Part shown: positions 1-64,000 of the stretch, one piece after another
How positions within the stretch are numbered: the stretch's first letter is position 1
Layout of the letters: every line of letters starts with the position of its first letter
Assembly: GCA_963798355.1 (NCBI GenBank)
Contig: CAWCSY010000006.1
Location: forward strand, 528,959-592,958
From: an uncultured Microthrixaceae bacterium
GTDB lineage: Bacteria; Actinomycetota; Acidimicrobiia; Acidimicrobiales; Acidimicrobilacustridaceae
DNA length: 64,000 nucleotides
Direction: 5' to 3'
Translations under genes and position numbers: made by a program
Notes under the pieces: model-generated
The model's input: only the letters and a program-made list of their open reading frames with translations
Database searches by the model: none
Told to the model about the DNA's origin: nothing

Positions 1-1
1 C

Positions 2-463
2 GGCCTCGTCCTCGTGCCGCACCTCGACGGCGAACGCACCCCGAACCGACCGCACGCCGCCGGTGTGCTCGCCGGCATCCGCTCCGATGTCGGGCGGGAG
101 GACCTGGCCAGGGCAGCGGTCGAAGGCGTCGTGTGCAACCTCCTCGACGGAGCGGATCACCTCGGGACCGCCGAGGGTCGAGTCGTGCTGGTCGGCGGTG
201 GGGCCCGCAGCCCCGCCTACCGTCAGGTCGTCGCCGACCTGATCGGCCGACCGGTGCTCGTCCCCGATGCGGAACAGCTCGTCGCCCTCGGTGCAGCCCT
301 ACAGGCGGCCGCGGTGCTCACCGGTGGCTCCTTCGCCGACATCGCTTCGGCCTGGGGTGTCGGGCGGGGCGTGATCATCGAACCCGACCCATCCGTCGAC
401 GGCGCGTCCGTCCGGGCCGCGTACAGGTCTGCCCTTGCGAGGGCGGTCACCGACGACGGGTAG
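2..463 (+). CDS. FGGY-family carbohydrate kinase, C-terminal part (xylulokinase-like); 5' end outside window
   Basis: Frame is open from the window edge to TAG 461-463. VLVGGGARSPAYRQVVADLIGRPVLVP...ALGAALQAA resembles the C-terminal nucleotide-binding half of FGGY sugar kinases. Strong GC3 bias. Confidence 0.7.
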   Translation, partial: GLVLVPHLDGERTPNRPHAAGVLAGIRSDVGREDLARAAVEGVVCNLLDGADHLGTAEGRVVLVGGGARSPAYRQVVADLIGRPVLVPDAEQLVALGAALQAAAVLTGGSFADIASAWGVGRGVIIEPDPSVDGASVRAAYRSALARAVTDDG

Positions 464-592
464 GCCCGACACGAAGATGCACGAGCAGTCCCTGGCGACA
501 GTGCCCACAAGCTCGGCGCCGAACTGTTCCAAGGCCTCGACGACGTCGGGCTCACCCTTGCAGGGGTCATCCACCACCGCGTCGACGAAGCC

Positions 593-1648
593 ATGCACAA
601 GATCGACTGGAAGGACCTGGCGGCCTCCCGGTGCAACCGCCCGGAGCCGCCCATGGTCGCCAACTCGGTGCATCTCGCACAAGTGCTCGCCGACCAGGCC
701 TACCCTTCGCTGGGTCAGTTGGAGTTCATGTGCGTACCAGCGTCGATGTCGACCCAATCGAAGAGTGTCGAGGTGGCGTCGGGGTTCCCCGTGTCCCTGG
801 GTCTCGTATCGATCTGCGATCGCTCCTGGAAGACCGAGCGCCTGCGAGAGGATGCGGTGGGACGACGAGCAAAGCGGCGAGTAGAAGAGGCCAGCGACGC
901 CGAGACGTTCGCCGAGCTCGCTCGATTGCGCCCCTACCTCGAACTGGCGAGGGAGATCAGCGAGGAGGTGTCGCGTGCAGCCGCGGACGATTCCCTCGAT
1001 CTGGCCTCGGTGGAGGAGGCAATTGGGCGGATGCCGACGGAAGAACGCGAACGGGTGGTCCGCCAGGTGTTCGCGACGCTCCCCGCCGAGCGGCAGTGGG
1101 AGCTGCTCGCCGGGTCGTTCGACGACCCAGTGATCGACGCGTTCCTGACCGCCCGGCAGGCCATCTCCGTCGAGGCGACGCGTCAGCAGGCTCGGATCCG
1201 AACCTTGGCGACGGAAGCGAGGGCGCACGGACGGCTCGACCTCGCGGCGATGCCATCGGGAATCGAGGTCACGCTCGGACTCTTCCGGGAACGAGATGTG
1301 CGCGCCGCCGTGATCCGTGGGTACAAGTCGGAGTCCACGGCGCGGAGACTGATCCTGAGGACGACCGATCAGCCAGGGCGGCTGCACGTGATCGAAGACG
1401 TCTTCAACCCGACCAAGGGATATTTCGTGAGCGCGAGCTACGACGAGGAGGCCTGGGCATCCGAACGGCTGCTCAGCCACGGCGTCGTGCGGATCGGGTC
1501 GATCCTCGAGCGATCATCGCTCCCGGAGTTCGAGCCGGTGGTATACCCCGGTGCACACGTCGACACCGAGACCGCAGACGAAGCGGCCGTCGGTCGACTT
1601 CATCTCGGCTTTGCAGTGCTGGGCGCCAATGATGTGTTCGGCGGCTGA
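593..1648 (+). CDS. hypothetical protein, no recognisable domain
   Basis: 351-codon ORF with strong GC3 bias and an acidic helical middle (EEASDAETFAELARLRPYLELAREISEE...). Start is uncertain: the same frame stays open back to TAG 461-463, and an alternative GTG lies at 773. Confidence 0.5.
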   Translation: MHKIDWKDLAASRCNRPEPPMVANSVHLAQVLADQAYPSLGQLEFMCVPASMSTQSKSVEVASGFPVSLGLVSICDRSWKTERLREDAVGRRAKRRVEEASDAETFAELARLRPYLELAREISEEVSRAAADDSLDLASVEEAIGRMPTEERERVVRQVFATLPAERQWELLAGSFDDPVIDAFLTARQAISVEATRQQARIRTLATEARAHGRLDLAAMPSGIEVTLGLFRERDVRAAVIRGYKSESTARRLILRTTDQPGRLHVIEDVFNPTKGYFVSASYDEEAWASERLLSHGVVRIGSILERSSLPEFEPVVYPGAHVDTETADEAAVGRLHLGFAVLGANDVFGG

Positions 1649-1710
1649 GGCAACTGTCGCCCACTGCTGGTTTCGCTGAACACGAACCGATCTAGAGGCC
1701 CGGAGGCCAC

Positions 1711-3640
1711 ATGAGTGCCATCGCCATCTCCTTGATCATCGTGCTCGCCCTCGTCGTCGGGTTGGTGCTGGCGCTCCTCCGCAGCTTCCACTCCATCGGC
1801 CCGGCCAGGTGGGTCTCGTGGCGAAGCGCGTCGGAAGAAGCAGAAGGACGAGCAACTCGTCGCCCTCAAGGGCGAGGCCGGCTACCAAGCGGACCTGCTC
1901 ATGCCCGGGCTCCGCTTCAAGCTGTGGCCGGTCTTCAGGGTGGAGCGCTTTCCCTGGGTGCAGGTGCCGCCGGACCAGATCGGGCTCGTCATCGCCCAGG
2001 TCGGCCAGGCGCTCAGACGGGAGCGAAGTCAGCGGTCTACACGCCGGAGTTCGGGAGCTTCGCCGACATCCGGGCTTCCTGTCAACGGGCGGCCAACGCG
2101 GCGTGCAGCGACCCGTGCTGCCCCCCGGCACCACGGCGCCCGATCCACCCGGTGGGGTTCATCGTGATCGACCAGCGCCGAGGTCTTCGGCAAGGTGGTC
2201 TCCGACACGACGCTCGCCGGCGGTCGAGCCAGGTCGACCCGGCCGTGCTGAAGGTCATGCACATCACGCCTCAGGGCGACCGCGACGTCGTCGGGTGTGG
2301 TGACGACGCTGGAGGGCCCGCCCTCGGGCGACATCGCCAGCCGCATCGGAGGGTTCTCCGACGTCACCGAGATGGAGGCCTCGGGCACCGGCTCCGCCAG
2401 CCAGATCATCCAGGCGGTCCTCCGATCGAAGAACGACCTGCACGACAACTACCAGGACTACCAGGCCTTCCTTGGCCAACGGCGGCTGCATCGGCCTGCA
2501 GCACGATCCGATCCTCTACGGCTCCTACCTCCTGAACCCCTTCCTCGTGCGGGTCGAGCTCCGCGAGATGCTCGTGGTGCGCCAGGGCGAGGTCGCGGTC
2601 ATCAAGTCCTACGTCGGGCTCCCGACCGAGGACACCTCCGGCGAGGAGTTCAAGTTCGGATCGATCGTGAAGCCGGGCCATCAGGGCATCTGGTCCGAGC
2701 CGCTGCGCACGGGCAAGTACACGCTGAACCCGCGCATCTACGAGGCCGAGATCGTGCCGACCTCGATCCTCACGTTGAACTGGTCGCACGCCACGAGCGA
2801 GGCCCACAACCTCGACGAACGGCTTGCCCCGATCGACGCGAAGAGCAAGGAGGCCTTCACCTTCAGCATCGACCTCCAGGTGCAGATCCACGTACCCGAT
2901 ACCCGAGCGCCGAAGGTCATCAGCATGGTGGGCACCATGCAGAACCTCGTGAACGAGGTGCTGCAGTCGGCGGTCGGCAACTACTTCCGCAACAAGCTGC
3001 AGACCCTGGGCGCGACCGAGTTCATCGAGAAGCGCGACGAGGTGCAGAGCGCCGCGGAGGGCTACATCCAGCAGTACCTGTCGCGGTACGAGGTCGAGAC
3101 ACGGGGCGTGTACATCCAGGACGTGATCTTCCCCGCCGATCTCGTGGCAGGTCCTGACCAGTCGAGAGATCGCCGCGCAGGAGCGCGCCACCTTCGGCCA
3201 GCAGCGTGAAGCGCAGGAGGCCAGCGTCAGCCTCGAGCAGCAGCGCGGCGTCGCCGACATGCAGGGCCAGCTCGCGGAGGCGAACGTCTCGGTCGACATC
3301 GAGACCTCGCGAGCCGAGGCTGCCAACGCTCGAGCCGAGGGCGAAGGCGTCCGTCATCACCCCGACCGGTCGCGGCGGAGGCCACCCGAACCCGCGACAT
3401 CGGTCAATGCCAACGCGTCGGCCGAGGAGGCCCTGGGTCTCGCCCGAGCCAAGGGCTTCGACGCCCAGCGCCAGGCCATCGGCTCGGAGCAGACCGCGCT
3501 CGTCGCGGCCCTCCGCGAGGTCGGCGCGGGCCACGTGAAGATCGTGCCCGACATCCAGGTCGGCTGGAGAGGCCGGAGTGATCGGCGGGCTCGGCGCGAT
3601 GCTGATGCGCACGTTGGCAGAGGGGTCGCGGGGGTCCTGG
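1711..3640 (+). pseudogene. SPFH/band-7 flotillin-like protein (YqiK type) broken by roughly a dozen frame changes
   Basis: N-terminal TM helix MSAIAISLIIVLALVVGLVLALL. After it, flotillin-like blocks alternate between all three + frames. GLRFKLWPVFRVERFPWVQVPPDQIGLVIAQVGQAL is in the frame of 1901. GAKSAVYTPEFGSFADIRA is in the frame of 1711. FLSTGGQRGVQRPVLPPG is in the frame of 1809. VVTTLEGPPSGDIASRIGGF is in the frame of 2297. The SPFH core GLQHDPILYGSYLLNPF...VYIQDVIFPADL runs 2472-3140. QGQLAEANVSVDIETSRAEAANARAEGEG is in the frame of 3259 and VIGGLGAMLMRTLAEG in the frame of 3578. Approximate junctions: 1805, 1838, 2010, 2070, 2138, 2293, 2470, 3148, 3345, 3370, 3405, 3565. Confidence 0.8.
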
Positions 3641-3969
3641 GCGCCGCGCCCGCCTTCCGCAGAGCATGCCTCGTCCCCGGAGTCGTCCGAACAGGAGTCC
3701 GAAGTTCAGCGAGATGGTCATGCGAGTGACGGCGACCTTGCCGCATTGCCGTCGATCGAGCCGAGCTCGAGCCCACCGCCGGAACCACCGCCATGGATCC
3801 GGTCAGACGTCGCTGCGAAGGACCTGCCTGAGGACCCGGTCGAACCCTCTTCCTTAGCCGCGGCATGTGCGACGGCATCACCCTCCGCGGTGTGTTCGAT
3901 TTCGCCTGACAGGCCCGGTCAGGAGCCGATGGCATCCTCCACGGTGGGTTCGTGGCAGTGTTCCCACCC

Positions 3970-5127
3970 GTGACCGACCGAACCGGACCGCTCGCCCACG
4001 TGAAGGTCCTCGACCTGACGCGGCTGTTCCCGGGTGCGTTCTGCACGGTGCTGCTCGCCGACCACGGCGCCGAGGTGGTCAAGGTCGAGGCGCCGGGGTC
4101 CGGTGACGGAATGCGGCCGATGGCGACGCCTGGCGACCTTCAACCCGGCGCACGTGGCGCTCAACCGCGGCAAGCGCTCGCTGTCGCTCGACCTTCGATC
4201 GCCCGGTGCCGTCGACGTGCTGCGTCGGCTCGTCCGGTGGGCGGACGTGCTCGTCGAGTCGCACCGACCCGGCCAGCTCGACCGGTTCGGGCTCGGCTAC
4301 GAGGTGATGCGGGAGGAGAACCCCAGGCTGGTCTGGTGTTCGGTGACGGGCTTCGGCGACACCGGGCCCGAACACCGATGCGCCAGGCCACGACCTCACC
4401 TACCTCGGCTACGCCGGACTGCTCGGTCGACTCGGCGACGGGCCGCCGACGCCACCGGCGACGACATTGTCGATCCCCCTCGCCGGGCTGATGGCGACGG
4501 TGGGCATCCTGGCCGCGCTGGCCGAGGTCGCACGAACAGGGCATGGCTGTCGGCTCGACGCCAACATGGTCGACAGCGCCATGTGGGTCCTCGCCGAGGA
4601 CATCGCCCGCGCAGCCAACGAGCCCGGCGCCCGGCTGGGGGACGTTCGCGGCGCGCAACGTGTACCGCTGCGCGGACGGGCGCGACGTCACCGTCGCGGC
4701 CAGCGAACCGAAGAGCTGGGCCGCCCTGTGCGAGGGACTCGGTGTGCCCGACCTGGTCGAACATCGGCTCGGCGTCGACGACGAGGCACCGGTGATCGAC
4801 CGGCTCACCGACGTCTTTGCCACGAAGCCCGCTGCCGCGTGGGTCGCCGACCCAGGGCTCGCCGGCGGGGTCGGGCCCGTCAACGAACCAGCCGACCTCT
4901 TGGACGACCCGCAGGTGACCGAGCGGGGGAGCCTGGTGGCACTGGCGGGTTCGGGAGCACGGGTGTTGGGCAACCCGATCCGCATCGACGGCGCAGCCGG
5001 CGACGGAGCCACCCACGCCCGCACGGATCCGCCGGCGTTGGGCGCCGACACCGACGCCGTGCTGGCCGAGGCCGGCTTCTCCATCGACGAGGTCGCATCG
5101 CTGCGGACCGACCAGGTCATCGCATGA
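3970..5127 (+). pseudogene. family III CoA-transferase (CaiB/BaiF type) with at least three frame changes
   Basis: Four homologous segments in different frames. [35 protein letters not shown] is in the frame of 3952. [23 protein letters not shown]...VTGFGDTGP is in the frame of 4034. [16 protein letters not shown]...[14 protein letters not shown] is in the frame of 4467. WGTFAARNVYRCADGRDVTVAASEPKSW...SLRTDQVIA is in the frame of 4543, with stop 5125-5127. Junctions lie near 4135, 4380 and 4620. Start is GTG 3970 or 3952. Confidence 0.8.
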
Positions 5128-5922
5128 GCACCGGAGGGGACATGACCATCGATTTCGCCCTGGAGGGCAAGCGGGCGCTGGTGACCGGCGCTGGGCAGGG
5201 CGTTGGTCAGGCGATAGCCGCGACATTGGCCGCGGCCCAGGCCGAGGTGCTCGTCAACGACTACTTCGCCGAACGGGCCGAGGCTGCCGCCGAGGCCATC
5301 CGGGCCGTGGGTGGCAGGGCGGTCGCTCTGCCGTTCGACGTCACCGACCACGCTGCCGGGCGCGACGCGGTCATCGGCGCGGGCGGGGTCGACATCCTCG
5401 TCAACAACGCGGGCAACGCCGGGACCGAGGGCTTCGGCACGCCGACCCCGTTCGTCGACACCGACCCCGGGGACTGGGCGAGCTACCTCGCCGTGAACCT
5501 CCACGGCGTCATGAGCTGCACCCACGCCGCGCTCCCCGCGATGATCGAACGGGGGTGGGGCCGCATCATCACGATCGTCTCGGACGCGGCCCGCAGCGGA
5601 GGGGCGCAGATGGCCGCGTACAGCGCCGCCAAGGCTGGCGCCGCCGGGTTCTCCCGGGCCATCGCCAGCGAAGTCGCCCGCCACGGCATCACCGCGAACA
5701 ACATCGCCCTCGGCACCATGCGCACGCCTGCCACCGAAGGCGTTCTGGGACGACCCGGCCATGGCCGACCGTCAGAAGTCGCTCATGGCCGACTACCTCA
5801 TCCGTCGGCCAGGCGACCCCGACGACATCGCCTGGATGGTCGCCACCCTCGCCAGCCCAAGGGCGTCATGGGTCACCGGCCAGACCATCCCGGTCAACGG
5901 TGGCTTCTCCTTCGCCCTCTGA
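5124..5922 (+). pseudogene. short-chain dehydrogenase/reductase (SDR) with one frame change near 5740
   Basis: ATG 5124 overlaps the upstream stop (ATGA). Contains the TGAGQGVG glycine motif, NNAG and YSAAK. After ...GTMRTPATEG the homologous C-terminus continues in the next frame: FWDDPAMADRQKSLMADYLIRRPGDPDDIAWMVATLASPRASWVTGQTIPVNGGFSFAL, stop 5920-5922. Confidence 0.8.
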
Positions 5923-5970
5923 TCGCCGCCCGCCGATCGGCGCCCTCGACCCGCCCAAGGAGCTCGAACC

Positions 5971-7035
5971 ATGACTGGTACTTCGGAACGCCCTCGTCGT
6001 TTGCGACGGCTCGCCGTCCCGGCCGCCGTCCTGCTCGCAGCCGGAGCCATCGGCCGGTCCGTGCTCCGGCGTCGCCCGGCGGTCGAGCCCGTCGCCGACG
6101 ATCTCCGCAGCCCGGTCCTCTACCTCCCGCTGTCGCTCCGGAGCGAGAGGGTGCTCCGAGCGGTGCGGTCGATGCCGGCACCGGTGCCTCAGACCCCTCC
6201 CGACGTCGTCGTCGGCTCCCGAGCGATCCCGACCGACTCCGGCGATCAGCTGCGGCTCGTGACCTACGAGCGCGCCGACCGGCCGCGACCGACAGCGGCC
6301 TTGTTGTGGATCCACGGCGGTGGCATGGTGCTCGGCGTTCCCGAGCAGGGCCATCCGCTGTGCGGCCGATGGGCCGAGGAGCTCGGCATCCTCGTCGTGA
6401 GCGTCGATTACCGGCTCGCCCCCGAGCACCCGTTCCCCGGTGGTCTCGACGACTGCTACGCCGCGCTCCGGTGGCTCCACGACGAAGCCCACGCGCTCGA
6501 CGTCGACCCGGAGCGCGTCGCGGTGGGTGGGGACAGCGCCGGCGGCGGGCTCGCGGCCGCGCTCAGCCAGATGGCGCGCGATCGCGGCGGTCCGGGCATC
6601 TGCTTCCAGCTCTTGGAGTACCCGATGCTCGACGACCGCACGGTCCTGCGTGCCGACCACGCCGGGACCGGAGCGTTCGTGTGGACACCGGCCTCCAATC
6701 GCTTCGCGTGGACGGCCTACCTCGGTCGCCCCCCGGTGGCCGGTGAGGCACCGCGCTACGCGGCACCGGCCCGGACGCAGGACCTCTCGGGTCTCCCGCC
6801 CGCGTGGGTGGGGGTCGGCGCGCTCGACCTGTTCCACGCCGAGGACGTGGACTACGCCGATCGGCTCAGGTCCGCGGGCGTGGCGTGCGAGTTGCACGTC
6901 GAGCCCGGGATGTACCACGGCGCAGATGCGGTCCGGGCCACGGCCCCGACGTCGACGCGCTTCCGCGACCTGATGACCACGGCCCTCGCCGCCGGACTCG
7001 ACGAGGTGGCGACTACCGCACCACCGACAGCGTGA
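5971..7035 (+). CDS. alpha/beta hydrolase, hormone-sensitive-lipase-type esterase/lipase
   Basis: RBS AAGGAG at 5957-5962. HGGG oxyanion motif (LLWIHGGGMVLG) and GDSAGG nucleophile elbow. Arg-rich N-terminus followed by a hydrophobic stretch (RRLRRLAVPAAVLLAAGAIG). Intact 354 aa ORF. Confidence 0.85.
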   Translation: MTGTSERPRRLRRLAVPAAVLLAAGAIGRSVLRRRPAVEPVADDLRSPVLYLPLSLRSERVLRAVRSMPAPVPQTPPDVVVGSRAIPTDSGDQLRLVTYERADRPRPTAALLWIHGGGMVLGVPEQGHPLCGRWAEELGILVVSVDYRLAPEHPFPGGLDDCYAALRWLHDEAHALDVDPERVAVGGDSAGGGLAAALSQMARDRGGPGICFQLLEYPMLDDRTVLRADHAGTGAFVWTPASNRFAWTAYLGRPPVAGEAPRYAAPARTQDLSGLPPAWVGVGALDLFHAEDVDYADRLRSAGVACELHVEPGMYHGADAVRATAPTSTRFRDLMTTALAAGLDEVATTAPPTA

Positions 7036-7072
7036 CGTCGACGGTGCCATAGGTGGCGTCGGAACCGAACGG

Positions 7073-7855
7073 TCAGCGGCCCTTCCACACGGGATCTCGC
7101 TTCTCGATGAACGCCGTGGCTCCCTCGATGGCGTCCTCGCTGCCGAAGACCAGGGGCTGCCACTCGGTCTGCTTCTCCAGCGCCGCCTCGGCGTCGGTGA
7201 CGGCCAGGCGGACGAGCTCCTTCGTGGCCTGCAGCCCGAGGGGCCCGTTGCGGGCGATGCGCTCGGCCATGGCGATGGCTCCGTCCAGCACCTCAGCAGG
7301 GTCGACGACCTGGTTCACCAGGCCGAGGGCGTAGGCCCGCTTCGCATCGATGTAGTCGCCGGTGAGGGCGAGCTCGAGCGCGGCCGTGAGGGGGATGCGG
7401 GTGCCGATCATGATGCCGCCTCCCGCCGCGAACAGGCCGCGCTTGACCTCGGGGAGACCGAACCTGGCCTCCGACGACGCGATCACGATGTCGCAGCCCA
7501 TCACCAGCTCGAATCCACCGGCGACCGCAGTGGCGTTGATGGCCGCGACGATCGGCACGGCTGTCTCGCCCTTGATGAAGCGGCCGAAGACCGCGAGCCC
7601 GTCCATCTGCTCCTCGGTCGGCTTGTCGCCCGACGCGAAGGCGGCGAGGTCCATGCCGGAGCAGAAGGCTCGATCGCCGGTGCCGGTGAGCACCACCGCT
7701 CGGATGCCGGGATCGGTCTCGGCGGTCACGATCGCCCGGCCGAACTGGGCGAGGAGCTCCATGTTCAAGGCATTGCGCGCCTCGGGGCGGTTCAGGCGCA
7801 GGATGAGGACGGCCCCTCGCTGCTCGCTGACGAGGACGGGCTCGGTCTCTGACAT
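7073..7855 (-). CDS. enoyl-CoA hydratase/isomerase (crotonase fold)
   Basis: Intact 260 aa ORF. Crotonase blocks VLTGTGDRAFCSGMDL and AAINATAVAGGFELVMGCDIVIAS. Confidence 0.9.
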   Translation of the reverse strand: MSETEPVLVSEQRGAVLILRLNRPEARNALNMELLAQFGRAIVTAETDPGIRAVVLTGTGDRAFCSGMDLAAFASGDKPTEEQMDGLAVFGRFIKGETAVPIVAAINATAVAGGFELVMGCDIVIASSEARFGLPEVKRGLFAAGGGIMIGTRIPLTAALELALTGDYIDAKRAYALGLVNQVVDPAEVLDGAIAMAERIARNGPLGLQATKELVRLAVTDAEAALEKQTEWQPLVFGSEDAIEGATAFIEKRDPVWKGR

Positions 7856-7960
7856 GGCGGAGGAGGCTCCTTCGTTGGGGCCGGTCGTGGTCGGCCAGCA
7901 TTGCAGAAAGTTCGATGGGTCAGGATCGGAGGAGCTCTCGACAGAGAGGTGCTCGAACCG

Positions 7961-8053
7961 TCATCGGCTGGCAGTTGACCGGAGCGCGGCGCTCTGCCCT
8001 CCGAGCGCCAGACCGAGGCCGGATGCTCCACCGGTCACGACGGCGACCCACAT
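7961..8053 (-). pseudogene. N-terminal remnant (30 codons) of an SDR gene
   Basis: MWVAVVTGGASGLGLALGG..., which is the TGxxxGxG Rossmann start of an SDR, then a stop after 30 codons. Its ATG (8053-8051) overlaps the TGA of the upstream SnoaL-like gene (ATGA), as in an intact operon. Confidence 0.5.
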
Positions 8054-8469
8054 CAGCTCTCCTCCTCGGGCATCACGAAGTCGACGTGCAGGCGGGTGAG
8101 CTTCGACGTCTTGATCTGCCAGCCGTCGGAACCCTTCTCGTAGGTCTCGTGGTAGTGGCCGTAGCCATCGAGCCTCGTCCCGTTGGGCCACATCACGATG
8201 TCGTTGAGCGCCCAGATCCCGGTAGCCGTGGTTTCCGAGGTGAGGTCGATCTCGGGCATGTGGCCCTGGTGGACGGTGACGGCACCATCGAGGGCCTCAC
8301 GGAGGAACGCCATGAACTCGTCGGCGCCGCTGACGACGCCGCCGCCCGCCTCGGACGTGTCGATGACCACGTCGTCGGTGAACACCTGCCGCATCCCGTC
8401 CCAGTCCCTGGTGTCCATGGTGCGGAAGTAGCGGGCCTTCACCCGTCGGATCGCTTCGATGTCATCCAT
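8053..8469 (-). CDS. NTF2-like / SnoaL-like domain protein
   Basis: 138 aa from ATG 8469. DIEAIRRVKARYFRTMDTRDWDGMRQVFTDDVV... is typical of SnoaL_4/NTF2-fold proteins. The longer in-frame upstream extension to 8622 is Arg/Ser-rich and was rejected. Confidence 0.8.
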   Translation of the reverse strand: MDDIEAIRRVKARYFRTMDTRDWDGMRQVFTDDVVIDTSEAGGGVVSGADEFMAFLREALDGAVTVHQGHMPEIDLTSETTATGIWALNDIVMWPNGTRLDGYGHYHETYEKGSDGWQIKTSKLTRLHVDFVMPEEES

Positions 8470-8531
8470 GCTCGACGGCTCCCTCGGTTCCGGTGCGCTG
8501 GTCAGTCTGGTGCGGCATGAGTCGCACGGCA

Positions 8532-9434
8532 CTAGCCGTCGGTCTTCGACCTGAGACCGAGACGGGACGGGACCTCGGCGAATCGCTCGAGCGTGTCGAC
8601 CGGAGCGAAGTCGGCGAACCACACGTAGAAGCGGTCGATCCCTCGGGCGTGCAGCGCCGAGAAGTGGTCCGCGACCTCAGGTGCGGTACCGACGACGAGG
8701 TTCCGCCCCATCGGTGAGCCGCCGAAGCGGCGCTGCGCGACGGCACTGACCTCCTCGCGGTGGGATTCGTCGGGCAGCAGCGCGACCATGGACTGGATCG
8801 AGACACGTGCGTTGCCGGCCTGGTCACGGAGCTCGTCGAGCTTCTCGAAGCCGTGGATGGGGACGTTCCACCAGTCGGCATGGCGGCGGACGAGCGCGAG
8901 CGTGCGCTTCCCGACGCCGCCGATCGTGATCGGGATGTGCTGCGTCGGTGCCGGTCGCTGTTGGGCGCCCTCGAGTGTGAACTGCTCGCCGTGATGGTCG
9001 ACGACCTCGCCCGTCCAGAGGGCCCGCATGATCTCCAGCGACTCGGCCAGCCGGTCGACCCGCGCCCGCGCCTCGGTCGAGCCGATGCCGAAGACCTCGA
9101 ACTCGGTGGGCACGGAGCCCCAGCCGATGCCGAGCTCGAAGCGCCCGCCCGATGCACGGTCGAGCGAGGTGACCTGTCGGGCGAGGACCGCCGGGTGCCG
9201 GAAGGAATCGCACAGCACCAAGTGGCTGACGTGGAGCGTCGACGTGCGGGCGAGGACCCAGGTGGCGATCGTCATCGCCTCCCACATGTCCTGCTCGAAG
9301 GCCAGTGGGGGAGCGAGGTGGTCCATGAAGGCGATGCCCTCGAAGCCCGCGGCTTCTGCCGCGAGCGCACGGTCGACGATCGCGTCGTGGGTCAGCCTCA
9401 TCTGGGGGAGGAACAGGTGGAATGCGGGTGTCAT
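8532..9434 (-). CDS. luciferase-like monooxygenase (LLM) family flavin/F420-dependent oxidoreductase
   Basis: 300 aa from ATG 9434. LLM-fold blocks GFEGIAFMDHL, RFELGIGWG, ITIGGVGKRTLALVRRHADWWN. Confidence 0.85.
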   Translation of the reverse strand: MTPAFHLFLPQMRLTHDAIVDRALAAEAAGFEGIAFMDHLAPPLAFEQDMWEAMTIATWVLARTSTLHVSHLVLCDSFRHPAVLARQVTSLDRASGGRFELGIGWGSVPTEFEVFGIGSTEARARVDRLAESLEIMRALWTGEVVDHHGEQFTLEGAQQRPAPTQHIPITIGGVGKRTLALVRRHADWWNVPIHGFEKLDELRDQAGNARVSIQSMVALLPDESHREEVSAVAQRRFGGSPMGRNLVVGTAPEVADHFSALHARGIDRFYVWFADFAPVDTLERFAEVPSRLGLRSKTDG

Positions 9435-9503
9435 GGCGTCAGCCTCGCACTCGGCCGGCAGCCCCACGATCTGGAGACTCGTGCTCGGACATCGGACTGC
9501 CGG

Positions 9504-10307
9504 TCATGTGACCGCGTCGGCGGCGCCTCCGTCGACGCGGAGATGGGCTCCGTTGATGTGCCAGCTCGGCTCGCCGACGACCATGGCCACGACCCGGCCG
9601 ATGTCTTCGGGGAACGGCACCCGGCCCGAGGGGTTGGTCATGACCCGGTCGATCAGGTAGCGCTCGATGGCGGGCCAGTCGGTGCCGAGGCCCTTCTTCT
9701 CGGCGGCGGTGGTCGCTCGCTCGATCACCTCGGGTGTGGCGATGAGCCCTGGGCTCACGCAGTTCACGGTGATGCCCGTGCCGGCGAGGTGCTTCGACAG
9801 GCTGACCGTGATGGCCGGTAGGGCGCCCTTCGCCGCGTAGTACTCGGGTATGCGGTCGCCAGGCCGGGTGGCGCCAACCGTGGCGACGAAGACGATGCGC
9901 CCCCAGCCCCGTTGGCGCATCGGTTCGACGAAGGCGTCGACCACCCGGATCGCCGACACCACGTTGGTGTCGTAGCTGGCGTGCCAGCTGTCGCCGGTCG
10001 CATCTTCCCAGGTGGTGCCGTCGGCCACGCCGTAGTTGTTGACGAGGATGTCGACCCGGTCCGTGATCTGCCCGACCGACGCCCGGAGGTCGGCCCCGCC
10101 GCGGTCGGAGCGGATGTCGCCGCTCACGGTGTGGGCTCTTCCGCCCGCCTCGGTGATGGCGGCGACAGTGGCATCGGCCTGACCGGGCTCCAGGCCGTGG
10201 ACGAGCACGGTGGCGCCCTCGGCGGCGAGGATCGCCGCGATGCCCGCGCCCGTTCCCCGCCATGCACCGGTCACGAGGGCGAACTTGCCCCCCAACCCGA
10301 GATCCAT
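9504..10307 (-). CDS. short-chain dehydrogenase/reductase (SDR)
   Basis: RBS GAGGAG. Contains TGAWRGTGAG, NNYG and YYAAK motifs. Intact 267 aa. Confidence 0.9.
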   Translation of the reverse strand: MDLGLGGKFALVTGAWRGTGAGIAAILAAEGATVLVHGLEPGQADATVAAITEAGGRAHTVSGDIRSDRGGADLRASVGQITDRVDILVNNYGVADGTTWEDATGDSWHASYDTNVVSAIRVVDAFVEPMRQRGWGRIVFVATVGATRPGDRIPEYYAAKGALPAITVSLSKHLAGTGITVNCVSPGLIATPEVIERATTAAEKKGLGTDWPAIERYLIDRVMTNPSGRVPFPEDIGRVVAMVVGEPSWHINGAHLRVDGGAADAVT

Positions 10308-10384
10308 GATCGCTCCTCGGTCGTCACCTCAGCTCATGGCGCGTGATCCTTGCACGGTCCGGACGAGGTGGCGATCGGCCGAGG

Positions 10385-11917
10385 TCAGGTGGGCAGACCG
10401 AGGGTGAGCAGCGCAGGTGGGGTGCTCATGCCGACGGGGATGACGAGCCGGTCGCCGGCCACCGACAACCAGCCGTTCACGCCGCCCCCGAGGTCTCGGC
10501 TCCACATGATCTGGCCGTCGGTGCGGCGGAGGGCGACGAGCGTGCCGTCGAGCAGCACCGTCACGGCGAGATCGCCGACCACTGCAATGCCCCCGAGCGG
10601 GTCACCCGACACCGCGGTCGACCAGAGGACCGACCCGTCGGTCGCGTCGACCGCGACCACTGCGCCGTCCTCTTGTCCGAACGTCGCCCCGAAGTACGCG
10701 GTCTCGGCGGGGGAGAGGGTGGCCGGAGCGTTGATCACGGCGGCATAGACCACGCCGTCGGCGGTGGCCGGCGGCGTGAGGATGCCGCCATAGGTGCCCG
10801 GCGCCACCTCGGTGGGTCCGTCGAGGGAGGTCAGGTCGTCGTTGTGGTGGTCGCCGACCTCGCGGGTCCAGAGCTCGGTGCCGTCGTCGGGGTCGAGCCC
10901 GACGAGCACCCCGGACTTGCCGGCGCTGACGACGACGTCGTTCCCGTCGGCATCCTTGGCCATGAGGGCGTGCACCTGATCGCGGTCGAACAGGTCGTGG
11001 GGCGTGACCTGGTGGTACCAGCGCAGCGTCCCGGTGGCCAGGTCGAGGGCGACGAGCGAGTCGGTGTACAGGTTCGATCCGGGACGGCTGGTCCCGTTCG
11101 GCCACTCGGGCGTGCCGGGGAACGGCGCCGGGTTGGCCACGCCGAAGTACGCCATGCCCCGAGCGGTGTCGACCGCTGGCGGGTACCAGGCACCGCCACC
11201 GGAGTTCACGTCGGGACGGCCCCACAGGTCGCCGGCGACGGTGTCGAAGGTCCACTCCACCGTTCCCGTCGCGGCGTCGAGGGCGTAGATGACGCCCCGG
11301 TCGCCTGGGGCGTAGATGCCGCCGATGCTGATCGGGACGGAGCTCACGAGCACCGTGCCGTCGACCACGATCGGTTGGATGTCGATGCCGACCGAGGGCG
11401 TGGGCGTGACGTCGGCCGTCCAGATCTCGGTGCCGTCGTCGAGGTCGAGAGCGACCACGCCCTGCGAGGCGTCCAGCGCGTAGACCCGTTGGTCATCGAC
11501 GGCCACGCCGAAGGGCCCGATGTTCAGGCCCCTCGGAGTGCTCGACCACCGGAGCTTGCCGTCGTCGAGCCCGACGGCCACGACCTGGCCGGAGCTGCCC
11601 TGCGCGTACACGACGCCGTCGACCACGATCGGCACTGTCGACAGGGACCCGATCTCGGGTAGATCCGTGCGCCAGAGCTGGCTGAGATCAGCGACCGTGG
11701 CGGCGGTGATCGGCGAGTCGACCGCCGCCCGGGTGTTGGCCAGGTCGTGGCCGGCCGTCGGCCAGTCCGCGGACACGACCATCGGCACCGACCCCGAGGG
11801 GCCGCCCACCCGATCGTTCACCGACGGCGTCGATCCTCCGTCGGCACCACACGCCGCCAGGAACGCAACCGTGACCAGGCAGATCGCCGCCCTTCTGCAG
11901 TTGATGCCGCCGATCAT
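10385..11917 (-). CDS. PQQ-like/BamB-like beta-propeller repeat lipoprotein
   Basis: ATG 11917 is preceded by AAGGAG. Lipobox in VTVAFLAACGADGG. Repeated propeller blades (VVYA.., ALD..TG...W). The in-frame extension to 12085 was rejected. Confidence 0.8.
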   Translation of the reverse strand: MIGGINCRRAAICLVTVAFLAACGADGGSTPSVNDRVGGPSGSVPMVVSADWPTAGHDLANTRAAVDSPITAATVADLSQLWRTDLPEIGSLSTVPIVVDGVVYAQGSSGQVVAVGLDDGKLRWSSTPRGLNIGPFGVAVDDQRVYALDASQGVVALDLDDGTEIWTADVTPTPSVGIDIQPIVVDGTVLVSSVPISIGGIYAPGDRGVIYALDAATGTVEWTFDTVAGDLWGRPDVNSGGGAWYPPAVDTARGMAYFGVANPAPFPGTPEWPNGTSRPGSNLYTDSLVALDLATGTLRWYHQVTPHDLFDRDQVHALMAKDADGNDVVVSAGKSGVLVGLDPDDGTELWTREVGDHHNDDLTSLDGPTEVAPGTYGGILTPPATADGVVYAAVINAPATLSPAETAYFGATFGQEDGAVVAVDATDGSVLWSTAVSGDPLGGIAVVGDLAVTVLLDGTLVALRRTDGQIMWSRDLGGGVNGWLSVAGDRLVIPVGMSTPPALLTLGLPT

Positions 11918-12107
11918 CGTGAGCTCCTTGCTGGTTGCCGGGCGCACGAGTCTGTCCTGCCGCACCGCGTCACGCGGGAACCTCGGACGCGACCACGCAC
12001 GTGTCGTGGGTCTCACCCGCGAACCGGGTGCGGGGCGCGGGGACGTAGAAGGGCCCTGTCCGCCGACCGAGACGCGGTCGGTCATGCAGACGCCACCATC
12101 CCAATTC

Positions 12108-12121
12108 TGACACGCGTGTCA
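12108..12121. promoter_or_regulatory. perfect 14-bp palindrome TGACACGCGTGTCA, candidate operator
   Basis: Lies in the divergent intergenic region between the lipoprotein gene and the BVMO gene. It abuts a CATACT/TACTGG -10-like box, about 70 nt upstream of ATG 12195. A 7-bp-stem hairpin CCGACCG-agacg-CGGTCGG sits at 12063-12081. Confidence 0.5.
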
Positions 12122-12194
12122 TACTGGGCCCGAGCGCGGTTGCGGCCGTCTCGGTCAGGTGTGGGGAAGCGACTGGACGAGCACGAGGGGATCG

Positions 12195-14020
12195 ATGGTG
12201 GGTGAAGGTGGAGCAGTGGGCTACGACCCGGAGGCGGTCCACGCGAAGTACCTGGCCGAGCGCGACAAGCGGCTGGTGCCCGGTCGTGCGGACATCCGAG
12301 ACCTGGCGACCGACCAGCACTTCGCCCGGTACCGCGAGGACCCCTTCACACCCCTGACGGAACGTGATCCCGTGTCCGACGACGTCGACGTGGTGATCGT
12401 GGGCGGAGGGATCGCCGGGGTCCTTGCCGGCGCCCAGCTGCGCAAGGCCGGCGTCGACCGGATCCGCATCATCGACCAGGCCGGTGGGATCGGCGGCACC
12501 TGGTACTGGAACCGCTACCCGGGTGTGATGTGCGACGTCGAGTCCTACATCTACCTCCCGATGCTCGAGGAGCTCGACTACATCCCGACCCGGCGCTACG
12601 CGTCCGGCGAGGAGATCCGTCAGCACCTGCAGGCGATCGGGGACAGGTTCGATCTGGGCTCCGACGCGCTCTTCCACACCGGGGTGACCCGTTCGGCCTG
12701 GGACGAGGAAGCGGCCCGGTGGCGGATCAGCACCGATCGGGGCGACGAGATCTCGGCCTGCTACTACGTGCTGGCGGTCGGGATCCTGAACCTGCTGAAG
12801 CTGCCTGCGATCCCCGGCATGGACGAGTTCGGTGGGCACTCGTTCCACACGGCCCGCTGGGACTACGCGCTACACCGGCGGCGGTCCGGACGAGCAGCTC
12901 TCCGAGCTGGGCGACAAGGTCGTGGGTCTCATCGGTACGGGCGCCACCGGCATCCAGTGCGTGCCGGCGCTCGCCGATGCGGCCGAGCACCTCTACGTGT
13001 TCCAGCGCACGCCGTCGGCCATCGGGGAGCGGGGGAACCGGCCGACCGCCCCCGACTTCGGCGAGGGGCTCGAGCCCGGATGGCAGCAGGCCCGGATGGA
13101 CAACTTCCAGGCGGTCATGCTGGGTCGGCCGGTCGACGGTCGATCAGACCGACGACGGTTGGACGCACCACTACGCCGCCGTCAACCACCCACCCCGGTG
13201 GAAGGGCATGACGATCGAGGAGTACCTCCGGAACGGCGAGGAGATCGACTTCGGGATCATGGAGGAGCACCGTCGTCGGGTCGAGCAGCTGGTCGACGAT
13301 CCCGCCACCGCCGAGATCCTCAAGCCGTACTACCGGTACCTGTGCAAGCGTCCGTGCTTCCACGACGAGTACCTGCCGGCTCTGAACGACCCCAAGGTCA
13401 CCGTCGTCGACTGCCCCGCCGGCATCGAGCGGGTGACCGTGCAGGGCCCGGTCGTCGACGGTGAGCAGTACGAGGTGGACTGCCTCGTCTACGGCACGGG
13501 CTTCGAGGCCGAGCTCACGCCCCTGTTCCGGCGCGCCGGCCACGACATCATCGGTCGGGACGGGATCACCCTGGCCGAGGACTGGGCCGACGGTGCCAAC
13601 AGCCTCTTCGGGATGATGAGCCGCGGCTTCCCCAACATGTTCGTCATGCCGGCGCCCGGCCAGCAGGCCGTCGTCACCGTCAACTACACCCAGCTCGCGG
13701 TGCTCGGGGCCGAGTTCGTCGGCGGCGCTGTCGGCCTCCTCGAGCAGCGGGGCACGAAGGTGTTCGACGTCAGCGCCGAAGCCCAGGAGGAGTGGGGCCG
13801 GAAGATCATCGACTCCTTCGTGGATGCCAGCGGGGTGATGTCTGCGTGCACGCCGTCACGGATCAACCAGGAGGGCAACCCGCAGGGTTTGAACCCCCGG
13901 AACGGCAACTACGGACGCGGCCTGGGTGACTACTTCGCGTATCGCGAGCTCCTGGAGCAGTGGCTCGACAAGGCCGACTTCGACGGCCTGGAGCTCGACG
14001 AGCGGTTCGTGGCGCCGTAG
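12195..14020 (+). pseudogene. Baeyer-Villiger (type I flavin) monooxygenase with two frame changes
   Basis: FAD motif VVIVGGGIAGVLAG. BVMO fingerprint FGGHSFHTARWD. Second Rossmann motif GLIGTGATGIQ. The three segments lie in the frames of 12159, 12832 and 12530, with junctions near 12868 and 13138. Stop at 14018-14020. Confidence 0.85.
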
Positions 14021-14022
14021 CC

Positions 14023-15702
14023 GTGGCCGAGGTCGTGCACGACCATCAGCGGGTCGTCGTGGTCACCGGTGGCGGCGGCGGCATCGGCGGCGCGATCGCC
14101 GAGGAGCTCGGTCGCCAGGGCGCCTTCGTCGTCACCCTGGACCCGCTCGTCTCCCTCGACGGATCCGAGCAGCTGCCCGCGCCTGAGGAGACGACTGCCG
14201 GCCGCATCGTCGCCGCAGGGGGATCAGCTCGCGCCGCGTCGGTGTCGGTGACCGATCGTGCGGCCGTGCGCGCGCTGTTCGATGGTCTGGTCGACGAGCT
14301 CGGCGGACTCGATGCGGTGATCAACGTCGCCGGCATCTCCCGACCGACGAGCTTCTCCGGCGGAAGCGAGGAGGACTGGCTCGCGGTGCTCGGCGTGCAC
14401 CTCGACGGCTACCTCAACGTCCTCGGGGCGGCTCTCCCGATCATGGCTGCGGCCGGCCACGGGCACATCCTCGGAGTGACATCCGGTTCGGGATGGCGGC
14501 CGGCCGACGCCGGCGCGTACGGCAGCGCCAAGCGAGCCGTCGCCGCGCTCACCTGGCAGCTGGGTCGGATCGCCCCGCCCGGGGTCGTCGTCAACGCCAT
14601 CTCGCCGATCGCCGTGACTCGGATGGTGACCGCCGCGCTCAGCCGGGTTCGCAGCGACAGCGGTGGAGCGTCGAGTCCGGCGGCCAGCGGCGGCCTCTCG
14701 CTCGGCTCGATGCCGACGCCCGAAGAGCTCGGGCCGTTCGTGGCCCACCTCGTGAGCGACGACTTCTCCTGGTGTCGCGGCCAGGTCCTCTTCGCTGGAG
14801 GATCGGAGGTCGCGGTGGTCGACGAGCCCCGGATCCTCGAGGTCGTGTGCACCGATCGCGAGCCCTCGCCGGCACAGCTGCTCGAACAGGTGACGGCGGG
14901 CGTGCTGATCCCCGCCGAGCAGAAGCAGGGAAGCACCGGTGGAAGCAACCCGCGGGTCGGGCCGCTTCCGGACAGCGCGGCGGCTGGCGACCTCCCACCA
15001 GCGGCCGTGCACTCCTGTGCGATCGTCACCGACCGCCCGGAGCTGGCCACCGCCGTCTCCGGCGCCCTCGAGGCCCGGGGGGTGCAGTGCCACATGGTCG
15101 AGGCGGCCCCCGACCCGACCAGCTTCGGAGACGCCGACGAGGTCCTGAGCTCCGCCATCGGCCATGTCGGCCCGCTCGATGCCGTCGTCGTCGCCTTGCG
15201 CGCGGCCCCTTCGAAGACCAGCCCGTCGACCGACTGGGAGCAGGTGCTGGCCGAGCACGACGGTCTCGTCGGGCAGATCCACACGGACGCCGGCTGGGCC
15301 CGGGCTGCTGCCGACCACGCCGTTCGTGCCGATCGGCCCGTTCGGTTGGTGACCCTCACCGACGCCACCACCTCCGGTGGCCGGAGCAGGGGACAGGCCT
15401 CGGCCCAGCTCGCCCGGGCCGCGCTGAAGGCCACCGGTGATCGCGTCGCCGCGTTCGCGGTCAGCATCGAGACGCAGGAGCCGAGTGACGTGCAGGCGAT
15501 CGGCCAGCTCGTGGCCCACCTGCTCTGCAGCCCCGACTCGGCGGCCCTGTCGGGAGCCGAACTGGTGGCGGCCACCGGCTGGGTCGGCCTGCGCAGCCAT
15601 CCCCACCCGGGCGGGAGCATCAGCCTCGATGGAACCGACATCCCCGACTGGTTCGACGCCGCGCTCCGGAGCATCGTCCGCGTGGAACCAGATCAGCGAT
15701 GA
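14023..15702 (+). CDS. two-domain oxidoreductase: classical SDR plus a degenerate Rossmann-like second half
   Basis: GTG 14023 follows the BVMO stop directly. N-terminal VTGGGGGIGGAIA, NVAG and YGSAKRA motifs. The C-terminal ~300 aa look SDR-like but lack the glycine motif. Confidence 0.7.
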   Translation: MAEVVHDHQRVVVVTGGGGGIGGAIAEELGRQGAFVVTLDPLVSLDGSEQLPAPEETTAGRIVAAGGSARAASVSVTDRAAVRALFDGLVDELGGLDAVINVAGISRPTSFSGGSEEDWLAVLGVHLDGYLNVLGAALPIMAAAGHGHILGVTSGSGWRPADAGAYGSAKRAVAALTWQLGRIAPPGVVVNAISPIAVTRMVTAALSRVRSDSGGASSPAASGGLSLGSMPTPEELGPFVAHLVSDDFSWCRGQVLFAGGSEVAVVDEPRILEVVCTDREPSPAQLLEQVTAGVLIPAEQKQGSTGGSNPRVGPLPDSAAAGDLPPAAVHSCAIVTDRPELATAVSGALEARGVQCHMVEAAPDPTSFGDADEVLSSAIGHVGPLDAVVVALRAAPSKTSPSTDWEQVLAEHDGLVGQIHTDAGWARAAADHAVRADRPVRLVTLTDATTSGGRSRGQASAQLARAALKATGDRVAAFAVSIETQEPSDVQAIGQLVAHLLCSPDSAALSGAELVAATGWVGLRSHPHPGGSISLDGTDIPDWFDAALRSIVRVEPDQR

Positions 15703-15742
15703 CGACTCCCGAGTCGCTGAGTCGAGGAGCCGAGGAGACGCC

Positions 15743-16609
15743 ATGACCCGACCACCGACGCGCGTCGTGGATGCCCATGTGCACCTGTGGGATCCGGCCC
15801 GGACCGACTGGTACCCGTACCTTTCGGGGGGTCGAGACCTGGACATGGGCGACGTCACCGGCATGTCGCGCCTCTTCGACGTGCCGACCTACCTGGCCGA
15901 ATCGGCCCGGTGGAACGTCGAGAAGCTGGTGAACGTCGCCGCGGCCACTGGCGGTCACTCGGTCGAGGAGACGCTCCACCTCGACCGCCGGGCCGACGTA
16001 GAGGGGCATCCCGATGCCATCGTCGGCGGGATCCCCCCGACCGAGTCGACCGCAGAGGCCGTCGCGCTGCTCGATCGGCAGATGGAGGCCCGTCGCTTGC
16101 GGGGGGTGCGCCCGATGGGGGTCGCAGCCGAGCCGCTGCCCGAGGACGACGTCCTCCGGGCCGTTCAGGAGCGAGGCCTGCTCTTCGAGCTGATGGCCCA
16201 CCCGGATCAGCTCCAGCCGGCCGCCGCGCGGTTGGCGGCCTTCGACGAGCTTGTTGTCGTCGTCGAGCACGCCGGCTGGCCCCGTTCGGATTCGGACGAG
16301 GAGCTCGCCCTGTGGAAGGTGGGCATGGATGCGCTCGCGAGGGTCGGCGACAACGTGGTCTGCAAGTTGTCCGGGTTGGCGATGCCCCTCGGGTCGATGC
16401 GCGTGGAAGCCTTGACCCCGTGGCTCGAGTACGCGATCGAGACGTTCGGGGTCGACCGGTGCATGTTCGCCAGCAACTTCCCGGTGGACGGCATGCACGG
16501 GACCTTCGACGAGCTGTACTCCACGTACACCGCAGTTACGGCGGGACTCGACGACGCATCCCGCGAGAAGCTGTTCGCCTCCAACGCCGAGCGCGTGTAC
16601 CGGTGCTGA
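15743..16609 (+). CDS. amidohydrolase-2 family metal-dependent hydrolase (PF04909-like)
   Basis: RBS GAGGAG. VVDAHVHLWDP HxH start. 288 aa. Confidence 0.85.
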   Translation: MTRPPTRVVDAHVHLWDPARTDWYPYLSGGRDLDMGDVTGMSRLFDVPTYLAESARWNVEKLVNVAAATGGHSVEETLHLDRRADVEGHPDAIVGGIPPTESTAEAVALLDRQMEARRLRGVRPMGVAAEPLPEDDVLRAVQERGLLFELMAHPDQLQPAAARLAAFDELVVVVEHAGWPRSDSDEELALWKVGMDALARVGDNVVCKLSGLAMPLGSMRVEALTPWLEYAIETFGVDRCMFASNFPVDGMHGTFDELYSTYTAVTAGLDDASREKLFASNAERVYRC

Positions 16610-16710
16610 GCGCTCGAACTCGACGACGACCCACCCCGATTCCACGCTGCACCACTAGGTTCCCGTGGGGCGCCGGAGGGTCCGTGCTCGCAGCATCGTC
16701 TGGAGGGGTC

Positions 16711-17847
16711 ATGCCTGTCCCGCTCGGCTATGAGGCCCGGGCCTCGAAGGGCGGTGTTGCCGTCGCGGCGTCGTCGGCTGCCGTCCGGGTCGACATCGCC
16801 GAGGAGGCGCCGGCTCTCTGGTTCCCCCAGGCCGACGTCGACGTGGCAGGCCTCGATGACGCTGCCTGGCGTTCCGGGGAGGGTGAGCTCGCTGGCTTCG
16901 TGGCGTTCGACGAGGAGGTGGTCGACCTGGTCATCGTCGATGCCGCAACCGGAGACGACGAGCGTGAGGTCACGATCAAGCGGTTCCCGACGTGGGGGGA
17001 TGCTGCGGATCTGATCAGGATCCTCGACGTGCAGCCTGATGGCGATCTTCGGTACCGGGCCGAGGGTCGCGACGACTGGCGCCGGCCCGTCGTGGAAGGC
17101 AGTCAGATCCTCGGTCAGGCCATCGTCGCGGCGTCGCGCGAGCTGCCCGGCCGACGAGTGGTGTCCGCCTCGATGGTGTTCACCCGCGCCGCGGATGCCC
17201 GTGATCCGTGTTCGATCGACCTCGAGGCGATCGCGGCGGGCCGCACGTTCTCGACGTTCGGGATCCGGGCGGTGCAGGACGGACGCACCTGTGCGGCGGG
17301 CACGCTGCTGCTCGACGCCACCGCGCCCGATGTCATCCACCGGGCCGATCCGGCTCCCCCGATGCCCGGGCCCTACGAGTCGACGCCCTATGACATGGCG
17401 GTCACGGGTCGCGACCTGCGCATCGTGGACGACGCCTACACCGGCGACCCCGACGCCCCGGTCGGGCCGGCCGAGCTCGGAGCGTGGGTCCGGTTCCGAG
17501 AGGTGCCCGACGATCAGCCGCTCCACGCTGCGCTGCTGGCCCAGTTCACCGGGCACATGTCGATCGCGGCCGCACTCCGCCCACATTTCGGCGTCGGCCA
17601 GGATCAGGCCCACCGGACGTTGTCGACGGCGATCAACGCGATCTCCCTGTCGATCCACGGCGAGGTCCGCGCGGACGAGTGGATGCTCTATCACCACCGG
17701 GCCACCTTCGCCGGTGCCGGCATGACCCACGCCGAGTGCCGCGTCTACGACGAACCCGGGGCGCTCGTCGCGTCGTTCACCGTCGATGCGATGGTCCGTG
17801 GGTTCGCCGACCCGTCGAAGCATGCTGACGAGAGGACGGCGCTGTGA
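16711..17847 (+). CDS. acyl-CoA thioesterase II (TesB-like double hot-dog) with a ~100 aa N-terminal extension carrying DUF427-like motifs
   Basis: RBS GGAGGGG. TesB-like blocks EGSQILGQAIVAAS, RTFSTFGIRAVQDGRTCAAGTLL, INAISLSIHGEVRADEWMLYHH. The N-terminus has ALWFPQADVDV and AGFVAFDEEVV, reminiscent of DUF427. Confidence 0.7.
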   Translation: MPVPLGYEARASKGGVAVAASSAAVRVDIAEEAPALWFPQADVDVAGLDDAAWRSGEGELAGFVAFDEEVVDLVIVDAATGDDEREVTIKRFPTWGDAADLIRILDVQPDGDLRYRAEGRDDWRRPVVEGSQILGQAIVAASRELPGRRVVSASMVFTRAADARDPCSIDLEAIAAGRTFSTFGIRAVQDGRTCAAGTLLLDATAPDVIHRADPAPPMPGPYESTPYDMAVTGRDLRIVDDAYTGDPDAPVGPAELGAWVRFREVPDDQPLHAALLAQFTGHMSIAAALRPHFGVGQDQAHRTLSTAINAISLSIHGEVRADEWMLYHHRATFAGAGMTHAECRVYDEPGALVASFTVDAMVRGFADPSKHADERTAL

Positions 17848-18572
17848 GCCTCACTGCAGCTCGGGGTCCGCTCGGGACCGATCCGTCGGGCTGGTTCTCA
17901 CCGCCGCTGCCGACCGGAGCTGTGTTCGTCGAGCCACACCCCCGACGCATCCAGGCGATCGTCGACGGGCGCCCCGTCATCGACACCGAGCGCGCCCTGC
18001 TGGTGCATCGGGTCGGCCGTCCGCTCACCTACGCGTTCCCGGCCGACGAGGTCGGCGGCCTGGCGAGCGAACCGGAGCCCGAGGCCCCCGGCTACGTCGT
18101 GGTCCCGTGGGACGCGGTCGACACCTGGGTGGAGGAGGGACGCACGCTCGTGCACTACCCGCCGAACCCGTATCACCGGATCGACTGCCACCCGACGAGT
18201 CGCCACCTCCGGGTCGAGGTCGCCGGCACCGTGCTCGTCGACACGACCGACACCATCATCGTGTTCGAGACCGCGCTGGCCCCGAAGCTCTACGCCGACC
18301 GGGCGTTGGTGCGGGCCGACCTGCTCCACCCGAGCACGACGGCGACCTACTGCAACTACAAGGGTGAGGCCTCTTACTGGTCGGCGACCATCGGCGACAC
18401 GGTCGTCGAGGACGTCGCGTGGAGCTACGAGGACCCGCTCCCCGAGAGCCTCCCGATCAAGGGGTACCTCAGCTTCGATCTCACCCGGGCCGAGGTCGTC
18501 GCCGACCTGCCCGTCGGGTCCGAGCGCCTGCCGGTCCAGTGCGACACCGAATGCGACGTCCCGATGCGATGA
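17844..18572 (+). CDS. DUF427 domain protein
   Basis: GTG 17844 overlaps the upstream stop (GTGA). DUF427 hallmark TYCNYKGEASYWSATIG...AWSYEDPLPESLPIKGYLSF. Confidence 0.75.
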   Translation: MSLTAARGPLGTDPSGWFSPPLPTGAVFVEPHPRRIQAIVDGRPVIDTERALLVHRVGRPLTYAFPADEVGGLASEPEPEAPGYVVVPWDAVDTWVEEGRTLVHYPPNPYHRIDCHPTSRHLRVEVAGTVLVDTTDTIIVFETALAPKLYADRALVRADLLHPSTTATYCNYKGEASYWSATIGDTVVEDVAWSYEDPLPESLPIKGYLSFDLTRAEVVADLPVGSERLPVQCDTECDVPMR

Positions 18573-18599
18573 CCGGCGCGGCGGTGATTCTGGGCGAAC

Positions 18600-18630
18600 C
18601 TTGACAATGACGTCGATGTTGCACTAATTC
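18600..18630 (+). promoter_or_regulatory. operator/promoter motif copy 1 (hexamer triplet plus -10)
   Basis: CTTGACAATGACGTCGATGTTGCAC TAATTC. A low-GC spot 214 nt upstream of the ABC binding-protein ATG. TTGACA and TAATTC are spaced 18 nt apart, like a sigma-70-type promoter. Confidence 0.6.
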
Positions 18631-18700
18631 TTGTCCACGCAAGGTCGGACGGGGTCGACCAGATCCCGCAAGCCGTTCTTGCAACAGGGGCCACCAGGGG

Positions 18701-18724
18701 GTGACGTCGATGGTGCAGCACACC
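18701..18724 (+). promoter_or_regulatory. partial second copy of the operator core (no -10 box)
   Basis: GTGACGTCGATGGTGCAGCACACC repeats TGACGTCGATG-TGCA of copy 1, about 95 nt downstream of it. Confidence 0.45.
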
Positions 18725-18843
18725 GCGTTGAGCTCTTCCTCGGCGCGCCGTCGACCGGTCGGCGCCTGATCAACCCTCGAAGTCGACCCTCACCCCATCG
18801 GCAGGCGGTCACGACCATCTGCACTCTCCAGGAGGAACGATCC

Positions 18844-20202
18844 ATGCCGACGTCTCGACGCACGTCCTGGCCTCGCGGCCTGATCATCATCGGTGTCGTG
18901 GTGGCCTTCCTCGCCGTCGCGTGCGGCAACGCCAACGACGACAAGGGAGGCTCGGCCTCGCCGACGTCGGCGGCGGGCTCGGGAGACTCCGGCGCCGCGG
19001 TTCCGGGTGTGACCGCCGACGAGATCCGGTTCTCGTCCATCGGCACGAACTCGAACAACCCGCTCGGCACCTGTGTGCTCGACTGCTTCGACAACGGCAT
19101 CAAGGCCTACTTCGACTATCGCAACGACGAAGGCGGGATCTACGGCAAGAAGCTGGTCTTGTCGAAGGAGCTCGACGACGAGCTGTCGAAGAACCAGGAG
19201 CGGGCGCTCGAGGTGGTCACCGCCAACGACACCTTTGCCAACTTCAACGCGACGCAGCTGGCCAGCGGCTGGGCCAACCTGGCCGAGGCGGGCATCCCGA
19301 CCTACACCTGGGCGATCAACCCGGCCCAGGCCACCGGTCATGACGAGATCTTCGGCTACGCGCCGGTCGTCTGCATCGATTGCACCGCGCGCTACGTCGC
19401 CGAGATCTCCAAGACCGCGGGGGCCAAGAAGATCGCGACCCTCGGCTACGGGGTCAGCGACAACTCGAAGCTCTGCGCCGAGGGCGCGGCGGAGTCGGCG
19501 ACCCAGTACGGAGACGACGTCGGTGGAGTCGAGGCTGTCTACACCCGGTCGGATCTGGACTTCGGACTGCCCAACGGCATCGCCCCCGAGGTCACCGCCA
19601 TGAAGGACGCTGGTGTGGATCTCGTCTTCGGATGCCTCGATCTGAACGGGATGAAGACGCTCGCTCAGGAGATGGAACGCCAGGGCATCGGCGACGTGAA
19701 GCTCGTCCATCCGAACACGTACGACCAGACCTTCGTGAAGGACAACGCGGATCTGTTCGAGGGCGACTACGTCCTGGTGGGGTTCCGTCCGTTCGAGGCG
19801 GAATCGGGTTCCAGCAACCTCGACGCCTTCAAGGAGTGGATGGGCAAGAGCGGGAGCCCCATCACCGAGCTGGCGATGGTGGGCTGGATCAATGCCGATC
19901 TGGCCTACCAGGGCATCAAGGCCGCGGGTGAGAACTTCGACCGCCAGTCCGTGATCGGCGCGACGAACGAGATGACCGATTACACCGCGGACGGGCTCAT
20001 CGCGCCTATCGACTGGTCCCGCCAGCACGTGGCACCCACGCAGGAAGACCTGGCGACCCACGGCCCCAAGTACGACTGCTATGCGCTGGTGCAGGTGAAG
20101 GACGGGGCCTTCCAGATGGCCACCGACGCCGCGAAGCCGTGGTCCTGCTGGTCTGGGGCGAACCGTGACTGGTCCGAGCCCACCTCGATGAACTTCCCGT
20201 GA
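18844..20202 (+). CDS. ABC transporter substrate-binding lipoprotein, branched-chain amino acid (HAAT/LivJ-like) family
   Basis: ATG 18844 with GGAGGA RBS. Lipobox in VVAFLAVACGNAN. Type-1 periplasmic binding fold. The upstream in-frame extension from 18631 was rejected. Confidence 0.85.
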   Translation: MPTSRRTSWPRGLIIIGVVVAFLAVACGNANDDKGGSASPTSAAGSGDSGAAVPGVTADEIRFSSIGTNSNNPLGTCVLDCFDNGIKAYFDYRNDEGGIYGKKLVLSKELDDELSKNQERALEVVTANDTFANFNATQLASGWANLAEAGIPTYTWAINPAQATGHDEIFGYAPVVCIDCTARYVAEISKTAGAKKIATLGYGVSDNSKLCAEGAAESATQYGDDVGGVEAVYTRSDLDFGLPNGIAPEVTAMKDAGVDLVFGCLDLNGMKTLAQEMERQGIGDVKLVHPNTYDQTFVKDNADLFEGDYVLVGFRPFEAESGSSNLDAFKEWMGKSGSPITELAMVGWINADLAYQGIKAAGENFDRQSVIGATNEMTDYTADGLIAPIDWSRQHVAPTQEDLATHGPKYDCYALVQVKDGAFQMATDAAKPWSCWSGANRDWSEPTSMNFP

Positions 20203-20218
20203 TCGGGGTCACGCACGG

Positions 20219-22306
20219 ATGATGTTCGCAGCATCGATTGGTACCGATCTGTTGCGGGGGGTGCTCCAGGGAGCGCCCCCCGGGGCGGTGTATGCGTTGA
20301 TCGCGGTGGGGTTCGTGCTGACGTACAAGACGTCGGGCGTGTTCAACATGGCGTTCGGGGCGCAGGCGTACGTGTCGGCGGCGATGTACTTCAAGGCGCG
20401 GACGGTGTGGGGTTGGGGGGCGTTGCCGTCGTTTCTGTTGGCGGTGGTGGTGTTGGCGCCGTTGTTGGGGTTGGGCTTGGAGTGGTTGATCTTTCGCCAT
20501 CTGCGCACTGCGTCAGCGGTATCGAAGCTGGTGGTGACGATCGGGTTGGCGGTGGCGATCCCGGCGTTGTTCGACATCCTGGCGAACTTCACGGCGATCG
20601 CGGGGAAGACGCCGGTGGGGATCGCTCCGGATGGGTCGAAGGTGTTCTACGACCCGTTCGGTGTGTACAAGTTCAGTCGTGACGAGCTCGTGACCATGGG
20701 CATCGCGGTGGTGGCGACGTTGGCTCTCGGCGCCCTGTTCAAGTTCACTGCGTTGGGGTTGCGGATGCGGGCGGTGGTGGAGTCGCCGAGGATGACGGAG
20801 TTGGATGGGATCCCGGCCGATCGGGTCTCCGCGTTTGCGTGGACGTTGTCGTCGTTCTTCGCCGGTCTGGCGGGGGTGTTGATCGCGCCGCGGTTCAACA
20901 CGTTGGCGGCGGACAACTTCTTCAACCTGGTGGTCGTGGCCATCGCCGCCGCGGCGATCGGAAGCCTCGTGAGCCTGCCCAAGGCGTTGGCCGGCGGTCT
21001 CGGTCTCGGCGTGTTCATCGCCCTGTTCAACACGTTCTTGCCACGCTGGTCGAACGACTACACCTGGTTGCGGCCGATCCAGGACAACCTCACGCCGGCG
21101 ATCCCGTTCCTCGTCCTGTTCGGGGTGTTGGTGTTCGTACCCAGCATTCGGCGGACGAGTGAGTCGCGGGATCCGTTGGCGGATGTGGATCCGCCGGCGC
21201 GGACGTTGGGGGCGGTGGTGCGGGATCGGCGTCGCACCCTCATCTCCGGTGCCGTCGGATTCGGGATCCTCGCCATCATCGGGTTGGTGGTGTTCGGTCG
21301 AGCGGATCAGCGGTGGTTGTTCCTGGTGACGCAGGCGGCGGTGTTGGCCATCGTGTTCTTGTCGATCACCGTCATCACCGGCCAGGCCGGGCAGATCTCG
21401 TTGTGTCAAGGGGCGTTCGCGGCGACCGGCGCGTTCACCGTCTACCAGTTGGTGCAGCGCTATGACGCGCCGGTCCTGCCCGCTGCGCTTCTGGGTGGGG
21501 TGATCGCGGCTGTCGTCGGGGCGGTGTTGTCGTTGCCGATCCGCCGGTTGGGTGGGGTGTGGACGGCGATCGCGACGTTGGCGTTCGCCTATTTCTTCGA
21601 TGCGGTGATCGTGAAGCTCCCCTTCGTCGGCGGGGGCGGCAAGTCGTTGCTGCAGGGCACCGTGGTACCCCGCCCGGTGATCGGGGCGTTGAGCTTCAGA
21701 TCTGACAAGGCGTTCCTTGCTCTCGTGCTGGTGGTGTTCACCCTGGTGGCATTGGCGGTGACCCAGATGCGCAACGGCACGTTGGGCCGCGTCCTGGTCG
21801 CGTTGCGGGGCAGTGAGGTGGGCGCCGCGTCGATAGGGATCTCACCGGGCCGGGCCCGGCTGGTCGCGTTCGCGATCTCTGGGTTCATCGCCGGTTTGGG
21901 TGGCGGCCTGTTGGCGATCCAGCAGGGCAACGTGAACTACGCCAACAACTTCTCCCCGTTCGCCGCGCTGTTCTGGGTGGTCATCGTCGTCTCTCTCAGT
22001 TCCCGCACGATCCAGGGGGCGGCGATGGCGGCTGCGTCGTTCGCGCTGTTCGACGCGGTGATCCTGAAGGGCACGTTCATCGGGTGGATCCTGCAGAGCC
22101 CGTCCCGCATTCCGGGGTTCCTACCGATCTCGTCGAAGTGGGTGTTCGTCCTGTTCGGCCTCGGTGCCATCCAATACGCCCGCCATCCCGAAGGCATCCT
22201 CGAGTACTCCAAACGTCGGAGCGCGGCGCGCGCCGCGGATCGTCACGCCGCCAGAACCGCCGCCGCCGCTGACGCGGTGGAGCCTGTTGCGGAGCCGGTG
22301 GCATGA
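20219..22306 (+). CDS. fused LivH-LivM type ABC permease
   Basis: 695 aa, highly hydrophobic. The N-terminal half is LivH-like (AVYALIAVGFVLTYKTSGVFNMAFG). The C-terminal half is LivM-like (LSITVITGQAGQISLCQGAFAATGAF). Confidence 0.85.
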   Translation: MMFAASIGTDLLRGVLQGAPPGAVYALIAVGFVLTYKTSGVFNMAFGAQAYVSAAMYFKARTVWGWGALPSFLLAVVVLAPLLGLGLEWLIFRHLRTASAVSKLVVTIGLAVAIPALFDILANFTAIAGKTPVGIAPDGSKVFYDPFGVYKFSRDELVTMGIAVVATLALGALFKFTALGLRMRAVVESPRMTELDGIPADRVSAFAWTLSSFFAGLAGVLIAPRFNTLAADNFFNLVVVAIAAAAIGSLVSLPKALAGGLGLGVFIALFNTFLPRWSNDYTWLRPIQDNLTPAIPFLVLFGVLVFVPSIRRTSESRDPLADVDPPARTLGAVVRDRRRTLISGAVGFGILAIIGLVVFGRADQRWLFLVTQAAVLAIVFLSITVITGQAGQISLCQGAFAATGAFTVYQLVQRYDAPVLPAALLGGVIAAVVGAVLSLPIRRLGGVWTAIATLAFAYFFDAVIVKLPFVGGGGKSLLQGTVVPRPVIGALSFRSDKAFLALVLVVFTLVALAVTQMRNGTLGRVLVALRGSEVGAASIGISPGRARLVAFAISGFIAGLGGGLLAIQQGNVNYANNFSPFAALFWVVIVVSLSSRTIQGAAMAAASFALFDAVILKGTFIGWILQSPSRIPGFLPISSKWVFVLFGLGAIQYARHPEGILEYSKRRSAARAADRHAARTAAAADAVEPVAEPVA

Positions 22307-23088
22307 GCCCGGTGTTGGAGGTGGAGGGGATGACCAAGCAGTTCGGGCGGATCGTGGCGTTGGAGGAAGCGTCGATCAGTGTCGACGCGGGGGAGCGGGT
22401 CGGGTTGATCGGTCCGAACGGGGCCGGCAAGACCACGTTCTTCAACTGCATGCTCGGTGTGTTGCGCACCGACCGCGGCCGGGTGCACCTCGACGGCGAG
22501 GACATCTCGGGCCTGGCGGTGCACCAACGGGCCCGCAAGGGCATCGGCCGCACCTTCCAACGCATCGAACTGTTCCCCGAATCGACGGTGCGTGATCACC
22601 TCTTCGTCGCCGAACGCGTCCACGGCCGCAAAGGCCGACTGTGGAAGGACCTCATCGGACTCGGTCGCCCCACGGCTGAAGAGCTCGCCCGCTGCGACGA
22701 CGTCCTCCAGCTCCTGCAGTTGAAGGACCTCGCCGATGAACCCATCGAACGGCTCAGTCTCGGCCAGTGCCGCCTCGTCGAAGTCGGCCGGGCACTCATG
22801 ACCGAACCCAAAGTCCTGCTGTTGGACGAACCGTCATCGGGGTTGGATCGGGCCGAGACCACCGCACTCGCCCAGACGTTGCGCGAAGTCCAGGATCGAC
22901 AGGGCTTCGCCATCCTGTTGGTGGAACACGATGTCGAGTTGGTGGCCAGCTTCACCACCCGGTCCTACGTGCTCGACTTCGGTCGCATGATCCTCGAAGG
23001 CCCCACCAACGACGTGTTGGCCTCGGCTGAGGTGCGCGCCGCCTACCTCGGCAACCTGGAACCCACCTCACCGGGACCCACCCCATGA
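22303..23088 (+). CDS. ABC transporter ATP-binding protein (LivG-like)
   Basis: ATGA overlap with the permease stop. Walker A GPNGAGKTT, signature LSLGQCRL, Walker B LLLDEPSSGLD. Confidence 0.9.
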   Translation: MSPVLEVEGMTKQFGRIVALEEASISVDAGERVGLIGPNGAGKTTFFNCMLGVLRTDRGRVHLDGEDISGLAVHQRARKGIGRTFQRIELFPESTVRDHLFVAERVHGRKGRLWKDLIGLGRPTAEELARCDDVLQLLQLKDLADEPIERLSLGQCRLVEVGRALMTEPKVLLLDEPSSGLDRAETTALAQTLREVQDRQGFAILLVEHDVELVASFTTRSYVLDFGRMILEGPTNDVLASAEVRAAYLGNLEPTSPGPTP

Positions 23089-23822
23089 CCGCGACACCCT
23101 CGACGACGGCCGGGGCGCCGGTGTTGGAGCTGGCCTCGGTGGCGGCCGCCTACGGGCCGTTCCGGGCCCTGTTCGACGTGTCGCTCACCGTCGCCGCCGG
23201 CGAAGCCGTCGCGCTCGTCGGGTCCAACGGGGCCGGGAAGACCACCGTCGCCCGCGTCGCCTCCGGACTCCTCGCACCAGGAGCCGGCACCATCCACATC
23301 GACGGACACGACCTCACCGGGGCCCGAACGTACAAATACGCCCGAGCCGGCGTCGCCCACGCCCCGGAAGGCCGCTCGGTGTTCGCCACCATGTCGGTCG
23401 AGGAGAACCTCACCCTGTCGTTCCGACGGGCGTTCGGCCGCAGAGGCGTCCGCGGCGCGCTCGACCGCGCCTACGGCTACTTCCCCGTCCTCGCCGAGCG
23501 ACGCACCCAAACCGCCGGCACCCTCTCCGGCGGCGAACAACGCATGCTCTCCCTCGCCCGGGTCATGGTCGAGGTCCCCAAGATCCTCATCGCCGACGAG
23601 CTCTCGCTGGGCCTCGCGCCCATCATCGTCGACCAGCTCTACCAGAGCCTGCAACGACTCCGCGACGAAGGCACCGCCCTGCTCATCGTCGAACAACAGG
23701 TCGTCCACGCCCTCGACCTCGCCGACCGCGTCATCCTCCTCGACCACGGCACCGTCTCCTGGCAAGGCACCAGCACGGACGCCACCGACGTCATCGCCCA
23801 AGCCTTCGAACCCATCAACTGA
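23085..23822 (+). CDS. ABC transporter ATP-binding protein (LivF-like)
   Basis: ATGA overlap. Walker A GSNGAGKTT, signature LSGGEQRML, Walker B LIADELSLGLAP. Confidence 0.9.
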   Translation: MTATPSTTAGAPVLELASVAAAYGPFRALFDVSLTVAAGEAVALVGSNGAGKTTVARVASGLLAPGAGTIHIDGHDLTGARTYKYARAGVAHAPEGRSVFATMSVEENLTLSFRRAFGRRGVRGALDRAYGYFPVLAERRTQTAGTLSGGEQRMLSLARVMVEVPKILIADELSLGLAPIIVDQLYQSLQRLRDEGTALLIVEQQVVHALDLADRVILLDHGTVSWQGTSTDATDVIAQAFEPIN

Positions 23823-23854
23823 CCCGACCCACGATCCCGTTCTCAGGAGCAGGA

Positions 23855-25105
23855 ATGACCGCATCGGCCGTCGAGTTCGACCCGTTCTCCGACGAGTACT
23901 TCAACGACCCGACCGAGCTCTACCGGCGCCTGCGCGACGAGGCGCCCGTCTTCCACAGCGAGCGCTACGGCTTCTACGCGCTGTCGCGCTTCGCCGACGT
24001 GGTGGCGGCGCATCGCGACTGGCCGGGGCTGTCGAGCAGCCACGGCGTCGATCTCTCGACGCTGTCGACCGACCCGGATCTGGTGCGCAGCTACCGCAGC
24101 ATGATCATGATGGACCCGCCGGAGCACGACCGGTTGCGGGAACTGGTCAGCCGGGTGTTCACCCCGAGAGCCGTCACCGCGCTCGAGCCGATGATCCGAG
24201 AGGTCATCCGTGAGGTCCTCGAGCCGTTGGACGGAGCCGACGACCTCGACGTCGTGGCCGACTTCTCGGCGCTGTTCCCGGTCGAGATCATCTCCCGGAT
24301 GCTGGGTGTGCCAGAGGGAGAGCGGCAGCAGATCCGCCACTGGCTCGACCTGAGCCTCCACCGCGAACCCGGTCAGATGGATCCGACCCCGGAGGGCGTG
24401 CAGGCCGGTCTCGAGATGGGGGTCTACTTCTACGAGCTCGCGGGGGAGAAGCGGAAGCACCCGGTCGACGACATGATCTCGCGGCTCACGCAGGTGTCGG
24501 TCGACCGTGGCGACGGCACCGAGACAGGGCTCGACGACGTCGAGATCGCCGGATTCGCGACGTTGCTCGGCGGGGCCGGGGCGGAGACCGTCACGAAGCT
24601 CGTCGGCAACGCCGTGGTGCTGTTCGCTCGCCATCCCGACCAGTGGACGAAGGTCCTCGACGACCGCGAGGTCATCCCTCGAGCAGTCGAGGAGATCCTC
24701 CGGTACCTCCCGCCCTCGCAGTACCAGGGCCGGTTCTCCGTCGAGGACCGCACGTACGACGGCGGCACGATCCCCGCCGGGTTCCCGGTGTTGCTCATCA
24801 CCGGCGCGGCCACCCGTGATCCCCGAGCCTTCGAGAATCCCGACGACTTCGACATCGAACGGGAGCCGAAGGTGGCCATCGGCCTGGGTCACGGCGTGCA
24901 CAGCTGCCTCGGCGCCGCCCTCGCCCGGATGGAGAGCCGCATCGCCATCGAAGAGCTCGCCGACCGCTGGTCGCGTTGGGAGGTCGACGACGCCGGTCTC
25001 CGGCGGGTGCACATGTCGAACGTGGCGGGCTACTCGAGCGTGCCGGTCACCGTCACCCCCCAGACCCCGACCCCCCGACAACCAGATCCAGGGAGCGAAC
25101 GATGA
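23855..25105 (+). CDS. cytochrome P450
   Basis: 416 aa. ExxR (EEILRY) and heme-thiolate loop GLGHGVHSCLGAALAR. Confidence 0.9.
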   Translation: MTASAVEFDPFSDEYFNDPTELYRRLRDEAPVFHSERYGFYALSRFADVVAAHRDWPGLSSSHGVDLSTLSTDPDLVRSYRSMIMMDPPEHDRLRELVSRVFTPRAVTALEPMIREVIREVLEPLDGADDLDVVADFSALFPVEIISRMLGVPEGERQQIRHWLDLSLHREPGQMDPTPEGVQAGLEMGVYFYELAGEKRKHPVDDMISRLTQVSVDRGDGTETGLDDVEIAGFATLLGGAGAETVTKLVGNAVVLFARHPDQWTKVLDDREVIPRAVEEILRYLPPSQYQGRFSVEDRTYDGGTIPAGFPVLLITGAATRDPRAFENPDDFDIEREPKVAIGLGHGVHSCLGAALARMESRIAIEELADRWSRWEVDDAGLRRVHMSNVAGYSSVPVTVTPQTPTPRQPDPGSER

Positions 25106-26319
25106 CCGACGTCATGCAAGGTGTCCGAGTGCTGGAGGTGGCCGAGCACACCTTCGTGCCGGCCGCGTCGGCGTTGCTGGCCGAGTGGGGCGCCGAGGTG
25201 ATCAAGATCGAGCACGTCGAGCGGGGTGACGCCATGCGCGGCCTCGCGTCGAGCGGCACGGTGTCCCTCGGCGGTGGCGTACACGTGCTCCTCGAGCACT
25301 CGAACCGAGGCAAGAAGTCGCTCGCGCTCGACCTGACGTCCGACGACGGCCTCGCGGTCCTCTACAAGATCGCCGAGACCTGCGACGTCTTCCTCACCAA
25401 CAAGCTGCCGAGCGTGCGGACCAAGCTCAGGATCGACGTCGATGAGATCCGGGCGCACAACCCGAACATCGTCTACGTCCGGGGCACCGGTCAGGGTGAG
25501 CACGGTCCTGACCGGGACCACGGTTCCTACGATGCCCTGGCGTACTGGAACCGAGCCGGGATCGCCTACGGCCTCAAGGATCCTGAGAGCCCGCGGGTGC
25601 CGGCGCCGCCCGCCCCCGCGTTCGGCGATTCCATCGGGGGCATGACCATCGCCGGCGGGATCATGGGCGCCCTGTTCCATCGGGCCCAGACCGGCGAGGC
25701 GACCACCGTCGACGTGTCGCTGCTCGGCGTGGGCATCTGGTCGATGGGCGCGGCGATGGCCCTGTCGCTGCAGATGCAGGTCCCGTGGGGCCCGCCACCC
25801 GGCGGCTTCCCGACCGGCAACCCGCTCGTCAGCAACTACCAGGCCAGCGACGGCGCCTTCGTGGCGCTCGTCTGCCTGCAACCAGGTAGGTACTGGGCCG
25901 AGCTCTGCGAGATCGTCGGTCGCCCCGACCTCGTCGACGACGAACGCTTCGTCGACGCCGACGCCATCATGGCCAACGCGGCCGCCGGGTCCGACGAGCT
26001 GGCCAAGGCCTTCGCGGAGCACTCCGCCGACGAATGGCGAGCGAAGCTCCAGCCGTTCTCGGGGCAGTGGACGATGGTCCAGAACACGCTCGAGGTCGCG
26101 ACTGATCCGCAGACCACGGCCAACGCGTACGTCCAGGACTACACGACCTCGGACGGTGTGGCGTTCCAGCTCGCGTCCCCGCCGATTCGGTTCGGCGACG
26201 AAGCCCCGACTGCGAAGCGCGCGCCCGAGTTCAACGAGCACGGCGACGAGATCCTCCAGAGCCTCGGCTTCGACTGGGATGCCATCGTCGACCTCAAGGT
26301 CCGCGGCGTGGTCGCCTGA
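25102..26319 (+). CDS. family III CoA-transferase (CaiB/BaiF type), intact
   Basis: ATG 25102 overlaps the P450 stop (ATGA). Contains GVRVLEVAEHTFVPAASALLAEWGAEVIKIE and NRGKKSLALDL. 405 aa. Confidence 0.9.
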   Translation: MTDVMQGVRVLEVAEHTFVPAASALLAEWGAEVIKIEHVERGDAMRGLASSGTVSLGGGVHVLLEHSNRGKKSLALDLTSDDGLAVLYKIAETCDVFLTNKLPSVRTKLRIDVDEIRAHNPNIVYVRGTGQGEHGPDRDHGSYDALAYWNRAGIAYGLKDPESPRVPAPPAPAFGDSIGGMTIAGGIMGALFHRAQTGEATTVDVSLLGVGIWSMGAAMALSLQMQVPWGPPPGGFPTGNPLVSNYQASDGAFVALVCLQPGRYWAELCEIVGRPDLVDDERFVDADAIMANAAAGSDELAKAFAEHSADEWRAKLQPFSGQWTMVQNTLEVATDPQTTANAYVQDYTTSDGVAFQLASPPIRFGDEAPTAKRAPEFNEHGDEILQSLGFDWDAIVDLKVRGVVA

Positions 26320-26486
26320 TGGCGTCCGCTCGGCGCGACACGAAGCGCGCCGTGAACAGCCACATCGAGCGGGCGCTCGTGGACGTGCTCGACTTCGCCA
26401 TCTGGGCCGAGTCGATCGCGTCGGCCAGCCCCGAGCGCGCGGCGATCGTCGCGGCGATGCAGGCAGGGGCCGGCGGTCGTGACTGA
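26319..26486 (+). CDS. small hypothetical protein (55 aa)
   Basis: ATG 26319 overlaps the CoA-transferase TGA by one nt (TGATG). Sequence MASARRDTKRAVNSHIERALVDVLDFAIWAESIASASPERAAIVAAMQAGAGGRD, with nearly all codons ending in G or C. It is below the 60 aa cutoff of the ORF track. Confidence 0.35.
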   Translation: MASARRDTKRAVNSHIERALVDVLDFAIWAESIASASPERAAIVAAMQAGAGGRD

Positions 26487-26521
26487 ACCGACACGGGTGG
26501 GCCGATGACCGGGCTGATGCG

Positions 26522-27355
26522 CTACTGCTGACCGTCGCCCGCGGTGTCGACCTCGACGACATCGATGCGGGACAGTCGGGTGCCGGCCAGCTCCGCCGCA
26601 CCGTGCGCGAGCGCGCTCAACAGGAACAGGTGACGGGTTTCGGGGCCCCCGAACGCGCACACGATCGCCAGCCGTTCGCCCATGTCGATCGTCTCCCGCA
26701 CCTCGCCACCCGGCGCGATCCGGAGGAACTGGTGGGCCAGCGGCATCGCGGCCCAGATGGCGCCCTCGGCATCGAGGCAGATGCCGTCCGGCCCGTAGCC
26801 CGGGCACTCGGCGAACAGGCGCCGGTTCTCCAGCTCGCCGCCGTCGCCGATGTCGAACTGCGCGAACCGCCGACCGAGGGACTCGGCCACGATGAGCGCT
26901 CGGTCCGGGGTGATCACCATCCCGTTGGGGAACACGACCCCGGAGGCGGCGACGGTCGTCCGCCCGTCGGGGTCGACCCGGTAGATCGAGGTGGACGGCC
27001 GGGCGATGGCGGGGAACGCGCCGACGTAGGCCACCCCCCGGTCGTCGACGATCATGTCGTTGCACCCGACGGATTCGAGGACGGACAGGTCCGCGTGCAC
27101 GGTGAGCGCGGCGCCGTCCCACCTGAGCACCTGGCGAGCGTCGATCGACACGACCAGCAGCGAGCCGTCCGGCAGGAAGCCCAGACCCGAGGGCCGGTGG
27201 CCGTCGAGCATCAGCTCGCATCGGCGATCACCGGCCAGATCGACGCTGTGGACCGCGCCGCCGTGCATGTCGGAGAACCAGAGTCGATCGTCGTGCCAGC
27301 GAGGTCCTTCGGCGAAGACGAGGTCGCCGGTCAGCTCCTGCAAGCTCCTGGCCAC
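26522..27355 (-). CDS. SMP-30/gluconolactonase/LRE-like beta-propeller protein
   Basis: 277 aa, GTG start at 27355. Contains VFAEGPRWHDDRLWFSD and typical propeller repeats. Confidence 0.85.
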   Translation of the reverse strand: MARSLQELTGDLVFAEGPRWHDDRLWFSDMHGGAVHSVDLAGDRRCELMLDGHRPSGLGFLPDGSLLVVSIDARQVLRWDGAALTVHADLSVLESVGCNDMIVDDRGVAYVGAFPAIARPSTSIYRVDPDGRTTVAASGVVFPNGMVITPDRALIVAESLGRRFAQFDIGDGGELENRRLFAECPGYGPDGICLDAEGAIWAAMPLAHQFLRIAPGGEVRETIDMGERLAIVCAFGGPETRHLFLLSALAHGAAELAGTRLSRIDVVEVDTAGDGQQ

Positions 27356-27393
27356 TGCTGCTCCCTTCCCGACCCTCCGGTCCGAGTCGCCTC

Positions 27394-27432
27394 CACCATA
27401 GTGAATGTCGACGTCGATGTTGAGATATGGTG
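27394..27432. promoter_or_regulatory. bidirectional palindromic operator/promoter (motif copies 2a and 2b)
   Basis: CACCATA GTGAATGTCGACGTCGATGTTGAGA TATGGTG. The core TCGACGTCGA is a perfect palindrome. The 22-mer TGAATGTCGACGTCGATGTTGA matches its own reverse complement at 16 of 22 positions. TATGGT -10 boxes face outward on both strands, toward 27355 (-) and 27482 (+). Confidence 0.65.
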
Positions 27433-27481
27433 CCGGGATGCGTGAGCTGACCCGTCGGCATCAGCCTGCAGCATCCGTGCC

Positions 27482-28663
27482 GTGTCAGGTCGCCATGCCA
27501 TGAACAGCGCCCCCGACCCGGAGCTGTACCGCTCCGCCGACACCCGGGCCCTGCGGGTGGCGTTCTCCGACTGGCTCGGACGCGGTCTGGCCGTCCAGCC
27601 CGAGGAGGTCGAGACCGGCCCGTTCGGGTCACGGGTCGCGGCGCTCCGACGACTCCAGGCTCTGCTGTACGAGGCTGGCTGGTCACGCATCGGCTGGCCC
27701 CGGGAGATCGGCGGGCTCGGTGGCTCGGCGATCCACCGGGCCGCGATGTACGACGAGCTGGCGAAGGCCGGCTATCCGTCGCGGATCGTCTTCGAGCACC
27801 TCGAGATCCTGGCGCCCGCCATCGCGGACCACTGGGACGATGCCCTGGCCCTGCACCTGCCCGCGCTGCTGCGCGGCGACGACGTGTGGTGTCAGGGGTT
27901 CTCCGAGCCCGACGCGGGATCGGATCTCGTGTCGCTCCGCACGCGGGCAGTCCGCGACGGTGAGGGGTACCGGCTCTCCGGCCGGAAGATCTGGACGAGC
28001 TGGGCGACGGTGGCGGATCGGTGCGTCGTGCTCGCTCGCACCGGCACGCCTGAGCAACGGCACCTGGGGCTCTCGGTCTTCCTCGTCGATCTGCGCAGCG
28101 AAGGGATCGAGGTTCGTGCGATTCGCCAGGGGAACGGCGTCGACGAGCTGGCCGAGGTCACCTTCGACGACGTCTGGGTGCCCGCCGACCGGCTCGTGGG
28201 CGCGGAGGGGTCCGGCTGGCAGATCACGCTCGACGTGCTGTCCTGCGAGCGATCGGCGTTCGCCTGGCTCCGCCACAATCGGCTCTACGCGCACGCGCAG
28301 CAACTGGCCGAGATCGGCGACGACGGCGACGCCGAGGCGATGGGCGAAGTGCTGGTCGACCTCTTCGCAGTGCGGTGCGCGTCCTCCCGGGCGGTGCGCG
28401 ATCTGGCCGAGTCCCGCTTCATGGGTCCGGCGGCAGCGCCGGTCAAGGTGCTCCTCAGCGACGCGGAGCAGCACCTGTACGACCTGGCCCGACGAGTGCT
28501 CGGACCCGACCTGGCGCTGGGCGGCTCCGCTGGCTCTACGTCCGGCTCCCTGGCCCGCTGGCAGGAGGACTTCCTGTTCTCCCGGGCGGTCACCGTGTAC
28601 GGCGGCTCACGCCAGATCCAGCTCACGACCATCGCCCGCTTCCTGCTGGGAGTCGGAGGGTGA
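27482..28663 (+). CDS. acyl-CoA dehydrogenase
   Basis: 393 aa. Contains WCQGFSEPDAGSDL and C-terminal YGGSRQIQLTTIA. Alternative start at ATG 27500. Confidence 0.9.
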   Translation: MSGRHAMNSAPDPELYRSADTRALRVAFSDWLGRGLAVQPEEVETGPFGSRVAALRRLQALLYEAGWSRIGWPREIGGLGGSAIHRAAMYDELAKAGYPSRIVFEHLEILAPAIADHWDDALALHLPALLRGDDVWCQGFSEPDAGSDLVSLRTRAVRDGEGYRLSGRKIWTSWATVADRCVVLARTGTPEQRHLGLSVFLVDLRSEGIEVRAIRQGNGVDELAEVTFDDVWVPADRLVGAEGSGWQITLDVLSCERSAFAWLRHNRLYAHAQQLAEIGDDGDAEAMGEVLVDLFAVRCASSRAVRDLAESRFMGPAAAPVKVLLSDAEQHLYDLARRVLGPDLALGGSAGSTSGSLARWQEDFLFSRAVTVYGGSRQIQLTTIARFLLGVGG

Positions 28664-29592
28664 GCATCGCCGACCTCGACGAGTTGATCGTGGCGGCCGA
28701 GGCCGTCCTCGGACGCACTCCCGCCGGCACCGGGGCCCTGGCCGAGCTCGGGTGGGTACCGACCGGCGACCCGGCCGACGACGCCTGGCGATCCCAGTAC
28801 GCGGCGTTGTTCCAGGCGCAGGGCCGCGTCCTCGCGGCCACACCGGCACTGGGCATCGCCGTGGCCCAGGTCATCACGGGGGGAGATGTCGACCTGTCGG
28901 TCGTCGCCGCCGGCCGAGCTCGACGGCTCGGTGACCGGATCCATCTGACCGGCACGCTGCTCCAGACCTCGAAGCTCGTCGTCACCCTCGACGGTCGCAC
29001 CTTCGAGGTCGACCCCGCCGACCTCCACGACGTCGAACCGGGCGAGGCGCTGGACCCCACCGCGGTCAGTGCCGGGTGGGTCGCCGAGAACCGGTTGGTC
29101 GAGATCGGTGGCGGATCGGCGCGCTGGCCGCAGGCGCAGGCAGTGGCCCGACTCGCCATCGCGTTCGAGACGCTGGGGGCGTGCGAGCACCTGCTCGTCA
29201 CCGCCGTGCAGTACACGCGGGACCGCCACCAGTTCGGCAAGCCGATCGGCTCCTTCCAGGCGGTGCAGCACATCCTCGCCGGCGCGCACGTGCAGCTGTG
29301 CGGGTTGCGCGACGGCGCGCTCACCGTGCTCGACGTGCTGATGGACGGGGCGGTCCTGCCGTTCGAGGAGATCCTGCTGCTGAAGGCACTGGCCGGCCGG
29401 ACCGGGCGGGTCGTGGGACAAGCGACGCTGCAGGTGCTCGGAGCCGTCGGGTTCACGTTCGAACACGAGCACCATCGCTACCTGCGTCGAACGCTCACCC
29501 TCGACTCGTTCTACGGGACCGTGGAGGAGGTCACGCTCGAGCTGGGCACCACTGCGCTCCGTGACGGCATCGTGCCGGCCGCCGTCCTCTAG
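28660..29592 (+). CDS. acyl-CoA dehydrogenase-like protein with a shortened N-terminus (candidate partner subunit)
   Basis: GTG 28660 overlaps the upstream stop (GTGA). 310 aa. ACAD C-terminal helical domain RDRHQFGKPIGSFQAVQHILA. Confidence 0.8.
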   Translation: MSIADLDELIVAAEAVLGRTPAGTGALAELGWVPTGDPADDAWRSQYAALFQAQGRVLAATPALGIAVAQVITGGDVDLSVVAAGRARRLGDRIHLTGTLLQTSKLVVTLDGRTFEVDPADLHDVEPGEALDPTAVSAGWVAENRLVEIGGGSARWPQAQAVARLAIAFETLGACEHLLVTAVQYTRDRHQFGKPIGSFQAVQHILAGAHVQLCGLRDGALTVLDVLMDGAVLPFEEILLLKALAGRTGRVVGQATLQVLGAVGFTFEHEHHRYLRRTLTLDSFYGTVEEVTLELGTTALRDGIVPAAVL

Positions 29593-29608
29593 AGGTCTGG
29601 CGCCGGGC

Positions 29609-30283
29609 CTACTCGATCGGCATGCCTATGGCGTTGGCCCACAGCACCGTCAGTTGGTCGACGGTCTGATCGAGGTCGAAGTCCTGGGCATGGATGTAGA
29701 TCTGGTCGGCCAGGAACGCCACCATGCCGCCGAGGGCGTTGGCTGCGAACCACGCGTCGACCTTCGGATCGGCCAGTCCCTGCTCCTGGTAGCTGATCGT
29801 GCGCCGTTCGATCAGGTGGGCGAACTCGTTCTGCCGCTGGATGCGCGTCGCAGCCACCTCCTCGTCGAAGGTCGCGACCTGCTGGATCACGCGGATGATC
29901 CCTGCGTTGTCCCGGAAGTGCTCGAGGTACTGGCGGTTGGCCGAACGGATCCGTTCGATCGGGGCGAGCTCGTGGGTGGCCTCGACCCGCAGCAGATCGA
30001 GCTCGACCGAGTCGGCGACCTCGTTGAAGATCTCCTCCTTCGACACGAAGTACGTGTAGAAGGAGCCGTGCGAGATGTTGGCCTCGGCACAGATGTCCAC
30101 GATGCGGGCGTGCAGGAAGCCGTCGCGTTCGAAGACCTTGCGAGCCCCGTCCACCAGGAGCTGGCGGGTGCGCCGTCCCCGGACGGTCCGACCGGTGCCC
30201 CGGCGCTTGGCCGGTGGCTCGTCGTCGGGGTCGTCCCGATAGCTGCGGCTTGCGTTCGGTAGCCGGGTCTGTCGCTGCGTCAC
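29609..30283 (-). CDS. TetR family transcriptional regulator
   Basis: GTG start at 30283. HTH ARIVDICAEANISHGSFYTYFVSKEEIF. It is divergent from the thioesterase gene, with motif copy 3 between them. Confidence 0.9.
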   Translation of the reverse strand: MTQRQTRLPNASRSYRDDPDDEPPAKRRGTGRTVRGRRTRQLLVDGARKVFERDGFLHARIVDICAEANISHGSFYTYFVSKEEIFNEVADSVELDLLRVEATHELAPIERIRSANRQYLEHFRDNAGIIRVIQQVATFDEEVAATRIQRQNEFAHLIERRTISYQEQGLADPKVDAWFAANALGGMVAFLADQIYIHAQDFDLDQTVDQLTVLWANAIGMPIE

Positions 30284-30364
30284 ACGCCCTCCTCGATCGA
30301 GAGTTGTACGGACTCTGGGGCGGCCTGGGGAGCCGGATCTCGGCTCCGCTCACGAGGGGCCGGG

Positions 30365-30400
30365 TCAAGTGTCGACATCGACATCGATGTGAGAGAATCT
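30365..30400 (+). promoter_or_regulatory. operator/promoter motif copy 3
   Basis: TCAAGTGTCGACATCGACATCGATGTGAGA GAATCT. Three tandem TCGAYR hexamers, 57 nt upstream of ATG 30457 and 82 nt from the TetR start. Confidence 0.55.
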
Positions 30401-30456
30401 ACCCCTTCGAGCACGACGGGCCGTCCGTGGGACGGGGTGGGGAGGCACACGCGCAG

Positions 30457-31263
30457 ATGGTCGAGTCCCCGGCAACCGGCGAGCCGACGTCCGTGTTCGA
30501 GTCCGACGGCAACGTGTGCACGCCCACCGAGGCGGCCCGAGGTCCGTGGGACCCCGACGCCCTGCACGGTGCGGCGGTCGCCGCGCTGCTGGCCGGCTCG
30601 CTCGAGGCAGAGGGCCAGGTGGTGGTCCGGGTGCTGGTCGAGCTCCACCGTCCCGTCCCCTTCGAGCCCCTCTCGATCGAGCTCGGCCCGACCGACGGTG
30701 GCCGACGGGTCAAGCGGCAGTTCGCGACGTTGTCCGCACAGGGGCGGACCGTCGCCAGCGCCTCCGCCACCCGGATCCGGTCGACCGAGGTGACCCTGCC
30801 CGCCGGGGCCACCGACCATCCCGTCACGTTCGACCCGGCCATGGCACCGGATCTGACCACGCCGAACCGCCACGCCGCCACCGTGGTCGGTCGGCCGTCG
30901 TTCGACAGCGTGGCGATGGCCACCACGTGGGAGATGGCCACGAGGCCGGGGCCCCGGAAGCTCTGGCTGCGACTGCTGATCCCCATCGTCTCGGGACGGG
31001 AGACGTCCGGTGTGCAGCGAGCGGTGGCGGCCGCGGACTACGGGACGAACGGCACATACGCCCGGCTCCCGTTCGCCGAATGGTCGTACATGAACGCGGA
31101 TCTGACCGTCAGCTTGTCGAGGCCACCGGTCGGTGAGTGGATCGGCATGGAGACCGACGGCATCGTGGCGGCCACCGGCACCGGGCTGTCGATCGCGCAG
31201 GTCCACGACCAGGGCGGCCGCGTCGGTCAGTCCGCCCAGTCGCTGCTCATCGAGTCGCGCTGA
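30457..31263 (+). CDS. thioesterase-like (hot-dog fold) protein
   Basis: ATG 30457 follows GGGGAGG. 268 aa. GPWDPDALHGAAVAALLA resembles acyl-CoA thioesterase-like superfamily members. Called by resemblance only. Confidence 0.65.
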   Translation: MVESPATGEPTSVFESDGNVCTPTEAARGPWDPDALHGAAVAALLAGSLEAEGQVVVRVLVELHRPVPFEPLSIELGPTDGGRRVKRQFATLSAQGRTVASASATRIRSTEVTLPAGATDHPVTFDPAMAPDLTTPNRHAATVVGRPSFDSVAMATTWEMATRPGPRKLWLRLLIPIVSGRETSGVQRAVAAADYGTNGTYARLPFAEWSYMNADLTVSLSRPPVGEWIGMETDGIVAATGTGLSIAQVHDQGGRVGQSAQSLLIESR

Positions 31264-32455
31264 CACGTCGCTCACGGGGGTCCCGAGGGAGGCCGAGGCC
31301 GCGCTCGGCGATGAGGTTCCGCTGGATCTCGTCGGTCCCGCCGCCGATCCGCAGTCCCGGGGCGAAGAGGAACCGTTCGGCCCACACCTCGAAGCCGGCT
31401 GCCCCACCGGCGATCGACGACGCGCCGAGCAGCGCCATCGCCGAGTTGGCGGTCTGTCGGGCGTGCTCGGAGTACAGGAGCTTCACGACCGAACCTCCGG
31501 CCACGACGGGCTGATCGGTCTGGAGCCGGCCCACCAGCAGGTCGAGCAGGGTCTCACGGATGTGGGCGGCCGCCAGCTCCTGGCGGACGAGTGGATCGTC
31601 CGCCCGCCCGAGCTGGCGAGCGTGGTCGATCAGCATGGTGGCCCCGCGGGCGCTCGTGCCGCCCCCGATGGCCGAGCGTTCGCTGGTCAGGACCGTTCGG
31701 GCGACCGTCCACCCCTGACCGACGTTGCCGATGCGGGCGGTGTCGGGCACGCGCACATCGGTGATGAACACCTCGTTGAAGTGATACGACCCGGAGAGCT
31801 CGCGAATCGGGCGGACCTCGATGCCCGGGTCGTGCAGGTCGACCACGAAGCAGGTGAGCCCGGCGTGACCGGGTTCGTCCGGGTCGTTGCGCATCAGTGC
31901 GATGCCGAAATCGGCGCTGCCCGCGACGGAGGTCCACACCTTCTGTCCGGACAGCACCCAGCTTTCGCCATCGGGGGTGGCCCGCCCCTTCACGCCAGCG
32001 AGGTCGGACCCGGCGTCGGGCTCGGAGAACAGCTGGCACCAGACCTCCTCGGCGCGGAGGATCGGGGCGATGTACCGGTTGCGCTGCTCGTCGGTCCCGT
32101 GCTCGAGCAGGGTGGTGGTCACCATCTGCAACCCCACCGCCAGCGCCTTGGTCGACACCCCGTAGGGCGAGGCCTCGGCTGCGAACAGCTCCTCGGCCCA
32201 TCTCCCCCGACCCGCGCCGCCCCACTCCGAGGGGATCGAGAGCCCGGCCCACCCGCCTTCGTGCAGCTCCTGTTGCCAGGAGGCGACGCGGGCGATCACG
32301 GCGCGCTCGTGCTCGACGAAGCCCTCGAGCGTTGCCGCTCCGGCGAGGTGCGCCGTCGAGAAGTCCTCGGGCGATCCCTTCGCGGGGGCACGGTCGGCCA
32401 GCCAGTCCCGGGCGCTCTGGCGGAACGCCTCGACCTCTGCCGCGTCGGTGCTCAT
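31247..32455 (-). CDS. acyl-CoA dehydrogenase
   Basis: 402 aa. ATG 32455 overlaps the upstream stop (ATGA). Contains WCQLFSEPDAGSDLAG and GGGTDEIQRNLIAERGLGLP. Confidence 0.9.
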   Translation of the reverse strand: MSTDAAEVEAFRQSARDWLADRAPAKGSPEDFSTAHLAGAATLEGFVEHERAVIARVASWQQELHEGGWAGLSIPSEWGGAGRGRWAEELFAAEASPYGVSTKALAVGLQMVTTTLLEHGTDEQRNRYIAPILRAEEVWCQLFSEPDAGSDLAGVKGRATPDGESWVLSGQKVWTSVAGSADFGIALMRNDPDEPGHAGLTCFVVDLHDPGIEVRPIRELSGSYHFNEVFITDVRVPDTARIGNVGQGWTVARTVLTSERSAIGGGTSARGATMLIDHARQLGRADDPLVRQELAAAHIRETLLDLLVGRLQTDQPVVAGGSVVKLLYSEHARQTANSAMALLGASSIAGGAAGFEVWAERFLFAPGLRIGGGTDEIQRNLIAERGLGLPRDPRERRVSATR

Positions 32456-32886
32456 CGCGGCAGCCCGAGGACCCGTGCCGCATTGCCTCGGAGGAACTTC
32501 GGCCACACGTCGTCCTCGAAGCCGACGGCGGGCAGCTCGGTCATGATCCGCTCGAGCGAGAGGCCCATGGGGAAGTAGCCGCCGTAGACGAAGCGGTCGG
32601 GGTGCTGCTCGAGCGCGGCGTCCGCGGGGCCGCCGGTGGCGGCCGAGACCATCGCGATGTCGACCCCCCAACGGTCCATCTCCGCCAGGGTGTGGCCGAC
32701 CGGATCGTCGTCCGCCGCGAACCCCTTCTCGGGGACCGCCTTGAACATGTACTCCACCGGCATCTCGAACTCGTCCTGCGTCTGCGTGTCCCGGATCTGC
32801 GCGCGGATCTCGGCGTAGGCGCCACGCAGATCCGCGTGCGGGAACCCGATCATCGTGTCGATGATCCCGACATCGGACGGCATCAC
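32452..32886 (-). pseudogene. amidohydrolase-2 family gene with a probable large in-frame internal deletion (144 aa left)
   Basis: An N-terminal block (IIDTMIGFPHADL...EMDRWGVDIAMVS...HPDRFV) runs straight into a C-terminal block (YFPMGLSLERIMTELPAVGFEDDVWPKFLRGNAARVLGL). The central barrel that carries the metal ligands is missing. Confidence 0.55.
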
Positions 32887-34061
32887 GGAACCGCGACTCC
32901 GAGCAGCTCGAGCGCGTTGTCACGGGCTATCCGCTTCGTCGTCGCCTCGTCCGCCCACGACAGCGACTCGGTCACGAAGTCCACCGGTTCGACGACGCCT
33001 TCCGCGTGCGGCCAGTCGGATCCGAACAGCAGTCGGTCCGCGGGCACATGGTCAATGAGCGCGGCGATGTCGTCCTCCCAGAACGGAGTGACCCACACCC
33101 GCTCGGTGAAGACATCGGTCGGGTGCTGGGTGAAGTACCCGGGGTTCCGGTTGGCTGCGTCGCTGAGACGATGGAGGAGATCGGGGGTCCAGGAGGCTCC
33201 GTTCTCGACGCTGGCGAACTGGATCTGGTCGAAGCGCTCGAACAGCAGCTGGCAGACCGCGGCGGCGTAGAAGTCCGAGACGGCGCGGCCCTTCGAGATC
33301 ACGCCGCGCAGGGGGCTGCGGAACAGCGAGCTCTCCGCACCGGACTCCCACATGTTCACGACGGCGTCGTAGCCCTCGAGGCCGGCGTGGGTGGCGACCA
33401 CGACGCCGCTCTCGTTCACCAGGCCCCAGAACTCGTCGTAGTCGGGTTCGAACGGCGACCGGTGGCCTCCCGGCACGGGGACCGGGGCGTTGCGGATGTT
33501 GATCGCCACCGCACCCAGATCGAGCACCCTCCGCAGCTCGACGGCCGCGGCGTGCGGGTCGAGGAGCTGGATGTACGGAACCGCGAAGAGGCGGCTCTTG
33601 TAGTTGTAGCCCCAGTCATCCTCCAACCACCGGTTGAACGCCTCGAACACGGCCACCGTGGCGCCCTTGTCGTGCTTGATCGCGTCCTCGATCCCGACGC
33701 CGAGCGTGGGGAACAAGAGCGTGCCGCCGAGGCCCTGCTCGTCCATCACCGCCAGGCGGGCATCACGGTCGCGGTACTCCGGACGGATCGGCTCGAGCTC
33801 ACCGAACGCGTCCTTCAGCGCCTTCTGATCGGGGTTGCCCCGGTACCAGGAGTACAGCGCGCCGGGCCTGGAGACCGGGTCGAACGTCGGGTTCACGATG
33901 TAGCTGTTCAGCTGGCCGCCGACGAGGAGCCGCTCGCGTCCCTTCACCGTGACCCACTGCACGCCCCGGCTCCGCAGCTTCGGGTCGAGGTGCCGGGTGA
34001 ACGCATCCGTCGCCTCGTAGTAGTGGTTGTCGAAGTCGAAGAGGTTGAACCCGAGGGTCAT
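32883..34061 (-). CDS. amidohydrolase-2 family metal-dependent hydrolase
   Basis: 392 aa. Contains FDFDNHYYE and LLFGSDWPHAEG. 4-nt overlaps at both ends. Confidence 0.85.
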   Translation of the reverse strand: MTLGFNLFDFDNHYYEATDAFTRHLDPKLRSRGVQWVTVKGRERLLVGGQLNSYIVNPTFDPVSRPGALYSWYRGNPDQKALKDAFGELEPIRPEYRDRDARLAVMDEQGLGGTLLFPTLGVGIEDAIKHDKGATVAVFEAFNRWLEDDWGYNYKSRLFAVPYIQLLDPHAAAVELRRVLDLGAVAINIRNAPVPVPGGHRSPFEPDYDEFWGLVNESGVVVATHAGLEGYDAVVNMWESGAESSLFRSPLRGVISKGRAVSDFYAAAVCQLLFERFDQIQFASVENGASWTPDLLHRLSDAANRNPGYFTQHPTDVFTERVWVTPFWEDDIAALIDHVPADRLLFGSDWPHAEGVVEPVDFVTESLSWADEATTKRIARDNALELLGVAVP

Positions 34062-35362
34062 GGTGCCTGCACCGGGGGAGGGCCCGACGTTCCCCGTCCG
34101 TCGGTGACGAAGCGGCAGTCGAGCGAATGTATGCCGTGCACGAACGCGCCCGCGAGGAGGTCCGGCTCACCCACGTCGAACACGCTCACCGACTGGGCGA
34201 GCTCGCCGAACACGCACCGCAGCTGTGCTCGGGCCAGGTTGGCCCCGAGGCAGAAGTGCGGTCCGCCGCCACCGAACCCGACGTGGTCGTTCGGCTGGCG
34301 GGTTATGTCGAATCGCCACGGGTCGACGAACACGCGCTCGTCCCGGTTGCCCGACCCATAGAACATGACCACGTGGTCCCCGGCCGAGATGGCCTGGTCG
34401 CCGATGGACGTGTCGGTCGTGGCCGTGCGACGGAACGTCATCACCGGAGTGGCCCAGCGCACGATCTCGTCGACTGCGGTGGGCAGCCACCGCTCGGGCT
34501 CGCGGCACAGCAGGTCCCACTGATCGGGGTTCTCCGCGAAGGCCATGACGCCATGGGTGATCGAGCTCCGGGTGGTGTCGTTGCCGGCCACCGCGAGGAG
34601 GACGGTGAAGGCGCCGATCTCCTGATCGGTCAAGCGCTCGCCGTCGACCTCGGCCTGCACCAACGCGGTGAGCAGATCGTCGGAGGGGTGCTCGCGTCGT
34701 TCGGCCGCGAGCTCCGAACCCAGTACCGACAGCGTGATCCCTGCGGTCAGCACCGCGGTGAACGGGTCGTCGTGGTCGGCGGTGAACTTGGGATCCTGCG
34801 CGGTGACCATCAGGTTGGCGGCCTCCCGCAACTCGACCTGCCGGTCAAGTGGGACGCCGAGCATCTCCGAGATCGTCCAGAGCGGCAGTTGCATCGACAG
34901 GTCCGCGACCAGGTCGCAGGTTCCCTTCGCCACCGCGGCGCCCACGATCGTGCGGGCTTGCACGTGGATCTGGGCCTCGATGACCGCGACCTGCTTGGGG
35001 GTGAAGGCCCGGCTGACCAGGCGGCGCAGCTGCGTGTGGCGGGGGGCGTCGGTCATCAGGAACGACCCGAACGGCTCGTTGTACTCCGCAGGGATGTCGC
35101 TGAAGCCGACGCCCCTGCCGCTGCAGTACTGCTCGGGATGGCGGCTGACGTGCACGATGTCCGCGTGCGTGGTCGCGGCCCAGAACCCTGGTCCGGAGGT
35201 CTCGAGGCCGAGCTCGACCGGTCGGTGGAACGTCACCGACGGCCTGCTCCGGAGGACGGCGAAGGCGACGTCTCGCTCGCGCATCGTCGTGTTCCAGAAC
35301 GCTCTCGCGGAGATGTCGACGGGGTCGAAGGGTCGAGTGACTGCTTCGGTTCCACTGGGCAC
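34058..35362 (-). CDS. cytochrome P450, CYP125-like by heme-loop resemblance
   Basis: GTG start at 35362, 434 aa. Heme loop GFGGGGPHFCLGANLARAQL. The conserved N-terminus PFDPVDISARAFW requires this start. The rest of ORF 34058..36514 is out-of-frame overlap with the ligase gene. Confidence 0.85.
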   Translation of the reverse strand: MPSGTEAVTRPFDPVDISARAFWNTTMRERDVAFAVLRSRPSVTFHRPVELGLETSGPGFWAATTHADIVHVSRHPEQYCSGRGVGFSDIPAEYNEPFGSFLMTDAPRHTQLRRLVSRAFTPKQVAVIEAQIHVQARTIVGAAVAKGTCDLVADLSMQLPLWTISEMLGVPLDRQVELREAANLMVTAQDPKFTADHDDPFTAVLTAGITLSVLGSELAAERREHPSDDLLTALVQAEVDGERLTDQEIGAFTVLLAVAGNDTTRSSITHGVMAFAENPDQWDLLCREPERWLPTAVDEIVRWATPVMTFRRTATTDTSIGDQAISAGDHVVMFYGSGNRDERVFVDPWRFDITRQPNDHVGFGGGGPHFCLGANLARAQLRCVFGELAQSVSVFDVGEPDLLAGAFVHGIHSLDCRFVTDGRGTSGPPPVQAP

Positions 35363-35370
35363 GGTCGACC

Positions 35371-35405
35371 AGCCTAGTCTCAACGTCGATGTCAAGTTTG
35401 ATGTC
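35371..35405 (-). promoter_or_regulatory. operator/promoter motif copy 4 (internal promoter for the P450, probably leaderless)
   Basis: On the minus strand it reads GACATCAAACTTGACATCGACGTTGAGAC TAGGCT. The -10 box ends 8 nt before GTG 35362. Confidence 0.6.
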
Positions 35406-35409
35406 TGCG

Positions 35410-37023
35410 CTACTTGAGTAGGCGGCCCAGGGCTGCGGTGTGCTCTGGATCGAGCGCCACCAGCGGTCCCCCCTTCACGGACCGCCAGAACGTGTGGGGC
35501 GCGTTCCATGCCTCCCGGCGCAGCCGCGTCTTGTCGATCTTCATGCTCGCCAGCTTCGGCAGGTCGTCGCTCGTGCGGATGAACGCCGGGATCCACTTCG
35601 GGCCCAGGTCGATCTGCGCAGCCAGGAACCGGTCGAGGTCCTCGGGGTCGAAGGTGGAAGGGTCGGGGAGCTCGAGTGCGGCCATGACCCGATCCCCGAC
35701 CGGGTCGTCCGGCACGGCGTAGACCGCGACGGATCGGAGGCCCGGGTAGCGGGAGAGGATGGCCTCGACCGGTCCGGCGGAGAAGTTCTCCCCGTCGACG
35801 CGAAGCCACTCGTTGCTCCGTCCCGCGAAGTAGAACCAGCCGTCGGCATCGCGGTAGGCCAGGTCGCCGGACCAGTAGAAGCCTTCGCGGAACCGTTCGG
35901 TGGTGGCTTCCGCGTTCTTGTAGTAGCCCTCGAAGCCGGCGGCCGGAGTCGTGTTCACGATCTCGCCGGTTGCCGCCTCCACGTTCAGCAGCCGACCGTC
36001 CGGGCTGCGCTCGATGCGAGGACATTCGAGGGCGGTCGACGGGTCGAGCACGACGGTACCGGCATCGGCGAGGCCGAGCGCACCGGCCGGCATGGTCGAG
36101 TCGCGCCGGATGATGATCATCCCCTCGGTCGACCCGTAGCTGTCGCGGACCTCGCAGGAGAACCGGCCGGCGAAGGTGCGGATGTCCGCCTCGGAGGCCT
36201 CGTTGCCGACGGCCATCCGGAGCGGGTTGTCGCCGTCGTCGGCAGACGGGGGCACCGCGAGGATGTAGTTGAGGACCTTGCCGGTGTAGGTGAGCAGGGT
36301 GGCGTCCATCCGACGGATGTCGCCCATCGTCTTCGAGGCGGAGAAGCGGGATCGGGTCCCGAACGGGACCTGGGCGTTGAACGCCGCGGCCATCCCGGTG
36401 AACAGCGAGCTCGAGTGGAAGAACGGCAGCGGCGAGTAGACCGCGCCGCCATCGGCCAGTCCGGCGATGTTGGCCACGTGCGCTCCCGTCCGAGCGAACC
36501 GTCCCTGCGTGCAACGGACCGCCTTGGGGAAGTTCGTGGAGCCGGAGGTGAAGATGAGGAGGAACAGGTCCTCGTCATCGGCGGGCTCCCGGTCCCGATC
36601 GGCGTCGACGGCATCGAGCGCGGCGGTGTAGCGAGGGTCATCGGTGCGCACGAGGCGGCTGCGGTCGAGGCCGGTCGGCGAGGCATCGAGCAGGTCGCCG
36701 TAGGTGGCGGAGGTGACGACCAGCTGGCAGTCGCTGTGGGTGATCAACCGGGCCAGCTCGTCGCCCCGGTAGGTCGCGTTGATCCCGACCACCGCGGATC
36801 GGGTGAGCGCAGCCGCGCCGAGCCAGAAGACGTACTCGGGGGTGTTGTCGAGGAGCACGCCGATGTGCGGCGGCTGGTCCGGGTCGCGGACCCGGTCCCA
36901 CCAGGCGGCGCGTCGACGGATCTCGCCGGCGAGCTGGCGATAGGTGAAGGACTGGTCCTCGAAGTGCAGAGCCGGCTCGTCGCTGTCGGCGTTGCGGAGG
37001 AAGAGCTCGGACGCGGAGGTCAT
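35410..37023 (-). CDS. AMP-dependent acyl-CoA synthetase/ligase (FadD-like)
   Basis: 537 aa. Contains LIFTSGSTNFPKAV, YGSTEG, GDLAYRDADGWFYFAGR. Confidence 0.9.
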   Translation of the reverse strand: MTSASELFLRNADSDEPALHFEDQSFTYRQLAGEIRRRAAWWDRVRDPDQPPHIGVLLDNTPEYVFWLGAAALTRSAVVGINATYRGDELARLITHSDCQLVVTSATYGDLLDASPTGLDRSRLVRTDDPRYTAALDAVDADRDREPADDEDLFLLIFTSGSTNFPKAVRCTQGRFARTGAHVANIAGLADGGAVYSPLPFFHSSSLFTGMAAAFNAQVPFGTRSRFSASKTMGDIRRMDATLLTYTGKVLNYILAVPPSADDGDNPLRMAVGNEASEADIRTFAGRFSCEVRDSYGSTEGMIIIRRDSTMPAGALGLADAGTVVLDPSTALECPRIERSPDGRLLNVEAATGEIVNTTPAAGFEGYYKNAEATTERFREGFYWSGDLAYRDADGWFYFAGRSNEWLRVDGENFSAGPVEAILSRYPGLRSVAVYAVPDDPVGDRVMAALELPDPSTFDPEDLDRFLAAQIDLGPKWIPAFIRTSDDLPKLASMKIDKTRLRREAWNAPHTFWRSVKGGPLVALDPEHTAALGRLLK

Positions 37024-37173
37024 CGTGCGGTACCGCCCCCAGTGCAGGTCAGGCGAACACGGCCGACGCTACGGCGTCGAGCACGCTCGGATCGGGCATC
37101 TCGAGGAGCAGGGTGTGGGTCGGGGACGTGCGGTGTCGCAACGGCGGAACGGAAGGATCCATCGAGCGCACGG

Positions 37174-37203
37174 TAGATACTCTCAATATCGACGTCAACT
37201 TTG
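37174..37203 (-). promoter_or_regulatory. operator/promoter motif copy 5
   Basis: On the minus strand it reads CAAAGTTGACGTCGATATTGAGAG TATCTA. About 150 nt upstream of ligase ATG 37023. Confidence 0.6.
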
Positions 37204-37220
37204 TGTAGATGGTCGCGATT

Positions 37221-37251
37221 CATCGACTTCGACATCAAGTTTGAGTATGTT
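37221..37251 (+). promoter_or_regulatory. operator/promoter motif copy 6
   Basis: CATCGACTTCGACATCAAGTTTGAG TATGTT. About 70 nt upstream of ATG 37321. Confidence 0.55.
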
Positions 37252-37320
37252 CGCCACCGAACAGCGGCGTCCGACTCCACCTGCGTCGGCGCGTCCAGGA
37301 CAACCGGGGGACATGGCTGC

Positions 37321-38200
37321 ATGAACCAGATCACGGTCGCGGACGACCTCTTCACCTGGCCCAGTTCGAGCCCGCGACTGCTCGGATCACGCTGCACGCA
37401 CAGGCGAACTACAGCCTGCCGAGCTGGTACGGCGAGACCGGACTCCTCCTCACGCCGAAGTTCTTCGCCATGAAGATCCAGCGGTACATGCACGATTACG
37501 GGATCACCGCGCCCACGCTGGCGAAGGAGGCCGCGAAGGCGTACCGGAACGGCGCGCGCGCAACGAGAACGCCTTCCGTCGGTCGCCGATGTCGGAGGAG
37601 ACCATCCTCGAATCGAGGATGGTCAACGACCCGCCGACCCAGTACATGTTCTGCAGCCCAGACGAAGGGGCCGCCGCAGTCGTGCTGTGCCGGGCCGACA
37701 TCGCCAGTCGGTTCTCCGACGATCCGGTCTACCTCCGGGCCTCGGTGGTGCGGACCCGTCGCGTCGGATCGTTCGAGGTGCCCACCCCGTCCTTCCCTGC
37801 CGAACGCGCCCCTGCCTTGACGGTCGACGCATCGAAGGCCGCCTACGAGCAGGCCGGCATCGGTCCCGGCGAGGTCGACATCATCCAGCTGCAGGACACC
37901 GACGCGGGAGCCGAGATCATCCACATGGCCGAGAACGGGTTCTGCGCCGATGGCGACCAGGAGCAGCTGCTGGCCGACGGGGCCATCGAGCTCAATGGTC
38001 CGCTGCCCGTCAACACCGATGGCGGACTCATCGCCGACGGCGAGCCGATCGGCGCCTCGGGCCTGCGTCAGATCCATGAGCTCGTGCTGCAGCTGCGCGG
38101 TCGGGCCGGCGACCGCCAGGTCCCCGGCACCCCGCGGGTCGGGTACGCGCAGCTCTACGGCGCGCCCGGCACCGCAGGCGTCAGCATCATCCCGACCTGA
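37321..38200 (+). pseudogene. remnant: DUF35 (OB-fold/zinc-ribbon) N-terminus joined to the C-terminal two thirds of an SCP-x/Ltp-type thiolase, plus one frame change
   Basis: MNQITVADDLFTWPSSSPRLLGSRC is a DUF35-type start. Thiolase-like sequence follows with no catalytic-Cys N-domain: PKFFAMKIQRYMHDYGITAPTLAKEAAKAYRNGAR, then MSEETILESRMVNDPPTQYMFCSPDEGAAAVVL...NTDGGLIADGEPIGASGLRQIHELVLQLRG. A frame change lies near 37555. Confidence 0.65.
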
Positions 38201-38263
38201 GGGGACCGAGGAGGCGTCCTACGTCACCGCCACGTGCCGCTGGTCGAGGGTGGCGCGCGCCGG

Positions 38264-39310
38264 TCAGCTCGGAACGAGTCCTCGGGGAAGCGGCAGGGGT
38301 AGGTCGGCGTAGGTGATGATGCCGGGCGGGGCGGCCACCACGTAGGGGATGGCGTTGATGGCCGGCATCGCCGTCATGATCATCCCGAGCACCATGAAGT
38401 CGGCGAACGTCGTGGCCTCGAAGTCGGGCGGCGGGAGGTATTCGAGCTTCAGGCGGACGGTGGGTCGGCCGTCGACCTGGATGACGTGGCCTTCCTCGAT
38501 CTGCCAGTCGGGGTCGAGGGTCTGGCCCTTCTTCCATCGGACGTTCAGTTCGACGACGGTGCGATCGCCGATCTTCCCTCGCCAGCTGGCGGCGACGCCG
38601 GCCACGCATCCGGCGGCGATGGTCCACGAGTCCATCACCACGTCGTCGATGGTTCGGGCGTACTCGGCCTCGCACACGATCTCGTCCAGCTCGATGCCGA
38701 GGGCATCGGCGACCATGGCCACGGCCTCGCCGAACACCGCGGTGCCGGCTGCCGCCATCCCGGGCAGCTCGGGGTCGTCGATCGGACGACCGAAGCCGCA
38801 GGGGAGCTCGGTGGCGGGGGAGTCGTAGAGGGTGGTGTCGGATCCCTCGTTGATCGTGATCTTGTCGATCCGGTCGCAGATGCTGGCAGTGGCGATGCCG
38901 ATGAGCTCCACGAAGCCGGGGCTGATCCCGGTGCCGAACATCGAGGAGCCGCCCTGCTGGCAGGCGTCGACGAGGCGGTCCCGACCGGCACCCAGGCCAC
39001 GACCGTTGATGAACGCCGCGGTGCTGACCACGTTGATGCCGGCCTCGAGGATCCGGACCAGCTCGTCGACGTCTGGCCACATCGGGTTGTAGACGACGCA
39101 ATCGGGCCGCAGCGCGAGGAGCGCGTCGACGTCATCGGTGGCAGCGACGCCGACCGGGTCGATGCCGCAGAGCTCACCGACATCCCGGCCGACCTTGTCG
39201 GCCGACCACGCGTAGCACCCGACCAGCTCGAGGTCGCGGCTGGCGACGGCTGCCCGAACCGAGCGCTGGCCGACGTTGCCGGTCGTCCACTGCACCACTC
39301 GAACGGCCAT
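38264..39310 (-). CDS. NAD(P)-binding DapB-like / amine-dehydrogenase-like oxidoreductase
   Basis: 348 aa. N-terminal Rossmann VVQWTTGNVGQRSV. Fold resemblance only. Confidence 0.65.
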   Translation of the reverse strand: MAVRVVQWTTGNVGQRSVRAAVASRDLELVGCYAWSADKVGRDVGELCGIDPVGVAATDDVDALLALRPDCVVYNPMWPDVDELVRILEAGINVVSTAAFINGRGLGAGRDRLVDACQQGGSSMFGTGISPGFVELIGIATASICDRIDKITINEGSDTTLYDSPATELPCGFGRPIDDPELPGMAAAGTAVFGEAVAMVADALGIELDEIVCEAEYARTIDDVVMDSWTIAAGCVAGVAASWRGKIGDRTVVELNVRWKKGQTLDPDWQIEEGHVIQVDGRPTVRLKLEYLPPPDFEATTFADFMVLGMIMTAMPAINAIPYVVAAPPGIITYADLPLPLPRGLVPS

Positions 39311-39575
39311 CAGGAGACCTCACCGTGACGTGCGCGCATCTGATCCATCTCCTCTTGTGGAGCCGGGCGATCGGACCCCCAGTGCGGCCGATCCCGATCT
39401 GCTGAGCGCATGCTTAGCATCACCGACGGGTCGGGGGCGTCAGACGGTGGCGGGGGAGGGGTGGCCCCGCGTGCCGACCGACCTCGGCGGCTTCCGGCGC
39501 CCGAGCGGCCGCCACTGGGGAAGTATCTGGCGCTGAGCCTCGGCGACGATCGCCGACCGACGTGGGGGACACGAC

Positions 39576-40334
39576 ATGTTCGATCTGACCGGGAAGGTCG
39601 CGCTCGTCACGGGCGCCGGCCAGGGAGTGGGGCTCGGGATCGCCCGACAGCTGGGGCGCCAGGGGGCCACGGTCGCGATCAACGACATCCACGACGATCG
39701 CGCCGCGGCGGCCCGCATTCGTCTGGAGGGCGAGGGGATCTCCGGCGCGATCGCCGCGCCGTTCGACGTCTCGGATCGTGGGGCTGTCGGCGCGGGCGTT
39801 GCGGCGGTGGCGGATCGGGTTGGACCGATCGACATCCTCGTGAACAACGCGGGCATCCCCCCGACGGGGGTGATGGGCCTCACTCCGTTTCGCGACGAGG
39901 ACCCCGACCACTGGGCCGACTTCTTCGACGTGAACGCCTACGGTCCGCTCAACTGCGTGCACGCGGTGCTGTCGGGAATCCGCGATCGAGGATGGGGGCG
40001 GATCATCACCATCTCGAGCGGAGCCCACACCGGTGTCGGGATCGGGGTGTCGCTCTACGGCGCGAGCAAGGGAGCGGGTGCATCGTTCGCTCGATGTCTC
40101 GCGCTCGAGGAGGCGCGATCGGGGATCACGGTGAACGTGGTGTCTCTCGGCCTGATCGACCGCGAAGAGGGCTTCGGCGACCTCAGCGACCGCATGGCCA
40201 AGTCCGTCCCGATCGGACGCATCGGCCAGCCCGACGACGTCGGCCATCTCTGCGTCTACCTGGCCGCCGACGAGTCGGCGTTCCTCACGGGCCAGACGTT
40301 GCACCTCAACGGCGGCAGCTACCTGGGCACGTGA
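39576..40334 (+). CDS. short-chain dehydrogenase/reductase (FabG-like)
   Basis: 252 aa. Contains TGAGQGVGLGIA, NNAG, YGASKGA. Paralogous in sequence to the frameshifted SDR at 5124. Confidence 0.9.
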   Translation: MFDLTGKVALVTGAGQGVGLGIARQLGRQGATVAINDIHDDRAAAARIRLEGEGISGAIAAPFDVSDRGAVGAGVAAVADRVGPIDILVNNAGIPPTGVMGLTPFRDEDPDHWADFFDVNAYGPLNCVHAVLSGIRDRGWGRIITISSGAHTGVGIGVSLYGASKGAGASFARCLALEEARSGITVNVVSLGLIDREEGFGDLSDRMAKSVPIGRIGQPDDVGHLCVYLAADESAFLTGQTLHLNGGSYLGT

Positions 40335-40475
40335 ATCGTGCGCGTGGAGCGCTCCGCCGCGCCTCGCACCCACCGACCGTCAGCGCGTCCCGCTCCTGGT
40401 CCGGGACGCTACGGTCGCGGACTCGTGCCAGGGGGGACCCAGGCGTCAGGCACGCACCGACGGAGGAGCCTTGGC

Positions 40476-41132
40476 ATGAGTGGACCGACCAGCGATCTGT
40501 TCGACGCGATGTCGACGGCGCGCACGATCCGACGGTTCACCGACGAACCCGTCGATGGCGCGACGCTCACGAAGTGCCTCCGGGCCGCGACCTGGGCGCC
40601 GTCGGGGGCGAACATGCAACCGTGGCGCTTCGTCGTGCTGCGGTCCGAGGAAGCTCGGGCCGCGGTGGCGAGCGCGGCGGCGCGGGCGCTGGTCGAGATC
40701 GCTCCCATCTACGGAGCCACCCGTCCGGGGGCCGACGACAACAGCCGTCGGGCCCGTTCGCTCCGGACCTTCTACGAGGTCCACGAACGGGCCGGGCAGC
40801 ACACGTCCGTGCTGTTCGCGGTGCAGGCGCTGCCCTCCACGCCGCCGCTCGTGCTCGGCGGCTCGATCTACCCGGCGATGCAGAACTTCCTGCTGGCGGC
40901 TCGGGCCCAAGGCCTCGGCGCCTGTCCCACCGCATGGGTGTCCTACGGCGGGGAGCCGATCATCCGAGAGGCTGTCGGCGTTCCCGACGACTGGCTGCTG
41001 GCCGGACACGTGCTGGTCGGCTGGCCGCGAGGGAACCATGGACCTGTTCGCCGTCGACCCCTGTCCGACGTCACGTTCCTCGATCGGTGGGACGCACCCG
41101 CGGACCGTGTGCTCGGCGACCCTTCGGCCTGA
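40476..41132 (+). CDS. nitroreductase family protein
   Basis: ATG 40476 follows GGAGGAG. Contains TIRRFTDEPVDGATLTKCLRAATWAPSGANMQPWRFVVL. Confidence 0.85.
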   Translation: MSGPTSDLFDAMSTARTIRRFTDEPVDGATLTKCLRAATWAPSGANMQPWRFVVLRSEEARAAVASAAARALVEIAPIYGATRPGADDNSRRARSLRTFYEVHERAGQHTSVLFAVQALPSTPPLVLGGSIYPAMQNFLLAARAQGLGACPTAWVSYGGEPIIREAVGVPDDWLLAGHVLVGWPRGNHGPVRRRPLSDVTFLDRWDAPADRVLGDPSA

Positions 41133-41772
41133 CGAGCGAGGACGGGCCGACCCCTTGTTCGAGGACCCCGAGGCCCTCGGACATGGCGGTCGCCAGGTCG
41201 CCACCCTTCAGGTACCAGTTGGTCTGGGCCGCCTGGATGACCCCTCCGGCCGCGGCCGCGAGCATCGTGGGCACGAGGTCGTCGCTCGGCACGCCCAACC
41301 TCGCGCCGAAGAACTCGGAGAGCACCTGCTGACTCTTGAGCTGGATGCCGCCGAGCACGCCCTTGACCACGCCGGGAGTGGCGGCGATGACCGTTGTCCA
41401 GCGGCGGACGAGCACCAGGTCCTCGGCCGCGACGACCTGCTCGACCGCGACGCGCACCGCGTGGAGCGGGGGCTCCTCCATGGGTCGAGCCGCCAACGCG
41501 AGGCGCAATGCCGCGCTGCGTCGGTCGATCCGCACCTGGAAGACGTCTTCCTTGGCGGGGAAGTACCGATAGAACGTCCGGACCGAGATGTGGGCTGCCG
41601 CCGCGACCTCGTCGACGGTCACCGCGGCGTAGCCGCGCTGCTCGAAGAGCTCGAGGGCAACCGCTTCGAGCTCTGAGGTCATCATCTCGGAGCGCCGCGC
41701 GCTCAGCTGCGCGGCGAGCGGTTGGGTCGCCGACTCGGTTCCTGTCGGGATGTCCATCTCGCGATCGGCCAT
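41071..41772 (-). CDS. TetR family transcriptional regulator
   Basis: HTH AVTVDEVAAAAHISVRTFYRYFPAKEDVF. Its 3' end overlaps the convergent nitroreductase gene by 62 nt. Confidence 0.85.
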   Translation of the reverse strand: MADREMDIPTGTESATQPLAAQLSARRSEMMTSELEAVALELFEQRGYAAVTVDEVAAAAHISVRTFYRYFPAKEDVFQVRIDRRSAALRLALAARPMEEPPLHAVRVAVEQVVAAEDLVLVRRWTTVIAATPGVVKGVLGGIQLKSQQVLSEFFGARLGVPSDDLVPTMLAAAAGGVIQAAQTNWYLKGGDLATAMSEGLGVLEQGVGPSSLVRPKGRRAHGPRVRPTDRGT

Positions 41773-41797
41773 GCGGGAACGTATCAGCCGTCGTTCA

Positions 41798-41823
41798 GGA
41801 CGAACTCCTTGGCGGAGTCGTCC
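41798..41823. promoter_or_regulatory. imperfect inverted repeat, candidate operator of the adjacent TetR
   Basis: GGACGAACTCC-ttggc-GGAGTCGTCC, 26-51 nt upstream of the TetR ATG at 41772. Confidence 0.35.
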
Positions 41824-41954
41824 CATCGGTAGACGCAGGCGGACGGGTTGCCATCGGCGGCCGGGGCCGCCCCGAAGGTGCGGGGCAGCTCCGGCGTTCG
41901 AGGGGGCGCCGCAGTCGCGAACAGGGGGTGCTCGTGCCCGATGCCGAAGGGGAG

Positions 41955-43250
41955 GTGACCGCCGCGTCATCCGCTGGACCGCTGACCGAGGCGACGAACG
42001 CGTGGTGGTCCTACGAGCGCCCATCCAGCCACGAGGTCGAGACCACCCCGATCGAGGTGCAGGCGCGGGACGGCACCACGATCGGCGTCAGGTTGAACCG
42101 GCCGGTGCTCGCCGACGGGTCGGCGCCGGGTCCGCTCCCCGGACTCGTCGTGGAGTTCACGCCGTACGCGCTGATGACCGACCTGCACCAGGCCGAGGCG
42201 ATGTTCTTCGCCGAGCGCGGCTACGCGACGGCCGTGGGCACAGTGCGGGGTGCTGGGCGGTCAGGTGGCGCCTGGCAGCACGCGCACTGCTCGCAGGACG
42301 GTCGCGACGCGGCCGATGTGGTGGAGTGGTTGGCGACCCAACCGTTCTGCGATGGCCGGGTCGGTCAGTTCGGTGAGAGCTATGGCGGGCAGACCAGCTA
42401 CGGGTCGGCTGTCGAACGACCACCCATCGAGGTGCCCGTCCTGGCCATCGGCGGATGGAACGACGGGTACTTCCGATCCGGCACGCTCGACAACATCGAG
42501 GGTGCGCTGGAGCGCACCTGGGTGATCTACGGGCCGTGGCCCCACTTGCCCCCGATCGAGATCGCGGTCGGGTTCGCCGCGCCCGACCCGCTGCCCGCGG
42601 GCGTCCTGCTGGCCTGGTTCGACCACTGGGTGCTGCAGCTCACGGAGGTGCCGATTCCGGCCGGGCCGACCTTCGTGAGCTTCGAGGGACCGATCGGGAC
42701 CGGTCGCGGCTGGCGAGAGCTCGACGGATGGGACCCGGCAGGCGCTGATCCGGCCAGATTCGCGCTCGGCGCGGATGGGCTGCTCGGTGTGGACGCGCCA
42801 GGGGGCGCACCGGTGGTCCTCTCCCAGCCCTCGGAGCCCGACGAGCCGGGCGGGGCCGTGACCTTCACCTCGGCACCGCTCGCGGAGGACCGGGTCCTGC
42901 TGGGACGGGCCACCGTCGACCTCCACGCCACCCTGACCGCCGACGGAGCGCACCTCTACGTCGAGCTCGTCGACGTCGATCCCGGCGGTGCGGAGGTGCT
43001 CGTCAACGACGGCTTCCTCGCGGCCAGCCACCGGGCGTCCCATGTGAGCCCGGAGCCGGCTCCGATCGGAGAGTCAGTCGAGCTCCGCATCGACGTGCGC
43101 CCGGCGTACCACCGCTTCGTAGCTGGCCGCTCGGTCCGCGTTCGCGTCTCGGGCGGCGGGAGCGATCGACTCACCCCGCCGCCCCGACCCGTCGAGATCC
43201 GCATCGCGACAGGGACGTCCACGCTGCGGCTCCCCGGCTTCGGTCGCTGA
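41955..43250 (+). CDS. CocE/NonD-family (S15) hydrolase, unusually short (possible internal deletion)
   Basis: GTG 41955 follows AAGGGGAGG. The nucleophile motif GESYGG is followed after only ~15 aa by VPVLAIGGWNDGYF. The C-terminal beta-sandwich is present (LYVELVDVDPGG...). Confidence 0.65.
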   Translation: MTAASSAGPLTEATNAWWSYERPSSHEVETTPIEVQARDGTTIGVRLNRPVLADGSAPGPLPGLVVEFTPYALMTDLHQAEAMFFAERGYATAVGTVRGAGRSGGAWQHAHCSQDGRDAADVVEWLATQPFCDGRVGQFGESYGGQTSYGSAVERPPIEVPVLAIGGWNDGYFRSGTLDNIEGALERTWVIYGPWPHLPPIEIAVGFAAPDPLPAGVLLAWFDHWVLQLTEVPIPAGPTFVSFEGPIGTGRGWRELDGWDPAGADPARFALGADGLLGVDAPGGAPVVLSQPSEPDEPGGAVTFTSAPLAEDRVLLGRATVDLHATLTADGAHLYVELVDVDPGGAEVLVNDGFLAASHRASHVSPEPAPIGESVELRIDVRPAYHRFVAGRSVRVRVSGGGSDRLTPPPRPVEIRIATGTSTLRLPGFGR

Positions 43251-43280
43251 CCCGAACCTGCCGTGACCGAGCGCAGCGCG

Positions 43281-44885
43281 TCAGCCCGGGACGAGCTCGG
43301 GGTGCGCGTAGCCCTCGAGGGCTACGCGATCCTTGGCCAGCACGTACCCGGCTTCGATCGCGGTGTCGACCCCCGCGTCGTACTTCGCCTGGTAGTCGTC
43401 GCGCGAGGAGTAGAGCTGGGCCAGTCGATCGATCGACAACGGCTTCGTCGATCCGAACAGCAGGCAGATGATCGAGTCATTCGGACCCTGCACCCCTGAA
43501 AGCACCCGAACCGGGGTGTCGACGGGCGGGGTTCGCACGCCGCCGGCCGCGATCCCGTCGCTGTCTCGCACGACGGCTGGCGTTGCACCCTCGGTCAGTT
43601 CGATGCGCGGCGCGATCGGCGGCAGGTCGCCACCCTCGACCCAGGACACGAAGTGTCGGAACGCAGCCTTGGCGACCACGTGCAGCGGACCGTCGTTGAT
43701 CGGGACGCCGCAGTCGACCAGGTCCGCCGTCGCGGAGCCGGTCAGGTGTCGATCGGCGTGCGCAGTGCCCGGGACCTCCCAGAGGCGGAACGTGTCCGTG
43801 TCGGGCTGTCGCACGGCAGCAGATCCGAGCACGCTGGTGAGGTCGTTCTCGGTCTGCACGTCGAAGACGGGGACGGTGGTGTCGGTGCGGAGGATGGTCT
43901 TGACGCCTCCGATCGAGCTGGCGATGTCGGCGTACTGGCCCGCCGGTGCGATCGCGAGACCGGACGCACCGCGGCTGTGCACGAAGAAGCCGTCGAACTC
44001 GTTCGTGAGCGGCTGCACCCCGTTGATGTAGGTGACCAGGGCGAAGGCCGACTGCGACTCGCCGACGGCAAGCACATGCGTCGGCTCGAGGTCGCCGATA
44101 GCCGGGGTCCCGCTTCGGAGCGCACGGGCGACCTGCGTGTAGATGTCGAACGCGTAGGCGTCGCCCGGGTGTTGCAACGATCCGTACCGCTCGGGGTCGA
44201 TCTTCTTCAGCCCCTGGCCGGCGACCTCTGCGCCGGGCACGTCGACCTTGACCGCGACCGGCCCGCCCTCGACGCCGATGAGCTGCGCGGACACGCCGAC
44301 CCAGGCGTCGCCCCGTCGGGCGATCTCCTCGCGCAGAGTGGCGTACTCGGGGTCGGCGTCGATGCCGCCGCTCACGTTCAGCCACTCGACGAGCACGTTG
44401 CCGCTGAAGTCCTCGGCCTTCTCGGGCCGGCGGACGATCACCCGGGTCCGGTAGTCGGCGGCGGCGCCGGGCTGGAGCGTCCACCTCCCGTCGGGTGCCA
44501 GGTCACCGGCCGCGCCGTACGCCGTTGCCGTGCCGGCCGCCACATACTCCTGCTCGACGTAGCCATCACCGATCGACGTTCCCTGGGCCGAGCCGATGAA
44601 GACGCCCGTGCCACCGGTCAGCTCCTGGCTGATGTCGGCCGAAGGACCCTCCGGTCGTGACGCCGCGGTGGTCGGCGACCCGCCCGGTGCATCCGCCGGA
44701 CCGGTGCCGCCGGCGCCTTCGTCGGCGCCACTGGAGCAGGCGCCCAGCACCATCGCCACCAGGCCGACGGCGACGGCGGCTCGCCATCGGCGAACGGGTC
44801 GACGGGTGACCGGTCGACCTCGGACCACCCGGGAGACGGCGATCGCCCGCCGCAGGCTGGGACCGGCCATGCTGTCGTCGTCCAT
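43281..44885 (-). CDS. secreted lipoprotein, putative alpha/beta-hydrolase-like
   Basis: Lipobox in LVAMVLGACSSG. Contains VLVEWLNVSGG and AVGESQSAF blocks. Function is not recognised with confidence. Confidence 0.55.
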   Translation of the reverse strand: MDDDSMAGPSLRRAIAVSRVVRGRPVTRRPVRRWRAAVAVGLVAMVLGACSSGADEGAGGTGPADAPGGSPTTAASRPEGPSADISQELTGGTGVFIGSAQGTSIGDGYVEQEYVAAGTATAYGAAGDLAPDGRWTLQPGAAADYRTRVIVRRPEKAEDFSGNVLVEWLNVSGGIDADPEYATLREEIARRGDAWVGVSAQLIGVEGGPVAVKVDVPGAEVAGQGLKKIDPERYGSLQHPGDAYAFDIYTQVARALRSGTPAIGDLEPTHVLAVGESQSAFALVTYINGVQPLTNEFDGFFVHSRGASGLAIAPAGQYADIASSIGGVKTILRTDTTVPVFDVQTENDLTSVLGSAAVRQPDTDTFRLWEVPGTAHADRHLTGSATADLVDCGVPINDGPLHVVAKAAFRHFVSWVEGGDLPPIAPRIELTEGATPAVVRDSDGIAAGGVRTPPVDTPVRVLSGVQGPNDSIICLLFGSTKPLSIDRLAQLYSSRDDYQAKYDAGVDTAIEAGYVLAKDRVALEGYAHPELVPG

Positions 44886-45018
44886 CTGATCGACCTCCGA
44901 GAACCTGGGACTCTCCGTCCTGGTCCCGAAGGCCCGCGATGGGGTCGGGACGGGCGGGGAGTCGACGTCGGGGAAACGCACACCCGCCGTCCCCCCGGAC
45001 TGGCACAGACTGGCAAGC

Positions 45019-45035
45019 TTGACAGGACCTGTCAA
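45019..45035. promoter_or_regulatory. perfect 8+1+8 palindrome TTGACAGG-A-CCTGTCAA, candidate operator overlapping a -35-like TTGACA
   Basis: Lies in the divergent intergenic region 44885-45108. It is preceded by the tandem decamers GACTGGCACA GACTGGCAAG (44998-45017). Confidence 0.5.
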
Positions 45036-45073
45036 CTATTGGGCAAGGACTCGGCGAGCATGACGCGCGCGAG

Positions 45074-45088
45074 GAGTCCACTGGACTC
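45074..45088. promoter_or_regulatory. perfect 7+1+7 palindrome GAGTCCA-C-TGGACTC
   Basis: Ends 20 nt upstream of candidate start ATG 45108. Confidence 0.4.
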
Positions 45089-45107
45089 GAGGGACGTAGG
45101 GTGCCAG

Positions 45108-46673
45108 ATGAACAAGGGCGCGGTGACCATGGGGCTCCTGTTCTATCCGCGGGGTGGATCGGCCTACGTCGTCCGCTACCTGAGCCCGGCGCTGGACCGG
45201 GCGGGATGGTCCGTCTCTCTCGTTGCCGGCTCGCTGGGCCTGCCCGGAGACGAGACCCACGCCGAGACCTTCTTCGAGGGCCTGGACGTCAGGTCCCTCG
45301 ACTACTCCGACGCCGCTCGCATCTTCGATGCCGGTGGTGATTCCATCGCTGCTCCACTCCCGATGCAACCGTCCTACGAGGATCGGCCTGGCGTTCCCGA
45401 CGTCGTGCTCGCGTCGGTGCGCCCCGAGCTCGCCGGCCAGCTCTCCGCGGTCTGGCGATCACGGATGCGGGCCGCGGGCGCGGATCATGCGCAGGTGTTC
45501 CACCTCCATCACCTCACGCCGCAGCTCGACGCAGCCCACCGGTGGTGGCCGGAGGTGCCACTGATCGTGCATCTCCACGGGACGGAGCTGAAGCTGATCG
45601 AGGCCATCGCGGCAAGGGTCGTGTTGGCGCAGGTCCTCGGCGAGACGTTGGCCACCATGCCTGCGGCCGTGGCGGCGATGGAAGGCTCGACCGCAGGGCA
45701 CGACCTCGATGCGGCGCAGTCAGAGATGTTGCGAACGACGCGATGGGAATCGTGGCGTCACGGCCAGTTCTGGTCGGACCACCTGAAACGGCAGGCGGGG
45801 CTGGCCGATCACCTCATCACCGTGTCGCCCCAGAATCGCGCCACGGTGCTCGCCACGCTGGAGGTCGACCCCGGCCGGGTCACCGCCATCTCCAACGGTG
45901 TCGACATCGAGCGTTTCCGTCCTCGCCGGCACACTGCACAGACCCGTCGGGCCACGTTCCGTCGGGCCCTGGTGGAGGACCCTCAGGGTTGGACCGAGGA
46001 CGGGCCGCCCGGGACGCTGGCCTACACCGAGTCCGATCTCGACCGGCTGCTCGGCCCTGATGGCGACGCCACCGTGCTGGTGTTCGTCGGTCGGTTCCTC
46101 GGGTTCAAGCGGGTGCCCGCTCTGGTCCGCGCGTTTGCCGGAGCCCAGGCGCAGTTCACCCGCCCGGCCTCGTTGTTGATCTGGGGTGGCCATCCCGGCG
46201 AGTGGGAGGGCGAACATCCCGCCGCGGTCGCCGCGGAGCTCGGTGTGGAGGACGTCTACTTCGCCGGGTGGCGTGGCCACGACGATCTCCCTGGCGGACT
46301 TGCCGCTTGCGATGCCTTGATCGTGCCGTCGGTCGATGATCCGTTCCCCCAGGTGCCGCTCGAGGCGATGGCGGTCGGGTTACCTGTGCTCGCGTGTCGC
46401 AGCGGCGGCCTGGTGTCGGTCGTCAACGTCGACCCGGGTCGCCCGACGGGCTGGTTCGTGCCGGCCGACGATGCCAGGGCATTGGCCGACATGATCACGG
46501 CGATCGTCAACGACCCTGCCGAGATCCGAGTGCGTGGTGCGAACGCTCTGGCGTTCGCACGGTCCGACCTGTCCTGGGACGGGCGGGTCCCTGCCTTCGA
46601 AGCCGTCTACGGCCAGGGCATCGACCATCACCGGTGGCGCCGGAGGCACGGCACCGAGCACCCCGCCGCCTGA
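45108..46673 (+). CDS. glycosyltransferase family 4 (GT-B fold)
   Basis: Contains YPRGGSAYVVRYL and C-terminal VPSVDDPFPQVPLEAMAVGLPVLA. Start is ATG 45108 or 45129. Confidence 0.8.
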   Translation: MNKGAVTMGLLFYPRGGSAYVVRYLSPALDRAGWSVSLVAGSLGLPGDETHAETFFEGLDVRSLDYSDAARIFDAGGDSIAAPLPMQPSYEDRPGVPDVVLASVRPELAGQLSAVWRSRMRAAGADHAQVFHLHHLTPQLDAAHRWWPEVPLIVHLHGTELKLIEAIAARVVLAQVLGETLATMPAAVAAMEGSTAGHDLDAAQSEMLRTTRWESWRHGQFWSDHLKRQAGLADHLITVSPQNRATVLATLEVDPGRVTAISNGVDIERFRPRRHTAQTRRATFRRALVEDPQGWTEDGPPGTLAYTESDLDRLLGPDGDATVLVFVGRFLGFKRVPALVRAFAGAQAQFTRPASLLIWGGHPGEWEGEHPAAVAAELGVEDVYFAGWRGHDDLPGGLAACDALIVPSVDDPFPQVPLEAMAVGLPVLACRSGGLVSVVNVDPGRPTGWFVPADDARALADMITAIVNDPAEIRVRGANALAFARSDLSWDGRVPAFEAVYGQGIDHHRWRRRHGTEHPAA

Positions 46674-46677
46674 CGGC

Positions 46678-47646
46678 TCATGGCGTACGGCGGTGGTGCG
46701 GGTCCGAGTGGTCCCAGTCGGCCAGCAGCGACCGCAGCGCGGTGAGCAGGATGAGGGGCTGATCGAGCATGGCGTGGTGCCCGGCTTCGGGGATCTCGAT
46801 GACCGGTGTGACCCGCCCGAGCTTGTCGAACATGTAGGCGCCGATGTCCTCGGTGACGAGACCGTGCTCCGAGCGCAGCAGGGCGAGGCGGCACGTGATC
46901 CGCGAGAGGTAGGGAAGGGCGACCGAGCGCATCCCCGACGCGAACTGGCTGAAGACCCGGCGGTCGAACTTCCACTGCCAGCCCTCGTCGACCGCGACGA
47001 GCGAGTGGCGGGCGACGTGATCGAGGACGAAGTCGCGATAGTGGTCCTGCGGCGGAACGGTGCGGAAGCGGGCGAGTGCCTCGTCGACCGAGGCGTAGGT
47101 CCGAGGCTGGCCGAACGCCTCTTTGAGTTGGTACGCACCGATCTCCGGGTCGGGCTCGGTGACCGGCGAGTCGCAGATGATGGCGCCACCGACCTGCTCG
47201 GCGTGGCGGGCCGCGGTCGCCATGGTCACGAACCCACCCATGCTGTGGCCGATGATCACCGGTGGACCGGAGATGCCGCCGTCGGCGGCCACGGCCATCA
47301 CCTCATCGGTCCACTGCTCGAGCCCGTAGTCGTCGCGGTGGCCGCTGTCGCCGTGCCCCGACAGGTCGATGGCGAGAACTCGGAAGTCGTCGGCGAAGGT
47401 GGCCGCGAGGAAGCTCCACCAGTGCGCGTGGGCGCCACCGCCGTGGACGAACACGAGACCGCGTCGACCACGCTCGCCCCACGCCAGGTAGTGCACGGCG
47501 CACCCGGCCAGGTCGACGTGCTCCTCGGTGAAGGGCACGGCGAGCGCTCGGGTGAACCAGGTGGGGGCGAGTGGAGCGGCGGACACGTCGGTCAACCTAC
47601 TGTTGCCGATCGTCGTCGATCCACGGTGGTCGCCGGTGGCAGACAT
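46678..47646 (-). CDS. alpha/beta hydrolase
   Basis: Contains LVFVHGGGAHAHWW and the nucleophile elbow GHSMGG. Start is uncertain (ATG 47646, TTG 47595 or GTG 47586), because ATG 47646 leaves only 25 nt to the divergent gene. Confidence 0.8.
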   Translation of the reverse strand: MSATGDHRGSTTIGNSRLTDVSAAPLAPTWFTRALAVPFTEEHVDLAGCAVHYLAWGERGRRGLVFVHGGGAHAHWWSFLAATFADDFRVLAIDLSGHGDSGHRDDYGLEQWTDEVMAVAADGGISGPPVIIGHSMGGFVTMATAARHAEQVGGAIICDSPVTEPDPEIGAYQLKEAFGQPRTYASVDEALARFRTVPPQDHYRDFVLDHVARHSLVAVDEGWQWKFDRRVFSQFASGMRSVALPYLSRITCRLALLRSEHGLVTEDIGAYMFDKLGRVTPVIEIPEAGHHAMLDQPLILLTALRSLLADWDHSDPHHRRTP

Positions 47647-47671
47647 CCCCTGACGGAAGTGGACGAGAGCG

Positions 47672-48619
47672 ATGACATCGCCTGGGTGTGGGCCGCACGG
47701 GGAGGGTGAGCTGCAGGGCGTGCGCCTGGTGGCTGACGGGCTGGTGTTCCCCGAAGGTCCGGTGGCCATGGATGACGGGACGGTGCTCGTCGTCGAGATG
47801 TACGCCGGCCGCGTGAGCCGGATCACGCCGAGCGGCGCTGAACTGGTTGCCGAGACCGGCGGATGTCCGAACGGTCTGGCGGTCGGTCCGGATGGAGCGC
47901 TCTACGTGTGCAACAACGATGCGATGGGCGCAGATGGTGGAGGACGCATCGAGCGGATCGATCTCCGGAGCGGCGTGGTCGAGCGGCTCTTCTCGGAGGT
48001 CGGTGGGAAACCGCTGGGCTGCCCGAACGACCTGGTCTTCGACCGGGCAGGTGGCTTCTGGTTCACCGACTTCGGGCGACCGAGCCGTCGCTCGACCCGG
48101 TACGGCGGCATCTACTACGTGGATGCGCTGGGCGAACCGCACGAGGTGGTGCATCCCGTCGACAACCCGAACGGGATCGGCCTTTCGCCCGACGGCTCCA
48201 CCCTCTACTGGGCCGAGACCGAGACGCGTCGCGTGGTCCGTCGATCGGTGGTGGCACCGGGAGTGCTCGCTCCCACCACCGGAGATTCGGCCCTGACCGT
48301 CATCGTCGGACACCCGACGGACGAGAGCCTCCTCGTGGCCGGGCTGCCCGGGAACCGTCGCCTGGACTCCCTTGCCGTGGATGCGGACGGCTACGTCGCG
48401 GTCGGGACGTTGCTCGACAGCGGCATCACCGAGGTCGATCCGGAGTCCGGGACGACGACCCTGCTGCGGCTCCCGGGGTGGGCCACCGATCGCCTCGTCA
48501 CCAACATCTGCTTCGGGGGACCTGACCTGCGCACCGGGTACCTCACCCTGTCCGAGACCGGGCGCCTCGTGGCGTGCGACTGGCCTCGGCCAGGCCTGGA
48601 GCTGGCCTTTCGGGCGTAG
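47672..48619 (+). CDS. SMP-30/gluconolactonase/LRE-like protein
   Basis: 315 aa. Contains LVFPEGPVAMDDG, GCPNDLVFDRAGGFWFTD, NGIGLSPDGSTLYWAET. Confidence 0.85.
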   Translation: MTSPGCGPHGEGELQGVRLVADGLVFPEGPVAMDDGTVLVVEMYAGRVSRITPSGAELVAETGGCPNGLAVGPDGALYVCNNDAMGADGGGRIERIDLRSGVVERLFSEVGGKPLGCPNDLVFDRAGGFWFTDFGRPSRRSTRYGGIYYVDALGEPHEVVHPVDNPNGIGLSPDGSTLYWAETETRRVVRRSVVAPGVLAPTTGDSALTVIVGHPTDESLLVAGLPGNRRLDSLAVDADGYVAVGTLLDSGITEVDPESGTTTLLRLPGWATDRLVTNICFGGPDLRTGYLTLSETGRLVACDWPRPGLELAFRA

Positions 48620-48646
48620 CGGAGCGCGTGCTGCCAGGATGACGCT

Positions 48647-49114
48647 ATGAACGAACGCTTCGAGGTGCAGCGAACGATCCCGGCCGAGGCCTCCACCATC
48701 TTCGATGTGGTGAGCAGCCCGAAGGGGCACGTTGCCATCGATGCGTCGGGGATGCTGCAGTCCTCCTCGGGCGAGCCGGCGCACGCGCTGGGCGACACCT
48801 TCGTGGTCCACATGGATCGCGAGTCGCTCGGTGATCTGCCCATGGGCAAGTACGACGTGACGGTCACCATCACCGGCTACGAGCAGGACCGGTTCATCAC
48901 CTGGGAGGTCTCGGGACCGGGCTTCCCGAGCATCGGCCACTACTACGGCTACCGGCTCGAGCCCGTCGACGGCGGCACGCTCGTCACCTCCATCTACGAC
49001 TGGTCCGGGGTCGACGAGAAGTGGAAGCCGGACGGCACCTGGCCGATCATCCCGGAGTCCGCCTTGAAGGCCACCCTCGGCATCCTCGAGCGCACCGTCC
49101 GGTCCGACAGCTGA
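48647..49114 (+). CDS. SRPBCC (polyketide cyclase/START-like) family protein
   Basis: 155 aa. FEVQRTIPAEASTIFDVVSSPKGH is typical of the SRPBCC fold. Confidence 0.7.
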   Translation: MNERFEVQRTIPAEASTIFDVVSSPKGHVAIDASGMLQSSSGEPAHALGDTFVVHMDRESLGDLPMGKYDVTVTITGYEQDRFITWEVSGPGFPSIGHYYGYRLEPVDGGTLVTSIYDWSGVDEKWKPDGTWPIIPESALKATLGILERTVRSDS

Positions 49115-49147
49115 CGCTCGGGCGGGTGGGCGCACCCACTGCAGGCT

Positions 49148-50200
49148 TCACAGGTCGTTCGGGACGTCCCAGGTGACGCGGACTCCGCCGGATGGCTGGT
49201 TCTCGATGGTGAGGTTCCCGCCGAGCTCGTGGGCCCTTGCGGTCATGTTGGCAACGCCTCGGCCGCCGATCACCTGGTCGGGGATCCCGACGCCGTCATC
49301 GGTGATGGTGAGCGTGACCCGGTCGGTGACGCTCACCGCGACGCGGACATGGGTTGCGCCGGCGTGCTTGGCGACGTTGGCCAGGGCCTCGCGAAGAACT
49401 GGTTCCAGCTGATCGGCGATGGCATCGTCGAGGGTCTCGACCGGGCCGTCGAACTGCACCCGAGGTTCGGACCCGAGACCGAGGGCGGCATCGGTGGTGA
49501 CGGCGAGGAGCCGTCCGCGGAGACCGCCCGGCACGCGCCCCGAAGCCTGTAGCGAGAAGATGGCCGAGCGGAGCTCCTTGATCGTCTCGTCGAGCCCGTC
49601 GATCGTGGCCAGGAGCCTGTCTCGGGTCCGGTCGGGATCGTCGAGGCTCGACATGGCGGCCTGGAGGTTGAGTCCTTCTCCGAACAGCCGCTGGATGACG
49701 GTGTCGTGCAGGTCGCGGGCGATGCGCTCCCTGTCGCTCGAGACCGCCACGACCTGCTCGGCCTCGCGCAGTGCATCCCGGCTGGCCCGGAGCTCGGCGT
49801 CTGCCGCGAGCCGCGCGGTGATGTCGCGCACCGCGGCGATGGCGAAGGTTTCGCCGTCGAGTTGCAGCGGGCTCAGGCTGATCTCGACCGGGACCTCGGT
49901 CCCGTCCGACCGTCGGGCCCACAAGTCGAGCCCGGCCCCCATCGGTCGAACGGTGGGATCCTCGCGATAGCGCATGCGGTGCAACCGGTGCGCCGCGCGC
50001 ATCGATTCGGGGAGGAGGTCCTCGACCGATCGAACCAGCAGATCGTCGGGGTCGAAGCCGAAGAGCCTGATCGCGTGCTCGTTGGCGTACGCGATCTCGC
50101 CGCTGACGGCCACGATCACCATCGCGTCGGGGGCGGCCTCGAGCAGGGACCACGCGAACTCGTCGCCGTACGCCTCGAGGAGGCGAGACCGTGCTCCCAT
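49148..50200 (-). CDS. soluble PAS-domain sensor histidine kinase, HisKA_3/DevS-type kinase core
   Basis: ATG 50200 follows GGAGG. PAS domain (LLEAAPDAMVIVAVSGEIAYANEHAIRLFG), H-box ERIARDLHDTVIQRLF, ATPase boxes EALANVAKHA and DDGVGIP. No TM segment. Confidence 0.9.
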   Translation of the reverse strand: MGARSRLLEAYGDEFAWSLLEAAPDAMVIVAVSGEIAYANEHAIRLFGFDPDDLLVRSVEDLLPESMRAAHRLHRMRYREDPTVRPMGAGLDLWARRSDGTEVPVEISLSPLQLDGETFAIAAVRDITARLAADAELRASRDALREAEQVVAVSSDRERIARDLHDTVIQRLFGEGLNLQAAMSSLDDPDRTRDRLLATIDGLDETIKELRSAIFSLQASGRVPGGLRGRLLAVTTDAALGLGSEPRVQFDGPVETLDDAIADQLEPVLREALANVAKHAGATHVRVAVSVTDRVTLTITDDGVGIPDQVIGGRGVANMTARAHELGGNLTIENQPSGGVRVTWDVPNDL

Positions 50201-50300
50201 CGCGACCTCCGAGGCTCGGCGGCTTCCGACGGGTCGGCTGCCGTCGTCGCCCGGAATGTAGTGCAGTCGATCGGTGGCCCGGCGCCCGTGATCAGGTTGA

Positions 50301-50318
50301 TTGGGACCATTGACCCTT
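50301..50318. promoter_or_regulatory. degenerate DosR-type box
   Basis: TTGGGACCATTGACCCTT, that is GGGAC-N4-GaCCC. It lies between the kinase start (50200) and the PPOX start (50344). Confidence 0.4.
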
Positions 50319-50343
50319 TCGTCAGGCGGCAACGGCCGGGAAC

Positions 50344-50808
50344 ATGGGCCCGTGGAGTTCGATCGCAACGGGCTTGCCCTCCTCGACCTTGGTGAATGCC
50401 GCGTCTCTCCTCGGGGCGTCGGGCATCGGGCGACTTGCGCTGTCCGTCCAGGCTCTGCCAGTGGTGCTGCCCGTCAACTTCACGCTCATGGGCGACGGGA
50501 TCCTGATTCGCACCGGAGCCGGCTCGAAGTTCGACCAGGCCTGCGACCGGGCCGTCGTCGGCTTCGAGATAGATGGCTACGACTCGATGAGCCAGACCGG
50601 CTGGAGCGTCCTCGTGCAGGGTCATGCCCGCGTCCTCCAGGCACCGGCTGAGCTGGCCGACGCCCATCGGGCCGGGCTGACCCCGTGGGGCAACCCGTCG
50701 GCAGACACGTTCATCAGGGTGAGTCTCGACATCGTGACGGGCCGGCGCCTCGGCGGCTGGTACTGGCCGCACGGCCTCCCGCACGTGCCGCATCCCGATC
50801 GGCGCTGA
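50344..50808 (+). CDS. pyridoxamine 5'-phosphate oxidase (PPOX) family protein
   Basis: Contains GRLALSVQALPVVLPVNFTLMGDGILIRTGAGSKF and GWSVLVQGHARV. The expected N-terminal block (VEFDRNGLALLDLGEC) is in another frame (GTG 50352), which suggests a frame change near 50398. Confidence 0.7.
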   Translation: MGPWSSIATGLPSSTLVNAASLLGASGIGRLALSVQALPVVLPVNFTLMGDGILIRTGAGSKFDQACDRAVVGFEIDGYDSMSQTGWSVLVQGHARVLQAPAELADAHRAGLTPWGNPSADTFIRVSLDIVTGRRLGGWYWPHGLPHVPHPDRR

Positions 50809-50855
50809 CTCGTACCGACCATCACACCGGCCGACCCACCACACCGGAGGCACCG

Positions 50856-51770
50856 ATGCAGGCTCTCGTCATCTACGAATCGATGTACGGCAACACGCAC
50901 CAGGTGGCCGACGCCATCAGTCGCGGCCTCGTGGAGGTCGGCGACGTGGTCGTCGTCCCGGTCGAGCGAGCGACTCCTGAGCTCCTTGCCGGCGCCGACC
51001 TGCTGGTCGTCGGCGGGCCGACCCACGTGCATGGGATGTCGCGCGAGAGCACGCGCAAGGCGGCGGTCGAACAGGCCGCCGCGGCCGACAGCTCACTCGA
51101 GGTCGACGCGGACGCCGAAGGTGAGGGGCTGCGCGAGTGGTTCGATCAGCTGGGCGACGCTCCAGGTGCCGCCGCTGCGTTCGACACCCGTTTCGATGCG
51201 TCACCTCTGCTCACCGGCCGCGCATCGAAGGGGATCGCCAAGCGTCTCCGACGGCACGGAGTCGAGGTGATCGTCGAACCGATGAGCTTCCTGGTGCACA
51301 AGGACAACACCCTCGGCGGCGGCGAGCTCGTGCGTGCGGAACGATGGGGCCACGACCTGGGCCAGGCCCTCGAAGCCCGCGCGGAACCCCCCGACGGCGA
51401 CCATCCGCCGGTCCGTCTGAGCCAGCAGGCGGGGTGGTCACCCACGTCAGGCGTCGATGACCTCGAACCCCACGCTCACGTTGGCGCTCGATGTGTCGAT
51501 GGCCCGGATCGCTCCGACCACCCGCACGCAGGCGACTTCGGCGACCGCCGTCGGGATCGGCTCGGACGCCCGCAGCGTGACGCGCACCCCTCTGCCGGCT
51601 CGGGTGACGCGGGCGGAGGCCAGTACGTCGTGGAGGTCGTGGAGGTCGAGCACCTGACGGAACATGGTGCGTGCGGTCTCCTCGTGGCGGGGGAGGGGTG
51701 CGGCCATGGCGGCCTGCACGGCATCGACCACCTCGCTCGGGTCTTCCGCGAACGAGGAGGCGAACGGTGA
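50856..51770 (+). CDS. flavodoxin-like protein; 3' end doubtful
   Basis: ATG 50856 follows GGAGG. Contains MQALVIYESMYGNTHQVADAI and LLVVGGPTHVHG. The homology-like sequence ends near 51380, but the ORF runs on to 51770, 324 nt into the convergent gene. Confidence 0.7.
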   Translation: MQALVIYESMYGNTHQVADAISRGLVEVGDVVVVPVERATPELLAGADLLVVGGPTHVHGMSRESTRKAAVEQAAAADSSLEVDADAEGEGLREWFDQLGDAPGAAAAFDTRFDASPLLTGRASKGIAKRLRRHGVEVIVEPMSFLVHKDNTLGGGELVRAERWGHDLGQALEARAEPPDGDHPPVRLSQQAGWSPTSGVDDLEPHAHVGARCVDGPDRSDHPHAGDFGDRRRDRLGRPQRDAHPSAGSGDAGGGQYVVEVVEVEHLTEHGACGLLVAGEGCGHGGLHGIDHLARVFRERGGER

Positions 51771-52073
51771 CAAGGGCGAGTGGCTGTGATCCCCGACGAG
51801 AACCAGCGGGACGTACTGGCGCAGCGCGCACCGCGTTCCCTCTCTGACCTCGGCGTCGAGCAGGCCCGGGTCGCTCGACCGGGCGACCACCGCGGAGATC
51901 GCCGATTCGTCGAGCGGGCAGTCGTGCTGCGAGGTGAGCCCCTTGCAGGGGAAGGCGGGACGGCCCGGCTCGTGGCACCGGGCCACTTCGATGCCGGCGC
52001 CGACCAAGGCGTCGACCAGAGGAACGGTGGCATCACCGTCGTCATCGACGAGCAGCACGCGCATGGGAACCAT
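51447..52073 (-). CDS. hypothetical protein with a receiver-like (pseudo-receiver) N-terminus
   Basis: 208 aa with strong GC3 bias. MRVLLVDDDGDATVPLVDAL resembles the start of a REC domain. No clear phospho-acceptor Asp context. Cys/His-rich insert CHEPGRPAFPCKGLTSQHDCP. Confidence 0.55.
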   Translation of the reverse strand: MVPMRVLLVDDDGDATVPLVDALVGAGIEVARCHEPGRPAFPCKGLTSQHDCPLDESAISAVVARSSDPGLLDAEVREGTRCALRQYVPLVLVGDHSHSPLSPFASSFAEDPSEVVDAVQAAMAAPLPRHEETARTMFRQVLDLHDLHDVLASARVTRAGRGVRVTLRASEPIPTAVAEVACVRVVGAIRAIDTSSANVSVGFEVIDA

Positions 52074-52190
52074 CCTTTGCCGTCGGCCGGGCGACCGAGC
52101 TCCAGACGGTCACGCTCGCTCTGATGGCCGGTCCGGACCAGAGGCGAAGGTCCCATCGGTCGACGCTCCCTGCACTCGGCCGATGGACCG

Positions 52191-52865
52191 TCAGCGAGGT
52201 CCGTCTCTCCGGGCCACCCGGTCGGCCTGGCGGGCGGCGTACACCGCGGCCTCCGTTCGCCGCGACATGCCCATCTTGGCCAGGAGGTTCGAGACGTAGT
52301 TCTTGATCGTCTTCTCCGCCAGGAACATCTGATCGGCGATCTGGCGGTTCGTGAGCCCTTCGGCCAGCAGGGCCAGGATGCGTCGCTCCTGGTCGGTGAG
52401 GTGCTTGAGCCGCTCGTCCTCCGCCTCACCGTTGCGGAGCCGGTCGAGGACCTTGGCCGACAGCTTGGGGTCGAGCAGCGATTCGCCGGCCGCGATCTTG
52501 GTGACCGCGTCGATCAGGTCGCTGGTCCTGATCTCCTTGAGCACGTAGCCGTCGGCTCCCGCCATGATGGCGTCGAACAGCGCCTCGTCATCGGAGTACG
52601 ACGTCAGCATCAGGCAATGGATCTCCGGGTGCTTCGATCGGATCTCGCGGCACACCTCGACGCCGTTGCCGTCGGGGAGCCGCACATCGAGCACCGCGAC
52701 ATCCGGCGTGGTGGCCGGGATGCGGCCGTAGGCCTCCTCGGCGGTCCCGGCCTCTCCCACCACCGTCATCGTGCCGGTGCTCTCGAGCAGCTCGCGAACG
52801 CCTCGCCGAACGATCTCGTGGTCATCGAGGAGGAAGACGCGGATCACCACGCCATTGTGACCCAC
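52191..52865 (-). CDS. devR: NarL/LuxR-family response regulator, DevR/DosR-like
   Basis: Blocks VFLLDDHEIVRRG, PDVAVLDVRLPDGNG, LTSYSDDEA, LTDQERRIL and GLTNRQIADQMFLAEKTIKNYVS closely follow the M. tuberculosis DevR/DosR sequence as I remember it. Confidence 0.85.
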   Translation of the reverse strand: MGHNGVVIRVFLLDDHEIVRRGVRELLESTGTMTVVGEAGTAEEAYGRIPATTPDVAVLDVRLPDGNGVEVCREIRSKHPEIHCLMLTSYSDDEALFDAIMAGADGYVLKEIRTSDLIDAVTKIAAGESLLDPKLSAKVLDRLRNGEAEDERLKHLTDQERRILALLAEGLTNRQIADQMFLAEKTIKNYVSNLLAKMGMSRRTEAAVYAARQADRVARRDGPR

Positions 52866-52887
52866 CTGAGGTGACCTACCTGCGGAT

Positions 52888-52907
52888 CATGGGACCAAAG
52901 TCCCGAT
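52888..52907. promoter_or_regulatory. DosR-type box
   Basis: CATGGGACCAAAGTCCCGAT. The core GGGAC-CAAA-GTCCC matches the remembered consensus TTSGGGACTWWAGTCCCSAA at 13 of 14 core positions. It lies between the devR-like start and the multicopper oxidase gene. Confidence 0.6.
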
Positions 52908-53026
52908 CGGTCGTGGACCGCCGACCCTTCTGAGAGGCGCGAAGGGAGCAGACGCTCGATGCGCACCGCCGTGCACCGACGCGCGACCCGCCATCGGAAT
53001 CGGCACAACCGGTAGGAGCCCCCTGC

Positions 53027-54478
53027 ATGCCCGCCAACCCTGGAACGGAAGGTCGCAGCACCTTCTCCCTCATCGCCGTGCTCGTCGCGCTGGCGTCGTT
53101 CCTCATCGCGACCATCTGCGTGGTGGTCGTCTCCTCGTCGGACTCGCTGTCGGCCAGTTCGACGACCACCCAGGCCGCGCCTATCGCCGTGACCCTTTCG
53201 GAGTTCAAGATCACGCCGGCGACCATCAACGCCGAGGCCGGCAACGTCACGCTGAGCGTGACGAACGGCGGCACGCAGGTGCACAACCTGTCGGTCACTC
53301 CTGGGGGACAACGCACCCCGGACATCCCTGGGGGTGCCACGGTCCCGTTCGACCTCGGCAAGCTCGCTGCCGGCACCTACCAGGTGGAGTGCCTCATCCC
53401 CGGCCACGCCGACTCCGGCATGAAGGCGACCCTGATCGTCGCGGCCGCCGGCTCCGGCCCGAGCCCGAGCGCATCGTCACCGGGCGACATGGCCGGCATG
53501 GACATGGGCTCGTCGGCGACGCCGACCGCTGAGCAGTACGCGGCGATGGATCAGAAGATGAGCGACGGCATGGCCGCCGGCCTGGACACGTTCGTGAAGG
53601 GCAACTCCACGACGGGTGCCGGCAACCAGAAGCTCGCCCCGACCATCGAGGCCGACGGCACGAAGGTCTTCGACCTGGAGGCCTCGATCATCGACTGGGA
53701 GGTTTCGCCGGGCAAGACGGTCAAGGCCTGGGCCTACAACGGGATGGTGCCCGGGCCGTGGATCCGGACCGAGCCCAACGACAAGGTCAAGGTCGTCATC
53801 ACGAACAGCTTGCCGGTGTCGACCGACATCCACTTCCACGGCATCACCACGCCGTTCGAGGCCGACGGCCTCGCGCCCCTGACCCAGCCGGCCATCGCTC
53901 CCGGCGAGACCTACACCTACTCGTGGACGAACCCGGATCATCCCGAACTGGGCATGTACCACGCCCACGACCACGGCCAGATCGCGGTCCTGAACGGGAT
54001 GTTCGCCGTGTTCCAGAGCGGCGACGTGGCCATGCCGCACGCGCAAACGATCGACTGGGAGACGATCCCGGGAGACCTGAAGGTCACCCAGGAGCTGCCG
54101 ATGGTGCTCAACGACGCCGGCACGATCGGGCTGTCGATCAACGGCAAGAGCTACCCGGCCACCGCTCCGATCGTCGCCGACCCCGGTGAGGTCGTGGAGG
54201 TCCACTACTACAACGAGGGTCTCCAGGCCCACCCGATGCACCTGCACCACCTCGAGCAGCTCGTGATCGCCAAGGACGGGTGGCCCTTGGCTCAGCCGTA
54301 CTACGCCGACACCATCCTCGTGAGTCCGGGCGAGCGCTACACGGTGCTGATCACCCCCACCGCCAACGACATCGGGGTGTGGGCCTACCACTGCCACATC
54401 CTCAGCCACGCCGAGAACGACAGCGGCCTGTTCGGCATGGTCACCGCCTTCATCGTCAACGATCCCAACAAGAAGTGA
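53027..54478 (+). CDS. membrane-anchored two-domain multicopper oxidase with an extra N-terminal cupredoxin domain
   Basis: RBS AGGAG. TM helix FSLIAVLVALASFLIATICVVVV. Type-1 copper-like motif CLIPGHADSGM. MCO motifs DIHFHG, YHAHDH, HPMHLHH, HCHILSHAENDSGLFGM. Confidence 0.85.
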   Translation: MPANPGTEGRSTFSLIAVLVALASFLIATICVVVVSSSDSLSASSTTTQAAPIAVTLSEFKITPATINAEAGNVTLSVTNGGTQVHNLSVTPGGQRTPDIPGGATVPFDLGKLAAGTYQVECLIPGHADSGMKATLIVAAAGSGPSPSASSPGDMAGMDMGSSATPTAEQYAAMDQKMSDGMAAGLDTFVKGNSTTGAGNQKLAPTIEADGTKVFDLEASIIDWEVSPGKTVKAWAYNGMVPGPWIRTEPNDKVKVVITNSLPVSTDIHFHGITTPFEADGLAPLTQPAIAPGETYTYSWTNPDHPELGMYHAHDHGQIAVLNGMFAVFQSGDVAMPHAQTIDWETIPGDLKVTQELPMVLNDAGTIGLSINGKSYPATAPIVADPGEVVEVHYYNEGLQAHPMHLHHLEQLVIAKDGWPLAQPYYADTILVSPGERYTVLITPTANDIGVWAYHCHILSHAENDSGLFGMVTAFIVNDPNKK

Positions 54479-54496
54479 GTGCCTCCATGGCATGAT

Positions 54497-54524
54497 CCCC
54501 TGGCCGCGGCATTGCGGCCAGGGG
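54497..54524 (+). other. perfect 11-bp-stem hairpin between the oxidase and the SnoaL-like gene
   Basis: CCCCTGGCCGC-ggcatt-GCGGCCAGGGG. The 3' arm overlaps the GGGGAGG ribosome-binding site of ATG 54535. No U-tract follows. Confidence 0.5.
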
Positions 54525-54534
54525 AGGTCCACCG

Positions 54535-54990
54535 ATGATCAGCGACGACCTGCGGCATCGCCGTCTCGAGATCGTCGAGGAGCACTTCCGCACGGAGGTG
54601 ACCCAGGAGTTCGATCTCACCCTGGCCACGTTCGGCGGCCACCCGCACTACGAGATCATGGCCACCGGCCAGGTCTTCGACGGTGACGAAGAGGTCAGGG
54701 GCTACTACCGGACCACCCGGACCGCGTTCCCCGATCAACGCCACGACGGCGTGCACCACCACGTGGCCGACGATGCAGTGATCTCGGAGTTCGATCTCCT
54801 CGGCACGAACCTGGGGGAGCTCTACGGACTCCCGCCCACAGGCAAGGCCTACCGCGTCCCGGTCATCGCCGTGTTCTTCTTCGAGGGTGACCGGATCACG
54901 AACGAACGGGTCTACTTCGACGCCGCCAGCCTCCTCACCCAGATCGGCCGAGGTGAACTGCTCGGGCTCGCTACGTCAGGTGATCTCTGA
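54535..54990 (+). CDS. SnoaL-like ester cyclase family protein
   Basis: 151 aa. Contains VRGYYRTTRTAFPDQRHD and GLPPTGKAYRVPVIAVFFFEGDRITNERVYFD. Confidence 0.8.
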   Translation: MISDDLRHRRLEIVEEHFRTEVTQEFDLTLATFGGHPHYEIMATGQVFDGDEEVRGYYRTTRTAFPDQRHDGVHHHVADDAVISEFDLLGTNLGELYGLPPTGKAYRVPVIAVFFFEGDRITNERVYFDAASLLTQIGRGELLGLATSGDL

Positions 54991-55191
54991 ACCGAGGCTC
55001 CGGCGGGCAGTGGGTCGAGATCAGCTCGGTCGTCGGATCGGGTACCCGCTCAGGGGACCGAGGCGGCGCAGCTGGCTGCCCGTCGGGCCTCCTCGTCGAA
55101 GGGCAGGAGCCGGTCTGACACACGGATGGGAGGCTTGGTCCCCAGCCGCCACCTCCCTATAGTCGGGCCTGACAGGGGCGAAGAAGGTGCG

Positions 55192-56142
55192 ATGACCACA
55201 GCACTCCATGACGGCACGTCGTCGGATCCGTTCGAGCACGAGGCGCTGTTCTACTCGTCCGACGACGAATACCTGGAGCAGATACTGCCGTTCATCGCCG
55301 ACGGCCTCGACGCGGGCGCAGCCGTACTGATCGCCACGCCGCACGCGAAGGTGGAGCTCCTGGCGTCGCGGGTGGAGGGATGGGCCGACGACCGGCTCCA
55401 CCTCGAGGCGATGGAGGAGGTTGGAGCAAACCCAGCCTGGATCATTCCGGTCTGGGCCGACTTCGTGGCCGCCCAGGCGGACCTCGGGCGAACCGTCCGT
55501 GGCGTCGGGGAGCCGATCTGGGCTGATCGCACGCCGGACGAGCTCGTCGAGTGCGCTCGTCACGAGGCCCTTCTCAACGTGGCCTTCGCCGCGACGTCGG
55601 GATTCAGCCTGTTGTGCCCGTACGACCTCCGGTTCCTCGACCCGTCCGTGATCGACGAGGCCGGGCACAACCATCCGCGGATCGATCGCGCCGGAGAGGT
55701 CTGCACGAGCGAGAACTACGACGGCGACGTCCCCCACTGGCTCGACACCCCGCTCACAGCCGTCCCCGCGGGGACCGAGCGAGCGTCGTTCGGCTCGGGT
55801 TCCATCGCGCCGCTCCGGCGCCTGGTCGCGTACCGAGCGGGGGAGGCCGGCCTCTCCCGGCCGAAGGCCGACGACGCGGTCCTCGCGGTGAGCGAGGCGG
55901 TCAGCAACTCGATCTCGCACGGTGGTGGTCGGGGTGAGCTGCTGCTGTGGCAGGCCGATGACCGGTTCATCTGCGAGGTCCACGATCACGGTCACATCAC
56001 CGACCCACTCGTCGGCCGCATCCGGCCCACGGTCGGCCAGCTCGATGGTCGCGGCATGTGGCTGATCCACCAGGTCAGCGATCTCGTGCAGCTGCGGTTC
56101 CTTCCTGACGGTCAGCACCTCCGGATGCAGTTCGTCCGTTGA
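55192..56142 (+). CDS. MEDS sensory domain fused to an RsbW-like anti-sigma/serine kinase (HATPase_c_2) domain
   Basis: FEHEALFYSSDDEYLEQILPFIADGLDAGAAVLIATP is MEDS-like. AVSEAVSNSISHGGG...DHGHITDPLVGRIRP...GRGMWLIHQVSDLVQL is RsbW-like. Confidence 0.7.
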   Translation: MTTALHDGTSSDPFEHEALFYSSDDEYLEQILPFIADGLDAGAAVLIATPHAKVELLASRVEGWADDRLHLEAMEEVGANPAWIIPVWADFVAAQADLGRTVRGVGEPIWADRTPDELVECARHEALLNVAFAATSGFSLLCPYDLRFLDPSVIDEAGHNHPRIDRAGEVCTSENYDGDVPHWLDTPLTAVPAGTERASFGSGSIAPLRRLVAYRAGEAGLSRPKADDAVLAVSEAVSNSISHGGGRGELLLWQADDRFICEVHDHGHITDPLVGRIRPTVGQLDGRGMWLIHQVSDLVQLRFLPDGQHLRMQFVR

Positions 56143-56272
56143 TCGCCGCAAGGCGGGCATCGGCCGGCGCTCCTTCGCCCGGGCGGGCATGATGGGCCCC
56201 GGGTTCGGTCGAATCGGTCGGAGCCGGAGCATTCGTCGATGAGGACCTTCTCGCAGATCGGACCGTGGCCCG

Positions 56273-58357
56273 GTGATCGTGACCGTCGATGAACGAGCGG
56301 TCTTCGATGCGCTGCCCGCGCGGTGGTGGTCACCGATACCCGGGGCCAGATCGTCCGGTGGAACCGTTCGGCCGAGGAGCTCTACGGGTGGGAGGCGGAC
56401 GAGATCCTCGGCCGCTCGGTGCTCGAGGTGCTGCAACCCCGGCCCATCAGCGACGAGCACGGTGAGGGCGAAGTTGGCATCGACCTCACTGACGGCGAGT
56501 GGAGCGGAGACCTGATCACCTCCACGAAGTCGGGGGAGCGCCGGCGCACCTTCGTCACCATCGCTCCGATCCGCGACCCGTCGGGGGAGGTCGTCGCGCT
56601 CGGTCGGCGCGGGCGAGGACCTCTCGGGTCAGCAGCCACTGGAACGTCGGGCTGAGCAACTGACGGAACGCCTGCAGCTGGCACTCGACGCCGGTCAGCT
56701 CGGCACCTGGGTGTGGGACAAGACCGCCGGAACGATCGAGTGGGACGACCGGTTGCAGGTGCTCTTCGGGCTCGAACCGGGCACGTTCGACGGCTCCTTC
56801 GAGACCTACGCGGGGCTGTTGCACCCCGACGACGCGGGGTCCGTTCTCGCGCGGGTCGAGGAAGCGATGCTGGCCAGGAGCCGCTACGTGGTCGAGCACC
56901 GGGTCGTCTGGGCCGACGGGTCGACGCACTGGCTGGAGGGGGCGGGCCAGGTGACGCTCGACGCTGACGGCGAGGCCAGCGGGACGATCGGGTGCGTGGC
57001 CGATGTGACCGACCGGGTCGAGGGTGAGCTCCAGCGTCAGCGGTTCACGTTGGAGGCGCTGAACGCGGCCGAGGATGAGCGGGTGTCCCGGGAGCGACTG
57101 GAGTTCCTGTCCAAGATCACCGAGGCGGTGAACCAGGCTCCGGACGTCCGCACGATGATGCAGGACGTCGTGGCTGCGGCGGTGCCGCGGCTGGGCGACT
57201 GGTGTTCGATCTTCGTGCTGCCCGAGGACGGATCGCTGATCCCGGACGTCGAGATCGCCCACGTCGATCCGGAGATGGTCGAGTACGCCCTCGCCCTGCG
57301 GGAGCGCTACCCCTACGACCCGAGCTCGGCGTGGGGGGTCCCCGAGGTCATCCGATCCGGCCGCACCCTCTTCATCCCGGAGATCGACGCGAGCGTGCTC
57401 GACGAGGCCGGGCTCGATGACGAGGCGCGAGTCATCGTGGGGCGGCTCGCGCTTCGGAGCTCGATCACCGTCCCACTGGTGGCGCGGGCCCGCGTGCTCG
57501 GGGCCATGCAGTTCGTGATGTCCGAGTCGAGCCGCCGCTACACCCGCGATGACATCACTCTGGCGCGAGCCGTCGGCTCCCGCATCGCGTCGAGCCTGGA
57601 GAACCGCCGACTCGGAGAACGGCAGCGGGTGATCGCGTCCACCTTGCAAGCCAGCTTGCTGCCTGACGAGCTCGTTTCGATTCCCGGTGTCGAGGTGGCG
57701 GTGCGCTATTGGGCCACCGGTGAGGGCACAGAGGTCGGTGGGGACTTCTACGACCTGTTCGCCATGGACGAGGAGACCTGGGGAGTGGTGGTCGGCGATG
57801 TCTGCGGCACCGGGCCCGCGGCGGCCGCGGTGACCGGCCTGGCCCGCCACACGGTGGCGAGCGCCGCCTGGCACGGCGACGATCCCGTCGAGACCCTGGC
57901 GCACCTCAACCGCACGCTGCGCCGGCGCGATGCCGAGGTCTTCTGCACCGTGGCGTTCGCCCACCTCACCGTCGAGTCCGACGGGCTGGGCGTGGCGCTG
58001 GCCGTCGGGGGGCATCCCTTGCCCATCCTGGCCGAGCAAGGTGGTGGCGCTGTCCCGGTGGGCTGTCCTGGAACGCTCATGGGCGTGTTCGACGACGTGA
58101 GCGTGACGACCTGCAACCTGCTGCTGGGTCCCGGCGAAGCCCTGGTCTTCTACACCGATGGCGTGACCGACGTCCCGCCGCCGTACGGCATCGGCGCCGA
58201 GGACTTCGTGGTGATCGTGGGCGAGGAGGCATCGCTGTCGGACTCGGCCGAGTCCCTCGCCGATCGCCTGCACGTCCGCCTGGCCTCGATCCTCGAGGTC
58301 GATCAGCGCACCGACGACATCGCCCTCCTGATCCTCCGGGTACCTCCGCGTTCCTGA
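56273..58357 (+). pseudogene. PAS-PAS-GAF-PP2C (SpoIIE-type) phosphatase with two frame changes
   Basis: Segments lie in the frames of 56273, 56323 and 56711, with junctions near 56320 and 56602. PAS domains (VVTDTRGQIVRWNRSAEELYGW; GTWVWDKTAGTIEWDD). PP2C block VGGDFYDLF...VVGDVCGTGPAAAAVTG...YTDGVTD. Confidence 0.85.
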
Positions 58358-58361
58358 GCCC

Positions 58362-59588
58362 TCAGAAGAAGCGGCGAGCCGGGATCACCAGGCGCTCGGC
58401 CACCCGCTGGAACGCCGAGCGCGACGACCAGCGCACTCGCTCGATCCGGACGCTGCGGGCCAGGTCGTCCTCGAACTGCGCGTCGAGCTCGGTCGTCAGC
58501 TCCCGATCGAGTGCGACCAGGTTGACCTCCTCGTCAAGTGCGACCGATCGGCGGTTGAGGTTGGCCGATCCGATGTTGGCGACGAGGCCGTCGACGGTCA
58601 TGACCTTGGCGTGCAGCATCGACGGCTGGTAGTTCCAGATCTCGATGCCGGCGGCCAGGAGCTCGGCGTAGCGGTGCTCGCCGGCCATCTGCACGAACCG
58701 CTTGTCGGCGTGGGGCCCGGGCAGGAGGATCTGGACCTCGACGCCTCGTTCTCGGGCGTCGCAGAGTCGCTGGACGAGCTCTCGGTCCGGGACGAAGTAC
58801 GCGGTGGCGATCCGCACCCTGCTCTGCGCCAGCTGCAGGAGCGAGCGGAACAGCATGTCGACCTCGCCCCACCCCTGCTCTGATGCGCTGCGCACGCACT
58901 GCACGATCGCCGAGCCGGCCTTCGGCTGGTCGGGGAAGCGGTCGACCCCTTCGGAGAAGATCTCGGGATCGGTCTCGGTCCAGTTGTCGAGGAAGGCGGC
59001 CCGCAGCCCGTCGACCGCCGGACCCCACAGGCGAAAATGGGTGTCACGCCACTCGTGCTCGTCTCGGGCGTCGCCTGTCCACTCGTCAGCGATGCCCACT
59101 CCGCCGGTGAACCCGATCTCCTCGTCGACGATCATCACCTTCCGGTGGGTCCGGTGGTTGACCCGGGCGAGGTGCATCCTCCGCAGAGGTCGGAACCAAC
59201 GGACCTGCACGCCGGCGCCAGCCATGAGGTCCAGCAGCGGATGGTCGATCGTTCGGGCGCCGAAGGCATCGAGCAGGACCCGCACCCGTACGCCGCGCCT
59301 CGCCCGCGCCGCCAGTCGCTCGGCGAAGGTCGTGCCGATGTCGCCGGCCCAATAGACGAACGTGAGCAGGTCGATCGTGTGGTCTGCTCCATCGATCGCT
59401 TCGAGCATCGCCGGGAAGATCTCGTCGCCGTTGCGGAGCACTTCGATGCGGTTGCCCTCGGTGGCCGGCACGCCGATGACGCCCTCGAGGTGCCTGCGAA
59501 CGCGGGTCATGCGTTCGCCGGGCTCGACCGATGGCGGCTGTGTCGCGCTAGGCCCCTCGCTCCCCTGGCCTTGGTCGATGACTGTCAC
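58362..59588 (-). CDS. phospholipase D family protein / cardiolipin synthase-like
   Basis: GTG 59588 overlaps the upstream stop (GTGA). Two HKD motifs: HRKVMIVDEEIGFTGGVGI and HAKVMTVDGLVANIGSANLN. Confidence 0.9.
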   Translation of the reverse strand: MTVIDQGQGSEGPSATQPPSVEPGERMTRVRRHLEGVIGVPATEGNRIEVLRNGDEIFPAMLEAIDGADHTIDLLTFVYWAGDIGTTFAERLAARARRGVRVRVLLDAFGARTIDHPLLDLMAGAGVQVRWFRPLRRMHLARVNHRTHRKVMIVDEEIGFTGGVGIADEWTGDARDEHEWRDTHFRLWGPAVDGLRAAFLDNWTETDPEIFSEGVDRFPDQPKAGSAIVQCVRSASEQGWGEVDMLFRSLLQLAQSRVRIATAYFVPDRELVQRLCDARERGVEVQILLPGPHADKRFVQMAGEHRYAELLAAGIEIWNYQPSMLHAKVMTVDGLVANIGSANLNRRSVALDEEVNLVALDRELTTELDAQFEDDLARSVRIERVRWSSRSAFQRVAERLVIPARRFF

Positions 59589-60565
59589 GCCGGCACCTTG
59601 GTGGCGCTGGCCGCGGACACGTGCTCCGCGTCCGGCTCCGAGTGCTCGATCTTCACCTCGTCCTGCGGCTCGCGGCTGCCGGATCGGGCCGCTTCGAGCT
59701 GCGCGGCGACGGCTCCCCCGAAGAGGATCGTCATCGACGAGAGCATGCACCACAGCTGGAGGGCGACGATGCCGGCCAGGGGGCCGTACGTGTCACCGAA
59801 GGAGTGGCTGAGCCGGAACACCAGGCCCATGGAGAGGGTGACGACGAACCACAGCACCACCGTCACCGCCGACCCGAACAGCAGCCAGCTCCAGCTCGGC
59901 TGATGCCGACGCGGGCACCACCGGAACAGGAGCGCGGTGACGGCCATCATGATGGCGAGCGAGAGCGGCCAGCGCAGGATGGTCCAGGTCAGGTTCGCTC
60001 CGTCGTTGTGCAGTGCGTCGCCGATGGCCGAGCCGAAGCCGACGGCGGCGATCGCCACCGCGGTCAACGTGCCGGCGCTGAGCGCCAGCAGCAGGCCGAG
60101 CCCGTACTTGCGAGGGAACGGGCGGTCGAGCTCGACACCGTAGATCCGGTTGAGACCCCGCTCGAGCTGACCCATCCCCGTGGTGGCCGAGACGATCAGG
60201 CCGATCGAGCCGAGCGCGAGGGCGAGGTAGCGGCGAGACAGGCCTGCGTTCTGCGCCTGGTCGACAGCGGAGGTGAGCACCTGGCCGGCGGGGCCGGGCG
60301 CGGCGCTCTGGATCGCATTGACGATCCCGGTCGAGATGTGAGAGTCGCCCATCGCGCTGGCGACGCCGACCAGCACGATCACCGCCTGCACCAGCACGAG
60401 CGACATGACCCACGCCAGGGAGCGGGTGTGACTGAACCCGTCGGAATAGCGCATGCGTGTGAACGCGTCACGCAGCAGGCGGAGCCGGCCCGTGTGCTGA
60501 AGGGTCTGCCAGGCGTCGTCGCCGGTCAGCTCCCACGTCTCGGGAACGAGGGTTGCGGTGCTCAC
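59585..60565 (-). CDS. YihY/BrkB family integral membrane protein
   Basis: GTG 60565 overlaps the upstream stop (GTGA). 326 aa. Multiple TM helices and the YihY-like N-terminus LLRDAFTRMRYSDGFSHTRSLAW. Confidence 0.8.
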   Translation of the reverse strand: MSTATLVPETWELTGDDAWQTLQHTGRLRLLRDAFTRMRYSDGFSHTRSLAWVMSLVLVQAVIVLVGVASAMGDSHISTGIVNAIQSAAPGPAGQVLTSAVDQAQNAGLSRRYLALALGSIGLIVSATTGMGQLERGLNRIYGVELDRPFPRKYGLGLLLALSAGTLTAVAIAAVGFGSAIGDALHNDGANLTWTILRWPLSLAIMMAVTALLFRWCPRRHQPSWSWLLFGSAVTVVLWFVVTLSMGLVFRLSHSFGDTYGPLAGIVALQLWCMLSSMTILFGGAVAAQLEAARSGSREPQDEVKIEHSEPDAEHVSAASATKVPA

Positions 60566-61470
60566 GACCCGGCCTGGTTCTCGCTCGCGGCCGCAGTCGG
60601 ATCGGGCACGCACACCTGGATGGCGTGGTGCTCGATGGACACCTTGATCCGCTTGGTCTTGTGGCGGGCTCCGCCGTCGAGCTCGTAGGGGAGCTTCTCG
60701 TCGAGCTTGATGTCGATCGTCCGGGCGGAGGTCGTGCGGGTGAGCGGCGAGCGCTCGAGCTTGCCCGCGGCCAGCCGGGCGAGCACCCTCGACCACTGGG
60801 CCGCCCCCTTGGCCGTGACGATCCCGACCTCCAGCACGCCGTCGTCGGGCTCGGCCGCGTCGAAGGCGGTGAACCCGCCGCTGACGGTGCCGACGTTCCC
60901 GATCAGGACGCAGCTGGCCTTGCCGTCGAACCAGTCATCTCCGTCGACCTTCACCCGCATGTGCACGCGCGAGACGTTGAGGTTCTTGGCGCCGGTCCAG
61001 ACGTACGCGAGTCGTCCGGCTTTGTCCTTCAGGCCGCGGTCGGCGTCCTTGATCATCATGGCGTCGAACCCGGTGCCGGCCATCACGGCGAACCGCTCGC
61101 CGTTGATCACGCCGACGTCGAGCGGGCGGTGGAACCCGTGCAGCCCGACATCGACGGCAGCGGGGAGGTCCTTCGGGATGCCGAGGTTCGTGGCGAGCAG
61201 GTTGGCGGTGCCGGCGGGCAGGATGGCGACGGTGACGCCGGAGCCGGCCATGGCGTCGATGCACCGCTGCACCATGCCGTCACCGCCCCACACGAACACG
61301 AGGTCGGCGCCCTTCTCGATGGCGTCGCGAGCACACGCCGGTGCCTTCTTGCTCTTCGGGACCTCGTACCAGAGCGGCTCGAAGCCTTCGTGGGTCAGGA
61401 GGGAGCGGAGCTCGTCGAGACCTCCTCCGAGCGACTTCTTCCGGTGGGCGACGACCGCGACGGTGGTCAT
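60562..61470 (-). CDS. diacylglycerol-kinase-catalytic-domain lipid kinase (YegS/BmrU type)
   Basis: 302 aa. Contains the VFVWGGDGMV motif and ILPAGTANLLA. Confidence 0.9.
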   Translation of the reverse strand: MTTVAVVAHRKKSLGGGLDELRSLLTHEGFEPLWYEVPKSKKAPACARDAIEKGADLVFVWGGDGMVQRCIDAMAGSGVTVAILPAGTANLLATNLGIPKDLPAAVDVGLHGFHRPLDVGVINGERFAVMAGTGFDAMMIKDADRGLKDKAGRLAYVWTGAKNLNVSRVHMRVKVDGDDWFDGKASCVLIGNVGTVSGGFTAFDAAEPDDGVLEVGIVTAKGAAQWSRVLARLAAGKLERSPLTRTTSARTIDIKLDEKLPYELDGGARHKTKRIKVSIEHHAIQVCVPDPTAAASENQAGS

Positions 61471-62333
61471 GCCGGCACCTCCGCGGCCGATGCCTGCCGG
61501 GCGGGCGGATCTTCGGCGTCCCCTTCATGGTCGTCTTCATGGTCGTCTCCATGGTCGTCGCTCGGCAGCTGCGCCGCGATCGACGAGGCCCGGGTGGCGG
61601 TGACGGCGACGAGCAGCGCGCCGATTCCCATGATCGCCCCCGCCACCACGTCCGAGACGTGGTGCATGCCCCGGTACACACGGGCGTAGCCGACGGCGAT
61701 GGTGAGCAGCAGCACGAGGACCCAGGGCAGGACCTTTGCGAGTCGTGACCGCATGTGCAGCGTGATCAGCAGCACGATCGATCCGTAGAGCACGATGGTC
61801 GCCGCGGTGTGACCGGACGGGAAGCTGAAGGTGGTCGGCACGATCCCGAGCTTCTCGACCGACGGACGCTCGCGGCGGACGAGCTCGTTGACGATCAGGA
61901 ACGTGGCCAGCTCGACGGCCAGGGCGATGACCACGAGCAGGAGGTCTCGCCATCGCTTCCGCAGGGCGAGGACGATCTCGATCAGGAGCCCGCCGACGAT
62001 GATCGGCATGGTCTCGGCCGAGTGGGACCAGAAGGTGCTGAAGCTGTTCCATCCGCTGGTGCGGTGGGCGGCGAGGTTCGCGTTCACGTGATCGTCCGCG
62101 GTGCGCAGCCCCCCGAGGAGCCCGAGGTGGGTGATGGCCTCGCCGATGACGATCAGTACGACCGCCATGGCGGCCAACCCTCCGACGACCACGAGGACCG
62201 GCGCCCAGACCTGGCTACGCGCCCTCGATGCCGCCTTGGCAGCGACGTCGTCGATCGGACCGGGTAGCGGGCGGTCGAGCACGCTCCTCGGGGTCGTCGT
62301 ACCGGTGCGTCCGCGCCTCGCCTCTGTTGTCAT
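61467..62333 (-). CDS. PAP2-family lipid phosphatase
   Basis: ATG start at 62333; its stop overlaps the kinase ATG (ATGA). Acid-phosphatase motifs VRRERP, PSGH and YRGMHHVSD. His/Asp-rich C-terminal tail. Confidence 0.85.
   Translation of the reverse strand: MTTEARRGRTGTTTPRSVLDRPLPGPIDDVAAKAASRARSQVWAPVLVVVGGLAAMAVVLIVIGEAITHLGLLGGLRTADDHVNANLAAHRTSGWNSFSTFWSHSAETMPIIVGGLLIEIVLALRKRWRDLLLVVIALAVELATFLIVNELVRRERPSVEKLGIVPTTFSFPSGHTAATIVLYGSIVLLITLHMRSRLAKVLPWVLVLLLTIAVGYARVYRGMHHVSDVVAGAIMGIGALLVAVTATRASSIAAQLPSDDHGDDHEDDHEGDAEDPPARQASAAEVPA
61524..61559 (-). repeat. three tandem 12-nt units encoding (DDHx)3 in the PAP2 tail
   Basis: ttcatggtcgtc ttcatggtcgtc tccatggtcgtc on the plus strand, which reads DDHGDDHEDDHE on the minus strand. 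Confidence 0.9.
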
Positions 62334-62397
62334 GCGGTCGACATACCCGGGGAAACCAGCGCGTATGCGTGAGCGCGCGACGGGGTACACATGACAG

Positions 62398-63333
62398 ATG
62401 CAGGTGATCGGGATCGTGTTGGCGCTCGGAGTGGCGGCAGGGCTGGCCGCGTACGTCGCGGCCCGTCGGTGGCCCGAGCCGATCGAGGCGCCCCGCATCG
62501 TCCAACCGACCATCACGGCCGAAGTCGATCGTCGACCACGGCTGGCCGGCTACCTGCGGCGCCGCACCGATCCGTCCACGCTCACCGGGCTGGCGCTCAC
62601 CGCGGCCGGGGTGCTCGTGATGGGTGGTGCCATCGGCATCGGAGTGCTGCTCACCATGGTCCGGACGCACCAGGGCTTCGCGCGATGGGACGTCGCGTTC
62701 GCCCAGTTCGGCGCCGACCACGCATCGAACATCTCGACGAGCTTCCTCCGCGACGTGAGCCAGCTGGCGGGCTACCAGGGCGTGCTGGCGATCGGACTCC
62801 TCCTGGTCGCAGCCGAATGGCGTCGACAGCGCGCGCTCGCCCTGATCGGCTTCGTGGTCCTCACGCTCGGCGGCCAGTTCGCGATCGCCGAGCTGGTGAA
62901 AGCCGTGGTGGGACGTGGACGCCCCGACATCCTCCACCTCACCGGCTTCTCCGGGTCGTCCTTCCCCTCCGGACATGCCACGGCCGCGGCAGCGATGTTC
63001 ATGGCTGCCGCTCTCCTACTCGGTCGCAAGCGCACCGCTCGCACCAAGGCGGTGTTGGTGGGACTCGCGGTGTCCCTGGCGGTGGCGGTCGCATCCACCC
63101 GCGTGCTGCTCGGCGTGCACTGGTTCACCGACGTGCTCGCCGGCCTGCTGCTCGGGTGGGCCTGGTTCGCGCTCTGCTCCATCGCGTTCGGCGGCCGGCT
63201 CATGCAGTTCGGTGCGCCGGTCGAGCAGGCCGAGACGATCGCCGCGGCGGTACTCGTCGACGACCATGACGACGAGCCATCGTCGCTCTCGATTCCTGCG
63301 GTCGGGACAACTGGTCCGGCGGCGACGGGGTAG
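62398..63333 (+). CDS. PAP2-family lipid phosphatase (paralog, divergent)
   Basis: 311 aa. Contains KAVVGRGRPD, FPSGHATAAA and RVLLGVHWFTDVL. The tail contains DDHDDE. Confidence 0.85.
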   Translation: MQVIGIVLALGVAAGLAAYVAARRWPEPIEAPRIVQPTITAEVDRRPRLAGYLRRRTDPSTLTGLALTAAGVLVMGGAIGIGVLLTMVRTHQGFARWDVAFAQFGADHASNISTSFLRDVSQLAGYQGVLAIGLLLVAAEWRRQRALALIGFVVLTLGGQFAIAELVKAVVGRGRPDILHLTGFSGSSFPSGHATAAAAMFMAAALLLGRKRTARTKAVLVGLAVSLAVAVASTRVLLGVHWFTDVLAGLLLGWAWFALCSIAFGGRLMQFGAPVEQAETIAAAVLVDDHDDEPSSLSIPAVGTTGPAATG

Positions 63334-63359
63334 AGGCCGCTTCACGGCTCGGTCGGACC

Positions 63360-64000
63360 TCAGGCGCCACCTTCGAAGGCGGGGCCGTCGACGCGGTCGA
63401 TGGTGGTGAAGTCCTCGACCGGGCGTCGGGTGAGACGGCGTGGTTGCTGCCGCGGGTGACCGAGCACGATCACCGCGGCCAGTGCGTAGCCGTCGGGGGC
63501 GTGCAGCAGCTCGAGCACGGACCGCTCCTCGCGGATCGCCATCGTGGTCATCACCCCACCGAGCCCTTCCTCCCGCGCCGCGAGCAGCACGTTCCATGCG
63601 AACGGGTACACGGACGCACCGCCGGCGAAGGTGTAGCGGTCGTGGTCACGGTCGACCGCGGCCAGCACACGGAGGTCGACCATGAGCGCCAGGAGGACCG
63701 GGGCCTGATGGAGGTGCTCGGCGAAGCCTCCTCGGCCAGCCGCGGCCTGGGCTCGGAGCTCATCCGCTCCCGACGCCATCGCCGCGTCCTCGGCGTATCG
63801 GTCGTTGGGCGGCGCCCAGGGTCGGATGCCGGCCGCGTTCATGGCGAGGTAGTCGTACCAGCCCGGGAGGTAGAGGTCGCGCAGGCGGGACCGGGTCTCC
63901 GGGTCCTGGATGACCACGACCCTCCAGCCCTGCTGGTTCCCGCCGCTCGGGGAGAAGCGGGCGTTGTCGAGCACCCGCCAGAGCACATCGTCGGGTACCG
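63360..64000 (-). CDS. nitroreductase family protein, N-terminus outside window
   Basis: Stop at 63360-63362. Contains RFSPSGGNQQGWRVVVIQDPETR. The frame is still open at the window edge. Confidence 0.8.
   Translation of the reverse strand, partial: VPDDVLWRVLDNARFSPSGGNQQGWRVVVIQDPETRSRLRDLYLPGWYDYLAMNAAGIRPWAPPNDRYAEDAAMASGADELRAQAAAGRGGFAEHLHQAPVLLALMVDLRVLAAVDRDHDRYTFAGGASVYPFAWNVLLAAREEGLGGVMTTMAIREERSVLELLHAPDGYALAAVIVLGHPRQQPRRLTRRPVEDFTTIDRVDGPAFEGGA

Follow-up and report, generated by a model that had tools for sequence, protein, structure and literature searches.

A repeated 22-bp pseudo-palindrome at the promoters of an actinobacterial lipid-degradation gene island, most likely the binding site of a TetR-type repressor

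KstR, the TetR-family repressor of the mycobacterial and rhodococcal cholesterol regulon, recognises a 14-bp palindromic operator in front of many lipid- and steroid-catabolic operons, each transcription unit having one operator that overlaps its promoter, and its regulon includes CYP125-type P450s, heteromeric acyl-CoA dehydrogenases (ACADs), ligases and DUF35/thiolase-type genes. KstR2, also a TetR repressor, controls genes of CoA-thioester catabolism and has a CoA thioester as its inducer, while the TetR-type FadR proteins of Bacillus halodurans, Thermus and Sulfolobus are acyl-CoA-responsive repressors of beta-oxidation genes. EthR of Mycobacterium tuberculosis assembles cooperatively, as a multimer, on a long operator; its target is ethA, and it is not known to have a regulon-wide repeated operator. 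Among the two-dimer binders are QacR, CgmR, CprB and Ms6564. In dimer-of-dimers binding, TetR operators span 22–32 bp; B. halodurans FadR binds in this way to a pair of 16-bp pseudo-inverted repeats, which overlap or are adjacent (PMC5397183). In SimR, an Arg-rich disordered N-terminal extension ahead of the helix-turn-helix (HTH) contacts the minor groove (PMC3241653).

Here we compare with these systems a lipid-degradation gene island of about 19 kb, found in a 64-kb stretch of actinobacterial DNA (the window). The island promoters carry one element in six copies (O1 to O6), spread over five intergenic regions that carry promoters, from 18.6 to 37.3 kb; the remaining ~45 kb of the window contain no comparable element, and there is no site outside the island. 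The locus resembles the KstR system in having a TetR-family regulator gene, a palindromic element, a similar set of genes and a single element per transcription unit overlapping the putative promoter, but the element is a 22-bp array of TYRA units in 6-bp phase, and the hosts are Acidimicrobiia, Frankiales and Streptosporangiales. That it differs from the KstR and KstR2 operators, as the earlier note had suggested, is borne out by the window, in which neither TnnAACnnGTTnnA (KstR, 0 matches in 64 kb) nor AnCAAGnnCTTGnT (KstR2, 0 matches) occurs. The island TetR gave no match at E ≤ 0.001 to the KstR model NCBIfam NF033703 (cut-off 280 bits), against which a second TetR encoded at 41071–41772 reached 24.7 bits; it matched no KstR2 protein model, and scored 34.5 bits against the TetR-type FadR model NF053878 (cut-off 200), to which only its fold is similar. 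All three assignments were thus rejected. We found no published description of the element or of its regulon.

The element is a pseudo-palindrome, TYRAnnTYGAC/GTCRAnnTYRA, with its centre at GAC/GTC. It consists of four 6-bp-phased TYRA-YR units, each a short self-complementary sequence of the TCGA type, and equals two overlapping 16-bp three-unit inverted repeats with a 6-bp offset. The earlier note had described three contiguous related hexamers; the hexameric repetition stands, but instead of a triplet of direct repeats there are at least four tandem TYRAYR hexamers, with one more lying upstream. Positions that were not seen by the search matrix mirror the opposite half (A at −8 in 72%, versus T at +8), as do the outer ones (T at −11, C or T at −10, R at −9), and 83 of 169 sites score 12 bits or more on each strand. 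Such two-fold symmetry fits a dimeric protein, while the spacers between units are mostly non-complementary, so that a reading as direct repeats instead of a palindrome is possible. Exact TYRA arrays of three or more units in 6-bp phase were observed 109 times against 0.6 expected, their length varies from three to six units, and among 76 three-unit runs, 62 continue into a fourth unit with one mismatch, compared with 17% in the background.

All seven instances listed in the earlier note were found again at the positions it gives. Its consensus, TYGACRTCGAYRTTGAGA, has three perfect matches in the window (27408+, 35378− and 37181−), and ten matches with up to three mismatches, where 0.85 would be expected. 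With a matrix built from the seven sites, the ten best matches in the window all fall within the five intergenic regions (18.6, 27.4, 30.38, 35.39 and 37.2 kb), and the motif is not equally strong inside genes, the best coding match scoring 16.4 bits versus 20.5–31 bits at the sites. A matrix learnt from other genomes only also ranks the six window operators first (21.7–29.5 bits), followed by an unrelated position at 14.0 bits; the random maximum averaged 13.2 bits, and one of 40 simulations reached 23.5 bits. The four-unit 22-bp TYRA-NN array with at most one mismatch has four matches in the window versus 0.03 expected.

O1 (TTGACAATGACGTCGATGTTGC, 18601–18622, + strand, centre between 18611 and 18612) contains four units, two of them imperfect, scoring 22.6 bits against the window matrix and 21.7 bits against the other-genome matrix. 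The putative −10 hexamer TAATTC (18625–18630, +), which lacks the final T, starts at +14 from this centre, and a TTGACA at 18601–18606 lies 18 nt upstream of it. Downstream is unit 1 (18631–26319, +), encoding, according to Pfam, a Peripla_BP_6 binding protein, a fused permease, two ABC ATPases, a P450 and a family III CoA-transferase; the true start of its first gene is probably downstream of 18631. O2 (TGAATGTCGACGTCGATGTTGA, 27402–27423, both strands, centre between 27412 and 27413, 29.5 bits with the other-genome matrix) is common to two divergent promoters and is flanked on each side by a TATGGT box, the two boxes standing back to back at a distance of 25 bp. One box (27395–27400, −, +13 from the centre) belongs to the SMP-30/SGL gene (26522–27355, −, Pfam SGL), and the other (27426–27431, +, +14) to a pair of genes assigned by Pfam as ACADs (27482–28663 and about 28660–29592, +), whose closest solved relatives are 4x28 and Tcur3483.

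O3 (TCGACATCGACATCGATGTGAG, 30372–30393, +) is located in the divergent spacer between the TetR gene and a gene for an acyl-CoA thioesterase; three of its four units are a perfect TCGA, the other is imperfect. The sole −10-like hexamer there is GAGAAT (30393–30398, +). The thioesterase gene downstream (4HBT_3, 30457–31263, +, called by Pfam and codon-position G+C) equals in length its orthologue in a comparison locus (L001). L001 also has the 37-nt block around O3 without a single change, while the remaining spacer diverges. O4 (TCAACGTCGATGTCAAGTTTGA as + strand, 35380–35401, −) has four perfect units and scores 29.1 bits with the other-genome matrix; it is followed at +15 from its centre by TAGGCT (35371–35376, −), and the orthologous four-unit site in L001 also precedes a TAGGCT. 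An in-frame GTG (35362) follows this hexamer at 8 nt, so the mRNA may be leaderless or very short-leadered. The O4 unit (31247–35362, −, Pfam) encodes a P450, two amidohydrolases and an ACAD. Its P450 resembles CYP268/125/124 (PDB match CYP268A2, 6e-123, and also CYP125 and CYP124), and the second amidohydrolase (144 aa) is internally deleted, as judged by blastn against L001.

O5 (TCAATATCGACGTCAACTTTGT as + strand, 37183–37204, −, 29.1 bits with the other-genome matrix) has a core, TTGACGTCGATATTGA, that is also present in L001 (1102–1119). Its −10-like hexamer TATCTA (37174–37179, −, +15 from the centre), again without the final T, would give the acyl-CoA ligase gene (35410–37023, −, Pfam AMP-binding) a leader of ~145 nt. 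O6 (TCGACTTCGACATCAAGTTTGA, 37223–37244, +, four perfect units, 27.6 bits with the same matrix) is followed at +13 from its centre by TATGTT (37246–37251, +), upstream of a broken DUF35/thiolase gene (+), which has a DUF35-like N-terminus (ATG near 37321) and, at 37589–38200, the C-terminal domain of a thiolase. On this gene map, the claim of a copy at every transcription unit between 18.6 and 38.2 kb holds, and the three convergent gene junctions of the island have none. Judged from its genes, the pathway looks like one for the oxidation of a methyl-branched lipid or a sterol-type side chain.

The −10 boxes were assigned by pattern only. A −10-like hexamer does abut the element, as had been claimed, 1–3 bp past its end, but it is a canonical TAnnnT at only four of the seven promoters (27426+, 27400−, 35376− and 37246+), the others having TAATTC (18625), TATCTA (37179−) and GAGAAT (30393). 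Of 216 oriented half-sites in the other genomes, 49 have a TAnnnT beginning at +12 to +15 relative to the site centre, a ~30-fold enrichment over the background of 0.2% per position. The symmetric operator overlaps the putative promoters, covering the spacer and the −35 region.

The proposed binder is a TetR-family regulator of 224 aa (29609–30283, −; Pfam TetR_N, PF00440, 1.9e-11, and TetR_C_24), the product of the sole regulator gene within the island. This gene adjoins the proposed targets and has O3 in its upstream region, about 90–110 bp from the start codon. The sequence shows no recognisable TetR promoter beside O3, and together with the O3 distance this means that autoregulation is not evident. 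The HTH comprises residues 43–89 and is preceded by a conserved Arg-rich N-terminal arm, KRRGTGRTVRGRR; in the arm R27, R28, G29, T30, G31, R32, T33, R35, G36 and R37 are invariant across the TetR homologues, as are the HTH residues SHGSFYTYF..K. Although there is no sequence relationship to SimR, the arm may play a role similar to that of the SimR extension. An AlphaFold2 model of the protein has nine helices (pLDDT 85), with residues 1–26 disordered at low pLDDT, and the top Foldseek matches were all TetR-family proteins. The nearest folds are EthR (the nearest solved one, ~20% identity), FasR and the acyl-CoA-binding FadRs (TM about 0.65–0.8, 14–19% identity), which supports a ligand of the lipid or acyl-CoA type.

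For comparison, 48 loci were picked solely by homology to the island TetR (identity ≥53%, range 53–92%) from Acidimicrobiia, Frankia, Parafrankia, Pseudofrankia, Actinomadura, Spirillospora and Nocardia. Sites are present in 46 of them, at a density of 1.43 per 10 kb, versus 0.40 around paralogues of ≤45% identity. They span the full ±10 kb, with the densest 1-kb bin directly upstream of the TetR gene, and in 16 of the 48 loci a site lies within 600 bp upstream of that gene. They stand at the starts of ligase, amidohydrolase, ACAD, P450, SGL and TetR units; 29 of the 169 sites lie deep within called ORFs, but gene calls in these loci are crude and several of those ORFs are clearly over-extended. 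The element is conserved across classes of Actinomycetota, and its flanks are not. Since homologues of the island TetR carry the same sites elsewhere, this protein is a good candidate binder. The second candidate of the earlier note, the MftR-like TetR at 41071–41772, fared less well, having no site nearby.

Taken together, the element behaves as a transcription-factor-type site, as the earlier note had held, and most likely an undescribed but mechanistically ordinary binding site of a TetR-type repressor. We consider it probable that it is the operator of the island TetR, bound by two dimers for repression and vacated on binding of a lipid or CoA thioester; the binder, the repression, the stoichiometry, the ligand and the substrate are what we infer here from sequence and predicted fold. 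As long as inducer is absent, seven or eight promoters would be shielded from RNA polymerase by TetR, probably bound as a pair of dimers on the two opposite sides of the helix. Binding of a lipid of the pathway, or of its CoA thioester, to the C-terminal domain would then release TetR and cause joint induction of the whole gene set, namely the ABC importer with the P450 and CoA-transferase, the SGL lactonase, the heteromeric ACAD pair, the thioesterase, the P450-amidohydrolase-ACAD operon and the acyl-CoA ligase. Two dimers are supported by the operator length, which at 22 bp falls in the 22–32 bp class (PMC5397183), and the proposed arrangement is that of B. halodurans FadR, whose operator is of a different type (ATGAATGA...TCATTCAT). 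As in the QacR, CgmR, CprB and Ms6564 class, two symmetric sites that overlap with a shift of roughly half a helical turn would bring the dimers onto opposite faces, but the operator sequences of that class are unrelated to a TCGA unit repeated every 6 bp.

A bolder and doubtful extension is that the sites mark an undescribed TetR regulon across Actinomycetota, governed by a KstR-like master switch through a modular operator of three to six units with staggered dimers. If so, the regulon would cover Acidimicrobiia, Frankiales, Streptosporangiales and some Nocardia, and would control the breakdown of methyl-branched lipids or of sterol-type side chains, the role of KstR in mycobacteria; successive dimers would be staggered on alternating helix faces, the unit number setting occupancy and cooperativity at each promoter.

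It is unlikely, though the best placed of the alternatives, that these genuine regulatory sites are bound by some other factor, for instance a global regulator or a TetR paralogue whose gene lies elsewhere, with the island TetR gene being no more than one of the regulated genes. The comparison loci were selected via the TetR gene, so that co-occurrence is no proof and another factor may travel with the clusters; the sites spread over the whole ±10 kb, O3 is not on an obvious TetR promoter, and several genomes have multiple TetR paralogues and near-identical sites. Because of such paralogues (for example in L019 and L044), the pairing of one protein with one set of sites stays tentative. However, the island encodes no further DNA-binding protein, neither the MftR-like TetR (41 kb) nor a NarL-type response regulator (52 kb) has an element near it, and no homologue of the former was found in the related loci. 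The fall in site density once TetR identity drops below 45%, and the peak directly upstream of the TetR gene, also favour the island TetR.

Still less probable is that the island TetR binds the element as an activator or dual regulator in the manner of FasR, an activating TetR-family protein among the nearest folds. Promoters without recognisable −35 elements, as here, often require an activator, but the site fills the region up to the −10 hexamer in the usual geometry of occlusion, O2 is placed between two divergent −10 boxes, and most characterised TetR-family proteins are repressors (PMC3511530).

We regard as quite improbable a role of the repeat as part of the promoter itself, for example as a −35 element, or one of UP type, recognised by an alternative sigma factor. 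TTGACR does look like a −35 hexamer, and its spacing to the −10-like hexamer is near-constant; at 11–13 nt, however, it is too close (the sigma-70 criterion being 16–19 nt), the element is two-fold symmetric and, at O2, serves promoters on either side, its unit count is variable, and a consensus scan of 18.4–38.3 kb called no sigma-70-type promoter. Least credible of all is chance, composition (GAC-GTC-GAT encoding Asp-Val-Asp in high-G+C genomes) or a REP-like dispersed repeat. Weak matches in coding DNA do exist for this compositional reason (12379, 25425 and 735, for example), but the matrix ranking and array counts given above already contradict it, the strong matches are all intergenic at operon starts and absent from convergent junctions, and the site is kept across classes while its flanks are not.

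Two minor observations concern the coding regions. The weaker match at 12379 lies within a stretch encoding DDVDVVIVGGG. Low G+C, which the earlier note had confined to intergenic spots, extends into a gene, as the binding-protein gene drops to 0.60 at 19.0–19.9 kb.

It is clear from the sequence that every motif instance listed in the earlier note is present, and its claim that the element marks the island also holds: a copy stands at the start of every transcription unit between 18.6 and 37.3 kb, and nowhere else in the 64 kb. We refer to the six candidate operators as O1 (18601..18622), O2 (27402..27423), O3 (30372..30393), O4 (35380..35401), O5 (37183..37204) and O6 (37223..37244). When the window was scanned with a matrix built from the seven sites, the best ten matches all fell within five intergenic regions, at 18.6, 27.4, 30.38, 35.39 and 37.2 kb. 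The 18-mer consensus first proposed has three perfect matches in the window, and ten matches with up to three mismatches against 0.85 expected. No copy was found at the three convergent junctions of the island (26320-26521, 29593-29608 and 31247-31263) or in the promoter region at 39311-39575. A matrix trained on other genomes alone also ranked the six operators at the top (21.7-29.5 bits; next unrelated position, 14.0 bits), while one of 40 random-sequence controls reached 23.5 bits. Iterating a 26-mer matrix on the other genomes slid its register by 6 bp and blurred the GACGTC centre, and it was used for ranking only, not for a consensus.

Simpler word statistics were less telling. Plain 8-mer counting in intergenic DNA was dominated by G+C-rich words and singled out ACATCGAC and ACGTCGAT weakly, each occurring in 4 of the 35 intergenic regions, all inside the island. 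The G+C content of the window is 69%, and low values are not confined to intergenic spots as had been supposed, since the binding-protein gene goes down to 0.60. The weak coding background of matches is due to Asp-Val-Asp codons. A matrix match at 12379 was rejected as an intergenic site, because it is coding (DDVDVVIVGGGIAG) and encodes the dinucleotide-binding motif of a monooxygenase-like ORF. This ORF (12195-14020) carries the N-terminal motif VIVGGGIAG, has the look of a flavin monooxygenase with no Pfam match, and is without an operator. An exact three-unit array, TCGAGCTTGATGTCGA, at 60701-60716 is well away from the island, within coding sequence, and is probably there by chance.

The gene map of 17.8-42 kb was drawn from codon-position G+C and Pfam. 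On the plus strand, it comprises a DUF427 gene (17844-18572); an operon for a Peripla_BP_6 binding protein, a fused branched-chain-type permease, two ABC ATPases, a P450 and a family III CoA-transferase (18631-26319); an acyl-CoA dehydrogenase (ACAD) pair (27482-29592); a two-domain acyl-CoA thioesterase (30457-31263); and a broken DUF35/thiolase gene (~37321-38200). On the minus strand lie an SMP-30/SGL gene (26522-27355), the TetR regulator (29609-30283), an operon for a P450, an amidohydrolase, a 144-aa ORF and an ACAD (35362-31247), and an acyl-CoA ligase (35410-37023). CYP125 and CYP124 are terminal hydroxylases of sterol side chains and methyl-branched lipids, and both were matched by the P450 at 34058-35362, along with CYP268A2 (6e-123). 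The first ACAD of the pair is closest to 4x28, the heteromeric ChsE4-ChsE5 steroid side-chain dehydrogenase, and to Tcur3483, which is of the same type. Judged by this gene content and these relatives, the island looks like a pathway that takes up a bulky methyl-branched lipid, oxidises it terminally, activates it with CoA and degrades it by beta-oxidation. The thioesterase and ACAD genes converge and share 17 bp at their 3′ ends (31247-31263), and no terminator-like hairpin was called at this junction. Outside the island, a second SMP-30/SGL paralogue (47672-48619) and the enoyl-CoA hydratase, luciferase-like monooxygenase and short-chain dehydrogenase genes at 7-10 kb are without an operator.

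The anatomy of the element was worked out on comparison DNA consisting of L001, a metagenome contig whose TetR is 92% identical to that of the island, and 76 loci around TetR homologues from species-representative genomes. The window-derived matrix gave two to eight strong matches per 20 kb in most close-homologue loci, very often on both strands and 8 bp apart, as is typical of a palindrome centred between GAC and GTC. When 169 sites were oriented by their better strand, positions that the matrix had not seen proved conserved, with A at −8 in 72% (background 15%), T at −11, C/T at −10 and R at −9, mirroring T at +8, A at +11, G/A at +10 and Y at +9. The element is thus TYRAnnTYGAC-GTCRAnnTYRA, that is, four TYRA units at 6-bp spacing. 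In the window, this pattern occurs four times if one mismatch is allowed, where 0.03 occurrences would be expected; O1 and O3 have two imperfect units each. Exact arrays of at least three units number 109 in the comparison loci against 0.6 expected (80 with three units, 26 with four, two with five and one with six), and in 62 of the 76 three-unit runs in close-homologue loci the array goes on to a fourth unit with one mismatch (background 17%). The hexamer triplet of the earlier note survives in its unit, TYRAYR, the two-base spacers being mostly YR, but the triplet itself represents the promoter-proximal three quarters of a 22-bp site. Since TCGA is self-complementary, the array can be read either as direct repeats or as a palindrome. 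The original observation is confirmed, and its interpretation appears right in substance, the putative operator being a four-unit, 22-bp symmetric array.

Every promoter assignment was made by the −10 pattern. A scan with an E. coli-type promoter model called nothing, as would be expected for actinobacterial promoters whose −35 elements are weak. The operators of the window are separated from the −10 hexamer by 1-3 bp, with the hexamer starting +13 to +15 from the centre. The hexamer is a canonical TAnnnT at four of the seven promoters (TATGGT at 27426, plus strand, and at 27400, minus strand; TAGGCT at 35376, minus; TATGTT at 37246, plus) and not at the other three, which have TAATTC (18625, plus), TATCTA (37179, minus) and GAGAAT (30393), the only candidate hexamer of O3, starting at +11. 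Of the 216 oriented half-sites in the other genomes, 49 are followed by a TAnnnT starting at +12 to +15, the background rate in the intergenic DNA of those genomes being 0.2% per position. Placing the site against a −10 hexamer is therefore a trait of the family, not a chance feature of the window. On either side of O2 stands a TATGGT box, the two pointing away from each other at a distance of 25 bp, and O2 would govern the promoters in both directions. At O4, an in-frame GTG follows 8 nt past the TAGGCT hexamer, so the downstream P450 mRNA may be leaderless or nearly so.

As to the protein that would read these sites, the TetR at 29609-30283 is the sole regulator gene inside the island. Among 48 loci picked solely for a TetR homologue of at least 53% identity, 46 carry the element. 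Site density is 1.43 per 10 kb at these loci and 0.40 around paralogues of at most 45% identity, and no site lies in the window outside the island. The densest 1-kb bin of sites in the comparison loci is directly upstream of the TetR gene, and in these genomes the sites precede ligase, amidohydrolase, ACAD-pair, P450, SGL and TetR genes; the gene caller, based on G+C frame, over-extends ORFs in the comparison loci, so their division into coding and intergenic DNA is approximate. The spacer between the TetR and thioesterase genes differs between the window and L001 except for an identical 37-nt block, which contains O3 and the GAGAATCTACCC that follows it. Across 30 aligned sequences, down to 55% identity, neither the recognition-helix region (SHGSFYTYF..K) nor an Arg-rich N-terminal arm varies. 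The second regulator originally put forward, an MftR-like TetR at 41071-41772, was set aside, as it scored 101 bits with the MftR model (below cut-off), has no sites nearby and yielded no homologue when the related loci were searched. No sites lie near the NarL-type response regulator at 52191-52865 either.

RNA polymerase exclusion is the usual mode of TetR repressors, and a protein bound here would exclude the polymerase, because the site takes up the −35 region and the spacer as far as the −10 hexamer. According to a survey in PMC5397183, TetR proteins cover 15-17 bp as one dimer and 22-32 bp as two, and the FadR of B. halodurans uses two 16-bp pseudo-repeats. Two symmetric three-unit sites of 16 bp, the second shifted by 6 bp or about 200 degrees around the helix, make up the four-unit array exactly. 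We infer from this that two dimers would bind from opposite sides of the helix, the first contacting units 1 and 3 and the second units 2 and 4. Distant paralogues (34-40% identity) have a three-unit variant, AGTTGAC-N6-GTCAACT, some 1.3-1.5 kb upstream of the TetR gene (L064 8498-8523, L070 8725-8744, L071 4254-4279 and L074 8457-8482). Such a site would fit one dimer. The shorter variant suggests that the regulators form a family whose members read the same TYRA unit in differing numbers. The arm, KRRGTGRTxRGR (TetR residues 26-38), adjoins or lies within a segment predicted by AlphaFold2 to be disordered, and may bind the minor groove like the arm of SimR (PMC3241653). A PDB sequence search with the island TetR returned generic TetR matches alone (~1e-12). 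By fold, the nearest proteins are EthR, FasR and the FadRs of Sulfolobus, Thermus and Bacillus that bind acyl-CoA, at ~20% identity. From these folds and the gene content, our best guess is that the inducer would be a lipid or an acyl-CoA.

The arrangement resembles that of KstR, with one TetR and one operator ahead of each unit of a lipid or steroid island. The KstR and KstR2 operator patterns are both without a match in the window, bearing out the difference noted at the outset, and none of the curated NCBIfam models (KstR, FadR, FasR, MftR, AcrR and others) reached cut-off, so the system is neither KstR nor KstR2. The Lcin1 motif TCCCGGT[C/G]ACCGGGA of Nocardioides, the mycobacterial TAC-N6-GTA and the non-palindromic Mce3R site are different motifs, and the main text of a mycobacterial TetR survey holds no TCGA-type motif. 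Searches with the core sequences TCGACGTCGA and TTGACGTCAA together with TetR, in a scope outside which most subscription journals fall, found no relevant literature or description, and the operator and regulon are apparently undescribed in these lineages.

If the TetR binds, a single 22-bp matrix would suffice to outline a whole catabolic regulon, both in soil Acidimicrobiia, most of them uncultured, and in Frankia, Actinomadura and relatives. It would reveal which of the P450, ACAD, amidohydrolase, ligase and transporter genes act together. This would be of use in annotating uncultured Acidimicrobiia and Frankia-type genomes, and would open a way into a so far uncharacterised pathway for methyl-branched lipids or sterol-like compounds. 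It would also provide an operator/repressor pair for biosensors, probably responsive to lipids or CoA thioesters, and, in the 6-bp-phased modular array, a tidy model for staggered TetR dimer binding. The mechanism itself is unsurprising and leaves the general view of TetR regulons unchanged.

The comparison with L001 shows the island to be a mosaic, in which each module, the broken one included, keeps its own operator-promoter cassette. L001 is without a P450 and an ACAD pair at positions where the window has them. By blastn, the window is without the luciferase-like gene that precedes the ligase in L001; this gene seems to have been deleted, because the first (promoter-distal) ~100 nt of the ~145-nt ligase leader (37024-37179) are homologous to the 3′ end of the L001 luciferase-like monooxygenase gene. 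The leader has a possible 37-codon upstream ORF, and an Rfam search of the whole window, including the 145-nt leader, gave no match. The 144-aa ORF (32452-32886, minus strand; no Pfam match) is a second amidohydrolase with an in-frame internal deletion of 438 nt (146 codons; blastn against L001 6932-7801), the protein being ~290 aa in L001 and other relatives. In the DUF35/thiolase gene (37314-38200), the DUF35-like N-terminus (MNQITVADDLFTWPSSSPRLLGSRC...) meets a stop after ~50 codons and the thiolase C-terminal domain alone remains, in another frame, with O6 and its TATGTT box intact upstream.

L001 has an extra site (13306-13323), followed by TATGTA, ahead of an SBP_bac_5 binding-protein gene that is divergent from a sulfatase gene; it has no counterpart in the window, so even close relatives do not share exactly the same regulon. 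In Frankia and Actinomadura, several genomes contain two or three such TetR loci each, which makes cross-talk between the paralogues likely. In Spirillospora sp. CA-255316 (CP192047.1, 4.594-4.636 Mb), two paralogous TetR genes (loci L019 and L044) lie 21 kb apart in one supercluster of ~40 kb, and the two loci together hold 13 matrix matches of at least 18 bits.

Follow-up and report, generated by a model that had tools for sequence, protein, structure and literature searches.

Gene content and organization of the locus

We found, in the genome of a soil member of the Acidimicrobiia (Microthrixaceae), a 19.6-kb gene group that is linked via one common DNA motif and extends from 18.6 to 38.2 kb of the 64,000-nucleotide stretch analysed here (the window). 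Genes were called by third-position GC and assigned by Pfam, NCBIfam and PDB searches, which gave the following features, including a module in the flank:

12159-14020, +: BVMO-type flavin monooxygenase, two +1 frameshifts (flank module)
14023-15702, +: SDR, 559 aa (flank module)
15779-16609, +: HxH-type Amidohydro_2 (flank module)
18607-18622, +: operator-like site ATGACGTCGATGTTGC, 5' of the transporter operon (motif scan)
18701-18716, +: operator-like site GTGACGTCGATGGTGC, 5' of the transporter operon (motif scan)
18841-20202, +: binding protein SBP, Peripla_BP_6 lipoprotein, LivJ-type fold (Pfam)
20219-22306, +: fused LivH+LivM-type permease, two BPD_transp_2 stretches (Pfam, NCBIfam)
22303-23088, +: LivG-like ABC ATPase (Pfam, NCBIfam; below equivalog cut-off)
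23085-23822, +: LivF-like ABC ATPase (Pfam, NCBIfam; below equivalog cut-off)
23855-25105, +: P450a, cytochrome P450 (Pfam; best PDB matches CYP125MRCA and CYP130, ~1e-66)
25099-26319, +: CoAT, family III CoA-transferase (Pfam, 275 bits)
26522-27355, -: SGL, SMP-30/gluconolactonase/LRE-like beta-propeller, putative lactonase/hydrolase (Pfam)
27408-27423, +: operator-like site TCGACGTCGATGTTGA, 1 mismatch, divergent SGL/ACADa intergenic region (motif scan)
27482-28663, +: ACADa, full-length alpha-like acyl-CoA dehydrogenase (Pfam, NCBIfam; best PDB matches ChsE4, 4x28_A, and Tcur3483)
28660-29592, +: ACADb, beta-like, 310 aa, only C-terminal domain detectable (best PDB matches Tcur3481 and 4x28_D)
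29609-30283, -: TetR-family regulator, TetR_N + TetR_C_24, candidate repressor for the motif (Pfam, NCBIfam)
30372-30387, -: operator-like site TCGATGTCGATGTCGA, divergent TetR/thioesterase intergenic region (motif scan)
30457-31263, +: TesB-like double hot-dog acyl-CoA thioesterase, 4HBT_3 + 4HBT_3C (Pfam)
31247-32455, -: ACADc, third acyl-CoA dehydrogenase, last gene of the ligase-P450b-ARO operon (best PDB matches Tcur3483 and ChsE4)
32452-32886, -: Amidohydro_2 remnant, 144-aa ORF (homologue comparison)
32883-34061, -: Amidohydro_2, putative amidohydrolase-related dinuclear oxygenase (ARO), 4DZI clade (PDB, motif check)
34058-35341, -: P450b, CYP124/CYP125/CYP268 clade (heme loop FGGGGPHFCLG; PDB)
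35380-35395, -: operator-like site TTGACATCGACGTTGA, between ligase stop and P450b start (motif scan)
35410-37023, -: acyl-CoA ligase, FadD17/FadD1/CasI clade (Pfam, NCBIfam)
37183-37198, -: operator-like site TTGACGTCGATATTGA, divergent ligase/thiolase-remnant region (motif scan)
37223-37238, -: operator-like site TTGATGTCGAAGTCGA, divergent ligase/thiolase-remnant region (motif scan)
37307-38200, +: DUF35/thiolase remnant, dead gene (six-frame reading)

Judged from their coordinates, consecutive genes overlap or abut at 18841-26319 (+), 27482-29592 (+) and 37023-31247 (-); stop and start codons overlap between the LivG-like and LivF-like ATPase genes and between ACADa and ACADb, and CoAT overlaps the stop codon of P450a. 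An AGGAGG Shine-Dalgarno sequence stands immediately 5' of the SBP ATG, and P450b probably starts with the GTG at 35341 (alternative ATG at 35284). The first-pass annotation had placed its listed genes correctly, but its inventory required three corrections, namely the ARO, the Amidohydro_2 remnant and the SMP-30-like gene, which it had missed. Where it saw amidohydrolase-2 proteins, only one in its range is intact, and the DxH and DxPHxE dinuclear oxygenase motifs of this protein speak against a plain amidohydrolase; the second is an internally deleted remnant.

Within 35 kb, at least four genes are decayed. The 144-aa ORF, which gave no Pfam match, has lost ~190 aa of an original ~300 aa by an in-frame deletion between HPDRFV and YGGYFPMGL, and full-length homologues occur in the related loci L017, L041 and L038 (84 bits against Amidohydro_2 for the L041 copy). 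In the dead gene at 37307-38200, a deletion joins the first ~26 DUF35 codons to an SCP-x/Ltp-type thiolase partway through the latter, whose N-terminal half is gone; further on, close to 37560-37590, a (GC)n run contains a frameshift. The read-through still scores 102 bits with Thiolase_C_1, and its earlier description as a thiolase remnant is borne out. Since two remnant genes lie inside the unit, part of it may have left selection.

The locus, earlier called an island, is not a horizontally acquired one, because the composition of the region is native, tRNA genes and (in Pfam scans of called genes) mobility genes are absent, and catabolic genes lie on both flanks, from ~4.5 kb through ~45 kb; the arrangement also differs among relatives. 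The motif-free flank module (12159-16609) is linked to the cluster in relatives and colinear with L002 and L004. BVMO, luciferase-like monooxygenase, lactonase/esterase and SnoaL genes occur in the flanks and related loci.

A shared operator-like motif

The 16-bp motif TTGACGTCGATGTTGA is found 11 times in the window at up to three mismatches, against 0.53 matches expected (~20-fold enrichment), and seven of these copies fall within the five intergenic stretches from 18.6 to 37.2 kb that bear promoters, among them the one upstream of the TetR gene itself. Its 13-mer core gave four matches at up to one mismatch (0.3 in simulations), all of them in cluster promoter regions. The grouping of the genes is thus non-chance, and the placement of the seven copies indicates that the genes from 18.6 to 37.2 kb probably form one regulon. 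The TetR-family protein encoded at 29609-30283 is probably the repressor that acts via the motif. A TTGACA hexamer precedes the site at 18607-18622. Against the regulon stands a strict sigma-70 scan, which called no promoter in the region.

The motif recurs at orthologous sites, 5' of the SBP gene in L002 and 5' of the ligase in L004, and also upstream of homologous genes in L019, L021, L029, L041, L046 and L086 as well as in Frankia (L037/L038). It is therefore not private to the cluster: the operator earlier described as the cluster's own exists as an operator-like motif, but it is common property of homologous loci in other Acidimicrobiia and Frankia.

Conservation and shuffling of modules in relatives

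Close relatives hold the same modules in other arrangements. A conserved core consists of the ligase, P450b, ARO, an ACAD and the thioesterase, with P450b orthologs of 65-84% identity being common across Acidimicrobiia. These five genes are contiguous in L083 at 81-87% identity (ACADc 82%; thioesterase 84%, adjoining the ligase), and recur in L086 at 41-72% identity (ACADc 54%) with a LIV-type transporter nearby. L017 combines ARO, amidohydrolase and ACADc with a transporter and a CoA-transferase, L002 retains the transporter-P450a linkage, and the P450a-CoAT pair recurs in L004, L007 and L008. In L004, this pair stands directly beside the ligase, the intervening 9.1 kb are missing, and the transporter ortholog lies ~480 kb off. 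The separation of modules in close relatives implies that they can work apart.

Recombination could accordingly have juxtaposed modules (importer; P450a-CoA-transferase; ACAD pair; ligase-P450b-ARO-ACAD-thioesterase core) that serve different substrates in a paralogue-rich genome, under one widely conserved lipid-catabolism regulator. This would agree with the shuffling and separation of modules in relatives at 80-90% identity, the presence/absence differences of 9.1 and 2.2 kb, the accumulation of decayed genes, the occurrence of the motif before homologues in many Acidimicrobiia and Frankia, and the very large families to which the binding protein and the CoA-transferase belong. We consider such a patchwork unlikely, though a serious contender, as motif sites are dense here (seven in 19 kb, whereas related loci totalling 1.38 Mb give 14 at up to two mismatches), a LIV-type transporter again accompanies ARO/ACAD/ligase genes in L017 and L086, and the transporter-P450a link is preserved in L002. 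Our preferred, still tentative explanation, to which we give somewhat less than an even chance as a whole, is a chromosomal regulon (18.6-38.2 kb) of about seven transcription units, which have one operator-like motif in common and serve to import a methyl-branched or terpenoid-like acid and to oxidize it while it is tethered to CoA. The data show which families the genes belong to, how the motif is enriched and placed, how modules are conserved or shuffled and which genes have decayed; the identity of the regulator, the class of substrate, the sequence of reactions and an oxygenase activity of the ARO are inferred.

A putative route from uptake to oxidation

In this proposed regulon, a lipoprotein-anchored LIV/HAAT-type ABC importer would take up a hydrophobic carboxylic acid, most likely a methyl-branched, isoprenoid or terpenoid-like one. 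Binding protein, permease and ATPases are all present and the 64-kb window holds no Mce system, in agreement with the first-pass annotation. Cys28 of the SBP is invariant in a 42-sequence alignment. A PDB sequence search with the SBP found no homologue; its AlphaFold2 model (pLDDT 85.5) has as Foldseek neighbours, at 12-19% identity, proteins that bind aromatic acids, fatty acids or leucine, among them 4n03, a binding protein whose annotation assigns it to a fatty-acid ABC transporter. These neighbours (binders of small aromatic acids, amino acids and a fatty acid) give no support for a bulky terpenoid acid.

The CoA thioester may then be formed by the FadD17/CasI-clade ligase or, alternatively, by the CoA-transferase. 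NCBIfam scores of the ligase are 500 for CasI (cut-off 900), 469 for FadD1 (800) and 435 for FadD17 (850). CoAT missed all NCBIfam equivalogs and is closest in the PDB to formyl-CoA transferase and Rv3272 (~1e-38), the racemase MCR being a weaker match (1e-19). Not one of the cluster enzymes reaches an NCBIfam equivalog cut-off, including those of steroid, dit and pim models. The earlier statement that the sequence does not reveal the substrate holds.

Three oxygenases could act on the CoA-tethered molecule. P450a is without a close characterised relative. P450b, which would probably hydroxylate a terminal or methyl-branched carbon, matches CYP268A2 (2e-122), CYP125MRCA (1e-114), CYP124 (1e-100) and CYP125 (~1e-90), so that one P450 had rightly been called CYP125-like. 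CYP268A2 and CYP124 are hydroxylases of methyl-branched lipids. Neither a ferredoxin nor a ferredoxin reductase is present at the cluster, and the redox partners of the P450s are encoded elsewhere. The third oxygenase would be the ARO, which, going by its sequence, is probably a diiron hydroxylase: it matches 4DZI (2e-90), PtmU3 (2e-23) and DitZ (2e-10), and holds both signature motifs, DxH (D11-N-H13) and DxPHxE (D349-W-P-H-A-E354; motif criteria from PMC13154177), in alignment with the metal ligands of PtmU3. Its closest structure, 4DZI/Q73XC0, acted as a diiron-type ARO in that study (PMC13154177). PtmU3, which hydroxylates CoA-linked diterpenoids and takes CoA-ligated substrates (PMC7782822), provides a precedent for this step, and the nearest characterised relatives of the ARO are diterpenoid-acting. 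We lean towards a branched or terpenoid substrate because of these relatives, the proximity of P450b to CYP268A2 and CYP124, and the BVMO, luciferase-like, lactonase/esterase and SnoaL genes of flanks and related loci.

Desaturation would fall to the ChsE4/ChsE5-like ACADa/ACADb pair, whose best matches mirror the pairs ChsE4/ChsE5 and Tcur3483/Tcur3481 and uphold the alpha/beta-like pairing proposed earlier, together with ACADc, and the TesB-like thioesterase may free the product or rescue CoA. Side-chain shortening, as initially suggested, finds no basis in the motif-delimited unit, which is without enoyl-CoA hydratase, MaoC and 3-hydroxyacyl-CoA dehydrogenase and whose sole thiolase/DUF35 gene is dead. 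The cluster thus cannot complete beta-oxidation alone, and later steps would have to come from elsewhere, for example from the enoyl-CoA hydratase in the flank (7073-7855).

Several of these enzymes also recall the processing of the cholesterol side chain, here with a sterol- or cholate-derived acid and LIV-type import replacing Mce4: P450b falls within the CYP125/124 clade, CasI, FadD1 and FadD17 are the top NCBIfam models of the ligase, the ACAD pair best matches ChsE4/ChsE5, and the remnant is of the DUF35 + SCP-x thiolase type. A precedent is CamABCD, an ABC transporter that imports cholate metabolites (PMC8399759). Such a role is nevertheless quite improbable, since the scores fall far short of every equivalog cut-off, P450b is nearer CYP268A2 than CYP125, the thiolase is dead, and MaoC hydratase, Ltp2-type aldolase, KshA/Rieske, KstD and Hsa are absent among the called genes of the window. 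The motif, moreover, appears to be unlike KstR-type operators. The steroid resemblance noted earlier is one of families only; every steroid equivalog threshold tested (NCBIfam) was missed.

Straight-chain fatty or dicarboxylic acids, taken up by the LIV-type system, omega-hydroxylated to dicarboxylates by a P450 and oxidized by a PimCD-like heteromeric ACAD, are rather improbable substrates. The PimC large subunit is the top NCBIfam model for ACADa and ACADc and the PimD small subunit the second-best for ACADb, 4n03 is a neighbour of the SBP, and Microthrix relatives are lipid specialists; however, these scores stay far under the cut-offs (PimC 155-159 vs 624 bits, PimD 52 vs 653 bits), a functional PimB thiolase and PimE/PimF equivalents are missing, and straight chains need neither three oxygenases nor a diterpenoid-hydroxylase-like ARO. 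Biosynthetic tailoring of the kind seen in platensimycin-type pathways, in which a CoA-tethered scaffold is hydroxylated and desaturated before the thioesterase sets it free, appears very improbable: the core (ligase, P450, ARO, ACAD, thioesterase) is without chain-shortening enzymes and PtmU3 is a biosynthetic enzyme, but no terpene synthase, PKS or NRPS is among the genes called in the window, the importer is linked to the cluster, and typical catabolic genes are its neighbours.

Our best guess remains that a methyl-branched or terpenoid-like acid is imported and then oxidized as a CoA-tethered molecule by a cluster that is real, fairly ordinary, partly decayed and catabolic. With its family-wide distribution, the motif may mark a broad lipid regulon instead of a single pathway.

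Gene content and limits of the unit

The high G+C content of the window (~70%) fills raw ORF lists with shadow frames. We used third-position GC for gene calling, and families were assigned to the called genes by Pfam, NCBIfam and PDB searches. These searches bore out nearly the whole gene list of the first-pass annotation; a minus-strand SMP-30/gluconolactonase-like gene within the cluster had been overlooked.

Genes of the unit (window positions, strand, assignment)
18841-20202, +, Peripla_BP_6 substrate-binding lipoprotein (SBP), Pfam 99 bits
20219-22306, +, fused LivH/LivM permease, 695 aa, two BPD_transp_2 stretches
22303-23822, +, LivG-like and LivF-like ATPases; best models LivG/LivF, both below equivalog cut-offs
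23855-25105, +, cytochrome P450 (P450a)
25099-26319, +, family III CoA-transferase
26522-27355, -, SMP-30/gluconolactonase-like (lactonase-like) gene
27482-28663 and 28660-29592, +, alpha/beta-like ACAD pair (ACADa, ACADb)
29609-30283, -, TetR regulator, Pfam TetR_N 44 bits
30457-31263, +, double hot-dog, TesB-like thioesterase
31247-32455, -, third ACAD (ACADc)
32452-32886, -, 144-aa ORF, Amidohydro_2 remnant, no Pfam match
32883-34061, -, intact Amidohydro_2 protein, putative ARO
34058-35341, -, cytochrome P450 (P450b), heme loop FGGGGPHFCLG
35410-37023, -, FadD17/CasI-clade ligase
37307-38200, +, DUF35/thiolase remnant

The importer combines a Peripla_BP_6 binding protein with LivH plus LivM and LivG plus LivF components, and is thus of the LIV/HAAT type (TC 3.A.1.4) that had been proposed for it. 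The AlphaFold2 model of the SBP (pLDDT 85.5) agrees with this: it reaches target-length-normalised TM-scores of 0.7-0.8 against LivJ-type binding proteins, and the search of PDB sequences gave no real match. The predicted fold is confirmed as LivJ-type; its structural neighbours, at 12-19% identity, bind hydroxybenzoates, coumarate, leucine, urea or fatty acid and include aromatic-acid binders of Rhodopseudomonas palustris, so that the fold search leaves the ligand unspecified.

The limits of the unit are drawn by a 16-mer, TTGACGTCGATGTTGA. Allowing up to three mismatches, we counted 11 copies in the window, compared with 0.53 expected and never more than three in shuffled sequences. Seven of these copies occupy five promoter-bearing intergenic regions of the unit.

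Motif copies in the unit (window positions, location)
18607 and 18701, upstream of the binding protein
27408, between the lactonase-like gene and ACADa
30372, between TetR and the thioesterase
35380, between the ligase and P450b
37183 and 37223, between the ligase and the thiolase remnant

With at most one mismatch, all four matches to the 13-mer core of the motif fall into the promoter regions of the unit, versus 0.3 in simulations. No comparable site was found upstream of the flanking genes on either side, and the motif therefore delimits 18.6-38.2 kb, in almost exact agreement with the extent first assigned to the cluster. The left flank holds two identical three-mismatch copies, TTGACGAGGATGTCGA: a weak match at 5389-5404 (-), within the 5128-6000 gap that precedes an esterase gene, and another inside an SDR gene (10039-10054, +). 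Judged by motif placement and by stop and start codons that overlap or abut, the unit divides into about seven transcription units: SBP through CoA-transferase, the lactonase-like gene, the ACAD pair, TetR, the thioesterase, ligase-P450b-ARO-remnant-ACADc, and the thiolase remnant.

In the motif, TCAA- and -TTGA-like arms enclose GTCGAY/ATCGAC hexamers, one to three of them in tandem, and an inverted-repeat finder run on the intergenic regions did not recover it as a clean palindrome. A shorter pattern, GTCGATGTYGA, was dropped, as it also matches Val-Asp codon runs within genes. TTGACA or TTGACG opens several copies, and a TAnnnT-like hexamer comes ~17 nt after it; the site may therefore be part of the promoter, where it might overlap the -35-like TTGACA/G hexamer, although a strict sigma-70 scan called no promoter. 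The TetR protein, which carries an N-terminal HTH domain, is a natural candidate for the cognate repressor because a motif site lies in its own upstream region (the TetR/thioesterase intergenic region), with further copies in four other promoter regions.

The cluster had also been credited with an operator of its own. A shared motif does exist, but it is not private to the cluster. It is retained at orthologous positions in the related loci L002 and L004, lies ~50 bp upstream of CoA-transferase homologues in L019 (9945), L021 (9957) and L029 (9957; Aquihabitans), and occurs near homologous genes in L041 (889, 6420, 15504), L046 (15845), L086 (442, 8099) and the two Frankia loci L037 (3609) and L038 (11193). 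Sequences like TTGACGTCGATGTTGA thus precede homologues of CoA-transferase, amidohydrolase, ACAD and enoyl-CoA hydratase genes in other Acidimicrobiia and in Frankia, which suggests a conserved regulator with a wide regulon. Aquihabitans sp. McL0605 is among the genomes with a copy in front of the CoA-transferase homologue.

Oxygenases and CoA-dependent enzymes

P450b was most similar in the PDB to CYP268A2 (2e-122; residues 2-411 of the 427-residue query), followed by a reconstructed CYP125 ancestor (1e-114), CYP124 (1e-100) and CYP125 (~1e-90). Under the usual rules, P450 family membership is set at >40% identity; heme loop and E-value ranking place P450b in the CYP124/125/268 clade. The earlier description of a CYP125-like enzyme is thus upheld, though P450b is nearer to CYP268A2 than to CYP125. 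CYP268A2 of Mycobacterium marinum (PDB 6BLD) and CYP124 are omega-hydroxylases of methyl-branched lipids. For P450a, the PDB search returned no close characterised relative, and a look-up of its exact sequence gave no record; P450b itself was retrieved by homology from a 908-kb contig.

Neither of the two genes first read as amidohydrolases appears to encode one. AROs carry an N-terminal D-x-H in the first beta strand and a C-terminal D-x-P-H-x-D/E with ~200+ residues before it, and characterised PF04909 hydrolases and decarboxylases are reported to lack these motifs (PMC13154177, 2026). The protein encoded at 32883-34061 has both: D11-N-H13 aligns with DNH of 4DZI and DSH of PtmU3, DWPHAE (residues 349-354) aligns with DWPHGE of 4DZI and DYPHLE of PtmU3, and the alignment to PtmU3 spans the metal ligands. 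Its PDB scores are 2e-90 for 4DZI, a mycobacterial protein to which it is ~55% identical as estimated from the alignment, 2e-23 for PtmU3 and 2e-10 for DitZ. The gamma-1 residue is the hydrophilic Asn and gamma-4 the non-aromatic Ala, a combination that fits the 'diiron-dependent' row in Table 1 of PMC13154177 and predicts a diiron cofactor. As for precedents, the 4DZI protein (Q73XC0) behaved as a diiron-type ARO without assigned function, PtmU3 and DitZ are diterpenoid hydroxylases (PMC13154177), and PtmU3 accepts CoA-ligated substrates (PMC7782822). Motifs, gamma residues and these precedents make a third oxygenase, probably of the diiron type, more likely than a hydrolase.

Both motifs are common to this protein and to PtmU3, DitZ and 4DZI/Q73XC0. 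In contrast to these known AROs, its gene stands in a catabolic-type operon and is translationally coupled to a P450 gene, and no Rieske ferredoxin lies nearby, which is typical of the high-potential ARO class; a scan for ferredoxin-like small ORFs likewise found none. The unit could also be read as biosynthetic tailoring, to which PtmU3, a biosynthetic enzyme, would lend some colour; given the catabolic genes in the neighbourhood, we regard this reading as highly improbable.

The second putative amidohydrolase (32452-32886) is an internally deleted remnant. Its 144-aa ORF has lost the central ~190 residues by an in-frame deletion, and its homologues in L017, L041 (84 bits) and L038 are full-length Amidohydro_2 proteins of ~300 residues. 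That relatives carry the full-length protein at this position led us to reject a true small partner subunit of the ARO. Another homologue of the remnant, in a metagenome-assembled genome (L047, 2-406), has a different internal deletion; the gene may have decayed there independently, or the deletion may have arisen in assembly. A separate Amidohydro_2 protein of the HxH hydrolase type is encoded outside the unit at 15779-16609.

The CoA-transferase scored 1e-38 against both formyl-CoA transferase and Rv3272 but 1e-19 against the racemase MCR, on which grounds we rejected an alpha-methylacyl-CoA racemase, and every NCBIfam model remained far under its cut-off. Its protein is 90-91% identical to homologues in two uncultured Microthrixaceae metagenome-assembled genomes and 53-75% identical to those of many other Acidimicrobiia, Frankia, Binatia and Myxococcota, which assigns the window to the Microthrixaceae within the Acidimicrobiia. 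The adjacent and overlapping ACADa and ACADb genes had been described as an alpha/beta-like pair, and their best PDB matches, ChsE4/Tcur3483 for ACADa (4e-33) and Tcur3481/ChsE5 for ACADb (8e-12), agree with this. The pair thus seems to mirror steroid-type heteromeric enzymes, with a modest likeness, and the IpdE2 model gives the beta-like subunit 57 bits against a cut-off of 450. None of the enzymes of the unit reached an NCBIfam equivalog threshold.

Comparison with known catabolic systems

Close parallels are found in the KstR-controlled cholesterol side-chain genes (CYP125/CYP142, FadD17/FadD19, ChsE4-ChsE5, Ltp2-ChsH2 DUF35). Like these, the cluster has a CYP124/125-clade P450, a FadD17/CasI-clade ligase, an alpha/beta-like ACAD pair with best PDB matches to ChsE4/ChsE5 and Tcur3483/3481 and a TetR-family regulator, and it once had a DUF35 and SCP-x-type thiolase pair, now dead. 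It differs in its LIV-type importer, ARO and family III CoA-transferase, in the absence of Mce4, and presumably in its operator motif, which we take to be distinct from KstR-type operators. Steroid or bile-acid side-chain degradation would account for the shared gene types and is nevertheless quite improbable: the ligase stayed below the steroid equivalog cut-offs (CasI 500 of 900 bits, FadD17 435 of 850) and below that of FadD1 (469 of 800), the called genes of the window contain no MaoC domain and no Ltp2-type aldolase, the thiolase/DUF35 gene is truncated and frameshifted, and the Pfam matches of the called genes in the 64-kb window include no ring-degradation genes (KshA Rieske oxygenase, KstD, HsaA-D).

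The pim operon of R. palustris and LIV-type transporters for aromatic or fatty acids likewise offer a LIV/HAAT-type importer for a non-amino-acid carboxylate joined to a ligase and a heteromeric ACAD. A pim-like handling of fatty or dicarboxylic acids would explain this combination, but we judge it improbable, with PimC at 155-159 bits against the 624 required for the ACADs and PimD at 52 against 653 for the beta-like subunit; unlike pim, moreover, the cluster has P450s and an ARO and no working thiolase, hydratase or dehydrogenase. A third parallel is offered by the dit clusters of Pseudomonas, Burkholderia and Rhodococcus, which act on abietane diterpenoid acids. They contain P450s, an ARO hydroxylase, a CoA ligase, SCP-x-type thiolase/DUF35-like genes and a TetR-type regulator, the same gene types as here. 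However, the likeness to DitZ is only 2e-10 and the window holds no ring-hydroxylating dioxygenase; the resemblance is one of gene type.

By analogy, the cluster would work like actinobacterial TetR-controlled catabolic clusters for lipids, steroids or terpenoids. Tested for membership, it falls outside the steroid, pim and dit systems. It is set apart by its LIV-type importer, by a 4DZI-clade ARO translationally coupled to a CYP124/125-clade P450, by a distinct, class-wide operator motif and by its mosaic, partly decayed build. No characterised ortholog with an assigned substrate and regulator was found, and our literature search yielded no paper combining Acidimicrobiia with these gene families.

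Mosaic arrangement and gene decay

The label of an 'island' finds no support: GC content is native (0.66-0.71 within the cluster, 0.67-0.72 beyond it), the tRNA scan found no tRNA genes, no mobility domain turned up when the called genes were searched with Pfam, and catabolic-type genes run on beyond the unit on both sides.

Flanking genes (window positions and strand where assigned)
Left flank:
4492-5127, +, CoA-transferase fragment; only the C-terminal ~140 positions of the CoA_transf_3 profile matched; 14 kb left of the unit
esterase, enoyl-CoA hydratase, SnoaL, luciferase-like monooxygenase, SDR, PQQ-type dehydrogenase
12159-14020, +, BVMO-type flavin monooxygenase; GxGxxG; fingerprint FGGHSFHTARW
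559-aa SDR, HxH amidohydrolase
16711-17847, second TesB-like thioesterase
17844-18572, DUF427 gene
Right flank:
DapB/diaminopentanoate-dehydrogenase-like gene, SDR, nitroreductase, second TetR, further hydrolases

The second TetR (41071-42024, -) has an MftR-type C-terminal domain and adjoins S15-family and Abhydrolase_10 hydrolases, and a second SMP-30/gluconolactonase-like paralogue is located at 47672-48619 (+). The right-hand third of the window (49148-63986) is unrelated to the unit. It encodes a PAS histidine kinase with a LuxR-type response regulator, a MEDS/HATPase protein, a PAS-GAF-SpoIIE phosphatase, a multicopper oxidase with a cupredoxin domain (53027-54478) and a phospholipid gene run (PLD, BrkB-like, DAG kinase, two PAP2).

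Within 35 kb we count at least four broken genes: the CoA-transferase fragment at 4492-5127, the BVMO gene, the internally deleted amidohydrolase and the DUF35/thiolase gene. The DUF35/thiolase remnant noted at first reading is real: ~26 codons of a DUF35 start (MNQITVADDLFTWPSSSPRLLGSRCT) are joined by deletion to the middle of an SCP-x-type thiolase, which has lost its N-terminal half and carries a frame slip in a (GC)n run near 37560-37590. Compared with L002 and L004 alike, the BVMO gene carries two +1 insertions, one near 12868 and one near 13138; its C-terminal 347 aa stand as an ORF of their own. The genes around these four are mostly intact, so the breaks are probably genuine and not a product of assembly noise.

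In relatives, the genes are arranged as a mosaic. L002, at 82-87% nucleotide identity, follows the window colinearly from the BVMO to P450a except that it lacks 2.2 kb with the second thioesterase and DUF427 genes, an indel directly upstream of the transporter promoter (16605-18800). In L004 (80-88% nucleotide identity), the P450a-CoA-transferase pair directly abuts the ligase: 9.1 kb (window 26324-35447), comprising the lactonase-like gene, ACAD pair, TetR, thioesterase, ACADc, amidohydrolase remnant, ARO and P450b, are absent at L004 11223-11272 (nucleotide identity of this relative 83-88% in this comparison). The difference is an insertion in the window or a deletion in L004; the transporter ortholog of L004 is on the same contig, at a distance of ~480 kb. 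In L083 (81-87% protein identity), P450b-ARO-ACADc and thioesterase-ligase are contiguous and no transporter lies within 19 kb. L086 unites ligase, ACADc, a full-length amidohydrolase, ARO, thioesterase and P450b with a paralogous LIV-type transporter and motif copies; identities there are 64-72% (P450b, ARO, ligase, amidohydrolase), 54% (ACADc) and 41% (thioesterase). L017 holds TetR, transporter, CoA-transferase, ARO, amidohydrolase and ACADc together. At L085 (15037-21293), a P450b ortholog lies 4 kb from extracellular contractile injection system-like genes (phage sheath, gp19-like tube, Pvc16_N, AAA ATPase).

Given this mosaic, the stable units are small modules. The core made up of ligase, P450b, ARO, ACADc and thioesterase is conserved best, and a LIV-type importer is linked repeatedly, though not always. 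Alternatively, the cluster could be a patchwork whose modules are independent of one another and answer to one broad lipid regulator. The rearrangements and the wide motif distribution would suit this possibility, the concentration of motif sites in the unit suits it less, and we consider it rather unlikely.

Proposed function and significance

The unit provides for uptake and CoA activation and encodes three oxygenases, the ARO being a putative one, along with three dehydrogenase subunits and a thioesterase. Side-chain shortening, as originally envisaged, is not encoded, because the motif-delimited unit contains no hydratase and no hydroxyacyl-CoA dehydrogenase and its thiolase is dead. We propose that a hydrophobic acid would be imported and activated to its CoA thioester, and that the CoA-tethered acid would then be oxidised by the three oxygenases and the ACADs, with a thioesterase at hand. 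We hold this oxidative processing of a CoA-tethered acid with slightly less than even confidence. The substrate leans weakly towards a methyl-branched or terpenoid-like acid, as P450b belongs to the CYP268/124 clade, the characterised relatives of the ARO act on diterpenoids, and genes for BVMO, luciferase-type monooxygenase, lactonase and esterase occur in the flanks and related loci. A more specific version is possible but doubtful: under the conserved TTGACGTCGATGTTGA operator and repeatedly near LIV-type importers, the five-gene core might, in an uncharacterised pathway, hydroxylate a CoA-tethered branched or terpenoid lipid twice, once by heme and once by non-heme diiron chemistry. None of the public sequencing runs holds the window sequence; the best contains 17% of the words sampled, and every run retrieved is a DNA metagenome.

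Although rarely cultured, Acidimicrobiia abound in soil, water and sponges, and their genomes are rich in unassigned paralogues of P450s, ACADs, CoA-transferases, 'amidohydrolases' and LIV transporters. For now, the unit ranks as an ordinary cluster of catabolic genes, part of which has decayed in this genome. The shared operator motif can be used to delimit regulons across the class, the conserved five-gene core can be expressed and assayed as one unit, and an 'amidohydrolase' is now read as a probable diiron oxygenase related to a mycobacterial protein of solved structure. If the specific role of the core holds true, it would provide the first physiological role for the orphan 4DZI clade of AROs, which is also found in mycobacteria, and would reveal a new lipid regulon in a lineage that is abundant in soil and sponges yet scarcely cultured. 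Should the substrate be a branched or terpenoid acid, the cluster would show how Acidimicrobiia draw on plant- or lipid-derived isoprenoids.
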